64,000 nucleotides of DNA from Neoechinorhynchus agilis (GCA_051530055.1 CM121342.1:15887480-15951479); one strand, 5' to 3'; numbered from the stretch's first letter, positions 1-64,000 are shown. Numbers and translations are program-made. The notes: generated from the letters alone by a model not told the origin.

Positions 1-890
1 TATGTCCGTTCTGGTGGGGACTGGCAGATATTGTTTGCAGGAGTGCTTGTAAGGTTTGTCTCTCCCCAGGTTCATTTCAAGTTATGATATCCGAGAAGAT
101 TGGGCAGCATGGAAAAAGGAGCATAGGTATAGGGAGGTACGAGGTATAGAAGGATGAAACGAACTAGGATTACGAGTTTTATGCTCGTGTTAAAATGGGG
201 CGATATGCGGTAGAAATTGTGATGGTAGGGTTGATAGGCGTTTTTGTTTTATGAAAATAGTATCAAGGCATTCGGTGAGAAGGGGAGAGTTACTTGTGCA
301 AATTTTAGATGCTCTTTTATGAAACATTTCAAGAGGACGGATTTGAGATTTGGATAGGTTGCAAAATACGGGATGACCGTAGGTGCGGGAGGTAAAATAA
401 AGCTGAAGTAAAATTTGGAGAGATCGGGTGAAGCGGTTATTAAATTTCGGAGGCGTTTGAGGAGATAAATTTTAGAGGTATTGAGCTTGAGATAGAGAGT
501 AATGTACGATTTCCATTTCACGTTTGATTAAAATTGTAAACCCATAATTCCTAGGAAGGTGACTCGTATGATGTCATCTAGAAGCTCCGGGGAGGATATA
601 GGGTTTAGGGAGAATTAAGGGATCATTTTGAAGCATTTAGAGAAATTGAGATGGAGTTTGTGATTGGTGCAGAAGTCTTTTAGGTGTGTGATATCGTTAG
701 AGGTAAAGGATTGGGAGGTGTGATAGTGATTGAGTGATGAGGGTGAATTCGTCGGCATATAAGAAAAGTTTAGAATGAGAGGAGAGAGGTTTGAGGTCGT
801 TTAGGGATATATTAAAGAGAAGTGGTGACAGCACAGCACCTTGAAATACGCCTTTGGTTAGGGATCGGATAATTTCCGAGTGTTCATATA
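1..890 (-). mobile_element. Degenerate non-LTR (LINE, CR1/L2/Jockey-like) reverse transcriptase fragment
   Basis: Manual minus-strand translation gives GVFQGAVLSPLLFNISLND (RT motif GVPQGSVLSPLLF), then LFLYADE (YADD), a stop/frameshift, then FCTNHKLHLNFSKC and VTFLGI. The 249..521 ORF is the post-RT region. Confidence 0.8.
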
Positions 891-969
891 TCAGTGGAGT
901 ATTAAATAGTTCAGAAAAATCTCATATGCTTCTTCCAGGACACGAGTTGCAACAAATCAACTTTCGTGA

Positions 970-1492
970 TTTTGTGAGTGACACAGACTCGGAGTTCTTT
1001 TTTGCTGGTTTTTAAATGGACAAGGATTACAAGATAGCGCTTGTAGTTAGAGATCATAACTTCACGACCCCTGATTCAATAGCCGTCGAATGCGCTCGTG
1101 CTGCTATCCAATGTCTTACTGAGACAAAGTTACGAAATCCTGAACTTTTTTCAAAATACGTAACAAGAGGTCAAAATCGAAGTATCGTTCTTAGATGTTC
1201 AAATGAAGGGAGGCAGGCAGATCTGTTCAATAAAGCAGTCAATGAAGGAATGGTTGCTACAACGGTAACTTATCCAACTGGAATGGTTGATCTGAGCGTA
1301 CTTGGCGTAGGACCGGATACCCGTTTACGAATAGATAAAATTACCGGACATCTTAAACGTTTGTAAAGAGTCTTTTCGGTTACAAATTTTTCTGCTTGCG
1401 TGCTCATGGGATAGAATTAAAATTCAACTCTTGCACTTAAAGATAATACCGTTTTCTATTTAGAGAGGTTAAAGGACATCTTTTTATTGGAG
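970..1492. repeat. Copy 1 of a local duplication of about 500 bp (copy 2 at about 3118-3545)
   Basis: Shared upstream sequence ttttttgctggXttttaaATGGACAAGGATTACAAG, shared CDS, and shared 3' flank ttacaaatttttctgcttgcgtgctcatgggat...gagaggttaaag.acatcttttt. Confidence 0.9.
1016..1366 (+). CDS. PTRH2: Peptidyl-tRNA hydrolase 2 (PTH2) family protein, intronless, catalytically divergent
   Basis: YKIALVVR, ECARAA, RNPELF..Y..RGQ..IVLR and VLGVGP...IDKITGHLKRL align with the PTH2 pattern YKMVLVVR / QCSHAA / RNPEML..W...GQPKVV / VLGIGP...IDKVTGHLKL. Confidence 0.85.
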   Translation: MDKDYKIALVVRDHNFTTPDSIAVECARAAIQCLTETKLRNPELFSKYVTRGQNRSIVLRCSNEGRQADLFNKAVNEGMVATTVTYPTGMVDLSVLGVGPDTRLRIDKITGHLKRL

Positions 1493-1529
1493 ACATTTTT
1501 CAAATTAATTACCGATAGAAAATCCTTTG

Positions 1530-2280
1530 GGTTAGTCAAAGTATAATTGTGGTGAAAATACTCCGGGTAATAGCAAATTTGATTTATTTGAGATATTTCG
1601 CGAGGTGACCTCGCCCCGTCAGTCATCTTAAAATATGTTTTACCCATATAGGTTTTAAGCTCGAGTGCGCGGGATCGCCAAACCCGAAGTTCGGGGTCAA
1701 TTATCCGTCCATGATTTTAGTATTGATTTTTAACACGTCGCTGGCTGGGAGTTTCAAGCTAAAATTAGCTTTATTTCCTTCCATTGTGTTGAACACAGCG
1801 ATGTGTAAGGCCTCCAAAACAAGACGTCCTTTTAAGTTTTGCTCTATTTCTATAAAGTTGGTGCCACCAAAATCCGCTCGATGCTTACATGTCTCTTGAT
1901 GATTTGAGATTGCCGACGAATGCTCAAATCGACTGCAGGCTTGCTTATGTTTGTTTGTCCGTGCATTCTATATATCCCATGAGTCGGCTCAGTTTTGCCC
2001 TTCTTATTGAATGTGCTTCTGAGAGCGATTCCTTTTGTGTTGTATAGACAAATTCCAGTCTTACTCATAATAGAGTAAATCATTTGATTCGTGTCATCTT
2101 CAATGAAGTGCACTATTTCGAATCATACATGCTCTGCAGAAGATTTGTTGTTGTTATACGGATGTTAGTTACTGCCTCTGGCTCCCCGGTCTATAATCCA
2201 TTCGGGATATCCCCTCATTTTTCAGCTCCTGTACTATCCTCTCCCTTATGCTGTTCCATGCAAAACGAGTAGATGAGATA
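1530..2280 (-). mobile_element. Penelope-like element 3' remnant (GYP motif, GIY-YIG C-terminus, pseudo-LTR with hammerhead)
   Basis: Minus frames give RGYPEWII (about 2190-2215), THGIYRM and DFGGTNFIEIEQNLKGRLVLEALHIAVFNTMEGNKANFSLKL (stop 1701-1703). The last aligns with the GIY-YIG ORF at 20625-20975. A hammerhead motif follows about 75 nt downstream. Confidence 0.7.
1589..1625 (-). ncRNA. Minimal hammerhead ribozyme motif (A9>G, probably impaired)
   Basis: Minus strand reads TGA CTGACGG G GCGAGG-TCA-CCTCGC GAAA TAT C TCA, then AATAAAT. Confidence 0.65.
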
Positions 2281-2489
2281 AAAGAAGCTCTTCAGAAGTA
2301 ATAAGTGACAGCCGAGATTTTATGCTTCATCGGTTCCGCATGTAAATATTCGCCAATATTCTCAGTAGGTCTAAATTAAATTACTTTGCTAAAACCGAAC
2401 ATTTCAGCAACAAAAATATAACATGAAATGCAGCTTCTTAATAGAGTTTAAACGCTATCTAGAAATAGGTTGTTAATTGGCTAGCATAT

Positions 2490-2702
2490 TTAACCAGTCC
2501 TTATTAATTCCTCAATGAGAACTGAAACGTAGAACATTTTGTGTACCGTTGGTATAAATAACGAAGGGAGCTCATCGCAATATTTTTTGGTTGATAAATA
2601 CCATGAATCACATTCATCAATGGCATTCATGTTTGAGAAGTCAAGTACCAGAACAACGATACTGAATTTTCTATCGTTGTATTCAATCAAATCACTTGCC
2701 AT
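2490..2702 (-). CDS. Possible small-GTPase-like fragment
   Basis: SIVVLVLDFSNMNAIDECDSWYLSTKKYCDELP resembles the post-switch-II strand/helix of Ras-family folds. No P-loop or NKxD motif was seen. Confidence 0.2.
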   Translation of the reverse strand: MASDLIEYNDRKFSIVVLVLDFSNMNAIDECDSWYLSTKKYCDELPSLFIPTVHKMFYVSVLIEELIRTG

Positions 2703-2829
2703 GCTTTATTTCTTTTTTCTCTGGTTTTCCGTTTGCCGAAATAGAGAACTCACTGCTCGCGTACAGAAACCTAAACGTTAATTCTGAAAAGTAATATTAT
2801 GGTCACAATAATCCACCTTAAAAAGGGAA

Positions 2830-3090
2830 AAGAATAACCATGGAGATTTATCGGAAGCTTGCAACGGGGAAATTCTGGGGAGTTATTGCGATGGGCCCTA
2901 TAAGCTTGCTTTTGAAGAAGTTTCAAGATGGGGGTTATCCATGGTGTTTCGTGGTTGGAGATACTAATGAATTTCTGGGGAATTGTAGAATTTAAGGAAT
3001 TTTTATGGCTGAGGTTAGGGAGGACATGGCCACGTGAGGGTATTTTGTGTTGCCAGATTGGAATATGCGAATATCAGAATTGAGCAAATC
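2830..3090 (-). mobile_element. LINE ORF2 fragment (pre-RT region)
   Basis: Minus translation SNHETPWITPILKLLQKQAYRAHRNNS contains the PWIT motif found upstream of the RT in CR1/L2-type elements. Its purine-rich plus-strand composition matches 1-890. Confidence 0.5.
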
Positions 3091-3164
3091 CATGGGTATT
3101 AAATGCTTCTATCGAGATTTTGTGAGAATGACACAAATCAGAGTTATTTTTTGCTGGGTTTTAA

Positions 3165-3430
3165 ATGGACAAGGATTACAAGATAGCGCTTGTTGCTAAG
3201 GATCATAACTTCACAACCCCTGAATCAATAGTCCTTGAATGCGCTCGTGCTGCCATCCAATGTCTTACTGAGACACAGAAAACGAAATCCTGAACTTTTT
3301 TCAAAATACGTATCTAGAGGTCAAAATCGAAGTATCGTTCTTAGATGTTCAAATGAAGGGAGGCAGGCAGATCTGTTCAATAAAGCAGTCAATGAAGAAA
3401 TGGCGGACCGGGCATATTAAACGTTTGTAA
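3165..3430 (+). pseudogene. PTH2-like pseudogene (second copy)
   Basis: ATG at 3165 gives MDKDYKIALVAKDHNFTTPESIVLECARAAIQCLTETQ. A +1 frameshift then gives an early TGA, and about 90 nt corresponding to roughly 1250-1343 of copy 1 are deleted. Confidence 0.85.
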
Positions 3431-3589
3431 AGTGTCCTTTTTGTTACAAATTTTTCTGCTTGCGTGCTCATGGGATCGAATTAAAATTCAACTCCTAAAG
3501 ATAATATCACCTTCCATTTTGAGAGGTTAAAGAACATCTTTTTCCACTAAATTTAGCTGTTGATACTGTGATTGAAATGTTCCTCATCG

Positions 3590-3790
3590 AAACCGTTAAT
3601 GTATATTCGACGGGATGCCCTTGATCCCAGTTAAGGGTCAACTGGTTCGAATCCGTTACCGCCAATGACGCACAACCAAAGGTTACGAAATACCACTGAA
3701 GGGAGGAACTCACTGATGAGTCCCGCCTACTGGAGGTATCTGAGAATCCGGAGGAATGTACAAACTCATACCGGATGGTCCAGTGTATTG
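3590..3790 (+). mobile_element. Possible PLE 3' end with a decayed hammerhead (3709-3744)
   Basis: MYIRRDALDPS*GSTGSNPLPP resembles the PLE C-terminal EAxYIRxxxPxLNxxxGxxxLP pattern. It is followed by CTCA CTGATGA GTCC-CGCCTACT-GGAG G TAT C TGAG (helix I intact, GAAA lost). Confidence 0.45.
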
Positions 3791-5476
3791 AGTGATTTAA
3801 TTACTTCTCCGAACCAGATCGGTGGCCTGTGTGCTCGAAAAATTATCAGTCGTGATAAAAGGCCACACATTGATACTTAATTATTTAAATTATTCGTGAT
3901 TTTTTTAAGTCTGGCTAGCCGGTTACGTATATTCTGTGTTGAAGTAAGGCCTTTTCCACGACTGATAATTTTGTAACCCGCCATTTAATGTCAATGGCGT
4001 TCTAGTTCTTTGCATTTTATAAAACCCTATTTTAGTCGATTGATTCGCGTTGCCTAAACAAACGAAATGATTTGAACACCGGGAATTTAGTAGGGCGATG
4101 GTTGTTTTGAGCGTTGTCAGTGTTTTTTCACTATTTGAAAAACCTAAAACATTGTGCAAAAATGTTGGAATGGTATTGGAAGCGAGAAGAGTAAAATCAT
4201 TAATGTTGCAGTACGAATTGCCCGTTATCCATTGAAGTTGTAAATTAAAGTATTCGCAAATTAATGTTTCGAATATTATTCTGAATAAAATATCAAAAGC
4301 TTTTATGAAAACACTTGGGACTAATAAGGTGTTTAAAGCAAAGTAGTTTGGGCCGATTAAAAGTTCTAAAAACGACGCACGACTGAACACATTTTAGTTC
4401 CCTTAAGCAACAAATTGTCATCAAAAAGCTTTAGTCGAGATCGAATATTGTTTGAACCGCACCACAAGAGTATTTTAGCGGGCTCAAAGTGCCCGGTGGT
4501 CATGTTTTCAAAATTTTGAGGGGAAAATTTAGTTTAAGATACGAGTTTCACATATGCAAGATAAGCGAAGTTCGAATCAATGATCCGGATTAGAAGGACG
4601 TGTTTGTTTACGACTGCGTATGAAGCATTGGCAGGGAAATTCGAGATTAAAAAGAAGATTCGTCATACTACAGTTATGGTAAGTAAATATCCAATGTCCC
4701 CGTTACCATCTGAAAGGGTTCAAATGTCACATTGATTTTTTATGACATGACACAACGGGTTTTTTCTTTAGCCAGCAAAGATTCTGTCCATCTTTCGCCA
4801 CATAATTAATCTTAGGGAAAGCTGCAGAAGGAATTCATCTTGTGTAACACCAGGAAGGGCCTAAGAAGTACGGATAGACACTGCATGGAAGAAGACTTTT
4901 TCTGCAAAACTAAACACCGTTTGTGCGACCAACCGAAGGATGGACTTTTGCATGCAGACATAAACGAACGGCAGAGCACGTGGCAGATCAGCAGAGAATA
5001 AGAATCCACGGGTATGCGAAGGAAAAGAAACCGTACACACGCCAAATCTTTGTGTATCAGCCACAAGCTCCCACCGGTAGGTATTCCTGCTTTATTATTA
5101 GACTCGGATGAATCCCAAAGAAGCTGCGAAAACATCTCCCCGTTTGCCTAATCGAAATATCAGTAGATTCCTTCTCCTCATGAAGCGGTGATAAACTGGT
5201 TCTTGGGCATCGGGTCTATGGATCGTAATCTTGACACTTTCCTAAAGACGGCCTTTTGTCCCATTGATCAAGTCTGCGTTTTTTGTCTGTCTATCCACCA
5301 TCAGAACTCCTAGTGGGAAGCTCTATTATTGTGTGTTCGTGAAGGAGTGTGCGAATGTACAAAAAGTCTAGAAAGAAAAAGATAGTCGCCGATAAGGTTG
5401 ATGAAAGTAATACAGGAGCCTCATTTGAAGCGTATCGCGCCGTCGTTGCTCTTATATTAACCCGTTTCTAGCACAA

Positions 5477-7803
5477 ATGGCTCAGCACAATTTGACGTCC
5501 AATAACCTAACAGCCGCTCACATCGATCAGGAAGTAAATAGTCTAATCAGCGAAGGATACACACTGCTCCAATTGTTTCGCTCTACTTCAATCTTAGGTC
5601 TGCAAACCGACTACAACCAAGTGTTCACTTTTTTCCTAACATAGCAATGACTGCCGGATACAGTCTGGTGGAATGTGGATCAATAAGAAGCCAAAATGCT
5701 GTACATACACTCTTCAGGCTTATTCTCTTTCTTAGTTAGCACACTTTTGTATCGGGAATCTTCCTTATAGATCCACCTTAGCCATTACAAATCTATGCTT
5801 CTGGGGCGTCGGATACGCTTTTGCCTTCGGGATCCCCGCAAATGGAATGCTTGGGCATGGCTATTGGTTCACCAAGAACCTCAATGAAGCCGTATTTGAT
5901 TCAAGCTACGATAAATACAATCATGTATTTTTTCACACAACACTTGCGCTACTTGTTGCAATGAGCAGCAGTTCCGCATTTGCTGAGCGATTCAAAGTTT
6001 ATGGCAGTGTGGTCTATTGCAGTCTTATAACAGGTTTGGTCATTTTAATTCAAATTGCCTCTAATTTGTTGCCTTAAAAGCATTTGTATATCCAGTCATT
6101 TGTCATTGGATGTGGAGTTCCCATGGATGGCTAAATAAGCTTGGAGCAACCGTAAGTATTTCTCTTTATGAAGCCTCAGGGATTATATTGAATGTCGCCG
6201 CAGCACTTTAAAATTGAATACAATTGATAATCGGCTTATTCCTGTGAGATCATAATAGACGTCGCGTGCTCTTAAAGATTCTGAGAGATAAATAGAAGGG
6301 AGAAATGTCATAATATTGATTGCCTTAGATAAACATAGGCGAGCTATCATTCAAGGTCCCAGAAACCTCTTAATCATGAAGGACAAAGGTCTCAAGAGTG
6401 TGCTCCTTTTTACGGAAACGCTTAGATGTTGAATTTTTTAGATTCAATCCTAAGTGGTCAATAAATAATACAATGAAAATCACTTTGATCATTGCTTTCT
6501 CACAACGCCCGATTCGTAATGCGTTTAGGACATTCGGTTTAATGCCCATTTTGGTGCACACTGCAGATGTATTGCCAAGATATGCCTTTATAGTCTAATA
6601 GGAGACCTGTTTCTAAATTCTTTTCTGAATTAATTTTCTTACAGGACTCATGTGGGTCTTCAGTCATCTTTCTCACATCCGGTGTTGCTGGCCTTGTCGG
6701 TACCTGGTTTCTCGGTCCACGGCATGGCAGATTTATTCCTCGTTTGTTACCACTATTTGGTCACAATATGCCGATTCAAACAATCGGCCACATCCTCATT
6801 TATTACGGATTCCTAAGCCTCAATTGCTGTACCAATGTTCAATCTTCGATTACCGATCTCAACATAATCGGTCGCGGCGCCTATAACACAATCATAGCTG
6901 GGTCAACAAGCGGACTAGAATTTTATCTTCTCACAAACTTCTGGTCCATGCATGGATCACGACTTAAGCGGAGGTTTCATTTATCTTTGTCAAACTCTGT
7001 GATCGCTGGAATGGTAATTTATTTCTATTCAAATACATACTAACCCCTGGATAAAGGTGTCGGTATCAAGTGGTGCGCCTGTGTACGAGCCATGGGCGTC
7101 AGTCATTTCTGGTCTAATCGTACCTCCGATTTACATTTTATTCAGCAAGGCGACATCCAAGCTACGAATAGACGATCCTGCCGATACGTGCTCTGGTATG
7201 CGACTTGGCAAATATTAATATCCATTTTCAATTATAAAAATAGCACATTTATCTGGAGGTCTAGTGGGAATGCTCCTGGTCAGCGGACTAAAGGTCCTAA
7301 GTGGCGGACATCATTACGTTACGATCTCGCATCTCGGAATAAGGGCAATCAAAAATGGCTGGTGGATCCTACTATGGAATACGTGTGCCTGTCTGGTCAT
7401 TATTCTATGGACCTCAATCCTCATTATCGTTTTATTTCTTTGCTTTTCCATCTCACAAAATTATAGATTTTCATTTGAGGACGAGATTAGGGGTAAGGAT
7501 TGAGTACTCATTTTTCCGTATTGAAAAATAAACTAACACTTAGGCGTCGATCTGTATAGATACGGAGAGCCTGCGTATGCACTTAGAATCTATTGTGCAT
7601 CTTGTGGCGAGCAGCTTCAATCAAGAGTAATTGATTCGAATTCGATTTGTGTTGATCAAAACAACGAAGAAGGCTTGAGTAGTAGAAACGGGAAATTAAT
7701 TCCAGTACCTCGGCAAAATACTATCATTACGGACGCCGAAGGAGCTATTGTGCCCATTGAATGTCTTACTGACAGATCAAGCAGTCGTGAATATAACGGA
7801 TAA
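5477..7803 (+). CDS. amt: Ammonium transporter (Amt family), multi-exon
   Basis: Exons give GYSLVECGSIRSQNA, FWGVGYAFAFG, SAFAER, FVYPVICHWMWSSHGWL, LGPRHGRF, IDDPADTCSAHLSGG and GVDLYRYGEPAY, with GT-AG introns and TAA at 7801-7803. Confidence 0.9.
6300..6590 (-). mobile_element. Possible LINE ORF1-like remnant inside the long Amt intron (about 6152-6644)
   Basis: NALRIGRCEKAMIKVIF...LNLKN...FVLHD* resembles the RxG...RPxxVxF...FIxxDLT pattern of CR1/L2 ORF1 proteins. This intron is about 10 times longer than its neighbours. Confidence 0.3.
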
Positions 7804-8424
7804 ACCAATTATCCCAAAACGTACATTGTAAATTGACGATTCGCTATCGTTGTTTGACAAACCTTACTGTTATAAGAACTGATAAGTCGTTTGCTAAACA
7901 GTTGTTTTTAAACAAAGGGCACTACGTTGTGAAAAACTTAAAAGGCATTTTTTATTAAGAAAGGTATCAATTTTATAGTTCGATTTCGAATTCAGTAGAA
8001 TCATAATTACGCGTCAGTGCTTTTTTTGCTAATTTGGCAAACCATTAAATGGAATAACCGTGAATTTTTGGTCCAATCTTTCGATTAAGGAAGTTACTAT
8101 GCATAAATTTTATCACATAACGCCACTATTTCACCGGTGCAACGCAAATTTTCAAAAGAATGAATTGATACAATTCACAAGCAACATATCCATTATATAA
8201 AAATCAATCTTAGCTAACATTATGTTTCCCTAATTTCTCGAAAGTGCAATAATCTGGCGACCAGCTTAAGACAAAGATGACCCACTAACCTTTTCGAAAC
8301 TTTAAAATAGATAATGTAATTTATCTACCGTTCAGTTTTTAAATCGCATTTACAACCCTCATCTTTTATTTCTTGATAATCTTTGATTTCACTGAGCTAT
8401 TATGTTTTATTTTTCCTTCGATTG

Positions 8425-11400
8425 TCACTGATCTAATTCAAGATATATTCGTCCCCTTGTTTTCAGTTTAACATTCACAATATTGAAATACTCCCAGCAG
8501 TCATCAGACAAGATAATATTAAGTGGTGTAAGGAGTGAAGCAAGTTCGTTTGCTACACATTCCCTCTTCCAATCACTTTCATTCACGTCACAATCCAAAT
8601 CAATCCAGCACTGTCGGAACCGATATCCTTCGTCTAAATGAATATCCAAATGCGCTCCATACCACCCAGGCATTTCAGTGATAGCGTTCATCTCGCGGAC
8701 TGTCCATTGTGCGTAATTGCTGTGAAGCACAAAGTCTTGTTGGTTCGAAGCCAAAATTGATAATGGGTCAAATCCTAAATGAACCTCGCAGATCCGTCGT
8801 GAGTACAAATTCTGCTTCATTGCAGGGTATATACAAGTTAAAAGACTAATTCTCCATTTGACAATATCAATTCTTTTTGTTCGAAGCATAAAATAGTTAA
8901 CAAAATCGCGAGGTGATTCGATTTCGTACTTGATCAGCTCGACAACTACATTCGATTTCGATTCTCGGATTTTGTGTTTCAGTTTACGTTGCATCGCCAT
9001 TGAATTTAAAACATAAGAAGATGTGGAACTATTCAGTGATTCGGGCAATTCAGTGAGTAGATTCTGGTTTATCATTGCCTTTTGAACATGGTCGGTGCGT
9101 TTCACGGAAAATCGAAGAGGTGGAGAGGTAAGTAGGAAATCCGATCGGATGAGCTGTTCAACGGTTATTGCGGAAAAGCTGAAACACGCTGCGACGCATT
9201 GCTTACAATTGAAAATCTTCAGTTTGGATGGTGAATAACTTTAACGGTAAGAGTTTCAAAGTGCTTAGACACTATGTAATAAGTAAACTTCCAGAGAATT
9301 TCTCATGAAGGCAAGAAAAAGTGTTAAATGTGTAAATTCATACTCAAGACATAGGTACCAAAAAGATGCTGCAATCGATAAGCGGCTGATTATTTAATAT
9401 TTTAATTAAAATCAAACTTAAAAACCTCTCGGTTTTGATCTTTATGTGATATAACACTAAAAAGCACGGATCACATTCACAAAAAATGAAAATTTAACAG
9501 TTAATCAAGCTGAAGATTTAGACCTTATTTGCGGCGATTATTGTGTGAATATATCCAACGTGAATTTTTACTGGAACATTAACAATAAATGGTTGCGAAA
9601 GGGCCGAATCATCAGGATTACTTGAAACTGAATCTGTTCTACTATTGCATCTTGAAAATGACCAATCAAAAGTTGGACGACCTGGTTGAAATGCATCGTC
9701 CCCACCGCTTCCAATGTAGGGATCGTCGTTTACATTCATTCGACATTCATCTGGACATAGCGTTGCCTCGCTTGGGTTTCGCCTCAGTTCATCAAATTGC
9801 ATTGGAAATTGTTTTCCATTGACGGAAGGGCGGATGGATGATCCGGATGGAAGGGCTGATCGACATCGTGAATTCTCTGAGTTCTTCTCGTACGGATCAT
9901 AGTAATGTTGTTTCTGCTGCCAGGCTGTAGCAGGGCGGCTGAGTCTGGATCGTGGTGGCTCAGATAATTTATAAAATACCATTTCTGTGCTAGGCGCCTT
10001 ACTAATTTCGTTTTGAGGTTGTATAGTGAAGCGGAGACGGGTACCAATGTCAGGTTCGTCGTGACCACAGGAATCATTTGACGAAGATGTACTTTGGATG
10101 CTTGGACTTCGACTACGAGATGGTGTTTCCTGGAAATCATTGACTATAGCGTCACTAGAATCTCTAATCGGCCAATTTTCAAGAGCTGTTCGACCGAATT
10201 TCGGTGACCCGGATGACAATGAGGATGACCGAGTAGCGTTATTCCGGAACAATGAGTACGAGCTCTGGATTGTTTCTGGTCCATAGAGCTCAGCTGATGT
10301 GGCAGGACGTTGAGGTGGTTCTTCAACATGCTCGGCGTTGCCTTGATTTTCAGATGAATTGCGTTTTGCTTTAGATTTGCGAAAGCGGTGCTTTTTTCGT
10401 AAATTGGACATTGAACTCATTGCACTGTCGTTGTTATCTTTGCTTTTAAAGAAGCCTGCACGTGGGGGAATTAATACAAAACTGTGTTCAGAAGACCGAA
10501 TTCACGCTGCTTTCTTATGCCCAAAAATGACTTCTCGGATCAAATGGACAGCTAGGGAAACACCAATCAAAATGTAAGTTTCCTTTTTCTATGACCAAAC
10601 GTTTATTAGCAGCAATTTACGAAACTAAATCCCCAGCTAGAAAGTATTGAGTGAAGCCTTTTACTTTTTGTATGAACAAGTTCGCATACAAAACGAACCT
10701 GCAATTAGACCTGCTCCCATTTTTCAATCAATAGAGGTCCAACAAGTATTCTCCAGGATGGTTACTGAAAAACACGCCAAATTTAAAGCAGTACTATAAG
10801 CCCAAAAATAACAAACAGAAATCGAGATGCATTCGGCCGAAAAAAAGAGCGTAAACATACCTAGGAATAATGAGTGGAAAAAAGGATCATTGATTGACGA
10901 GGTTTGGGTTGTATTTGAAGTGGCGGCATTCATTTCCGGTGTCGCTCTTTCTCCTTTTAAACGAGTTCCCATTAAGGTACTGTTTCACGTATATAATACA
11001 CTCACCAAGAATAGGAGTTGGAGATGTGGAATCAATCAAACTTCCAGCAATTAACTTTTTTGAATCTTTGCCCGGAAATAACCAATCAAGCATGTTTTCC
11101 CGGGATCTTTCAGTGACTGGTACAGAAGCCGTTTCAAATCGGAGTTCGCGTGGTCGCTCAGTGCCAGTTGCTTTGCTATCCACGAAAACCTTTAGCATCT
11201 CATCCAGCGTAATTTCATCACAGGCGGATGCGAATTTGTGTGCTGCATCTTTGATTCCTTGAGCACAAGCAGATATGCATTCGGAATATGTCAGAGCGAA
11301 GTTCTTCATCTTTGACAAGTGCTGCTCTTCAATTTCCTGGAAGTTCTAAAATAAATATTCCTTTTTTGTGCTTTATATAAAGCAAAATTTGCTCACATTG

Positions 11401-12888
11401 CATGTATAGCCAAACTTCACCTCGAACTCATCTCGGGCCGCATTAAACTTATTAATTAAACTCCGGTATTCTTCTTCTGTTCACACAAAGGACTAAGAAT
11501 GTCTTAAAGCAACCATGCACGTACCGGCTGATTTCAGTTTCTTTTCCGTTCTATCAATCGCCTTTGTGCTTGCTGAATGAGCAATGCCACTGGCGATACC
11601 ATTCTGCGTCTGTCGACGGTAATCGCTCAAATAGAGCTCGTATTGACCTTTTACCTTTATTATTAAAAAATACCACTATATAAGTTGTTAATAGGTGCAC
11701 AACTCAGATTGCGGATTTGAGAAATTCCGTTCTAATATGATCCAGAGTACATGCTATTTTTATACACATTTAGAAATAAATCAGTTCCATTTTCAGGTCA
11801 CCGAAGTTTTTGAAATGTCTCAGTTGCACCGATGAGGATATTTGGAGCAATAGTGTGAACCGTCGAACTAGTCACATCAATTAACGCTTCTGAATATACA
11901 ATATATATTGTGAAAAAATCGAATACTTCGCATTTTTTCTAGTGTAAAGCACGACGACTTTGTTCAGTTTGATCATCGCTACCACTATGCATTTTTTTAA
12001 GTCAAAGTAAAAAATAATGATGTAAAACAAAGCTACTTATATTCAATCAGACTCTTAAAGAAATTTGTGTCCACCTAAAAAAATACAAAATCGCGATTTG
12101 TTCCATGTGCTAAGTATGCCACCTACTGAAACTAGAATGTTTAAAAATCCTATTCTGCCTCAAAGAAAAAAATTTGTCGTATCGATAAAAATGACATAGC
12201 TCAACATTCGGCCGAATTCCTACCTTGTTTAAACTGTTTAGCGTATTGTTAAGAATGGCGATAAGATCAGCCGTTCTGCTCTCGGATTCCTTGACGCTTC
12301 GTTGTTTATCTTTTTTCTCGGAGTTATAAACGGCCACCCATTCAGCCAAGTTTTGATATTCTTCATTAGTCTTGTCATGTACACTGACAACATCGTCAAT
12401 GAACTTTTTTAGGAGCTGAGTCATTGGGAAGAAGCATGTCGTAGCGTTAAACTTGGTCAATTGACTGGAAAGTCGACCAAAAAGTCGACTACACTGAGAT
12501 TGAATGTTCGCACTAGATTGCTTTGCTGACGACGACATGTTGGGAATATTGGTAAACGAACCTTTCAAGTACGAATTTGTGGAACTCGTCACTTGATTGG
12601 TAACTCTTTTTAAAATTGAGAATCAACTCATCAAATCCTCGGTTCCGTTCGCCCTGTTTTTAAATGAACAAAAGTAACCACGTCAGTTTTTGTGGATCAA
12701 AAAATGTTTCAAGCATCTTATTTCAAAGTAGAGAAAAGGCCGGAGTGTACGTTCATTTTAAAAGAAGAATCCTGCCTTCTTTGGAATGCAGGAAAATCAG
12801 TAAAACGCACAAGTTTACATACCCAAAAATGGTCAATGAATTTGACTGACGGTCGTTGTTGTCCAAACGTCGCTTCAGCTGATGCCAT
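8425..12888 (-). CDS. FCHO: FCHo1/2-like F-BAR domain protein (F-BAR, disordered linker, mu-homology domain), multi-exon
   Basis: The spliced N-terminus FIDHFW|GERNRGFDELI matches FWGEKNHGFEVLY. The F-BAR end FVDSKATGTERPRELRFE matches FAESKGTGREKPGPLDFE. The linker SSSNDSCGHDEPDIGTRLRFTIQP matches the FCHo/SGIP AP2-activating segment. YVLNSMAMQRKLKHK...VVELIKYEIES matches the muHD FWMNMQAV...NVDVLKYQVSS. This joins ORFs 12718, 12110, 10887, 9518 and 8425. Confidence 0.85.
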
Positions 12889-13049
12889 CTTTGATTGCAC
12901 AGAATCTTAAAGCAAACGAGGTATTTAAGCTCGGTCTGTCGCCAGAACGAAATGAGTCATATTAAAGGCGCTGTTGTGAACACTGAGTCACTGACAGCGA
13001 TTAAACGCAAATATGAACATCCCGCAAGGAGAATGTGAATCACGCCGTA

Positions 13050-14094
13050 ATTTTGATCTTCGTCAATATCCTGCATTTTCATCACATTTTTTCGCGCTGT
13101 CAATCCGAGGGAAGGAAGTTAATACCACAACTTCCCCGTTGATTTTTTTTAATCCAAGATCAACCGGCGAATGTTTTATCAGAAAAATCGCTTGACACTT
13201 TATAACAGAACGGCACTGTTCAAATAACTCGACATGCGTCATCCAACTTTCAGGAATCTGTCCTGGAACAGAGTTGAATTTCCGGTATTAGTATGAAAGA
13301 ATTCACTGAAATAAATTACGTCACGCTATTAATCCAAAGGCAATTCAGTTCTGCTTCTGGAAACGTGCTTTTGCGATTGTGCGATTTTTTAGCCATTGGA
13401 ATTTTTGTTTTTCTTTCCGTAAATTCCGATGGATTTTCACGGGAAAGCTTTCTTCCTCCAGAATTTTAGCATCGCAATAAAACGAAGAAATGCCGCGAGC
13501 GACGCTGATTTGATCCTTTCACCATTTAGTAAATCTATGAGCGACTGCTCGCTCGGATGGTGGTAGTATTTGTTAAAGAAAAATAGAAATTATTCAAAAG
13601 GAGGCTATCTTCATATTTAGTGATCGGAATGGGTGAACAACATCACAATAAAAGGTATATTTCCTCTTAAGTGCCGTTTAATCATGCTTAACCGAATAAA
13701 ATAGTGCTCAATTTCAATTGTTCCTTTTCGAGTGACTTTTCCAGCGAAATGGCAGGCAAAAGAACATAGCTTGTCATCTGATTCTTTATTGTACTCTACA
13801 TGAATATTTTAAATCTTATTTACAGAGAGCTACTAATTTTTCTAGGTCCACGAAAACCTGCGAAATCTTAGACACTCTGACATGCCGATATTCATGTGAG
13901 AGAGTGTCTGATTTGCTTGATGAGCAATCTATTTTTGAACGAATCGCATTTAACTGAAAAAGTTCTGCTACCAAGTTTAGGAGATATCTTGAACGTTGCA
14001 TGCTCGCATCAAGTAGATTCAGGTTAGCTACTTCAGAGAAATCCGCTAAAATATTAGAAGATTCTGCTTTAAATGCGTTTTGAAAATTTTGCAT
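13050..14094 (-). CDS. Uncharacterised multi-exon coiled-coil protein (weak HAUS2/augmin-like resemblance)
   Basis: ATG at 14094 starts a 92-aa exon, followed by GT-AG-bounded in-frame segments (STIKNQMTSYVLLPAISLEKSLEKEQLKLSTILF). The 3' end is uncertain. Confidence 0.3.
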
Positions 14095-14180
14095 CGAAAC
14101 CTAAATGGCTACGTGTTCATTTTGAGCTAATTTGCACAATAGTGGACGTTTAGTTTTCAGATTAAACCTTACCTAATCTA

Positions 14181-16476
14181 ATGGATAGTCTTGAATTGGA
14201 GCCAAAAATCGATGATGTGCAACAGGAGAATTTAAACGGTTATTTGAGTGCCGTTGTTTTAACTACCCTATTCGCTTATGATTTTAGTGTCGATGTCAGT
14301 GATTGAAGCTCGGCAAGCGCATGGACTTAGACACGATGATTTTCAAAGATACCGGTTCGGAATACTTTTGTTTAGCTAATATTCGTGATTGTAACAGAAA
14401 ATACTGCTCCCGTCGTTTGCGGAATCTAAGACAGAACTTAAAAATGACGAATATTCATACAAATAAGAAGTTTTCCAAGCCTGAATTGGAAGCAGAACGC
14501 CCGAGCACTTCTTCCATCAAGGTTTTACTAATATTCTTAATGGAAGCAGAGAGGGCGTGGTCATTCGCAATGCAACTGAAACAAGAATTACAGTCACCTA
14601 ATGCCAGTAGTCGGCTAAAACATCGATCCAATAGACGACTTAAGAAAGCCGTAGAAAACGCTGAAAATCTAGAGAAAATAAGCAACTCATTGAAGTGCAC
14701 CGTGAAGACCAAACTAGAATGCCAAGCTTATCATTCGTGGATACATGGAGCGCTACTATAGTATTCGTTCTTGTTATTAATACCATGGGCAGAGTGAGGC
14801 TCAACACCAAGAATTTTTCTCCTTTTGGAGAAAGCTTTACCGCCATTTTTATATTAGCGAAGTGACAAGCATCTTTAAAGCAACGTTCAATGTCGTCTTC
14901 GCAAAATTATTTCACATTTGATTACCGCAAAAAATTAATTGTTTTGTCCTTTATTCTCAAAACTATAAATTCCTCATGTAATTTCTTCTTTTGACAAGAA
15001 TGCGATGCGTTATTCGACAATGCCGATTGGTCTTTGTGCCTTGAATCACTCAACAAAGCCAAGTAAATTATTGATTATTAATTTTTATCTTAAATAACTC
15101 CTTAGGCATATATATGAAAAGCTTTCTAGTATATATCGAAGTGAAGCGGACATCTACGATAGCCTTATATCTCCATTCACAGCAAATATTCGATATTGCG
15201 CTTATCAGACAAGCGAGTCTCAAAGTCAGAACCTAGACGAGCTTCTAAAATTCGCCAGTGGCAACGATACTACTGCTCAAATGATAGAAGCTTTAATAGA
15301 AGCTCAGGCTGAGAAAATGGAAGAGCACGGACGATCTGGACATGAAATTCAATGGATGTCGACGACTATTCCTATTCGAAACAGTAAAGTTCGAATGGCA
15401 GTGATGAAAATCGTAGAAGTGGAGAATGTGTGCGTTGGAAATCAAAAATCGGACAGAGAAACTGCCTTTAAAATGGTTGAAGGCGCCATTAAGGTGATCG
15501 TGAACGCCATTCAGATTCTAAAAGATGATCTTAAACGAGATCATGATTATCAATGTTATACGCGTCAGACTTATACTGATTTCCACTGGCGAAAGATCTC
15601 GCAGTCCAATCCCAACCTTGCAGCTTTCTTTTATCTCCGGTTCATGAGACTGCGAATGTCGATTGAACGCCTCTTATTTGTATGTGAAGATCGTTTAAGT
15701 GCTGTTGAATGCCCCGAACAAAAGGTGATGTCCAGTCGGCGTGCTCAGGATGTTGCGAACGTCTATGGACACGCTATTCAGTATTGTGGAGAGATTTTAG
15801 AATTACCTCCAGTTAAACAAAACGAGGCGCTTTATATCTCTTCAAAAATGACGTTAGAAGGACTTCAGGCTTTGAGGTATCTGTCGGAATACTCCTTTTG
15901 TACTTATCTTACCCTTGTAGGCTATTGATTCTTACCAATTGGTTACAAGACGATGACTGCGAAAAATCGCTGGCACTGTTTAATCAATCAAAATCACTCT
16001 TGAAAAATGCAATTGATTACTTTTCAAACCAGTCTGTTAGTGTATTTATTCGGTTGTTTATGTTCGACACTAATTCCTAAAAGGTTACTCGAGTGATCAC
16101 AATCTTCGACTTTGTTTCCTCTTTAAAAGACGGATTACGTCAAGCTGAGAAGGGGGTCGTGCTTGTTGCAATAAGTGTAAACGTACATTGTTCTGAGAAG
16201 GTAAATCGAATTAGCCAAACAGATTCAATTACAAAGTCAGTGGATTGTCTTGCTGAGACAGTTCGCGTGAAGACGACAGGAGTCGATCAGGATAAATTAT
16301 CTAGAGGTCTACTTCCTGATTTCACTTGTATTCCATTTAAGCCTCTTCTATTTGATCTTGCACTCGACGAAATTCGAATTCCGTCTCCGCCGACCGTTAG
16401 ACCAGATAAAAAAGAAGAGGAAGGTGGAGGACTTTTGAGTGGCCTGGTTAAGAATCTTTGGTGGGGTAAGAAATAA
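14181..16476 (+). CDS. SRP68: Signal recognition particle subunit SRP68, multi-exon
   Basis: Motifs QAHGLRHDDFQRYR, YCSRRLR, LMEAERAWSFAMQLKQE, KTKLECQAY and the C-terminal CIPFKPLLFDLAL...GLLSGLVKNLWWGKK. Confidence 0.95.
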
Positions 16477-16668
16477 ACGGGAAACGAATAAACTTCGATC
16501 TTGATGTATTTATGAGTAATGCAATTACAAAGTGTGCTCAAATCTCAACTAAAACGAACTGTACGTACGATTGATATTTGAATGATTACAATCCCAAACA
16601 GCATCCCAAATAATCAAAATTTTGAAACAATATAAACAAATAAGTTATATATTTTCCCTTCGATTTCT

Positions 16669-17238
16669 TTATCGCTTCCAGAAATTTGAATAAAGCACTA
16701 GGCATGTAGTCAAAATTCCCAAAGCTGCGAATATCCCGATTCCGATTATAATCATATCTCGTGTTCGCAACCGTCGTCTTGGAGTCAGAACACGTCGAAG
16801 AGCTATCATTGCAATACGGACTCTTTTTAAAAACGAAGATAGATATCCTGTACTGTTTGTCACTGAACTGGTATTCTCAGAAAAGTCATCAAATATCTCT
16901 TCCCACCAACCAGCGTTTTCTGGACTCTCTTCTCCTCCTGTCCGAATAAATATCGATATTTATCATCGTTCCCATCCCCACCCGGTTAGCGATAATCATT
17001 CTGCCATGTTTAGATTCCTAAACACTTCCCTCTCTAAGTGAACATCGATCGGTTCGGCTTGATCCGAGTCGTCGTCCAACATACGCTGGTTTTGTCTTCG
17101 TAGAATGCGGAGGATTTCTTGAATATCTATGACCTGATTCGTAATATGTTCTTGATTATGCCATGCTCTTGTCTCTAAACTAGAACCATCACTTACTTGA
17201 TCTGATACCATTCTCTTTAGATCCCAAACGATATTCAT
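16669..17238 (-). CDS. Small putative tail-anchored membrane protein
   Basis: A basic stretch RRVLTPRRRLRTRD precedes a C-terminal hydrophobic helix MIIIGIGIFAALGILTTCLVLY and a short tail SNFWKR. The junction to the upstream 80-aa ORF is unresolved. Confidence 0.35.
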
Positions 17239-17557
17239 TGAGATTTAACGGTGTCGTAATTAGTGCTAAAAAATTTCAACTGCGGTTCGCGAATAGGCTC
17301 TTGAGAACCTGCGAAATTTACGTTCTTTGAATGCGTGTGAGACTGAACTGTAAAGATTAGTCATTTTTGCGCTAAAGTTGAACAAAAACAATTCTTGTTG
17401 ATACAAGCTAGTCACAGAGAATAAAGACTATATCGACAAATAACGAATTTGTCTATTGGTAAGTAAGCTTTCCCTGTAAATGTTACAAAAACTACTGAAA
17501 AGCGCTTTATTTGCTTTTGCTATGTCTCTTCAACTTCATAGACGTGATCTTACTACT

Positions 17558-18878
17558 TTAAAATGAGTGACACTCTTTATAGTAGTCAAGATAAACGACG
17601 TCGCTGAGATTCTTAAACATAACATCGGCCGAACAGCGATCATATCCACAAATGTCCATCGTTGCGTCGATTTCATTTCTTTGGATATTCAAGTCCTCAT
17701 CCTCATTTCCGGGGAAAAAATAGAATTTAAAGAAATAAGTTCCATCTTTAGATCGGTGAAGTTCCATTCGCAAAAAGGCGCAATATTCTAATTTTCTGTA
17801 CTTGATTGCTTTACTTCCAAGAAGATATAATAACGACTTTATTGAAATGTCATGGGCGGCAAAAAAGATGAACTTTTCCATTTTTGTTTTTAGTGAACGC
17901 TTGAAAAGCTTCAAGATGTACTGTAATTGTGAGCCGATTCGTAGCTTTAGCATTTCACGATCTTTTAAAAACTGTTCACAGGAAACCTTGTTGACGAATT
18001 GCAAAACATCTCTTATGGTTTGGTTAGCCCAAGGACGGGATATATTATTACCGAGCTCTTTGGTAAATTCTAGTAAATGGCATTTTGAAAGAAAATGCGG
18101 AAAAAACAAAGCTAGCCGTAAATGGGATCGTCGTTAAGTTGTAAATTAAAAAATTCAGTCATAAACTTTTTTATGAGGTTCATTTGTTCGATTTTAATCA
18201 ACTCACATGAAACGTAATACAATGCTGCATGGAAAAAACATTCGAAACTACTGGTATTGTGTCTTGTTGGCTGTATATTTAATTTGCCATTTAGCAAGAA
18301 TTCTACCAGATGCTCAACATATCTTCTAGATCGTATAAAACCTCCATAGTTATTGATTTGTTCACTTTTCGACCCAAAAGATCAAGGACATTAAGTACGG
18401 TGTGGTTCAGAATCCCATCTTCGGCAAACGTTTCTTGGTCTAAAGCATCTCTGAATTTGTTGTATGCAGGGCATTTGAGGCTCCAATTTACGCCACAATC
18501 AAACTCGAAGGTGGAATAAGGTACATTTTGATTGAACTCGAATAATGAAGACATTACAGCTTTAGTTGTTTCTATTGTTCTTGAAAAGTTTGTAGAAAAC
18601 ACACTGACTTGCTTTGGTTCATAGTGACCACACAGGAATTGGGTTTTGACATATAGTTTTCTCAGGTATTCCCCCACTTGATAAGCCTGCTTAACTCCAA
18701 TCTCCGTTAAACGTCCAATTTTGCTCTTGTTGTCAACGTTGAAGTTTCCATCATCTTCGTCCGGAACGTGCATTAGCGGATGTCTTGCTGCATGCCTACA
18801 TATAACCTGAGATAAGATGAGTTCGAATCGCTGAACTTCAACAAGTAAGGCAAAGGTTATCAAAACGAGCATATTCAT
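17558..18878 (-). CDS. Histidine acid phosphatase (branch 2, lysosomal/prostatic ACP-like), secreted
   Basis: Signal peptide, RHAARHP (RHGxRxP), GRLTEIGVKQAYQVGEYLRKLY, STNFSRTIET, FFAAHDISI (HD motif) and FLRMELH; two main exons. Confidence 0.9.
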
Positions 18879-19067
18879 ATTGTGAACTCGTGTCTTCGTT
18901 AGAGATCAATTATACTTCAGTTGTTGTACAAAACATAACATTGAATTGATCAAACACTTTGAAAGATACAAAACAATTCAGCTTTACATGTATAAGCACG
19001 TAATTTTTTAAGAAGCTTTAATCAGAATACGAAAACATTACAAGTATATAGTTGTTGGTGCTGCCTG

Positions 19068-20310
19068 ATGCCCGTTTTCTTTAATATTGTTCTGGACTCC
19101 TCCTCAGAACATTTTCAACCATCATCACCCATCACACGACAACCGGACGACGTTGAATTCAATGATGATGACGCAACAGCTTTACAACAACACGCCGAGG
19201 TATCGAACCTCCAGGCTACCTCTTCTCTGAAAGGTTTTTGTTTGGAGTGTGGTGGTTCTTATTGCCTCAACAAATCCGGGTTAGTTCGCATGCACGGTCC
19301 CTTCAGATCCCGCTGTTCTGGTTCCTCCCGCCCCAAGGTCTGTCATCTCGGACCCACTACCTCATCGGAATGCCCCAGTGCCTCAGGTCATTTCCACGCC
19401 ATTCCCTGACATCTTGCGCGTTCTGCCCAGGAACATCCTGAAACGGATCCCAAAGAGCGCTCGGTATCAGATGACGAAGTCATTTAGAGCTTTGCTTAGG
19501 GATTGCTTAGAGAACAGGTCTTCCGTTGCATGGACACGTTTCTTCGCTTTTCCCAGGCTGGTTCTTCGCGCTGGTGACAGTTCTAAGGGATCGTTGGTCA
19601 GTTCAATTAAAGAAAGAGTCGCTTTCTTCGATCAACTCTTTTCAGACGCAATTCGAGCTACCTATCGCGGGCCTACAGAACACCCTACACACGGTAATTT
19701 TCCGGTCAAGTCCATAGGGGAACGCGCATTCTCGAAAATTGCGGATGGTGATATCCGAGGAGCTGTTCGCATCCTTTCCTCCTCGGAAGTATTTGCCCAG
19801 GTTAATGAGGAAACTCTCGAAACCCTGAACCAAAAACATCCTCCATCGGAAGCACCAAAACTTCGAACTTTCGCAATCGCTGCCTCGAAGTCTCTCTGCT
19901 CTGTAAAGGAACCCAATTCGGCGATATCCTCCTTTGCTAGTAGATCCGGTCATGGGCTAGACGGGCTTAGGCCTCAACACCTCAAGGACATGTTGTCTTT
20001 CTCCGTGGGTGAAGCCGCTCAGAGATTTCGAATAGATTGGCCAGCCTCGTTGATCAGTTCGTTGGTGACGAATTGCCTCCCGTCGCAATTCAATTGTTTT
20101 TCAGTCCTTCACCCTGTGCCCTTAAAAAGATAGACCATGGCATTCGTCCCATCACTATAGGATCGACACTTCGGCGTCTTGCAGCAAAGATTCTTTGCAA
20201 ACGTCTTGCAGTGGATCTCGGCGAACTTTTCCGCCCGGTTCAACCGGGTTGCTGTACGCCTTGAGGAGCCGAAGCTGTCGTGCACGCACTTCGCTATTTT
20301 GTCACAAACG
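19068..20310 (+). mobile_element. CRE-clade non-LTR retrotransposon, 5' part, frameshifted
   Basis: CLECGG...GLVRMHGP..SRCSGS knuckle, then LKRIPKSAR, KIADGDIRGAVRIL, GLDGLRPQHLKDML, ALKK..GIRPITIGSTLRRLAAK and GAEAVVHALR, spread over three frames. Confidence 0.85.
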
Positions 20311-20314
20311 ATAT

Positions 20315-21075
20315 AGCTCGAACTTGAATTGCCTCAATAACGAACTCGATAGATTATGGAATATCTTTAAAAGTGGTGGCTATCCGAAGAAATTAATGTT
20401 AAGAACATTGAAAGATACTCAACAAATGATCGGAAGGGAACCTATAAAAAATCGGGATATCGGATCTTCAACGAATGCAGACACGATATATAGAAATTCC
20501 TTACATAAATGATAGGTGGAATTCCAATATAGAAACATTGATCAAGCAACTCGATATGAAGAAGGAATGTATTATGTATTCCAAAAGGGGACAAACACTA
20601 TATAATTTGTTATAACCTAAAAGAGTGGACAATATAAACGAGTGCGTCTATAGGATCCCCTGCATGGACTGTGATCAATCGTATGTAGGACAAACGAACA
20701 ATATAAAGAGACGGCTCAACGAACATCGCAGAACTGTGTCCAGAAAAATGGATACAAGCTTTGCGATTGTACACCGCGTGATTGAAAATGATCATCAGAT
20801 CAATTTTGGTGCCACTGAGATTCTAGCAAAATGTAACAACCGTAGAGACAGAACAACGATGGAGGCCATTTTAATACAAACAACGCGTACATTTACGCAC
20901 AATAAGGCGGATTACAAACTCCACCTGCGCCTTCCACCTGATATACGTCCTAAAGGACAAATGTTTGTAAAATGACGTGTTTTAGATATCTGAACAAGGC
21001 CCACGCTCAGGCCGAAAATTAATTAAATTAATCTTTAATTCATTAATTGCGCAATATTTTTTAGTTTTAAACAAA
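20315..21075 (+). mobile_element. Penelope-like element, 5'-truncated (RT thumb end, GIY-YIG endonuclease, pseudo-LTR)
   Basis: NELDRLWNIFKSGGYPKKLM, then CVYRIPCMDCDQSYVGQTNNIKRRLNEHRR (GIY-YIG with CxxC) and EAILIQ, stop at 20975, with a hammerhead-like motif about 13 nt later. Confidence 0.85.
20988..21023 (+). ncRNA. Minimal hammerhead motif, G8>C (probably inactive)
   Basis: AT CTGAACA A GGCC-CACGCTCA-GGCC GAAA ATT A AT, directly after the PLE ORF. Confidence 0.55.
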
Positions 21076-21278
21076 AGTGGAGAATTAATCAAATACACTA
21101 CAAGACTTGCTAGAAACAAACCAATTCCTACATTTCAGGAGTGCCGATAACAAAAAGTCACAAACGTCCTGTCCATTTTATACAATCATCGATTTATTCC
21201 CAAAGCTCTACAATTCGACGAATTTTCTTGCGCTTCGTCTTATTTCACATTACAACTCAAATACAGATACTTTCAATA

Positions 21279-23132
21279 TCATATTCCGGGCATCGAACAC
21301 ACAAACTCCGGATGTTCTTTTACACCGGCGTTGTATTTGGTGATCCAAGATTTTAACATTTGTTTAAACTCTGAACGCTGAACATTTCTTCGGAGCTTGA
21401 AATAACGCTGGCCACTTCTAAGTTCTATCATATAAATCCAACCATCAAAATCGCGCAAAATTATTTCAGCGATGTCTGCAAATGCAGCATGCGATAGACG
21501 CTGATTGTGGAATATTGCTTGATTCTGAATATGTTCATAATTTAAAACACGGGCACTCTTCTTCTCGAACGATTCATGAATACTCATGGCAACTGAAGGA
21601 AGCTCCTTCTTCAATTTCATCAACTGATATTGTTCAGTTTCTTTCCAAGATTCCACAACTTTCCTTTTGGATTCACGATATCCAACGATTTTGATCACAT
21701 CTTCAGGAATATCGGAACTGATCGGAGTAGACGATCGTGGAACAGAGCACTCCCTACTTATTTTCTCAATCGTTTCACGTGTCTTCATTGAGCTAATCGC
21801 CTTGGCAAGTTCGAATAGCTTGGTTCCATTGGATACAATCTCGTGGTCTTGGATTTCCGGCATTTGCGCCTGTTCAGGAAACGGAATGTCACTCAGCACA
21901 AACTCCGGGTGCCACCTTTTTACTTCAACTGACCGATCACAAATGCCTCGCTTCTCAAGAAAGAGCCCATGGAGTTTTTTTGCTTCTCGCAGCAAAAGCT
22001 CATGAAATATGTCTGCTCTTCGGGCCAAAAATCCAGGAGCAAATGCGTTGTCAGCGTTTCGAAGAAGCGTTTCTAATCGATCGTCACCCCATCCACGATC
22101 TGGATCCTCTGAAGTTCCCAATAAGCGCAATTTGGTTTCAAAATAGTCTCTTGTTCCGTCGAATCCGAATGTTAAGGTTAGATGATGTCGTTTTCCATCA
22201 GATGTAACAGAATCTCCTTCGATACTTTTTTCGTTGTTATCTACTCGCTTCAATCCATATTGATACGCATGTGCAAAAAGTCTTCGGATCATGGCCAAAT
22301 GTGATAGCCGAAGACGAATACGTGGACTCATACGTCCAACAGCTTGTTGAATTTCCTTAAAAGGAACTTCACGATGACGTACATATTGAAAACTAAGTAT
22401 AGCGTCAATTCGTTTAAACATCGTGAGTAATAGAGCAAAAGTACAGGGTAATGGGAGCTCTACAGATGATGCCGGGTGTTTATTAAGCTTTGGTACACTT
22501 TTTTTCCTGACCAAATCTGCATACTGTTCATACGCCTTCTTTGGTTGATTGCATTGGTCATCTTGACGGTCTAAATTATTATATCGTGCAATCAGCTGAC
22601 TTTTCAACAGGTTGAAATCTTCACTGCTCACAACGCTGACCTTCGACAACAGCTTACTGGATACCTTACTAGTCTTTTTAACAGGGGGATTTTGGCCAGA
22701 TTCGTCATCGGCAGTACTACGAAGAGAAAGCGGCCTTTTCTTTGACTGAAAGTCTTTGTTGAGCAACTGTTCTGAACGTGCACGTTCCTTACATGGATCC
22801 TCGGGACGATATATTATTATTCGCTTTTCGCACCGATCGGTAGATTCATCCACCGATGGATACAATGCATCCTTTGGGGAAGCATCACTTTCAAGGCGAC
22901 TCTTGACAACGTCAATCTCTTTGCATATTTCATGTTCAACAAGCTTTTCCGGCGAATCTGGTGCCATTTTTTCTTGCACTCGACGTCGACGTATTCCTGC
23001 GAAGCGATCTAGCATTTCCTTAGGAGAAAAGGCTGAAGCTTCTACTTTACGTCGACGTTGCTGTCGTTCCCGTCGCTTCTGCTGCTGACCGTTCAATCCG
23101 GTTGAGGCGCCAGTATTCCGCATTCGTGGCAT
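21279..23132 (-). CDS. CDT1: DNA replication licensing factor Cdt1
   Basis: 617-aa ORF with LPLPCTFALLLTMFKRIDAIL (geminin-binding winged helix), RRADIFHELL...KRWHPEFVLSDIP, and the C-terminal winged helix ELPSVAMSIHESF...DGWIY. Confidence 0.92.
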   Translation of the reverse strand: MPRMRNTGASTGLNGQQQKRRERQQRRRKVEASAFSPKEMLDRFAGIRRRRVQEKMAPDSPEKLVEHEICKEIDVVKSRLESDASPKDALYPSVDESTDRCEKRIIIYRPEDPCKERARSEQLLNKDFQSKKRPLSLRSTADDESGQNPPVKKTSKVSSKLLSKVSVVSSEDFNLLKSQLIARYNNLDRQDDQCNQPKKAYEQYADLVRKKSVPKLNKHPASSVELPLPCTFALLLTMFKRIDAILSFQYVRHREVPFKEIQQAVGRMSPRIRLRLSHLAMIRRLFAHAYQYGLKRVDNNEKSIEGDSVTSDGKRHHLTLTFGFDGTRDYFETKLRLLGTSEDPDRGWGDDRLETLLRNADNAFAPGFLARRADIFHELLLREAKKLHGLFLEKRGICDRSVEVKRWHPEFVLSDIPFPEQAQMPEIQDHEIVSNGTKLFELAKAISSMKTRETIEKISRECSVPRSSTPISSDIPEDVIKIVGYRESKRKVVESWKETEQYQLMKLKKELPSVAMSIHESFEKKSARVLNYEHIQNQAIFHNQRLSHAAFADIAEIILRDFDGWIYMIELRSGQRYFKLRRNVQRSEFKQMLKSWITKYNAGVKEHPEFVCSMPGI

Positions 23133-24264
23133 TTCGATCTGTAAAAAGTAGTTAAATCTTTTTTAAATAACAGAGAGCAAATCGCTGATTAAGTATAAAA
23201 TAAGGATAAAGAATTTGTTTTGAACATTTCGACAAACTCCCTAATTTCGTCACTAGAGCATGCATGTACTCTAGAAATAAGAAATGCACTTGTAATATGA
23301 AACTTCGTGAGAGCGTCAAACATTTGTACGCTGAAACGTCCTTCAATTTTTTTCGAAGATGCGATAAGAACAAGGATATAAAAAAGCGTTTTTTGAAAAC
23401 ATAAAAATCTAGGTTAACTCGCACTCTTAAACGCACTTCCAGCTTATCGAAATATATACGGTCAGAATCAAAGAATGAAGCTAATAAGTAATGGTAAAAT
23501 AAAAGTAGTGCAACAAATTCGTCATGTGAACGAACAATTCCATAGGCATAACACGTGGAGATGGTAACGTGATCGGGAAGCAACTGATCGCAAATTTAAT
23601 GCCTTCCATTTATGCGTTAAACAGAGTCGCGTCCAGTACAAGGCAACTGCATAAACTTTGCGCGTACGTCGCCGCGTTAGGACACGCGCAAGAGCTTCCA
23701 GGGAAACACGGAAAGGGAACCAATTAAGGTCTAGCGAATCCACCACTTTCTGATACATGCTGCCGGGTAGCACTGACGAAATTTATGAGGTAATTTGCGG
23801 CGCTGTATGACGGAAAGACGTGACGTCTTCGCTAATTCGCACAAATCTTTGATCGAAAAAAATATAGTCACATTGAAGAAACTTAAGCAAGAAATGTTTT
23901 CAACGTTCAATTATCAAATTATAGTCATTAGGTATTTGTCAGAATCGATTGTAATTTAAAAAAGCGATTTTTGTAACTTTACTCCGTATGCCGATAAAAT
24001 CTCGGTTTTTCAATCGAATTAAAGAAAGTCAATGTATTTCAGTCCATCAAAAGTTAGTCTGTAACGGCAATAATAAAGAAGTCCGATTACAAAAATCTTT
24101 AAACTATGCTTACGTTCACTTACCTAAGTATCGCGAATTATAGTTGTGATAATTGATCGTAGTTTAACTAAGCGTTTTTGTTACATTATTTCTGATGCAG
24201 ATCAAATCACGTTCTTGAATATAATTAAAGACAAATCAATACATTGTCATTAAATAAACCATTT

Positions 24265-24523
24265 ATACTTTCTTTTGGAAGTTTTTCCACCAAAATTTAC
24301 TTCCGATATTTCGTCGGATAATACCGACATTATCAAGGTGCTCAAGTTTGTACGCGCAATAATGAAGAAATCTGATTACGAAAACCTTTAAACTCAACTC
24401 ACATTCCATTACTGAAGTATCGCGCATTGTAGTAATGAGAATCGCTCGTATCATTTTTTGAATAGAATTAATTACAAGGCAATGAATAGATAAAAAAATC
24501 TCTAAAAGATCCATGGTCAACCG
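24265..24523 (-). mobile_element. PLE-like 3' end / pseudo-LTR abutting the satellite
   Basis: Contains an intact-looking hammerhead with the same helix I and tail start (GGAA) as the 61.6-kb motifs, and DLLEIFL resembling the PLE C-terminal LExxEI. It is cut off where the satellite begins. Confidence 0.45.
24303..24338 (-). ncRNA. Minimal hammerhead ribozyme, U3-A8 variant
   Basis: CC TTGATAA T GTCGG-TATTAT-CCGAC GAAA TAT C GG; all helices pair. Confidence 0.8.
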
Positions 24524-27500
24524 ACGTGCACATTTCCGGATCTCAGAAAGCAAATCGGAATTCTAGATAAGAACACGCGCACTTGTCTTTTTACTCATTT
24601 TGTCTTCTCTTTAATTCACTAAATCGAGTACCAATGAACGTGCACATTTCTCGTTCCAAGAAAGGAAATCGGAATTCGACATAAGAACACGCGCACTTGT
24701 CTTTGTACTCATTTTGTGTTCTCTTTAATTCACTAAATCGAGTACGAATGAACGTGCACATTTCTCGTTCTCAGAAAGGAAATCGGAATTCGACATAAGA
24801 ACACGCGCACTTGTCTTTGTACTCATTTTGTCTTCTCTTTAATTCACTAAATCGAGTACGAATGAACGTGCACATTTCTCGTTCTCAGAAAGGAAATCGG
24901 AATTCGACATAAGAACACGCGCACTTGTCTTTGTACTCATTTTGTGTTCTCTTTAATTCACTAAATCGAGTACCAATGAACGTGCACATTTCTCGTTCTC
25001 AGAAAGGAAATCGGAATTTACATAAGAACACGCGCACTTGTCTTTGTACTCATTTTGTGTTCTCTTTAATTCACTAAATCGAGTACGAATGAACGTGCAC
25101 ATTTCTCGTTCCAGAAAGGAAATCGGAATTCGACATAAGAACACGCGCACTTGTCTTTGTACTCATTTTGTCTTCTCTTTAATTCACTAAATCGAGTACC
25201 AATGAACGTGCACATTTCTCGTTCTCAGAAAGGAAATCGGAATTCGACATAAGAACACGCGCACTTGTCTTTGTACTCATTTTGTGTTCTCTTTAATTCA
25301 CTAAATCGAGTACCAATGAACGTGCACATTTCTCGTTCTCAGAAAGGAAATCGGAATTCGACATAAGAACACGCGCACTTGTCTTTGTACTCATTTTGTG
25401 TTCTCTTTAATTCACTAAATCGAGTACGAATGAACGTGCACATTTCTCGTTCTCAGAAAGGAAATCGGAATTCGACATAAGAACACGCGCACTTGTCTTT
25501 GTACTCATTTTGTGTTCTCTTTAATTCACTAAATCGAGTACGAATGAACGTGCACATTTCTCGTTCTCAGAAAGGAAATCGGAATTCGACATAAGAACAC
25601 GCGCACTTGTCTTTGTATTCATTTTGTCTTCTCTTTAATTCACTAAATCGAGTACCAATGAACGTGCACATTTCTCGTTCTCAGAAAGGAAATCGGAATT
25701 CTATATAAGAACACACGCGCTTGCTTTTTATTCATTTTGTCTTCTCTTTAATTCACTAAATCGAGTACCAATGAACGTGCACATTTCTCGTTCTCAGAAA
25801 GGAAATCGGAATTCGACATAAGAACACGCGCACTTGTCTTTGTACTCATTTTGTGTTCTCTTTAATTCACTAAATCGAGTACCAATGAACGTGCACATTT
25901 CTCGTTCTCAGAAAGGAAATCGGAATTCTATATAAGAACACGCGCGCTTGCTTTTTATTCATTTTGTCTTCTCTTTAATTCACTAAATCGAGTACCAATG
26001 AACGTGCACATTTCTCGTTCTCAGAAAGGAAATCGGAATTCGACATAAGAACACGCGCGCGTCTTTTTACTCATTTTGTCTTCTCTTTAATTCACTAAAT
26101 CGAGTACCAATGAACGTGCACATTTCTCGTTCTCAGAAAGGAAATCGGAATTCGACATAAGAACACGCGCACTTGTCTTTGTACTCATTTTGTGTTCTCT
26201 TTAATTAACTAAATCGAGTACCAATGAACGTGCACATTTCTCGTTCTCAGAAAGGAAATCGGAATTCGACATAAGAACACGCGCACTTGTCTTTGTACTC
26301 ATTTTGTCTTCTCTTTAATTCACTAAATCGAGTACCAATGAACGTGCACATTTCTCGTTCTCAGAAAGGAAATCGGAATTCTACATAAGAACACGCGCAC
26401 TTGCTTTTTACTCATTTTGTCTTCTCTTTAATTCACTAAATCGAGTACCAATGAACGTGCACATTTCTCGTTCTCAGAAAGGAAATCGGAATTCGACATA
26501 AGAACACGCGCACTTGCTTTGTACTCATTTTGTGTTCTCTTTAATTCACTAAATCAGTACCAATGAACGTGCACATTTCTCGTTCTCAGAAAGGAAATCG
26601 GAATTCTATATAAGAACACCGCGCGCTTGCTTTTTATTCATTTTGTCTTCTCTTTAATTCACTAAATCGAGTACCAATGAACGTGCACATTTCTCGTTCT
26701 CAGAAAGGAAATCGGAATTCGACATAAGAACACGCGCACTTGCTTTTTACTCATTTTGTCTTCTCTTTAATTCACTAAATCGAGTACCAATGAACGTGCA
26801 CATTTCTCGTTCTCAGAAAGGAAATCGGAATTCGACATAAGAACACGCGCACTTGTCTTTGTACTCATTTTGTGTTCTCTTTAATTCACTAAATCGAGTA
26901 CCAATGAACGTGCACATTTCTCGTTCTCAGAAAGGAAATCGGAATTCGACATAAGAACACACGCGCGCTTGCTTTTTATTCATTTTGTCTTCTCTTTAAT
27001 TCACTAAATCGAGTACCAATGAACGTGCACATTTCTCGTTCTCAGAAAGGAAATCGGAATTCGACATAAGAACACGCGCACTTGTCTTTGTACTCATTTT
27101 GTGTTCTCTTTAATTCACTAAATCGAGTACGAATGAACGTGCACATTTCTCGTTCTCAGAAAGGAAATCGGAATTCGACATAAGAACACGCGCACTTGTC
27201 TTTGTACTCATTTTGTGTTCTCTTTAATACTAAATCGAGTACAATGAACGTGCACATTCTCGTTCTCAGAAAGGAAATCGGAATTCTACATAAGAACACG
27301 CGCGCTTGCTTTTTATTCATTTTGTCTTCTCTTTAATTCACTAAATCGAGTACCAATGAACGTGCACATTTCTCGTTCTCAGAAAATCGGAATTCTACAT
27401 AAGAACACAGCGCGCTTGCTTTTTACTCATTTTGTCTTCTCTTTAATTCACTAAATCGAGTACCAATGAACGTGCACATTTCTCGTTCTCAGAAAGGAAA

Positions 27501-30500
27501 TCGGAATTCGACATAAGAACACGCGCACTTGTCTTTGTACTCATTTTGTGTTCTCTTTAATTCACTAAATCGAGTACCAATGAACGTGCACATTTCTCGT
27601 TCTCAGAAAGGAAATCGGAATTCGACATAAGAACACGCGCGCTTGCTTTTTATTCATTTTGTCTTCTCTTTAATTCACTAAATCGAGTACCAATGAACGT
27701 GCACATTTCTCGTTCTCAGAAAGGAAATCGGAATTCTAGATAAGAACACGCGCACTTGCTTTTTACTCATTTTGTCTTCTCTTTAATTCACTAAATCGAG
27801 TACCAATGAACGTGCACATTTCTCGTTCTCAGAAAGGAAATCGGAATTCGACATAAGAACACGCGCACTTGTCTTTGTACTCATTTTGTGTTCTCTTTAA
27901 TTCACTAAATCGAGTACGAATGAACGTGCACATTTCTCGTTCTCAGAAAGGAAATCGGAATTCGACATAAGAACACGCGCACTTGTCTTTGTACTCATTT
28001 TGTCTTCTCTTTAATTCACTAAATCGAGTACGAATGAACGTGCACATTTCTCGTTCTCAGAAAGGAAATCGGAATTCGACATAAGAACACGCGCACTTGT
28101 CTTTGTACTCATTTTGTGTTCTCTTTAATTCACTAAATCGAGTACCAATGAACGTGCACATTTCTCGTTCTCAGAAAGGAAATCGGAATTCGACATAAGA
28201 ACACGCGCGCTTGCTTTTTATTCATTTTGTCTTCTCTTTAATTCACTAAATCGAGTACCAATGAACGTGCACATTTCTCGTTCTCAGAAAGGAAATCGGA
28301 ATTCTAGATAAGAACACGCGCACTTGTCTTTGTACTCATTTTGTGTTCTCTTTAATTCACTAAATCGAGTACCAATGAACGTGCACATTTCTCGTTCTCA
28401 GAAAGGAAATCGGAATTCGACATAAGAACACGCGCACTTGCTTTGTACTCATTTTGTGTTCTCTTTAATTCACTAAATCGAGTACCAATGAACGTGCACA
28501 TTTCTCGTTCTCAGAAAGGAAATCGGAATTCGACATAAGAACACGCGCACTTGTCTTTGTACTCATTTTGTGTTCTCTTTAATTCACTAAATCGAGTACG
28601 AATGAACGTGCACATTTCTCGTTCTCAGAAAGGAAATCGGAATTCGAGATAAGAACACGCGCACTTGTCTTTGTACTCATTTTGTGTTCTCTTTAATTCA
28701 CTAAATCGAGTACCAATGAACGTGCACATTTCTCGTTCTCAGAAAGGAAATCGGAATTCGACATAAGAACACGCGCACTTGTCTTTGTACTCATTTTGTG
28801 TTCTCTTTAATTCACTAAATCAGTACCAATGAACGTGCACATTTCTCGTTCTCAGAAAATCGGAAAACACGCGCACTTGCTTTGTACTCATTTTGTGTTC
28901 TCTTTAATTCACTAAATCGAGTACCAATGAACGTGCACATTTCTCGTTCTCAGAAAGGAAATCGGAATTCGACATAAGAACACGCGCACTTGTCTTTGTA
29001 CTCATTTTGTGTTCTCTTTAATTCACTAAATCGAGTACCAATGAACGTGCACATTTCTCGTTCTCAGAAAGGAAATCGGAATTCGACATAAGAACACGCG
29101 CACTTGTCTTTGTACTCATTTTGTGTTCTCTTTAATTCACTAAATCGAGTACCAATGAACGTGCACATTTCTCGTTCTCAGAAAGGAAATCGGAATTCGA
29201 GATAAGAACACGCGCACTTGTCTTTGTACTCATTTTGTGTTCTCTTTAATTCACTAAATCGAGTACCAATGAACGTGCACATTTCTCGTTCTCAGAAAGG
29301 AAATCGGAATTCGAGATAAGAACACGCGCACTTGTCTTTGTACTCATTTTGTGTTCTCTTTAATTCACTAAATCGAGTACCAATGAACGTGCACATTTCT
29401 CGCTCAGAAAGGAAATCGGAATTCGACATAAGAACACGCGCACTTGTCTTTGTACTCATTTTGTGTTCTCTTTAATTCACTAAATCGAGTACCAATGAAC
29501 GTGCACATTTCTCGTTCTCAGGAAGGAAATCGGAATTCGAGATAAGAACACGCGCACTTGTCTTTGTACTCATTTTGTGTTCTCTTTAATTCACTAAATC
29601 GAGTACGAATGAACGTGCACATTTCTCGTTCTCAGAAAGGAAATCGGAATTCGAGATAAGAACACGCGCACTTGTCTTTGTACTCATTTTGTGTTCTCTT
29701 TAATTCACTAAATCGAGTACCAATGAACGTGCACATTTCTCGTTCTCAGAAAGGAAATCGGAATTCGAGATAAGAACACGCGCACTTGTCTTTGTACTCA
29801 TTTTGTGTTCTCTTTAATTCACTAAATCGAGTACCAATGAACGTGCACATTTCTCGTTCTCAGAAAGGAAATCGGAATTCGACATAAGAACACGCGCACT
29901 TGTCTTTGTACTCATTTTGTGTTCTCTTTAATTCACTAAATCGAGTACCAATGAACGTGCACATTTCTCGTTCTCAGAAAGGAAATCGGAATTCGAGATA
30001 AGAACACGCGCACTTGTCTTTGTACTCATTTTGTGTTCTCTTTAATTCACTAAATCGAGTACCAATGAACGTGCACATTTCTCGTTCTCAGAAAGGAAAT
30101 CGGAATTCGACATAAGAACACGCGCACTTGTCTTTGTACTCATTTTGTGTTCTCTTTAATTCACTAAATCGAGTACCAATGAACGTGCACATTTCTCGTT
30201 CTCAGAAAGGAAATCGGAATTCGAGATAAGAACACGCGCACTTGTCTTTGTACTCATTTTGTGTTCTCTTTAATTCACTAAATCGAGTACCAATGAACGT
30301 GCACATTTCTCGTTCTCAGAAAGGAAATCGGAATTCGAGATAAGAACACGCGCACTTGTCTTTGTACTCATTTTGTGTTCTCTTTAATTCACTAAATCGA
30401 GTACCAATGAACGTGCACATTTCTCGTTCTCAGAAAGGAAATCGGAATTCGAGATAAGAACACGCGCACTTGTCTTTGTACTCATTTTGTGTTCTCTTTA

Positions 30501-33500
30501 ATTCACTAAATCGAGTACCAATGAACGTGCACATTTCTCGTTCTCAGAAAGGAAATCGGAATTCGAGATAAGAACACACGCGCGCGTGCTTTTTACTCAT
30601 TTTGTGTTCTCTTTAATTCACTAAATCGAGTACGAATGAACGTGCACATTTCTCGTTCTCAGAAAGGAAATCGGAATTCGAGATAAGAACACGCGCACTT
30701 GTCTTTGTACTCATTTTGTGTTCTCTTTAATTCACTAAATCGAGTACCAATGAACGTGCACATTTCTCGTTCTCAGAAAGGAAATCGGAATTCGACATAA
30801 GAACACGCATGTCTTTGTACTCATTTTGTGTTCTCTTTAATTCACTAAATCGAGTACCAATGAACGTGCACATTTCTCGTTCTAAGAAAGGAAATCGGAA
30901 TTCGAGAAGAACACGCGCACTTGTCTTTGTACTCATTTTGTGTTCTCTTTAATTCACTAAATCAAGTACCAATGAATGTGCACATTTCTCGTTCCCAGAA
31001 AGGAAATCGGAATTCGACATAAGAACACGCGCACTTCTCTTTGTACTCATTTTGTGTTCTCTTTAATTTACTGAATCGAGTACGAATGAACGTGCACATT
31101 TCTCGTTCTAAGAAAGGAAATTGGAATTCGAGATAAGAACACGCGCACTTGTCTTTGTACTCATTTTGTGTTCTCTTTAATCCACTGAATCGAGTACGAA
31201 TGAACGTGCACATTTCTCGTTCTAAGAAAGGAAATTGGAATTCGGGATAAGAACACGCGCACTTGTCTTTGTACTCATTTTGTGTTCTTTTTAATTCACT
31301 GAATCGAGTACCAATGAACGTGCACACTTCTCGTTCTAAGAAAGGAAATTGGAATTCGAGATAAGAACACGCGTACTTGTCTTTGTACTCATTTTGTGTT
31401 CCCTTTAATTCACTGAATCGAGTACCAATGAACGTGCACATTTCTCGTCCTCAGGAAGGAAATCCGAATTCGACATAAGAACACGCGCACTTGTCTTTGT
31501 ACTCATTTTGTGTTCTCTTTAATTAACTGAATCGAGTACCAATGAACGTGCACACTTCTCGTTCTAAGAAAGGAAATCGGAATTCGAAATAAGAACACGC
31601 GCACTTGTCTTTGTACTCATTTTGTGTTCTCTTTAATTCACTAAATCGGGTACCAATGAACGTGCACATTTCTCGTCCTCAGGAAGGAAATCGGAATTCG
31701 ACATAAGAACACGCGCACTTGTCTTTGTACTCATTTTGTGTTCTCTTTAATTCACTAGATCGAGTACCAATGAACGTGCACATTTCTCGTCCTCAGGAAG
31801 GAAATCGGAATTCGACATAAGAACACGCGCACTTGTCTTTGTACTCATTTTGTGTTCTCTTTAATTCACTAAATCGAGTACGAATGAACGTGCACATTTC
31901 TCGTTCTAAGAAAGGAAATTGGAATTCGGGAAATAAGAACACGCACTTGTCTTTGTACTCATTTTGTGTTCTCTTTAATTCACTAAATCGAGTACCAATG
32001 AACGTGCACATTTCTCGTTCTAGAAAGAGGAAATCGGAATTCGACATAAGAACACGCGCACTTGTCTTTGTACTCACTTTGTGTTCCCTTTAATTTAACT
32101 GAATCGAGTACCAATGAACGTGCACATTTCTCGTTCTAAGAATGGAAATTGGAATTCGAAATAAGAACACGCGCACTTGTCTTTGTACTCATTTTGTGTT
32201 CTCTTTAATTCACTAAATCGAGTACCAATGAACGTGCACATTTCTCGTCCTCAGGAAGGAAATCGGAATTCGACATAAGAACACGCGCACTTGTCTTTGT
32301 ACTCATTTTGTGTTCCCTTTAATTCACTAAATCGAGTACGAATGAACGTGCACATTTCTCGTTCAAAGAAAGGAAATCGGAATTCGACAAAAGAACACGC
32401 GCGCTTGTCTTTGTACTCATTTTGTGTTCTCTTTAATTCACTAAATCGAGTACCAATGAACGTGCACATTTCTCGTCCTCAGGTAGGAAATCGGAATTCG
32501 ACATAAGAACACGCGCACTTGTCTTTGCACCCATTTTGTGTTCTCTTTAATTGACTGAATCGAGTACGAATGAACGTGCACATTTCTCGTTCTAAGAAAG
32601 GAAATTGGAATTCGAGATAAGAACACGCGCACTTGTCTTTGTACTCATTTTGTGTTCCCTTTAATTCACTGAATCGAGTACCAATGAACGTGCACATTTC
32701 TCGTTCTCAGAAAGGAAATCGGAATTCGACATAGGAACACGCGCACTTGTCTTTGTACTCATTTTGTCTTCTCTTTAATTCACTAAATCGAGTACCAATG
32801 AACGTGCACATTTCTCGTTCTCAGAAAGGAAATCGTAATTCTAGATAAGAACACGCGCACTTGTCTTTGTACTCATTTTGTGTTCCCTTTAATTCACTAA
32901 ATCGAGTACGAATGAACGTGCACATTTCTCGTTCTCAAAAATTAAATCGGAATTCGAGATAAGAACACGCGCACTTGTCTTTGTTCTCATTTTGTGTTCT
33001 CTTTAATTAACTAAATCGAGTACCAATGAACGTGGACATTTCTCGTTCTCAGAAAGGAAATCGGAATTCGACATAAGAACACGCGCACTTGTCTTTGTAC
33101 TCATTTTGTGTTCTCTTTAATTCGCTAAATCGAGTATGAATGAACGTGCACATTTCTCGTTCTCAGAAAGGAAATCGGAATTCTAGATAAGAACACGCGC
33201 ACTTGTCTTTGTACTTATTTTGTCGTCTCTTTAATTCACTTAATCGAGTACGAATGAACGTGCACATTTCTCGTTCTCAGAAAGGAAATCGGAATTCGAC
33301 ATAAGAACACGTGCACTTGTCTTTGTACTCATTTTGTGTTCTCTTTAATTCACTTAATCGAGTACCAATGAACGTGCACATTTCTCGTTCCAAGAAAGGA
33401 AATCGGAATTCGAGATAAGAACACACGCGCGCGTGGATTTTATTCATTTTGTGTTCTCTTTTATTGACTGAATCGAGTACGAATGAACGTGCACATTTCT

Positions 33501-36500
33501 CGTTCTAAGAAAGGAAATCGGAATTCGAAATAAGAACACGCGCACTTGTCTTTGTACTCATTTTGTGTTCTCTTTAATTCACTAAATCGAGTACCAATGA
33601 ACGTGCACATTTCTCGTCCTCAGGAAGGAAATCCGAATTCGACATAAGAACACGCGCACTTGTCTTTGTACTCATTTTGTGTTCTCTTTAATTAACTGAA
33701 TCGAGTACCAATGAACGTGCACACTTCTCGTTCTAGGAAAGGAAATCGGAATTCGAAATAAGAACACGCGCACTTGTCTTTGTACTCATTTTGTGTTCTC
33801 TTTAATTCACTAAATCAGTACCAATGAACGTGCACACTTCTCGTTCTAGAAAGGGAAATCGGAATTCGAAATAAGAACACGCGCACTTGTCTTTGTACTC
33901 ATTTTGTGTTCTCTTTAATTCACTAAATCGAGTACCAATGAACGTGCACATTTCTCGTCCTCGGGAAAGGGAAATCGGAATTCGACATAAGAACACGCGC
34001 ACTTGTCTTTGTACTCATTTTGTGTTCTCTTTAATTCACTAAATCGAGTACGAATGAACGTGCACATTTCTCGTTCTAAGAAAGGAAATTGGAATTCGAG
34101 ATAAGAACACGCGCACTTGCCTTTGTACTCATTTTGTGTTCTCTTTAATTAACTAAATCGAGTACCAATGAACGTGCACATTTCTCGTTCTAAGAAAGGA
34201 AATCGGAATTCGACATAAGAACACGCGCACTTGTCTTTGTACTCATTTTGTGTTCTCTTTAATTCACTAGATCGAGTACCAATGAACGTGCACATTTCTC
34301 GTCCTCAGGAAGGAAATCGGAATTCGACATAAGAACACGCGCACTTGTCTTTGTACTCATTTTGTGTTCTCTTTAATTAACTAAATCGAGTACCAATGAA
34401 CGTGGACATTTCTCGTTCTCAGAAAGGAAATCGGAATTCGACATAAGAACACGCGCACTTGTCTTTGTACTCATTTTGTGTTCTCTTTAATTCGCTAAAT
34501 CGAGTATGAATGAACGTGCACATTTCCTGTATCCTCAGGAAGGAAATCGGAATTCGACATAAGAACACGCGCACTTGTCTTTGTACTCATTTTGTGTTCC
34601 CTTTAATTCACTAAATCGAGTACGAATGAACGTGCACATTTCTCGTTCTAGGAAAGGAAATCGGAATTCGACATAAGAACACGCGCACTTGTCTTTGTAC
34701 TCATTTTGTGTTCTCTTTAATTCACTGAATCGAGTACCAATGAACGTGCACATTTCTCGTCCTCAGGAAGGTAATCGGAATTCGAAATAAGAACACGCGC
34801 ACTTGGCTTTGTACCCATTTTGTGTTCTCTTTAATTGACTGAATCGAGTACGAATGAACGTGCACATTTCTTGTTCTAAGAAAGGAAATTGGAATTCGAG
34901 ATAAGAACACGCGCACTTGTCTTTGTACTCATTTTGTGTTCCCTTTAATTCACTGAATCGAGTACCAATGAACGTGCACATTTCTCGTCCTCAGGAAGGA
35001 AATCGGAATTCGACATAAGAACACGCGCACTTGTCTTTGTACTCATTTTTGTGTTCTCTTTAATTCTACTGAATCAATTACCAATGAACGTGCACATTTC
35101 TCGTTCTAAGAAAGAGAAATCGGAATTCGACATAAGAACACGCGCACTTGTCTTTGTACTCATTTTGTGTTCCCTTTAATTAACTGAATCGAGTACCAAT
35201 GAACGTGCACATTTCTCGTTCTAAGAATGGAAATCGGAATTCGAAATAAGAACACGCGCACTTGTCTTTGTACTCATTTTGTGTTCCCTTTAATTCACTA
35301 AATCGAGTACCAATGAACGTGCACATTTCTCGTTCTCAGAAAGGAAATCGGAATTCGACATAAGAACTCGCGCACTTGTCTTTGTACTCATTTTGTCGTC
35401 TCTTTAATTCACTAAATCGAGTACGAATGAACGTGCACATTTCTCGTTCTCAGAAATTAAATCGGAATTCGAGATAAGAACACAGGCGCGCGTGCTTTTT
35501 ATTCATTTTGTCTTCTCTTTAATTAACTAAATCGAGTACCAATGAACGTGCACATTTCTGGTTCTCAGAAAGGAAATCGGAATTCTAGATAAGAACACGC
35601 GCACTTGTCTTTGTACTCATTTTGTGTTCTCTTTAATTAACGAAATCGAGTACCAATGAACGTGCACATTTCTCGTTCTCAGAAAGGAAATCGTAATTCG
35701 ACATAAGAATACGCGTACTTGTCTTTCTACTCATTTTGTGTTCCCATTAATTCACTAAATCGAGTGCCAATGAACGTGCACATTTCTCGTTCTAAGAAAG
35801 GAAATCGGAATTCAGAGATAAGAACACGCGCGCTGACTTTGTACTCATTTTGTGTTCTCTTTAATCCACTGAATCGAGTACCAATGAACGTGCGCATTTC
35901 TCGTTCCCAGAAAGGAGATCGGAATTCTAGATAAGAACACGCGCACTTGTCTTTGTACTCATTTTGTGTTCCCTTTAATTCACTAAATCGTGTACGAATG
36001 AACGTGCACATTTCTCGTTCTCAGAAAGGAAATCCGAATTCGACATAAGAACACGCGAACTTGTCCTTGTACTCATTTTGTGTTCTTTTTGAAATTCCGC
36101 ACTGAATCGAGTACCAATGAACGTGCACACTTCTCGTTCCTAGAAAAGGAAATTGGAATTCGAGATAAGAACACGCGTACTTGTCTTTGTACTCATTTTG
36201 TGTTCTCTTTAATTAACTAAATCGAGTACCAATGAACGTGCACATTCTCGTCCTCAGGTAGGAAATCGGAATTCGACATAAGAACACGCGCACTTGTCTT
36301 TGTACCCATTTTGTGTTCTCTTTAATTCACTAAATCGAGTACGAATGAACGTGCACATTCTCGTTCTCAAAAATTAAATCGGAATTCGAGATAAGAACAC
36401 GCGCTTGTCTTTGTTCTCATTTTGTGTTCTCTTTAATTAACTAAATCGAGTACCAATGAACGTGCACATTTCTCGTTCTCAGAAAGGAAATCGGAATTCG

Positions 36501-39500
36501 ACATAAGAACACGCGCACTTGTCTTTTTACTCATTTTGTCGTCTCTTTAATTCACTTAATCGAGTACGAATGAACGTGCACATTTCTGGTTCTCAGAAAG
36601 GAAATCCGAATTCGACATAAGAACACGCGCACTTGTCTTTGTACTCATTTTGTCTTCTCTTTAATTCACTAAATCGAGTACGAATGAACGTGCACATTTC
36701 TCGTTCTCAGAAAGGAAATCGGAATTCGACATAAGAACACGCGCACTTGTCTTTGTACTCATTTTGTGTTCTCTTTAATTAACTAAATCGAGTACCAATG
36801 AACGTGCATATTTCCATTCTCAGAAGAATCGAGATTCTAGACAAGACGCGCGTCTTTGCCCTCATTTTGTCATCTCTTATTCACTTTCCGTCGTGGCAAA
36901 CTCTCGTTCTCAGAAAAATCGAATTCGACATGAGACACTGGTGCGGGAAGATGCTTTTGATACGTACTCTTTAATTTATTTCTAGTGATACCAATGAACG
37001 TGCACATTTCTCGTTCTCAGAAAGGAAATCGGAATTCGACATAGGAACACGCGCACTTGTCTTTGTACTCATTTTGTGTTCTCTTTAATTCACTGAATCG
37101 AATACCAATGAACGTGCACATTTCTCGTTCCAAGAAAGGAAATCGGAATTCGAGATAGGAACACACGCGCGCGTGCTTTTTATTCATTTTGTGTTCTCTT
37201 TAATTGACTGAATCGAGTACGAATGAACGTGCACATTTCTCGTTCTAAGAAAGGAAATTGGAATTCGAGATAAGAACACGCGCACTTGTCTTTGTACTCA
37301 TTTTTGTGTTCTCTTTAATTCACTGAATCGAGTACGAATGAACGTGCACATTTCTCGTTCTCAGAAAGGAAATCGGAATTCGACATAAGAACACGTGCAC
37401 TTGTCTTTGTACTCATTTTGTGTTCTCTTTAATTCACTGAATCGAGTACCAATGAACGTGCACATTTCTCGTTCTAAGAAAGGAAATTCGAATTGAGATA
37501 AGAACACGCGCACTTGTCTTTGTACTCGTTTTGTGTTCCCTTTAATTCACTCAATCGAGTACCAATGAACGTGCACATTTCTCGTTCTCAGAAAGGAAAT
37601 CGGAATTCGACATAGGAACACGCGCACTTGTCTTTGTACTCATTTTGTCTTCTCTTTAATTCACTAAATCGAGTACCAATGAACGTGCACATTTCTCGTT
37701 CTCAGAAAGGAAATCGGAATTCTAGATAAGAACACGCGCACTTGTCTTTGTACTCATTTTGTCATCTCTTTAATTCACTGAATCGAGTACGAAATAACGT
37801 GCACATTTCTCGTTCTCAGAAAGGAAATCGGAATTCGACATAAGAACACAGGCGCGCGTGCTTTTTATTCATTTTGTCTTCTCTTTAATTCACTAAATCG
37901 AGTACCAATGAACGTGCACATTTCTCGTTCTCAGAAAGGAAATCGGAATTCGACATAGGAACACGCGCACTTGTCTTTGTACTCATTTTGTGTTCTCTTT
38001 AATTCACTGAATCGAATACTTTCCAATGAACGTGCACATTTCTCGTTCCAAGAAGGAAATCGAATTCGAGATAAGAACACACGCGCGCGTGCTTTTTATT
38101 CATTTTGTGTTCTCTTTAATTGACTGAGTCAAATTACGAATGAACGTGCACATACTCGTTCTAAGAAAGGAAATTGGAATTCGAGATAAGAACACGCGCA
38201 CTTGTCTTTGTACTCATTTTGTGTTCTCTTTAATTCACTGAATCGAGTACGAATGAACGTGCACATTTCTCGTTCTAAGAAAGGAAATTGGAATTCGGGA
38301 TAAGAACACGCGTACTTGTCTTTGTACTCATTTTGTGTTCCCTTTAATTCACTGAATCGAGTACGAATGAACGTGCACATTTCTCGTTCTAAGAAAGGAA
38401 ATTTCAATTCGAGATAAGAACAGGCGCACTTGTCTTTGTACTCATTTTGTGTTCTCTTTAATTCACTGAATCGAGTACGAATGAACGTGCACATTTCTCG
38501 TTCTAAGAAAGGAAATTGGAATTCGAGATAAGAAACCCGCGCACTTGTCTTTGTACTCATTTTGTGTTCCCTTTAATTCACTAAATCGAGTACGAATGAA
38601 CGTGCACATTTCTCGTTCTCAAAAATTAAATCGGAATTCGAGATAAGAACACGCGCACTTGTCTTTGTTCTCATTTTGTGTTCTCTTTAATTAACCAAAT
38701 CGAGTACCAATGAACGTGGACATTTCTCGTTCTCAGAAAGGAAATCGGAATTCGACATAAGAACACGCGCACTTGTCTTTGTTCTCATTTTGTGTTCTCT
38801 TTAATTCGCTAAATCGAGTATGAATGAACGTGCACATTTCTCGTTCTCAGAAAGGAAATCGGAATTCGAGATAAGAACACGCGCACTTGTCTTTGTACCC
38901 ATTTTGTGTTCTCTTTAATTCACTAAATCGAGTACGAATGAACGTGCACATTTCTCGTTCTCAGAAAGGAAATCCGAATTCGACATAAGAACACGCGTAC
39001 TTGTCTTTGTACTCATTTTGTGTTCTCTTTAATTCACTAAATCGAGTACCAATGAACGTGCACATTTCTCGTCCTCAGGAAGGAAATCCGAATTCGACAT
39101 AAGAACACGCGCACTTGTCTTTGTACTCATTTTGTGTTCTCTTTAATTCACTGAATCGAGTACCAATGAACGTGCACACTTCTCGTTCTAGGAAAGGAAA
39201 TCGGAATTCGAAATAAGAACACGCGCACTTGTCTTTGTACTCATTTTGTGTTCTCTTTAATTCACTAAATCGAGTACCAATGAACGTGCACATTTCTCGT
39301 TCTAAGAAAGGAAATTGGAATTCGACATAAGAACACGCGCACTTGTCTTTATACTCATTTTGTGTTCCCTTTAATTCACTGAATCGAGTACCAATGAACG
39401 TGCACATTTTTCGTCCTCAGGAAGGAAATCGGAATTCGAAATAAGAACACGCGCACTTGTCTTTGTACTCATTTTGTGTTCTCTTTAATTCACTAAATCG

Positions 39501-40643
39501 TGTACCAATGAACGTGCACATTTCTCGTTCTCAGAAAGGAACTCGGAATTCGAGATAAGAACACGCGCACTTGTCTTTGTACTCATTTTGTGTTCTCTTT
39601 AATTCACTAAATCGTGTAGCAATGAACGTGCACATTTCTCGTTCTCAGAAAGGAACTCGGAATTCTAGATAAGAACACGTGCACTTGTCTTTGTACTCAT
39701 TTTGTGTTCTCTTTAATTCACTAAATCGAGTACCAATGAACGTTCACATTTCTCGTCCTCAGGAAGGAAATCGGAATTGAAATAAGAACACGCTTGTCTT
39801 GTACTCATTTTGTATTCCCTTTAATTCACTGAATCGAGTACCAATGAACGTGCACATTTCTCGTCCTCAGGAAGGAAATCGAATTTGAAATAAGAACACG
39901 CGCACTTGTCTTTGTACTCATTTTGTGTTCTCTTTAATTCACTGAATCGAGTATTAATGAACGTGCATTTCTCGTTCTAAGAAGGAAATTGGAATTCGAG
40001 ATAAGAACACGCTTTTGCGTGCTTTTTATTAATTTTGTCTTCTCTTCTATTCACTAAATCGTGTGCAATGAACGTGCACATTTCTCGTTCTCAGAAAGGA
40101 AATCGGAATTCGACATAGGAACACGCGCACTTGTCTTTGTACTCATTTTGTGTTCTCTTTAATTCACTGAATCGAGTACCAATGAACGTGCACATTTCTC
40201 GTCCTCAGGAAGGAAATCGGAATTCGAAATAAGAACACGCGCACTTGTCTTTGTACTCATTTTGTGTTCCCTTTAATTCACTGAATCGAGTACCAATGAA
40301 CGTGCACATTTCTCGTCCTCAGGAAGGAAATCGGAATTCGAAATAAGAACACGCGCACTTGTCTTTGTACTCATTTTGTGTTCTCTTTAATTCACTGAAT
40401 CGAGTATTAATGAACGTGCACATTTCTCGTTCTAAGAAAGGAAATTGGAATTCGAGATAAGAACACGCGCGCGTGCTTTTTATTAATTTTGTCTTCTCTT
40501 TAATTCACTAAATCGTGTACCAATGAACGTGCACATTTCTCGTTCTCAGAAAGGAAATCGGAATTCGACATAGGAACACGCGCACTTGTCTTTGTACTCA
40601 TTTTGTGTTCTCTTTAATTCACTGAATCGAGTACCAATGAACG
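24524..40643. repeat. Tandem satellite DNA, 114-bp monomer, about 141 copies
   Basis: Consensus gaacgtgcacatttctcgttctcagaaaggaaatcggaattcgacataagaacacgcgcacttgtctttgtactcattttgtgttctctttaattcactaaatcgagtaccaat. The period was checked (24750 to 24864). Confidence 0.98.
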
Positions 40644-41159
40644 GACCATCAGTCTAGTAAAATTGTCGATTCGTAAAGTTATGGAACGTTCCCAATTTTT
40701 CAGTTTAAAACTGTCGACGCTGTTGGAAGTAAATCGGAAAATTCACCATTGCTAAACCTTGACCCTTCATTTTCCCGTCGGATTTAGCCACCGTAGCTTA
40801 GTTAACGCCGTCTTGGAACCACCGATGAAAAAAGTGATCTTTACGTGCAGGTCGCTCCTGGTAGTGAAAATAATGCCGGACAAATGCGCCGAAAAACTGC
40901 TTCTGATTCGCACATTTTATCTGGAAGAATACTTACAAGAAGCAAACTTTAATATTAAGAGATGACTGTTGCGATTGATCGTTATTCGACTGAAAAGCAT
41001 TAGGGGAAATTATTTTCATTGCATGCGTGCTATAAAGTGAACAATTTTGAGAGCGCTTTGTAGGATTTCTCTCGTGTATTTTTCGCTTGCTCAATAAAGT
41101 ATTTGCATTTATATGTATTAAGTGCCAGGAAATAAATTCTGGCACCTTATTTAGGCGAA

Positions 41160-42320
41160 ATGAAGGCTGACATGAATGACATTTTACGAATAGGACGCCC
41201 AAAAATGACTTTAAAAAAATCATCTTCAAAGCACAAGAAGAAGCCTTCTAATCTATCGAGAGAAGCATGGTCTTTGGTGCAGGATTCGAGACAGGAAACG
41301 ATCGACAATCTTGTGAAGGCGACCCAGAAACCGAGAAACAAGGTCAATCGGAGTAAATCATCGAGGATACGATCATGGATCCACCGTACAAATGGCGTGT
41401 TTGGGAAACGATGGAGACGTGAGGACGATAAACGACCAAGTGAATCTTCAAAGACGTCTTTAGCAGTTCATGAATTCACGAGCCAAGAATATTGGAAGAA
41501 GATTGGAGACGACGAATTCTGGTCGTTGGGAAGAACAAGGTATTTGTTTGATTTGTTAAAACGATGCAACTATAGGTTTGTGATCGCTTATGGTGCCTGG
41601 GACGAGGAGGGGCATGGTAAAATCGACGTTGAAGGAATCAAAGAACGATTTTACTATGTTCTGGGGCGATTGAACAAAACCAAACGTAACGAAGGGTTTA
41701 AATACAGCGCAGACGATGAAAGGAAACGAAGAGCCATATCTGAGCTTAAAATGGATCGAAATGAAGACGAAGAAAAGGAAGCAGAAGTCGTACATGAATG
41801 GCATAAGCAATATGTCGACGAACATAAGATCTGTGTACAGAAAAGTGAGGAAATCACCTACCATTTAAAAGTAGTTGAAGAACGAATGAAAGAAATGAGG
41901 GAGAAAAAAACCGAAAGCGTAGTTGAGAAAGTGATTGACAAATATCCTGCTAACGTATGAGTGGATCTAGTACCCAACCCGGAAGGATTTGTAGTTTTGG
42001 GTTATTATGATGAAGTCATTAACAAAATATTTGTGGTGGGTTCGAGAGTCACTCATTTAATGAGTCGGATAATGATTGATTTGGTGAAACTGAACACAAA
42101 AAGACCGAATTCCATCGATCCATTCTTGCAAAAGATTGGATTAAGGCCTCTGGTAATGCAAACCGATTTCAATCTGAAAAAATTAGAAGCATTCGTTCAG
42201 ATGTGGGATGCATATAATGGTTTAACCGAACGAACGGCCCTTGCGTATCATCTCGACGATTTACTGATGTCTTTGCTGAGGTCGATTTATAATTTAGGCC
42301 AAGGAAAGTGTAACATTTGA
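41160..42320 (+). CDS. DMAP1: DMAP1/Swc4 (NuA4/SWR1 subunit) with SANT domain
   Basis: ADMNDIL, SNLSREAWSL, FTSQEY..., FWSLGRTRYLFDLLKRCNYRFVI...GIKERFY and DDERKRR. The in-frame downstream ORF LQKIGLRPLVMQT matches the Swc4/DMAP1 C-terminal domain. A TGA at 41958-41960 probably lies inside an intron (41845-41970). Confidence 0.88.
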
Positions 42321-42569
42321 TGAATAGATCTCTTCAAACGATACCTTTCCTTCAATAAATCCTCAATCATTGAAGAAAATCGATTTTTCCATTATGCCTT
42401 CTTGGGACTCTTTAGTTTCCACTAAGACGACTCCAGAAAAAAAGGAGGAAGACGGTTGTAGAGATCAATAAATACCACGATTGGGAATGTCGATGATATG
42501 TGAAATACCGGGGAACGATATTGGAATTATTGTTCAGAAGTCTTCACCCACGGTAAATAATTATTTATT

Positions 42570-42607
42570 AAAGACGTTTCGAACCTCGTCGGGTTCATCA
42601 TCAGTTT
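42570..42607 (-). ncRNA. Minimal hammerhead ribozyme, canonical core, GUC site
   Basis: AAA CTGATGA T GAACC-CGACGA-GGTTC GAAA CGT C TTT, then AATAAATAA. Confidence 0.85.
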
Positions 42608-42669
42608 GTTGGTTAGTAATAGACGCAATTTTAATTTAATTTGACATATACGACCTAGAGTTTATTTAT

Positions 42670-42708
42670 TTGCCTAGCTTTCGCCGTATTACGGCTTCAT
42701 CTGGGCAA
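42670..42708 (-). ncRNA. Minimal hammerhead motif, U4>A
   Basis: TTGCC CAGATGA A GCCG-TAATA-CGGC GAAA GCT A GGCAA, then ATAAATAAA. Confidence 0.7.
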
Positions 42709-43248
42709 TTGCTTATATTTTTTTAGATATAGGTCGTATAAGTCAAATTAAATTAAAATTAAGACACACACCTGGAAAATCAAGCAGCGATTCACGTTAT
42801 TAGTAATAGACGTTACGACGGGTTCGAAGCGTCTTTAATGAATAATCATTTATCGGGTATATACCTAAACAATAACTCTAACCACTAATGGGGAGATGTA
42901 GAGACTGGAAGTTTTGGAGTTGGGACGAAACTAAATGCTAACGCTTTGAGAACCCGAGATTTAAAAAGCCGCAGAAGATTTCAAATATTCCATTTAACAT
43001 TCTTTCGTGGCTATAAACGCTAAAAATGAAGTGCTGTGATGAATGTGTAGCCAACACTATAATTTAATCCCACATTTAGACATAACACTTTAATTTGTAC
43101 CACTTTATCGGCATTGTAAAGAAGTTGATCGTTTATGTATGTGTTCTTTGGTTATTATAGAAATAGAGACTTTTTATTCGATTTTCGCTAACGAACTCTC
43201 ATGCGAGAAACGTCCTTTTAACTTTTTTTCTATATCCAAACGATTTAC

Positions 43249-43286
43249 AATCTGAAGAAGTCCGACGAGATGGACGAAATATTGAG
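43249..43286 (+). ncRNA. Decayed minimal hammerhead motif
   Basis: CTGAAGA A GTCC-GACGAGAT-GGAC GAAA TATTGAG AATAAATAAAT. Core and helix II are intact; the helix I/III register is broken. Confidence 0.55.
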
Positions 43287-43473
43287 AATAAATAAATCAG
43301 TCTCTATTTTTGTAATCACTAAAGAACACATTTATGAGCGTTCGATTATGTTTGGATTGTCATCGTTGTCTTGCGCCTTGCACATTGTGGAGATTCTTTA
43401 AATTGGAATTAGTTGGCACTGGTGAACAATTTAATGTTATGGGCGACGAAAATTTAGAATTTTGTTTTTAGAT

Positions 43474-44811
43474 ATGAATTTACTTTTAATATTGCTCACG
43501 GTGTCTTCTAAATGTCTTAAAGACGAAACAACTGTCGAATGTATTGGTCTATTTTCCTTCTTACACCATAAAGATATTCGCTGTTCAGTTCAAGAAATGC
43601 TCGAAGATAAGCGCCTGATGTTTAATCAATCGATCGAATCAATAACTAGAATGCCTGATTTTAAGGCGGATATGATCGGTGGTATTTGCAAGAAAATATT
43701 AAAAGTCCGTACGGAAGGACACTAGAGCGGTTCAAATTAAGCCTCGTGCAGTTCCTGTAGATTTTGTGCGATAACATAAAATGGGGATTTGTTTTTTATC
43801 GAAGAAATTTCCGACGGTTTTATTAGCCATATTTGCTTGTGAGACAAACTCATTTATATTCACTTCACTGCTCTTCTGAAAAGCTTGGATCGAAGAGAGG
43901 GGTTGTAAAAAGTTCATCTTAATGACCTTATGGTTAGGTTTATTTTTAGATACACGAGCAGCCAAATCACAACGATGGCGACTTGTCTTTATTTTAATCA
44001 TTTTGAATCTTGTAATCTTACACTGATCAAAATGTAACATTATTATAAATTCCATCAAATTTGCAAATAATGTTATAAAGCGATCAATCCAACCTTAATT
44101 TTTAAAATCCATTATTCACTCAAGTAGTCGTTCTGAGACACATCAAATGTTTCACTAAGGCGTTGTGCTAAAATTTAAGCGATTCGATATGGTATCATCG
44201 TAACATTAAGTCGGATTTTTGTCCATTGTGTAAAAAATTTGAATTTTGTTAGAGCATGAAATTTGAACAATAACTCGCTTATTCGCCGAGGTTCATTTTC
44301 TTCTGCGACTCAAAATGAACATGATCGATTTTGGGATCTCGAAAAAGCACTAAATTGTCCTAACCAAGTCTTTTTAACAGACATTGCACGAATCTCGAGG
44401 ATATATAAATCGCATCAATTTTGTTCCTGATCATTCCAAGCTTGATTCCGAGCGTTTAAAAACAGGTCAATTGTATTTGTTTCTTGTGAAGTGCAAACCA
44501 CATATCACTTAGTAGACGTCTATCGTATACTGGAGAACATTGTCATCTTGTCTGATTTGATTGATTCCATCCATGGCCCTCAAGTTATAGAAGAAATTCA
44601 ATTAAAGAAGTACCGCGTAGAATTGGTCAAATGGTGCCTTATGTTCAGCCAAAAAATGAACCTATATAATCAATCGACTGCTGAACGCATCCTTGCAAGC
44701 GTATGTTTATGCTTCTGATGTACCGTGTATAAATTGATCGATTTTAGTACTCAAAACTAACTAAATCATCCACTCCAAGATCAGATCTTTAATAAAATCT
44801 TTCTTGGTTAA
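43474..44811 (+). CDS. CCDC134-like secreted/ER protein, multi-exon
   Basis: Signal peptide MNLLLILL. EMLEDKR...KKILKV resembles KMFEVKR...KGLFKV; LHESRGYINRINFVPD..SERLK resembles LEDSRTVLTAADVLPD..DEKLK; RILENIVILSDL resembles HVVENTAFFGDV; LVKWCLMFSQKMNLYNQ resembles LIRWGISFCNQTGVFNQ. The 3' end is approximate. Confidence 0.6.
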
Positions 44812-45559
44812 TAGGATTGCGATCTCGCTCTACCCCTCATCTACAGTGATACGCGATTTTTGTTGTTCCCGATAAAAACTACGCATATTCCGACATTTCA
44901 CTTGAAAATATCTGATCAACGCACAATTTTATAGGTCTATTGATATGCTCGTTAAAACCCTCTCTCATTCTGTCAATATTTAGCATCTTTCATAGCTACA
45001 TTAATCGAGCAAATCTCGCCTACTTGTGTTTACAAACCGTTTTAAACACAACTATCTCGATATGACCATCTATCCTTAGCAAAATCTATCTCTGGCATAG
45101 AATGTGATGGTCACGGTTTCCTTTATTCTTCAAGAATTCTCGAATATTTGTACTCTGTTTTGCCTCGATACAAGAAAAGCCATGGTGTGAAAATACTGAA
45201 ACTAATTTTATGCTTTAAAATGTTCTTAAGTATCAACGGATGAAACGGGTGTTCGTTCATGACTGATTTTCATATTTAAATGTCAAACTTTTCCATTATT
45301 TATAGTGCCTTTACGGATGACTTGCTAAAATTTCAACATTTATCCGAAATTTATTAGTTTCCAATACTTTAGATATCCACAAAATGCTTCGAATTGGGTC
45401 GTAGAATGAGGGAAACGACCGACGACAACAGGAGTGAGGTAGCGCCAGCAGAATTATGGACACGATCTCAACAAGTGGCGAGATTGCATGTAATTTTCAA
45501 TATTAAATAACTGAAATTATATAATAAATTATCTACAATCATTTAATGTTGTGTAAACT

Positions 45560-45810
45560 AAATTATCGAATTATCGCGAATTTTCGTTGTGAGAATCAAT
45601 CGCAGCTTAGAAGTCGCCTATAGACGGTAAGTTCGTTTATCGAAGTACCGCGAATTTCCGTTGTGAGAATCTATCGTAGTTTAACAAAGGGTTCGGAGCT
45701 TTTAACAAAGTTGAAAACAAGTCAATGTATTAGCCTTCAAAAATTTATTTTTAATCGACGGCAATTCGCGAATTATCGTTCTAAGAATCGATCGTAGTTA
45801 AGGAAGGCTC
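45560..45810. repeat. Degenerate repeat of about 50 bp, three copies here plus copies near 24125 and 46200
   Basis: Shared core aagtatcgcgaatt(w)tcgttgtgagaatc(d)atcgtagtttaac. Confidence 0.6.
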
Positions 45811-46284
45811 TTTGTGTCACTTTATTTCTACTGCAAATCAAATCGAGTTTTTGAAATTTTTTAAGAAAAACTGTTTTTGAAGTTTGGCCATCCGGTAACT
45901 TTTCAGTATCCTTGTGTGACCTCGTGGTAGATAATTTTTCTTAGTACACAGCCCACTGATCTGGTTCAGGGACGCGCATAAAATCACACTTAATATCCTG
46001 AACCAAACGCGGTTATTAGTTTGTACATCGTGAGCTGCCCAAGGAAAATTATCAGCCGTGAGGCCATTAAGGATACTGAAAAACTGTTTATTAACTTTCA
46101 AAAATTTATTTTTAATCGACACCTAATGAAATTTGTACCGGCAGAAATAAAATAAATATGATTTTGAAAATCTTTCAATTTTGTGCAAATTCCTTTATCG
46201 AAGTATCGCGATTTTTTGTTGTGAAAATATGTTTTAGTTAAAAAACCTTTTTTACTTTATTTCAAATGCTGACCAAATCTGTTT

Positions 46285-46790
46285 TATTAAGTGCCAGGAA
46301 ATAAATTCTGGCACCTTATTTAGGCGAAATGAAGGCTGACATGAATGACATTTTACGAATAGGACGCCCAAAAATGACTTTAAAAAAATCATCTTCAAAG
46401 CACAAGAAGAAGCCTTCTAATCTATCGAGAGAAGCATGGTCTTTGGTGCAGGATTCGAGACAGGAAACGATCGACAATCTTGTGAAGGCGACCCAGAAAC
46501 CGAGAAACAAGGTCAATCGGAGTAAATCATCGAGGATACGATCATGGATCCACCGTACAAATGGCGTGTTTGGGAAACGATGGAGACGTGAGGACGATAA
46601 ACGAGCAAGTGAATCTTCAAAGACGTCTTTAGCAGTTCATGAATTCACGAGCCAAGAATATTGGAAGAAGATTGGAGACGACGAATTCTGGTCGTTGGGA
46701 AGAACAAGGTATTTGTTTGATTTGTTAAAACGATGCAACTATAGGTTTGTGATCGCTTATGGTGCCTGGGACGAGGAGGGGCATTCCTGA
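46285..46790 (+). pseudogene. Truncated, near-identical duplicate of the DMAP1 5' region
   Basis: 46285-46784 matches 41116-41615 (500 bp) with one visible substitution (P>A). The frame ends EEGHS* inside the SANT domain. Confidence 0.9.
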
Positions 46791-47651
46791 TATGATGAAC
46801 ATGTCGTGTGTATTTAAATTTTTGATGCAATTTCTTTTCAATCAATGTGTTAATACTGTTTTTCCACTTCGTATTTATATTTTTAATTTCAGTAAGCAAT
46901 ACTTAACAACTAATATCAGTGAAATAATTACGTTTGAAGTGCACCATTGCTCGTGATGAAGCTGTTAATGAAAAGCACATTCTTTTTTATGCAAAATTAA
47001 GTGTTTCTCTCTCGCACTTCAGAGGCCACCCAATTTTTTTGATTGCATTCGCTTTCCTGAAGTGTTCGGCCTTCTTCTGAAATACTGCGATTTTTAGCTA
47101 AAATCCAATATGTCAACACTTAGTTCGCTGAAATTTTGAAGGCGCTTTCGAGAAGAGCTGTCTTTACTTTGAGTTTCGACTTTATTAAACCTTCAACGAA
47201 AATCTACCAAGCATCATATTAATCATCATGAAAAGCAATTATTTTAAGGGAACTTAGCGTGGGGATAGAAGCGTACAAATCGATTTGAAGATATCATTCG
47301 AACATATAAGCAGCGGCGCAGAGAAAGGTCTGATCAGATTCTACATACGAAAATGTTCTAAAAATGTAAGTTTAGAAGTTGCATGAGGCACAGTCCCGCG
47401 AATATAATAGCGTCTGCGTGGATTTTAATTTTTATGTAAAGGCTTGAAAATTTCCTGGTTAAAAAACAAATCTTATTTTTCTACTTGAACAAGACGTGAC
47501 TCACCTTTCAGGCTCTCTTCAGTTTGCGCGACTCATTCGGTGTCACGGGGCAGCAGCGTGAACCTCGCGCAGGAAATTATATGTTTAGTTAAAGTGGGCT
47601 AGAGAATAAGTGTAAAACGCAAATATAATCACATATCTAGACACCTTACTT

Positions 47652-47725
47652 TTATATATTTCGCGAGGAAACCTCGCCTTATCAATCATTATTTGCAAGT
47701 GTAAAGCGAGGTTTCCTCTTTCGAA
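47652..47725 (-). ncRNA. Hammerhead motif (47652-47688, U3-A8) in a 70-bp direct repeat of 48035-48104
   Basis: TGA TTGATAA G GCGAGG-TTT-CCTCGC GAAA TAT A TAA (one helix I mismatch). Confidence 0.65.
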
Positions 47726-47989
47726 TCCGGAAAATGTTTACTCACAAAAGCGCTAACTCCTTTATTCTCGTTCATTTTTTCCATCATGTACTCGAAGAAA
47801 TATTCGAACGTTTTACAGTCATCGCCTTTCAGTTCGGGTTTTGGTCTATACGAGATACCAAAGCTATTTTTCGCGGTCTATTAGGAGGATTCGAAAATAT
47901 AGGAATTGGATTTTTGACTATTATTTAACGAAAATAACAGAATTGTTTATTTAACAAGCCGTTTTGAGACCATAAAAGAAGTCTTTACT

Positions 47990-48153
47990 TGTGGTAAAGA
48001 TAATCCCGGCGTAAAATCATTTTATTGTACTGAAATATTTCGCGAGGAAACCTCGCCTTATCAATCATTATTTGCAAGTGTAAGGCGAGGTTTCCTCTTT
48101 CGAAATATTTCAGTATAATAAAATAATTTTTAACCGGGATTGTCTTCACCACA
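47990..48153. mobile_element. Palindromic solo pseudo-LTR related to the PLE at 1530-2280
   Basis: Inverted arms of about 70 bp (47990-48060/48081-48153). The tail ttaaccgggattgtcttcaccaca is homologous to ttacccggagtattttcaccaca after the 1589-1625 motif. Confidence 0.75.
48031..48067 (-). ncRNA. Minimal hammerhead ribozyme, U3-A8 variant
   Basis: TGA TTGATAA G GCGAGG-TTT-CCTCGC GAAA TAT T TCA; all helices pair. Confidence 0.75.
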
Positions 48154-48301
48154 TGTCAAAATTTACCATCCCGTGAACTTTCTCGATATGATAAATGAAA
48201 TCAGTTTTGAATTTCACAGACTATAGCTGCAGTGTATAACTGGGAGCCTTCCATTCTCTCCCGTTTTTCGAACCTATACCATAGATCTTCCTTCGTTGTA
48301 A

Positions 48302-48996
48302 ATGGGATCATCTAAGAGCAAAAATGATCCACGTGTCCTCACCCAGGATACAGTTCAACTTCTCGAAGCCCGAACTAAGCTGACGAGAGAAGAGGTGAGA
48401 ATACACTTTCTTGAAAATTTAAGAAAAGTGCATTAATTCGTCTTTCTAGATCGAAGAAATCCATCGGAATTTTATTAACAAGTACCCTAAAGGAAAATTA
48501 AATGAACGGGAATTTAAAAGGGATCTAAAACAGTGTTTGCCTCCTTATAGCAAATATGAGAAATTCAGTGAAATTGCTTTTAAAGCATTCGATTCAGACA
48601 ATAGCGGCACTATACATGAGGTTCAGTTGGATGTTTTGTAACTTGTAGGCTGAGACGAAATTCCAATTGAATCCAATAGACTTCTTCGAGTACGCAACAA
48701 TTAATGCCATCATGAGCACGGGGACAACTGCGCAGAAGTTGTCGGCTGCATTTGATATTATGGATACTGATAAAAACGGACTAATTGATCTAAACGAAAT
48801 GGCACACCTTTTTTTAGCATTGTATGACCTCGAAGGCGTCGAAGATCGAGAAGGCGAAAATGATCCTAGAACGAGGGCTCAGAAAATTATCGAAAGGATT
48901 GACAAGACTAAAACTAATCAATTGTCCAAGGCCGATTTTGTCCAATCATGTTTGGCCGATGAAAACCTTCAGACTATCTTCCTGCCGAAACAGTGA
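48302..48996 (+). CDS. Neuronal calcium sensor (recoverin/hippocalcin/NCS family) EF-hand protein
   Basis: Myristoylation motif MGSSKSK, LEARTKLTREE|IEEIHRNFINKYPKGKL, FKAFDSDNSGTI, KLSAAFDIMDTDKNGLIDLNEM and a C-terminal EF4; two introns. Confidence 0.92.
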
Positions 48997-49543
48997 CTGG
49001 TATTTGCAGAGCATAAAACATTTATAAGATAAGCAGCTCGAATTTGACGTGGAAATATCTAAAAAACTAAATCTGTCCTACTTATATATACATCATAACT
49101 CTCATCCATGGGATAGTGCTGACCAACACGCCTTCAATGCGGTTTTGGTTGAGATCTTCGACAGCAGAGGAAAGCAACGGAAGTTTAATTAAATCTTTTG
49201 AACGGTTTTCTAACGACGCCCATTACAAATGGTCACATTTTTAAATCTCTCACTTATAGCTTCATCAGCATAGTATCATCGTCGTAAAGAAAAAATTGCT
49301 CAACATTCCAAAAATATAATTTAAAGGGAAAAGACCAGGGCTCCCATCATTTTTAATAATTAAGGAACTGTTTTCTGTGTTGCTTTATGATAACTTTGGA
49401 TTAAACTGGTTGCATCTATAAAACGAAAAGTCACCGGGCAAGTTCTTAAGTTCTGATAGATTTTGCTCTATCTCGTTAGGGTAATTAATTCCCTCCCTGA
49501 CACCAGTTAGATAATTAGTAATTATCAATCAAACTCGTAAATA

Positions 49544-51745
49544 TCACATAGACCACAACCTGAGTATTTCCTTCCGTTTTTCGTCTGAGATATTGAGAGG
49601 CATTTTTCTAAGTCGCTGGAATAAAAGTCGTTTAGTGGGCGATGCGTGTTCCTCGTGTCTCGTCTTCTTTTCAAAGCAAACACTAGTCTCCTGCTTCCTC
49701 AAAGGAACTAATGGTTCGTCTCTGGACTGGAAGCAATTCCAGAATTTGAGACGCTGGTCGCCACCGACAGTCGCCACGGACTGTCTGTCTGGTGAAATTG
49801 CCATTGTCAGAATCCGACCCATGTGACCTTCCAAAGTTGCGACCTTCCTAAGGCGACTTTCGTCTGGACCTTTACGTTCATACCGCCAGACGTACATGTC
49901 ATTGCTCGAAAATCCATGCGAAGTGATTAATTCCATGTAATGATAAGAAAACTCAATTCCACTAATCTGACTTCGAGTGTTCACCTGAAACACTTGACGC
50001 TCCGAACTCACGTTCGTCAGCACTAATCTTTTGTCAGCGCTACCACCACCAGTCATCAGATAATTGTATCGCCATGGGCACCAGGAAATAGCTTTTACGG
50101 CTGCTCTATGCGCTCTTATGGTCAAAAGTGCTCTTGGCCGAACTTGATTAAAATTAGAGGAAGCCGAAGTCAAATCCTTGCAAAGATATCGTACATCCCA
50201 AACACGAACGATGTTTTCGTTACCTCCTGAAGCCAAAAATCGATTGCAGTGAGACCACCGAGCGTTACAAATGATCTGAGAGTGAGCGTTTGGAATCTGA
50301 CCAAAGCAGTGATTCGACAATCGTACGTCATGGAACTGGATGCAACCATTCGAATTTCCAGTCACCAGGACATTCTGGTTCCAATCCAATGCACAAACCT
50401 TATACTCGATGTTCGTGAGAAACGTTCGCAGAAGGGAATAATCACACACGTCGTAGATATGAACGATGCCATTTAACACCGAAACCGCGGATAGATCGCC
50501 ATCACGGTTAAATCGAAACGAAGTAATGGTTGAAAGAGCATCTCTTGATGTGAGTTTATGAACCTCGCCCGATTCCACTTGATATAGAAACACACTTGGA
50601 CCTAGGGCGAGACCTATGTAATTTTTATGAGACCAATCGAGAGCGTTCATGTAAAAGTCTTCTACGATTCCTGGAGCGTCCAGGATTCGACTGGGCAATT
50701 GTGGAACTCTACGGTAGTGTCCGTCCAACATGCTCTGCATGAGATACTCGTCAGGAACCTTGAACGTGTCACACTTTGGTGCATTGGATGTAATCGACTC
50801 TTTAGGAATTCTTCTTTTTGTTAGAACCACGGATATTTATCACCTTAAGCTACCCAAGACAAAAAAAATCACAAGAAATATGATTGCGGTTGGTTTTAAA
50901 GAACTGGACTCCTTAAAATTCAAAGTGATTTAAATAAATACGTCAGCTTCATCGTAGATTTGATGACCATAAGCAATCGAAAAACAAGTTTACGTTTTCA
51001 TTATGAAAGTTTCGCAAGCGATTTATTGTTCATGGCCATCTTAACTTCGATGATGAAGATGTGTTTGTCTTAGTGTGACCTATAATTTAAAAGCATTAAA
51101 AATTTGCCGTAGAAGTCGAAGGCTCATAGAAATTAGATGTAACGAATTCAATAATTTTGCTGAATTAGGCCAGGGTTATATCAAAACTAGGAAAAACATT
51201 CATGTCCTTTCTATCAAGGAACATAATCCGTAATTATTTACTGCGTCATGTTCAAAAATTAGAATGGGTCCTCGTTGTTGAAGCCGTCTTAAATGCCTTT
51301 TTTGTTCATTCCTATGTCGTATTTCGGCAGCTCTTCTTTTGGCTAAAATATATTGCGTATGAAGAATTCCTCCCGGTTCAATGGCAGAAGCCTGTGACAT
51401 TGCATGCAGTGCAACCGATTCATCAATACTTTCCGGTTCAGTGTTGGTGGACAGATCTTGTGCTTGCAGAATCATGTATCCGCGTTCAAAATCCATTTTT
51501 TCTCGATTTGGAATAAATCGATGAGAAATAAAGGAAGCTTGCATTCTGCGATCATTCTTATAGCGATCCAAGTTTACGTGAAGAGGTGCACCGATTTTGT
51601 CCGGAATCTCGTTTATGTTTGGTTGAGATGCTATTAAGCGCGTATTCTCGATTTTATCAATCGCAATTGTTGTCAACGATAAACTGCGATCAGGAATGCT
51701 AATTTCGTTCAACTCTTCAAGCAAAGATTTTGAGTTAAAGCTCAT
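49544..51745 (-). CDS. CDC20: APC/C coactivator Cdc20/fizzy family, multi-exon
   Basis: C-box HRFIPNR in the 51200-51883 ORF, RRVPQLPSRILDAPGIVEDFYMNALDWS, and WD40 repeats (LASGGNEN, HRAAVKAISWCPW, GGGSAD, ELITSHGF, GHMGRIL..SPD). The start codon is uncertain (ATG 51745 or further upstream). Confidence 0.92.
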
Positions 51746-52710
51746 TGATGCTCTCGCTGACGATACTCGTCCATGGAGTTTCCGCTCTTTGTACTTGTCA
51801 ATGTTTATAACGAAGCTAAGTGCTGTATTCCTGCATTTTAAAAATTGCAATAATAACCAATCCTCAAATGTTCTTTTGACCAAATGACTTCAAAATGAGA
51901 ATAAATATTTGAGGGGAGAACGCAAGAGTCCGAAGGATGATGACATGTCATAGATATTTGGCCTATAAAATTTAGACTGCTTTCTAAAACAAGATTATAG
52001 AAACGATCTTTACAAATTTCGGAAAGTCAATGTTCCGCTTTGGTAAAGACTAATTCGCAAAATTACAAAAATGTTCAGGAACAGTTTGTTTTTAAATTAA
52101 TAAGATAAAAAAAATTTAGACGAACACTAAATGCATCATTTGTGAAATTTTAAAAATATAAATTTTGCAAAATAAAAATCCAGTATGAAAATATCTATAC
52201 AAGCTTTATGTTTGAGTATTCTGAAACATCACTGACCATCCGACTCGATCAGCAATTGGATTTACAGTGAATGATTTGCAGGAATACAGATTTATCGTTC
52301 AGCGATTCCTTATTCAATGACTGTCCCATTTTAAGATTAACTGAAGCACTCCTTTCGATCTTACATTTGCTCGTGCTAATTGTCATCACACTGAAAATAC
52401 AAATTCTTGATTGGTGATGAATATCGAAACTTCTTTTTGTTGGTTTTTATTGATTACTTATTGACCAATGGATTCTTTCGCTCCTTTTACCCAAAACATG
52501 CACGCAAGATTATTAAAGAATTGTAAAACGAGATATTCCTTTTTTTTGAGGATAAAAGCGTACTCGTTTTGTGCTTTTCTGTGACTAAAATATTGCATAC
52601 CGCTGCCATTTGTGCTTATAAGAAAGTTCTAAAAGCGTCTTATTTCTCGTTTTCTGCGCCGACGAAATTGGATTCTATTTTTATTGTCATCGATAGAAAA
52701 TCCTAAACAA

Positions 52711-52749
52711 TGACTGATGAGGCGAGGTTACCTCCTTCGAAATATCTCA
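52711..52749 (+). ncRNA. Solo minimal hammerhead motif, canonical core
   Basis: TGA CTGATGA G GCGAGG-TTA-CCTCCTTC GAAA TAT C TCA AATAAATCAAA; same family as 1589-1625, helix II bulged. Confidence 0.7.
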
Positions 52750-53130
52750 AATAAATCAAAATCAAATAGGATAAAAGTAAATATTTTTATTGTGTTTGCC
52801 CCTGCCTTTTTTTCGGCATAAAAATTCATGTGTGCTTTGGCGCTTCGTTAAAATTTCGATACCATGCGGATCTCAGACGTTTTTATATTGCATTAGACCA
52901 AAATCCCAACGCTAACTGCACACTTAAACTCGTAAAAACGAGTCTTCAATCGCCGCAATAAGATATCCAGTGATTTTGATCACAACGACGGAAAAAGGGG
53001 AAGAGTTGCGCCGAAAACTCACTTCAAGACTCGCCATCACTAGTGTAAATATGCTCACTCCGTGTGAGATCTAAGTTTCAGATGGTATCGCGCCAAGAGA
53101 CTTAGTCATAGTTACATCTAAACGGAGTAA

Positions 53131-53146
53131 GACTCATCGTGAGTCA
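53131..53146. promoter_or_regulatory. AP-1-like palindrome upstream of GST
   Basis: gactca-tcg-tgagtca contains TGAGTCA about 95 bp before the GST ATG. bZIP sites are common at GST promoters, but the motif is short. Confidence 0.3.
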
Positions 53147-53237
53147 CTAGAGTTCATAAGTACATTTTGAGTACTTCAAAACTCATAGCACTTCACATTT
53201 AAGCAATTTTATCGCTCCTCCGAAATTTTTTAGAAGC

Positions 53238-53915
53238 ATGTCTGCCGCAGTTCTCCACTATTTCGACGGCCGTGGCCGAGCTGAAATCATCCGCCTAACG
53301 ATGGCAGCGTCCGGCATATCATGGACCGAAAAACACATAATCACTGCCGATGACATGGATAACTTAAGAGCATCAGGAAAACTTCTCTTCAATCAAGTTC
53401 CACTTTTAGAGTATGACGGATGCAACTTGGTTCAATCTGATGCCATTGTAAGATGCATCGCAAAGGAGAACAACCTCATTGGCTGCTGTGGTGGTAAGAG
53501 CAAAAATTGCTGTTCAGGTACAACCGTTGATATGTTGTATTGTGGAACTCGTGATTTCCTTGATATGTCATTCCTTTCTTACTTTTTTAAACCATGCCAA
53601 GAAGTTATCGAAGGTGCAAAGACGAAAGCTATTCCGAAATATCTTCCTGTCTACGAAAAAGTCTTGGAAAAATCAAAAAGCGGGTATCTCGTTGGTGACC
53701 AACTGACCATTGCTGATATCGGATTATTTGAAGTTCTTCTTTGGATCAATGAATTATGCCCCAAGGAGTTTGAGAAGTTCCCAGCTGTTCATGCGTTCTA
53801 TAAGAAGATTGCTAACGAAGAACGGTTCGCGAAGTACTTAAAGGGACCACAGCGTCCAAGAGTAAATGATGCGCGGTACGTAAAAGAAGTCAAGCAGAGT
53901 CTTAGATGGGAATAG
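53238..53915 (+). CDS. GST: Glutathione S-transferase, alpha-class-like
   Basis: LHYFDGRGRAEIIRL (catalytic Tyr/Arg), LLFNQVPLLEYDG, LVQSDAI, YLPVYEKVL, YLVGDQLTIADI. Confidence 0.95.
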   Translation: MSAAVLHYFDGRGRAEIIRLTMAASGISWTEKHIITADDMDNLRASGKLLFNQVPLLEYDGCNLVQSDAIVRCIAKENNLIGCCGGKSKNCCSGTTVDMLYCGTRDFLDMSFLSYFFKPCQEVIEGAKTKAIPKYLPVYEKVLEKSKSGYLVGDQLTIADIGLFEVLLWINELCPKEFEKFPAVHAFYKKIANEERFAKYLKGPQRPRVNDARYVKEVKQSLRWE

Positions 53916-54152
53916 ACTAATACAATTGAGAAAATGCGTACGTTGTGGCTTTAAAATAATAAATCCTTTTAATTGAGTGTATTAAATGGACTTTAAATCT
54001 CGAGCAGCGATTCGCAGGAAGATTTATATGCAGTAACCTAAAGGCTGGAATTAATTTGGTCTTTACGAAAATCACTTAATCATCCGCGAAATGCCAGGTT
54101 ACCATGACTACAAATTTATCAAGTGAATTCGCCTTTCTTTTCCTGGCGTAAA

Positions 54153-54320
54153 ATGCCTTCAGATAACAGTCAAATGATCATGGTCGTGATTGCATTATAC
54201 ATTGGTGCTCTCTTGATCTCCCTATTGTTTGGTTGTATTATTGCAAATATTGTCCAATTTGTGCATTTAAAAAGACTTAGACGTTTCAGTCAGGAGGACG
54301 AAACTTATTTCGATCCATGA
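54153..54320 (+). CDS. Putative single-pass membrane microprotein (55 aa)
   Basis: MPSDNSQ followed by the hydrophobic MIMVVIALYIGALLISLLFGCIIANIVQFV and a basic stop-transfer HLKRLRRF; AATAAA about 37 nt downstream. Confidence 0.35.
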   Translation: MPSDNSQMIMVVIALYIGALLISLLFGCIIANIVQFVHLKRLRRFSQEDETYFDP

Positions 54321-57194
54321 TAATTACTATAAAAAGGATTGTGCATACTTTGTGATTAATAAAAGTGAAAAACTCGCTTTTTGCTAGTCACTTATTTAAA
54401 TACGATTAATCTTATTTGAGAAGTGGTGTCCATTTTAAGTCATTTGGATGAATGCGCAAACAAACGCAGGTAGATTGCTGCGAAGTTGTAAAGCTGCGAA
54501 ATCTGCTGAGAAAACTCAGTTAAAATCAACAGTGTTTAGGACATTCACAAATCCATTGAGAAGATTTCAGACCATTTGAATTATGAAAGGTGAATTGTTG
54601 TTTCGATTCTGATGGACTACAACCAATATTTTAATTTTCCGTCCGTTTCCTAAGCTTCGAAAACAAACATTCGATAGACTTTAGACTACGACGGACGATG
54701 AAAGAGACTTAAATATTGCTAAAAGTGATTCTATACAGCATATTTTAGACCATTTCAGAGGATTTCCTCGTATATGCGGTTGGAAATTAAAGGCAAATCA
54801 TCGCAGTAGATCCGGTTTCTACCTTTTACAAAAACACTAGAAATAGTTCATGCTCCAAATTTTGTGGTAATATCTGTATTAATTAGCGGAAATCGGTTAC
54901 ACTGAGTGATATTTAACTCCAATAAAATACGTCTTATCTGGGATTATGATCACCACATCTAAGCTTTTAACTCTTATTCAAGCTTGTCGTCCGTTTCTAT
55001 TGTTTCTATGGGTAAAAATTGAATTTCACTTTCTTTTGAACTATATGGATTTTCATTTTTTCTTATTAATTTGTCAAGGTTGGATTCTGATGCAGTTTAA
55101 TATCTGCAACTCCAAGCGACCAGATTTAGGATCACGGTTATCCAAATTGCCACTGATGGAACGAGAAAGCTTATTGATTGTATTCACCTGCATCGGACGT
55201 CTAGACAGGTTTCCAGTCGTTTCGGACATTCCTGTAAGAGATATAAGAATACCAGAATTGGACGTCTTTAAGATAGGAGCTATGGCTTCTGTGTAGTTGG
55301 TTGAAGATGGGGTCTCTGTTTATAAAAGTATCTCTTCATTTAAATACAACGATGCCTAAAATCGAAAATTAACAAAGAAATCTAGTTCAAAAAACGGTGC
55401 GTTTGTTGCAAAATTCAGAGTCCCAGATTTTCCAATCATACAGACCGTTCGCATTGGCAAAGGTATACAGAATAAACTCCTATCTTAATTCCGGGCGTGT
55501 CAGAAATTCTTTCATTTAGTCATGGTAGAATGAATTTGTTTAGAAATTGAGGAGGCATCATACAGTTGAAAGTCACAAATCTATTGGTCCATACAACAAT
55601 AAAGACGGGAAATTGAAGGCAATTGCAATCGAAAAACCTCCAGAATATTACAATAAAACACATTTCGTTTAGACGTCTAATTTTGACAATAAAAAAACTG
55701 ACAAGTTTCGGCAAAAGCATTAAATAACAAATTCTTTGCGGTCTGTTAGTTTCTGAAGCAAAGGTAAATTTGCCTCCCTGGATGATTGACAGAGATTCTC
55801 ATAGCGACAATATAGACTCGAACAAAATCATGATTTTCTGAGCTGAGCACAACCCAATTAATCACAGTCGAACGACTTTTGCATTGAGCGTGATTTAAAC
55901 GCTTCCAACATTACTTTCTGCAAAACAGTATTTCATTGACAAGCAGCATCTGAATGGCCAAAGAATTTCAAAGAACTCTTACATAATTAATCTGATAAAT
56001 TTCTGGTTAAACTGACAAAAACGCTTCCATGTATAAAGATTATGTTCCAAAACCGCAATGAGTTCGTTAAATAAAGTTGATCGTTTAAAACTTTAAGGCG
56101 TGTTAAAAGTGGGTATTTTCGCCTGTTTAACAATAAAATTGACTCGATTTGAACGTCCTCTGACTAAACATAATTTTTTCTCTAAACCAATTTTTTTAGA
56201 CCACCTAGCTATAAAACAATTTTGTGTATACTAATTTAGAAAAGATCACTTGTATGTGTTTGGGGAAAAATAATAAGACACAAGAGGTGCATATTAGCAC
56301 AGCGGTATCCTTCACTTAAAAGATTATTTCATGGATATCGATCGAATAAATATTGATTGATTAGTAATGATCAAAAGCGCCGTTCATTCACTAGGGTGTA
56401 ATTATAGCACGCGGGTGCTGGTTCCACCCCGTTCGATTGGCGTGCGTGACGCGCAATGAGTGAGCGTCGGGGCAGGGGGGGGGCTGTCGTGATTGTCCGC
56501 AACGTCGTTCGTTGATGGAAAGACAGCGTCTAAGACCCTCCGGACTCGTCTCGCTCGTCTCCACGATGGAGGCTGTCCATTAAGTGCGCGTGTGGGATTC
56601 GGCGCCTGCTAGCCGGCATCACCGCCGCCGCCGCCACCGCCGCCACCACCACCACACTGTACACGCGCAGCAGCACACACATATGGTCTGCATTTCGCTC
56701 TGCTCCGAGCAGCCATAATTATTAGATGTGGAGTTATACCGCTTCAGCAGCACCGACGGGTGTGCTACCGTCCTACGCGAATGGCGCGCGGTATCCTGCC
56801 AGCGGTGGCAGTGTCGCCAACGGTGAAGAGACGACTGTTGAGGGTCCCCGCCGCCGCCGACTATACAAACACGTTCGCCGTCGTCCACCACTACCACCAC
56901 CGTCAATGCCTCTCCTTCCCATGCGCACACTCTTATCCGGACGAACTGATCCAGAATTCCAGCGCAGACTTGGCACCACCTTACCCACCTACAAAACCCA
57001 CATCTGTTTCAATACCACCAGGAGAGAGAGAGCTAAATTTACGATCTGGCAGTTGGTGCCGGTTCTTCTATACACGTTCCACATACGTGTCCGGATTTAC
57101 CCATCCTTTTCCAGCAAGTGTTTATAAACGCTCATCAATCTCGCTCCGGCGGACACGTTTCCTCCATTGAGTGCGTGAATTCTCACAGAAAAGT

Positions 57195-57299
57195 AGCCAA
57201 TTAGATTTCAGGATCAAATTGATTTTTGTACATACGCGCACCAGCCAATAGGATTTTAGATTGAGCCCATATGTTCTTCTAATCGCATTCTTATTGGCT
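57195..57299. promoter_or_regulatory. Three CCAAT (NF-Y-type) boxes at 48-bp spacing
   Basis: AGCCAAT at 57195 and 57243 and reverse ATTGGCT at 57293; CCAAT cores start at 57197, 57245 and 57293. They lie upstream of the zinc-finger gene. Confidence 0.5.
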
Positions 57300-57735
57300 G
57301 ACGGCTCATTTGATACCCATGGACTTATCTTGAGAGCACGTTGTCATTCCGGCTCGTCACTCCGTTAGCCTTGTGCATGTGCAAGAAGCGGCGAATGTAC
57401 CGCGTGTTGAGGTGTTCTACCACCACCACCACCACCGCCGCCGCCGTACGCCTATATACACTTTTTGTTCTTCTCCTTTCCCTTCCCCCCTCCTGTACAT
57501 ATGCACATCCCCTCCACCACGACTCCGCAACTCCGCTCGCCCCGCTGTCTTCTTTATACTCTACCCGTCCCTTCCTCCTCCTCCTACACACATATAGTCA
57601 ACCATGCGAACCTCATGTATGTGCTTTTTCCTCTCCATCGTGCTCCTTAGTTCTCGCTCTCATCAGGGGTGACAGGACGGGGTAAAAGGTGAAACCACAC
57701 ACACTGATGTTCTTCACCCGCTTCAGACTCTGACC

Positions 57736-59480
57736 ATGTACAACGGCGCTGCTTCTGTCGCTGATAAACTCATGACTGACAGAATCTCCGACAAACTTGA
57801 GTGTACCTGCGGAAAAGTCTTCAATATCACTATCACGGTCTCGGACGGTCATCACCACAACGGCCAACCAGCATCCAACGAAGACAATGTCTATATGAAA
57901 CGAGGACGAAAATCCATCCCGCCAAGAAAACTCGTCCGGTCAAACCATTCACTTGCTATATCTCCGCCTGTGGTGGCTGAATCACCCCCTGCCGCCATTG
58001 TCACCGCTCCAGCACTACCGCACACACCACTGCAACAATCAACTACAACAGCCGCGGGAGCTGCCTGCTTACATCCCCTCAACTTCGCGAGGATCCTCGA
58101 CCCTGTGAGGTATGGAGAATGCTGCCGTACATTGTTTCAAAGTGTTGGCTCCTTTGCTTTTGGAAGTCTCAATGGAGCAGTGCATGGGGTTCACTCAAAT
58201 TCTGACCATGGAAGTCCTTCTCCGAACACTTCCATTCCTGATATCATGGATGCTCCAAGAAGAGAAAACATCAACAATTTATTATTGGCTCTCGGAAGCA
58301 CCGCAACAGACGTAAGAACCAACTTCTTCAATGTACTCGCTGTCAATCCGACACGTAAGTATAATATAACCAAAAAATATCCTCTCACTGTTGTTTAACA
58401 GAGTCGATACAGTGTCCTTCAATCACGACATTGCCACAAACGCAAAATCTGCAACCTCCACCACCACCGCCCCCACCGACTTTTACGCCTCATACAAGTA
58501 CTGGCACCACGCGATCAGTTATCCAGGTTGAAGCAATCGAAAGCCGCGAAAATATCAGCAAAAATAAAAAACTTACAAAATTCGGACTGCTCAAACTGAG
58601 CGAAGGTGAATCAGATAAAAATTGCTCAACATTGACTAATCATTCTCTCAATCAATCACAAATTCCCAATGATTCCGGAAAAAATGGTGAGGTTCAATTA
58701 GGTCGATAACCGATGCCGCTCTATTTTTCGAGCAACAGAAACGAAAATTTCATGATTCCCCTCGTCAGTTCGAATGAAATTATTTTGTATCTTCAGATAA
58801 TTCCTATTGACTAAATTTTTTAGACCAGTATGAAAATTCCCCAGTTAACTTTTGGACGTTTCTTCTCCAATTGCACAACCCATTATTCCGCATTTTCCTT
58901 TTTTAAATTCGTAAAAATTGCCCTTTTAAAAGTTTTCCGCATTTTCGTTATAAATTCGTAAAAAATGCTTTCTTAAAATTTTCCTTCTAATTTAGCTCAC
59001 GTCGAAGAAGTAATTGACGGCAAGAAAAGATTCAAATGTCCATCATGTTCAAATATATATGCAAACCGCAGCGGTCTAAACCGTCACTATGTCACACACA
59101 GCGTGAACGATGAGTGGAAAAGTAAATGTGCCATTTGTGGCAAGAAATATTCAAGGAAAGACAGTCTAAAACATCATATAAAGACTCAGCATCACATGAA
59201 TAATGATGAAGCTGGTCGTGTCATTTCACGGTCAGACAAGAAACTCATTGCAGCAGCGGCTGCAAAGCAAGGCATTTACTACGACACCTCCAGTACCGCT
59301 GCTTCCAGTGCCATTCTATATGACACCGGTGCAGAAAGTCCAAAGCGTAGGAGGTTGGAGTCGTTCTCGGATATAGATATGAACGATCCAATATGTCAAA
59401 CCGTTGTGCAACTCGTTGGTGAAATGGAAGGAGCAATTGTAAAAGCTTTCGGTGATTTCAATACCGATTCGACGCAATGA
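57736..59480 (+). CDS. C2H2 zinc-finger transcription factor, multi-exon
   Basis: Low-complexity N-terminal exons. The last exon encodes FKCPSCSNIYANRSGLNRHYVTH and KCAICGKKYSRKDSLKHHIKTQH. Introns at about 58356-58399 and 58691-58995. Confidence 0.8.
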
Positions 59481-60296
59481 CGAATTAAGGGTGCAGTGTC
59501 GGTTATTGGCCGAAACATACAAAATGTATATTGTTAAAATAAAAATTCTAATAAAACCTCAAAACTTAAAATATTTGAATATACAGATGCATTTGCATGC
59601 ACATGATGAAACTTGATCAGCCAGATCAAGGTCTCCTATTGACCTTATCAAACTGTTTACACCTTCTTCTTTACACACTAGCAAGTACCATATCGGATTC
59701 AAGGTCCCAGCTCGAAGACGTAAAACCATTTTAAATGTTTGTATTAGAAGAATAGAATACCAGCTTACGAGGGAATCGGACGTTTCTCGACGAATATGCT
59801 GTTGTAGTTCGTTGATTGCAAATTGTTGTACCATCTGAGAACAAAATCCTGAACCAGAATAATAAAGCTCACTTAGCGAACTTTGGATTCATTAGAATTT
59901 GCTTTTACCTGAAGCACTAAATGTGGTTATTTGTTTAAATCTAATATAAATGGTACGAAGCAATGCTACCAGCGTGATGGCGACGGTCGAGGAAGGACAA
60001 AAGCTGGAATTTGGCGGGAGATGGTGAGTGTGCTTCAAACAGATTGTTCGAATTGTTAAAAATATAATGTTTAAAAAAATGGTATTCTTAAGTAATTGCT
60101 CATCAATCGTGTAAACTTGAGACGATAAAATGAATGGGACAAATGCTGTCTGCATTAAACCAAAATCCAAAAAATTATCACCTTTTTTTCTATTATCTTG
60201 TTCCTGTTTCTTTTATATGTGTTTCATTATTGACAAACAATAAAACGCGCATGTATTTTACCTTCGATTTTACAAACCCCTCTAATTAGATCCAAT

Positions 60297-60839
60297 TCAT
60301 TGAAATCTGAATCCAGTGGGCACATCTCCTAATTTATTTAATATTTTTGTCGGCGACGATAACTCTTTAGCTGTCTTCGCACTTGTTTTCGCACTTTTTT
60401 CGGTCATGTCTATTTCCTTGATTCTGTGAACGATTTCTCGAACATTTGTCTCGACGACCATTCCACCCGTTATCATCTCCTGAACGATATAGTTGATTTT
60501 GTCGGGATTAAAGATGAGATCAAGCTCACAAACGTTGTGAAAACACAAGTCAAGCACTTCAACAAATGCCTGAATTAGATCGAGAATAGCTAGCTCGTTT
60601 TCGGATTCGTCAATGTGGATACAAATGTATACCGTTGCATAATAGCGGTAAACGAGCTTTGAGGAAGGGCGATCGGGTATCACATGTTCAACGAAACAAC
60701 AAGATTTGTCTGATCGCTTACATATCGCTTGGAACGTTCGGAGAATCACACTTTGTTGCTCCTGTTCTGTTAGAGAAATGTAGAAGCTAGCAAGACGGGG
60801 CTTCCCGGTTTTATTCATTATAAGCAAATACTCGATCAT
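60297..60839 (-). CDS. AP3S1: AP-3 complex subunit sigma
   Basis: GKPRLASFY, KLVYRYYAT, ENELAILDLIQAFVEVLDLCFHNVCELDLIF and EMITGGMVVETN, with the C-terminal extension typical of sigma-3. Confidence 0.95.
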   Translation of the reverse strand: MIEYLLIMNKTGKPRLASFYISLTEQEQQSVILRTFQAICKRSDKSCCFVEHVIPDRPSSKLVYRYYATVYICIHIDESENELAILDLIQAFVEVLDLCFHNVCELDLIFNPDKINYIVQEMITGGMVVETNVREIVHRIKEIDMTEKSAKTSAKTAKELSSPTKILNKLGDVPTGFRFQ

Positions 60840-61567
60840 TGTCTGAAATAATAAATTTGGACAACGTTCAAAATGAAGATAATCGACTTGCGATACGAAA
60901 ACGACGATGATAAAAGTTATATAATTGACATTTTAGCCAGCATAATTTAAATCAGGCTTTAAACAGAACCCCGTGAATAACTGTAACAGACTTCTGAAGA
61001 GATAAATATCTACGCGATGGTGGCTAAGACAATGCTGAATATAACGCGAGGAAGCGACCACAAGATTTATTTTGCTGTCTACACATACTAAACGGATGTG
61101 CCGTTGAGTCATAAAATGTGAAGTTATGTACATAGTCCAGGAAAAGAGCGTCAGAATTTAATTTCGAAGATAAGTAAATCTCAGAATCTTATTGTTTTTA
61201 GAGTTAGGCAGTAAAAACTTAAAGATAATGTGAATATTTGTTTCTCCGAGGCTTAAAAAAGTGAAATGGGCAACGATATTTTTTGGATGTAACACTGACG
61301 AATAGCGTAGCAAAGATAATTTAACGGCGAAATCCCCAGAAAAAAATAATCTCCGTCCTTTCGACCGTTACACCAGGACGGCAGCCGAGTGATGATCTTT
61401 TGGCTTTCAAATAAATAATCTTTAAAAGTTAAAAAATTTAAAAAACGAAATAAAATCTTTTAATTTTTTCGCACCGATATTAAATGCCATCAGATTAGCA
61501 GATGATATTTACATTCGACACCGTTCATGTTTTCTTATGGTGGAAAAATTAAAAGAATTTATGGATT

Positions 61568-61603
61568 CCGATATTTCGGCACAATCTTGTGCCTTCATCA
61601 AGG
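61568..61603 (-). ncRNA. Minimal hammerhead motif (U3.G8)
   Basis: CC TTGATGA A GGCACA-AGAT-TGTGCC GAAA TAT C GG. Confidence 0.7.
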
Positions 61604-61649
61604 TTGTTTAGGTGTATTATTCGCACTTGAATGTCACACACTTAAACGA

Positions 61650-61685
61650 CTTTGATAAAGGCACAAGATTGTGCCGAAATATCGG
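61650..61685 (+). ncRNA. Minimal hammerhead ribozyme (U3-A8)
   Basis: CT TTGATAA A GGCACA-AGAT-TGTGCC GAAA TAT C GG. Confidence 0.75.
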
Positions 61686-62279
61686 AATCCATAAATTCTT
61701 TTAATTTTTCGCCATATTAAAACATTAGACATCGCCACGAAAATACACGTTACTTTCAAGCAAAAAGCCCATCAAAATTGTCTCTCTGACTTTGTTAAAT
61801 ACAAAAAATTAAATCCTAAAATGAACAAAAACGTCGTAGTTCATAAAACCCAAGTTAATATATTCGAGTAGACAAACACTCACCATCATTTCGATCAGGA
61901 GCCTTCGGATCGGCCAAGATGCAGTTTAGTCGGTTGAAAAAATTCAACGGAAACCAACTCATTTGAAGCGTTGCTTCTAAATGCAAACGTCGTCGACTGC
62001 TTGAAAGTGTAGATTAAAGAGTGTCAATTTTTGTCTGTTTTATATAGGATCTAAGATAAAAAGATCTTGTGCCCACAAACTAAAACGTTGACAGCACGGA
62101 GTCAGGCGCACACAACGGTTCAAAAGATATGAAATGGAAAGCTTTGCAGGGTATTCGAAAAATTATAATGATAACGAACAAAATTTTTTATAGAATTAAT
62201 TACCTGAAGAAAATTTCTGAAACGATTTCAGGGTTTGGTTTGGAGCTTAACTTCTAGAAGTGTGAGCAGCTCTTAATAA

Positions 62280-63444
62280 ACATGGAGGAATACCGCGACA
62301 AAATACTTCGCGACTTTACCTTCGTCGCGCCAGGCTTGAAGTTGATTCAGCTCGATCAGCCCAGTTTGTAAGGGAGAACGTTCCAATTGATATATAAAGC
62401 ACGCCGCCCAGTCTGGAGCTGCTATTTGAGAAAGCCCACGAAGCAGTGTTCATCAAAAATTGCATCTACACACCTAAACTTCTCTACAAGCTGAGAACCA
62501 CTTTAACCTTCAACTATCAGAAAGACCTGGCTAATCTCCACAACCTCGTACGAGACAAACTTGAGAGCATTCTAAATGTGAGCTTCGGCGCGAATTAAAA
62601 TGAAGTCAGACAACCTTGCCCACATCCTTCGCTGGTTCTAGCATTAGACGTACCAGTGATGCGCGAGTCGTGAACACTCGAAAAAGGTTTTCTATGAGGT
62701 TAATGAAAAGCATTTCAAAGAGGCCCTATCGAAATGGTCGTTACTAACCGGATTGGATCAACCTCCAGGAAACTGCGCCAAGCAGCATCTTGGGACTCAC
62801 CGCACCAGATAGATGAGAGGTTCCGAATTCGACTGATGGCTTGTTTGATCAAGGAATCGGGATCATGGCTCGAAGCTTTGCCCAATGAACGCTTGGGAAC
62901 ATTACTAGACGACGAGACATTGCGCATCTCATTGCATCATTCCGCGCCAATCTCGTTGCGGCTCACATGCAGACGCAACTGGCACACGTGGGCTCTGCAA
63001 GGAAATTTCCAAGACACTCGGCACTCAACGACATAATCAGCAGAATTTTGTCCCGCATTAGCATTCCTAACGTCTTCGATCAAAGCAAATCTAGGACGTT
63101 TCGACGAAAGACGCCCGGACGGAGCGACCGTCTTCCTCTGGAGCCGCCGCCGCTGTCTTATGTGGGACGCTACATGCACCGAAGACACTTCGGCCAGGAG
63201 CAACTTCGAAGTTGCGAAAAAAGGTGAAGGCAAAGTCGCCACTTCTGCTGAGAGAAGGAAAGTTGCCAAATACAGCAACTTCGCTGCAGATTTTATCCTC
63301 GCTTTGTTAGGCGTGGAAACCTATGGGTCGTCGGGGGAGACGTCTTTGATGCTGATAGGATTACGAGGGATTCTCGTGCCCAATGTCCTAGCGGCAAAAC
63401 ATAGGCGAAACGCCGCGATCATCCGTATGCCGGTAAAAAAATAG
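62280..63444 (+). mobile_element. CRE-clade non-LTR retrotransposon, 3' part with restriction-like endonuclease, degenerate
   Basis: AHEAVFIKNCIYTPKLLYKLRT, LESILNV, TLPTSFAGSSIRR (LPxxxGGLGIR), ESGSWLEALP...LGTLLDDETLRIS, RHSALNDII, RRPDGATVFLW...WDATC..T, AERRKVAKY and GVETYG. Confidence 0.85.
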
Positions 63445-64000
63445 AAAATGTTATTTTGTCAAATTTTTTAGACTTGGAGCATTCTTAAGTTTATTCTATT
63501 GAAAATCAATAGTCGCCATGATTTTTGGACGGATCATTTGATCGGTGCAGTAAAGAACATGAGACGAAAATCTTACAAACCCCAAAAACTGCAAAAATGC
63601 ATTTTCCTTCTCATAAAATGGCATAATATTAGACCGCAACATAGACTGCAACCAATGAGTTTTAAAAAGAGCAACCATCGCCAACGATTTCAATGCAGCG
63701 TTGGAGAAACTTAAAAAATGCATTACAGGGAAAAGGAACTTCTAGATAAGGAAACTATTCTTTCAAAAAATAGTTCACGTGAACTTTTAAGTCATCATTC
63801 AAGCCCACGCGATTTTAAATAGGTACTTTTAAAACGTTTAGTACTCTTACTGATGATTGCTTTTTTGAGATTTATCAAAATAAAATATTTAAAGTTCTTC
63901 CGTGTACAATATGACGTCATTTCGCATCTTAAGCTCTACATTTTTGCGCAAAAGGATCGTGCTGTTTTTTGACAACAAGATTAATACTTTGAATACAAAA

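Follow-up and report, generated by a model that had tools for sequence, protein, structure and literature searches.

The window analysed here, a stretch of 64,000 nucleotides of the acanthocephalan Neoechinorhynchus agilis (GCA_051530055.1 CM121342.1:15887480-15951479), contains 11 minimal type-I hammerhead ribozyme motifs, two remnants of GIY-YIG endonuclease genes of the kind found in Penelope-like elements (PLEs), four loci made of inverted stubs and a head-to-tail array (Table 1). The motifs fall into seven helix-II types and occur about once per 4.4 kb (11 in 47.9 kb of non-satellite DNA). These values agree with the initial annotation, which had proposed at least six sequence families and about one motif per 4 kb, but one of the roughly 12 hammerheads that it listed has to be removed. 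When all 12 sites were read, 3709(+) was the only one without the minimal layout: despite its CTGATGA and a 4-bp helix I, it lacks both the GAAA box and the bulge, and it was not accepted because its covariance-model score (12.2 bits, E = 3.6) is at noise level. Seven sites (24303-, 42570-, 43251+, 47654-, 48031-, 61568- and 61650+) show the full pattern, in which a short helix I is followed by Y-U-G-A-N-R-A (positions 3 and 8 paired), a single extra base, a helix II with 4 bp or more, GAAA, the palindrome ANNT of 4 nt and an H17 other than G. The remaining four (1589-, 20988+, 42670- and 52711+) keep the layout, each with one damaging change, and the YTGANRA pattern originally given for all copies does not fit them as written; by contrast, the initial annotation is correct on all the helix II pairs it quotes, on the extra base after A9 and on the palindromes of helix III (ATAT, ACGT, AGCT, AATT).

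Table 1. Hammerhead motifs, endonuclease remnants, inverted pairs and tandem array in the window. Core, first catalytic box; score, covariance-model bits.
Feature	Position	Strand	Core	Helix II	Helix III	H17	Helix I	Score	Remarks
Family A1 hammerhead	1589..1625	-	CTGACGG	GCGAGG/CCTCGC	ATAT	C		38.3	Tail to about 1541, last letters ...CACCACAATTATAC
PLE-type C-terminal GIY-YIG endonuclease remnant	1704..2122	-							Frameshifted; three-frame translation, phmmer, tblastn
GIY-YIG endonuclease domain, second divergent PLE copy	20616..20972	+							tblastn, translation, Pfam PF01541
Family F hammerhead	20988..21023	+	CTGAACA	GGCC/GGCC	AATT	A		32.8	
Family E head-to-tail array	23940..24523	-							Unit ~290 nt carrying family E hammerhead
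Family E hammerhead	24303..24338	-	TTGATAA (U3-A8)	GTCGG/CCGAC	ATAT	C	2 bp	41.1	Intact
Family B inverted pair	42521..42881	both							Left (-) arm 42521-42657, or to 42729 if motif 42670 is included
Family B pair, right arm	42730-42881	+							Decayed hammerhead at 42810-42836
Family B hammerhead	42570..42607	-	CTGATGA	GAACC/GGTTC	ACGT	C	AAA/TTT	34.6	Fully canonical
Family B2 hammerhead-like motif	42670..42708	-	CAGATGA	GCCGT/ACGGC	AGCT	A	5 bp (TTGCC/GGCAA)		Between both family B arms
Family C inverted pair	43050..43417	both							Right (+) arm with hammerhead and tail
Family C hammerhead	43251..43284	+	CTGAAGA	GTCCG/TGGAC	ATAT	T	One wobble pair	35.3	Core intact
Family A2 hammerhead	47654..47686	-	TTGATAA				1 bp	39.7	No tail
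Family A2 inverted pair	47979..48164	both							3' ends outward; both tails end ...ACCACA(A/T)GT
Family A2 hammerhead	48031..48067	-	TTGATAA (U3-A8)	GCGAGG/CCTCGC	ATAT	T	TGA/TCA	42.6	Intact
Family A1 hammerhead	52711..52749	+	CTGATGA						Core intact; helix II 3' strand disrupted (CCTCCTTC)
Family D inverted pair	61513..61737	both							Arms ~110 nt each, 3' ends outward; 85% over 200 nt
Family D hammerhead	61568..61603	-	TTGATGA (U3-G8 wobble)	GGCACA/TGTGCC	ATAT	C		44.2	
Family D hammerhead	61650..61685	+	TTGATAA (U3-A8)	GGCACA/TGTGCC	ATAT	C		43.6	

AT-rich sequence searched with a permissive pattern might yield such motifs by chance, an idea to which the failure to match Rfam hammerheads, the minimal helix I and the one noise-level site in 12, 3709(+), lend some credit. 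The shuffle test named in the initial annotation nevertheless refutes it, and we regard chance as almost certainly the wrong explanation. A strict descriptor found 5 matches, spread over four unrelated helix-II families, where 200 dinucleotide-preserving shuffles of the window averaged 0.005; relaxed descriptors found 7 against 0.08 and 8 against 0.34 (same type of shuffles, n = 200), and the observed count was reached by 0/200 shuffles at any stringency. When 10 copies are aligned in register, 90.9% of the cells pair versus 59.5% after shuffling (0/500), and only 30-48% do so when the partners are slid out of register. Helix II is 98% paired in this alignment, with compensatory changes at four of five pairs. 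Since helix II pairing is part of the search pattern, the significance is carried by the shuffle counts and not by the pairing percentage. Features outside the pattern are conserved as well, which further argues against chance: the bulge is present in every copy, G10.1-C11.1 is invariant and a fifth or sixth helix II pair is retained. Two of the motifs also neighbour GIY-YIG remnants that were detected independently of the pattern. The AATAAA-like tail, reported as usual from the beginning, is indeed so: an AATAAA or AGTAAA box begins 3-7 nt past H17 in 7 of the 11 copies compared with 4% in the background (P ~7e-8), and both family D copies have CATAAA at the equivalent position. A covariance model trained on nine window copies and one copy from locus L003 recovered the two left-out window copies, 52711 (26.1 bits, E = 7e-4) and 42670 (18.7 bits, E = 0.06); the next-best match scored 13.9 bits, and the model sets all 11 copies apart from noise.

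Like the Rfam hammerheads (Hammerhead_1 RF00163, Hammerhead_3, HH9, HH10 and Hammerhead_II), the motifs have CUGANGA and GAAA as catalytic core boxes and are cut at H17, but the curated models differ in expecting longer helices and a hairpin on helix III. No Rfam hammerhead model reached its gathering score, and none matched a 901-nt stretch even at E ≤ 10; as far as our searches show, the minimal PLE variant is absent from Rfam 15. That variant, with every feature listed in the initial annotation, has already been described: PLE hammerheads have an extra base between positions 9 and 10.1, U3-A8/C3-G8 covariation, an invariant G10.1-C11.1, palindromic positions 15.1-16.1 and a 4-nt helix III, and they form heterogeneous families of mostly solo motifs, with opposite-strand pairs 100-700 bp apart (Cervera & de la Peña 2014, PMC4209133); PLE minimal hammerheads are also the subject of Lünse, Weinberg & Breaker 2017 (via PMC6765202). 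The N. agilis motifs have in common with the published ones the type-I topology, the unpaired base between A9 and 10.1, the G10.1-C11.1 pair, the covariation of C3-G8 with U3-A8, the many heterogeneous families per genome, the adjoining RT/GIY-YIG ORF and the predominance of solo copies (taken as truncated PLEs) alongside opposite-strand pairs. Both also have a palindromic 15.1-16.1 tetranucleotide without a helix III hairpin, which implies a dimeric active form. Their differences concern helix I, which is very short in N. agilis (1-5 bp, mostly 2-3) compared with 4-5 bp in Schistosoma; helix II, with 4-6 bp against 7-8 in published PLE minimal hammerheads; and the AAUAAA-like box 3-7 nt past the cleavage site, conserved across the N. 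agilis families, of which we found no mention in the PLE-hammerhead literature compared. The efficient cleavage as dimers initially attributed to such ribozymes was overstated, as PLE minimal hammerheads are reported to have low activity in vitro, dimers included (PMC4209133, PMC6765202). In N. agilis, an AUAU helix III would hold only weakly, even between two copies, and for the U3-A8 families minimum-free-energy folding yields alternative hairpins in which the core is sequestered.

The physical link to PLEs comes from the two endonuclease remnants. The first matches N. agilis proteins with Pfam GIY-YIG and the reverse-transcriptase motif YADD (phmmer E = 2.8e-18 to 3e-10 for 1704-1967(-); 57% tblastn identity for 1704..2122(-)), and 78 nt separate its stop codon from hammerhead 1589-, which lies downstream of it in the sense direction. 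The second (VYRIPC...YVGQT...EH; PF01541 E = 1.5e-8, 35.3 bits for a cut-off of 22.6) belongs to a coding remnant that begins at ~20450 and ends with a stop codon at 20973-20975, 12 nt before the start of hammerhead 20988+. As an independent test, endonuclease remnants were chosen purely on protein homology in the N. agilis loci L003 and L004: in three cases the same ribozyme, with a homologous tail, stands no more than ~40-60 nt downstream. In L002 the ribozyme has been lost and the tail kept. The ribozyme was seen in N. agilis only past the endonuclease stop codon, unlike in the Anolis element, where it overlaps the start of the next tandem ORF. These results uphold the original assignment to PLE-type minimal hammerheads and qualify the statement that most copies lack an adjacent ORF, which is true for 9 of the 11 motifs but not for 1589- and 20988+. 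The ORF-less family A stubs (48031, 48081 and 52711) have the ribozyme and tail of the endonuclease-linked 1589, also found in endonuclease-linked copies on other chromosomes, and this homology identifies them as what is left of autonomous-type PLEs after heavy 5' truncation. Copies of families A, C, D and F are found again on other chromosomes. No ORF-linked copy of families B, C, D and E was seen in the ~130 kb examined, and their putative PLE origin is argued from shared architecture and not from a matching autonomous element.

The arrangement of the copies is also informative. At four loci, two inverted stubs meet head to head and point their 3' ends outward, forming palindromes of 190-390 nt. 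Each family D arm comprises ~25 nt of upstream sequence, the 36-nt ribozyme and a tail of ~52 nt. Other arms are less complete: the left (-) arm of family C retains its tail and just a relic of the ribozyme (43166-43188), and the right (+) arm of family A2 begins inside the ribozyme (48081-48114, without core box 1). Motif 47654- lies within a stretch of 70 nt (47656-47725) that duplicates the middle of the 48071 palindrome (98.6% over 70 nt). Stub lengths range from ~75 to 680 nt, all below 700 nt. The 5' ends of family A differ among copies, lying inside the ribozyme (48081), at least 20 nt upstream of it (48031) or hundreds of nt away (1589), which points to truncation instead of a fixed unit; short stubs as such would also fit dedicated short elements. 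Canonical PLEs with a C-terminal endonuclease (Penelope/Poseidon and Neptune, known from acanthocephalans and other animals) show the same heavy 5' truncation, the same inverted repeats created by an adjacent inverted 5'-truncated copy, a described PLE insertion form (Craig et al. 2021, PMC8557442), and the same end of the insertion within an A/C-rich stretch downstream of the ribozyme. Their optional extra tail of 30-40 bp has a parallel in the solo stub 52711+, which ends ~16 nt past H17 while its relatives end ~50 nt past it. They differ from the window in that the latter has no full-length element and no PLE-type reverse-transcriptase remnant, its coding remnants being of endonuclease only, and in the extreme shortness of its stubs.

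The four palindromic loci, which score weakly as plant-type microRNA hairpins in Rfam, could suggest miniature DNA transposons or foldback elements whose terminal inverted repeats resemble hammerheads by accident. This is very improbable, as we found neither target-site duplications nor a conserved terminal motif, the arms are asymmetric, the ribozyme-plus-tail modules also occur solo and next to GIY-YIG ORFs, and transposon ends would have no reason to conserve catalytic boxes across unrelated helix II families. Nor do the inverted pairs support the separate mini-retroelement families proposed initially, since such head-to-head copies are a known insertion form of PLEs.

Activity is probably lost at 1589- (A9 to G), 20988+ (G8 to C) and 42670- (U4 to A), and overall 4 of the 11 motifs, in addition to three partner arms, bear changes predicted from the sequence to abolish it. 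Such decay of cores and partner arms speaks against a domestication of these ribozymes by the host, which might use them, via the AAUAAA box near the cleavage site, to process or terminate the transcripts of neighbouring genes in a compact genome. All copies are intergenic, several only 100-700 nt from gene ends, and most have the poly(A)-signal-like box past the cleavage site, as this idea would have it, but they occur on either strand relative to the neighbouring genes and their modules are repeats dispersed on other chromosomes; we therefore hold domestication to be highly unlikely.

A more serious alternative is that most copies are independent non-autonomous mini-retroelements, retrozyme-like or SINE-like, with units of 100-300 nt of ribozyme and tail mobilised in trans by PLE enzymes, possibly via small circular RNAs. 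The 9 of 11 motifs devoid of a neighbouring coding remnant and the small size of all stubs agree with it, as do two arrays. In the family E array, truncated at 24524 by a 114-bp satellite, unit 1 (24523 to 24236) has an intact motif and unit 2 (24260 to ~23940) a decayed one, with decayed relatives of the unit at 45500-46285; in L002 (8821-9868), a 161-nt unit with a family D-like motif is repeated 6.5 times in tandem. Sizes and tandem layout match those of published non-LTR retrozymes, tandem repeats of 150-450 bp with type-I hammerheads that occur in rotifers among other hosts (Cervera & de la Peña 2020, PMC7229834), and a recent preprint makes the case for an origin of animal retrozymes from the pseudo-LTRs of PLEs (Li, Clavereau & Pollet 2026, 10.64898/2026.07.22.740005). 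Metazoan retrozymes and the N. agilis arrays have in common the ORF-less head-to-tail layout with a type-I hammerhead, the low GC content and the coexistence with autonomous PLEs. However, invertebrate retrozymes usually have canonical hammerheads that make loop-loop contacts and cleave efficiently as monomers, whereas those of N. agilis are of the minimal PLE type; retrozymes are tandem, whereas most window copies are solo or inverted; helix II is poorly paired in the L002 units (17-18 bits), which sets them apart from retrozymes; and just one of the 2-3 units of the window array retains an intact ribozyme. In addition, endonuclease remnants directly adjoin copies of families A and F, homology ties the ORF-less A stubs to such endonuclease-linked 3' ends, and 5' ends vary within a family as expected from truncation. 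For most copies this alternative thus appears doubtful, and of the non-autonomous families initially proposed, family A proves to consist of truncated PLE ends, while families D and E, present in ORF-less head-to-tail arrays, may be retrozyme-like passengers of the PLE machinery.

Endonuclease adjacency in the window, L003 and L004, together with the inverted stubs, leads us to consider the copies as mostly short 3'-terminal stubs of 5'-truncated PLEs. With a probability of about 0.8, the window motifs are PLE minimal type-I hammerheads in the stubs of dead insertions. Judging from the layout observed here, an intact canonical PLE would encode a reverse transcriptase with a C-terminal GIY-YIG endonuclease and carry the ribozyme 12 to ~80 nt past the stop codon of the ORF, followed by the conserved AAUAAA-like box and a tail of ~55-65 nt with an A/C-rich end. 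The ribozyme would combine a normal catalytic core with a helix II hairpin having a bulged base after A9. As its 4-nt palindromic helix III cannot close on itself, two copies would be needed, in tandem on one transcript or on two RNAs, and, by analogy with published PLE ribozymes, they would pair via A15.1-N-N-U16.1 and be cleaved after H17. In vitro, PLE enzymes cleave and extend both DNA strands and initiate reverse transcription at an internal site (Frangieh et al. 2024, PMC11167929). If, as for the Anolis PLE, reverse transcription began within the RNA at a point some tens of nucleotides past the ribozyme, insertions would end at a fixed distance past the motif; the tail ends shared within families fit such an internal start. 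Early abortion of cDNA synthesis could then produce the solo stubs of ~75-680 nt, and priming from both cut DNA strands the head-to-head inverted ones, all of which would subsequently decay neutrally, with a minority (families D and E) possibly propagated in the head-to-tail arrays as passengers. N. agilis thereby becomes a new host for PLE hammerheads, its genome paper being silent on both PLEs and hammerheads: this is a known kind of element, now found in an acanthocephalan where it was previously undescribed.

Eleven motifs in the window, with seven types of helix II, are confirmed as minimal hammerhead ribozymes occurring far above chance. The initial annotation had claimed twelve such motifs in at least six families; seven different helix II sequences were counted, and eleven of its twelve sites stood. 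At the remaining site, 3709+, CTGATGA and 4 bp of helix I occur with neither GAAA nor bulge, and the site went uncounted with a noise-level covariance-model score (12.2 bits, E = 3.6). Near it lies a weak 136-nt palindrome (3839-3972), and 3756-3880 shows 71% inverted similarity to 45902-46028. The descriptor required at least 2 bp of helix I, Y-T-G-A-N-R-A with pairable positions 3 and 8, a spacer of 0 or 1 base, at least 4 bp of helix II around a loop of 3-10 nt, GAAA, a 4-nt ANNT palindrome, and a cleavage-site base (H17) other than G. In this strict form it matched five copies (24303-, 42570-, 48031-, 61568- and 61650+); dropping the helix I requirement gained 43251+ and 47654-, and tolerating one core deviation or one helix II mismatch gained 1589-, 20988+, 42670- and 52711+. 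In 200 dinucleotide-preserving shuffles of the window, the comparison proposed at the outset as a possible refutation, the strict descriptor averaged 0.005 matches versus five observed, the looser ones 0.08-0.34 versus seven or eight, and no shuffle (0/200) reached the observed count. As the five strict matches come from four unrelated helix II families, copies of one repeat do not explain this excess.

The catalytic core (C3-U4-G5-A6-N7-G8-A9 or its U3-A8 covariant, G12-A13-A14, A15.1/U16.1 and a non-G H17) is complete in seven of the eleven copies, each of the other four having a single deviation (A9G, G8C, U4A or a broken helix II). Helix III is a tetranucleotide palindrome (ATAT, ACGT, AGCT or AATT) in all of them. 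The extra base already noticed after A9 is present as a 1-nt spacer in every copy with an intact helix II, though the descriptor permitted 0; 52711 agrees if homology is used to read its damaged helix II, and so do copies at two other N. agilis loci (L003 and L004). MAFFT placed the cores out of register when ends were ragged, and split helix II when 52711 and 42670 were added, and only the copies of equal geometry (n = 10) aligned in register and were used to count pairs in helix I, the C3-G8 pair, five helix II pairs and the helix III palindrome. Standard pairs fill 90.9% of the cells of this 10-copy alignment versus 59.5% in column shuffles, none of 500 being as high, and pairing drops to 30-48% when partner columns are slid. 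Helix II is 98% paired, a percentage that is not independent proof because the search demanded such pairing, and both sides have changed at four of its five pairs. The 3-8 pair occurs as U-A (four copies), C-G (three) or U-G (one), and G10.1-C11.1 is unchanged in 10/10. This G-C closing pair, the A9 bulge of every copy and the fifth and sixth helix II pairs are constant though nothing in the search demanded them.

A covariance model trained on nine window copies and one L003 copy recovered both left-out window copies, 52711 at 26.1 bits and 42670 at 18.7 bits, the next match scoring 13.9 bits. The Rfam hammerhead models (RF00163 and relatives) gave nothing at gathering score over the 64 kb, and nothing at E <= 10 either there or in a 901-nt stretch containing three motifs, a silence that we take as a limit of curated models and not as evidence against the motif. 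Searching the window for hammerheads with a real helix III hairpin returned one match versus 0.9 expected; the motif is specifically the minimal variant. MFE and cofold predictions for monomers and homodimers, which do not model the hammerhead core, yielded alternative hairpins. Minimal hammerheads ("min-HHR") were defined in the pseudo-LTRs of Penelope-like elements (PLEs) by Cervera & de la Peña 2014 (PMC4209133), with a conserved G10.1-C11.1, a palindromic 15.2-16.2 and a U3-A8 covariant core. Their families are extremely heterogeneous inside one genome, and their copies number in the thousands, mostly solo and "probably related to truncated PLEs", with dual motifs on opposite strands 100-700 bp apart and low in vitro cleavage, dimers included (PMC4209133). 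The window motifs thus carry traits already listed for these ribozymes: core, bulge, G10.1-C11.1, palindrome and opposite-strand pairs.

That the hammerheads belong to PLEs, as first proposed, is supported and can now be tied to coding remnants of GIY-YIG endonucleases beside 1589- and 20988+. Pfam assigned no family to the decayed ORFs 1704-1967 and 1853-2122, and a word-indexed protein search with a frame-merged 141-aa query found no match. Exhaustive phmmer with the 1704-1967(-) remnant retrieved nine relatives (E down to 2.8e-18), two with Pfam GIY-YIG across the aligned stretch and three of them annotated N. agilis proteins. Relatives of the remnants carry RVT_1 plus GIY-YIG, and one of the two with the Pfam GIY-YIG match, the gene model P0062, begins with the reverse transcriptase (RT) motif ...LFYADD... 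The relatives share the GIY-YIG signature GIYKIPC...YIGQT...SAISNHQ...EAIHI, which we take to be of the PLE type. With these relatives, tblastn located a second remnant at about 20478-20954(+); Pfam recognises its translation (VYRIPCMDCDQSYVGQT...NEH...) as a GIY-YIG domain (E = 1.5e-8, 35.3 bits). Its stop codon lies 12 nt from hammerhead 20988+, and that of the first remnant 78 nt from 1589-. Since both stop codons come just before the motifs, two of the eleven are placed as PLE ribozymes, after the C-terminal endonuclease; the other nine have no adjoining coding remnant. A PLE-type RT part was not found in the window by tblastn with the RT-bearing relatives, and the autonomous layout (one ORF with telomerase-like RT and GIY-YIG, and pseudo-LTRs) is absent there, endonuclease remnants only being present: the copies in the window are truncated relics rather than elements. 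Its long ORFs were considered as PLE genes and rejected, being the host genes CDT1, CDC20, GST, SRP68 and a DMAP1-like SANT gene. The sole RT fragment, at 700-921(-) (RVT_1, E = 7e-8; QGAVLSPLLF...YADE), looks LINE-like and adjoins no motif; at the right window end, ORF pieces at 62707-63441(+) resemble a LINE C-terminus by eye and have no Pfam match.

The same arrangement was examined around the genes of the three annotated N. agilis proteins (L002, L003 and L004; 66 kb in all, spread over three chromosomes), where endonuclease remnants were picked by protein homology only. Three endonuclease-linked ribozyme copies were found in L003 and L004. Downstream of its remnant, L003+ reads CTGAAAA-G-GCAAGG-AAAA-CCTTGC-GAAATAT-T, and L003- and L004+ are decayed ribozymes in the same position; in L002 the ribozyme is deleted and the tail retained. 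Tails at these loci (AAATAAAT...ACCGGGGA...ATTCGCCAACG.ACAAT) are homologous to those of window family A (1589, 48031 and 48081), one of the families grouped by helix II sequence, and in helix II a compensated change from G-C to A-U sets the two apart. Window families C, D and F likewise have relatives in L002-L004 according to the covariance model, which makes the families dispersed genomic repeats. Two published gene models lie at these loci: P0060 (L004 10001-12623) fuses a part of PTH2 (peptidyl-tRNA hydrolase) with a GIY-YIG part, and P0062 (L002 10001-12921) joins an RT fragment to a GIY-YIG part over a 2-kb "intron". Both are probably annotation chimeras with PLE remnants spliced in.

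The copies themselves resemble in anatomy PLE insertions, which show heavy 5' truncation, often adjoin an inverted 5'-truncated copy, and have an optional 30-40 bp tail (Craig et al. 2021, PMC8557442). Four head-to-head inverted pairs place the ribozyme-proximal ends centrally and the tails outward, and the mere presence of inverted copies, shared by the window stubs (short 3'-terminal pieces), has been described for PLEs. The inverted partners sought for 1589, 20988, 24303 and 52711 did not score above shuffled controls. Copies measure from about 75 to about 680 nt with 5' ends that vary inside a family, which is a truncation pattern. Family similarity stops about 55-65 nt past H17 in A/C-rich sequence (ACCACAAGT, AACAATAA, AACACAT, CCATAA); the 52711 tail is about 35 nt shorter than those of its relatives, consistent with the optional PLE tail. 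The protein of an Anolis PLE cuts each of the two DNA strands and extends both (Frangieh et al. 2024, PMC11167929), and reverse transcription begins within the RNA, a short distance 3' of the ribozyme, accounting for a tail beyond it; ribozyme mutants had no effect on in vitro insertion (PMC11167929). Extrapolating from that in vitro work, both 3' ends of a cut target would prime cDNA from the 3' region of the RNA, giving an outward-tailed inverted pair. Target-site duplications were not found at the four inverted units, where the longest shared words are 5-6 nt. The 70-nt hairpin at 48035-48104, the middle of the 48071 palindrome, has a copy 379 nt away (47656-47725) at 98.6% identity; it runs from a partial antisense ribozyme through 20 nt into the sense ribozyme as far as GAAATAT, and the arms of the palindrome are far less alike than the two hairpin copies. 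The copy at 47656-47725 is devoid of both tails and does not resemble a normal PLE insertion.

Features located in the window; ribozyme copies are named by start coordinate
Feature	Position (strand)	Details
Endonuclease remnant	1704-2122 (-)	protein homology
Endonuclease remnant	about 20450-20972 (+)	protein homology
Inverted pair	42521-42881	right arm a decayed ribozyme; motif 42670 between arms
Inverted pair	43050-43417	left arm a ribozyme relic only
Inverted pair	47979-48164	right arm starts within ribozyme
Inverted pair	61513-61737	two arms, each about 110 nt, each with ribozyme
Core deviation	1589 (-)	A9 to G; descriptor and site reading
Core deviation	20988 (+)	G8 to C; descriptor and site reading
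Core deviation	42670 (-)	U4 to A; descriptor and site reading
Helix II deviation	52711 (+)	damaged helix II; descriptor and site reading
AATAAA/AGTAAA box	1589, 24303, 42570, 42670, 43251, 48031, 52711	also in L003 and L004 copies
114-bp satellite	24524-40643	16 kb, 142 copies, 90% matches, higher-order periods 228 and 342
CDC20 gene	49544-50830 (-)	
Intronless GST gene	53238-53915	

An AATAAA-like tail had been described as usual, and an AATAAA or AGTAAA box does begin 3-7 nt past H17 in seven of the eleven copies, against a background of 4%, although the search did not call for it. The box is kept across families with unrelated helix II, and we found no mention of it after H17 in the PLE-hammerhead literature cited here. 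Candidate roles are those of a poly(A) signal, a contact in stem I/loop 1 or a hitherto undescribed element recognised by the RT. Because a 4-nt helix III is unable to close on itself, a single copy cannot fold into an active form and two copies are required, and as the ribozymes of an inverted pair lie on opposite strands, one transcript holds only one of them. U4, G8, A9 and helix II are needed for hammerhead catalysis. Given that four of the eleven motifs are altered at one of these places and that three partner arms of the inverted pairs have decayed, most window copies read, as judged from their sequence, as relics and not as working ribozymes; the best candidates for putative cleavage are 42570, 48031, 24303 and 61650.

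The initial annotation had also suggested that most copies might represent non-autonomous mini-element families. This suggestion is partly supported: tandem arrays speak for it in families D and E, and families A and F are explained without it. Copy 24303 (family E) belongs to an ORF-less array in which 2-3 units of about 290 nt follow one another head to tail; the ribozyme of unit 1 is intact and that of unit 2 decayed, and the satellite cuts the array. Decayed relatives of the unit occur at 45.5-46.3 kb. In L002, positions 8821-9868 consist of a 161-nt unit repeated 6.5 times in tandem (89% matches), each copy with a family D-like motif; the helix II region of this motif contains a GGTACC palindrome and pairs poorly. 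This second array lies directly upstream of the RT fragment (YADD) of P0062. A tandem layout is absent for the other nine window motifs. Head-to-tail ORF-less repeats of about 150-450 bp with a type-I hammerhead are known as metazoan non-LTR retrozymes (PMC7229834), whose layout both arrays resemble, and an origin of animal retrozymes from PLE pseudo-LTRs has been argued for in a 2026 preprint (10.64898/2026.07.22.740005). Taken together, the two arrays indicate that some non-autonomous tandem elements may belong to families D and E. Tentatively, with a probability of roughly three in ten, the same ribozyme-plus-tail modules may serve both an autonomous endonuclease-positive PLE and the ORF-less 161-nt and ~290-nt arrays, the AAUAAA-like box being a functional part of the module. 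If true, this would provide a within-genome sequence link according to which invertebrate retrozymes are PLE 3'-end derivatives moved by PLE enzymes.

Acanthocephalans are thorny-headed worms, the N. agilis lineage parasitising fish, and the window is gene-dense nuclear acanthocephalan DNA with long exons; the product of its intronless GST gene is identical to one encoded on chromosome CM121342.1 of assembly GCA_051530055.1. The 114-bp satellite begins exactly where the family E array ends; it was rejected as a ribozyme carrier because no descriptor or model match lies inside it. A 500-bp duplication of the 5' part of the DMAP1-like SANT gene (41116-41615 and 46285-46784, 99.8% identity) points to a very recent segmental duplication, and the interval between its copies contains hammerheads 42570, 42670 and 43251 and the decayed family E units. 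Most of a PTH2 ORF is duplicated at 961-1485 and 3109-3543 (86-91% identity), and about 55 nt separate the end of the first copy from the 3' terminus of the PLE remnant at 1589; we found no support for a regular linkage of PTH2 pieces to PLE copies. GC content peaks at 0.49 in 56000-58000, versus about 0.38 elsewhere, just upstream of a zinc-finger gene and with low-complexity proline/alanine-rich ORFs in several frames.

These findings leave the known workings of hammerheads and PLEs unchanged. They illustrate that a very short ribozyme motif called by eye can be correct and can be tested statistically, and they show that minimal hammerheads of PLEs are locally dense, about one every 4-5 kb. 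In the acanthocephalan Pomphorhynchus laevis, hammerhead-bearing Neptune and Penelope/Poseidon families had been catalogued (PMC8557442); neither PLEs nor hammerheads come up in the paper on the N. agilis genome (PMC12690905), and our analysis documents both, previously unreported, in this species and genome. For annotation, stubs, inverted pairs and short arrays should be masked as PLE-derived, and in at least one published gene model (the P0060 type, with PTH2 and endonuclease parts) a PLE remnant seems to have been merged with a host gene. Inverted stubs whose 3' ends face outward are the genomic pattern predicted by the cleavage and extension of both strands by a PLE protein in vitro. As stub, ORF-linked and tandem-array forms of related modules coexist in it, the N. 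agilis genome is a usable test of the proposal that animal retrozymes arose from PLEs.
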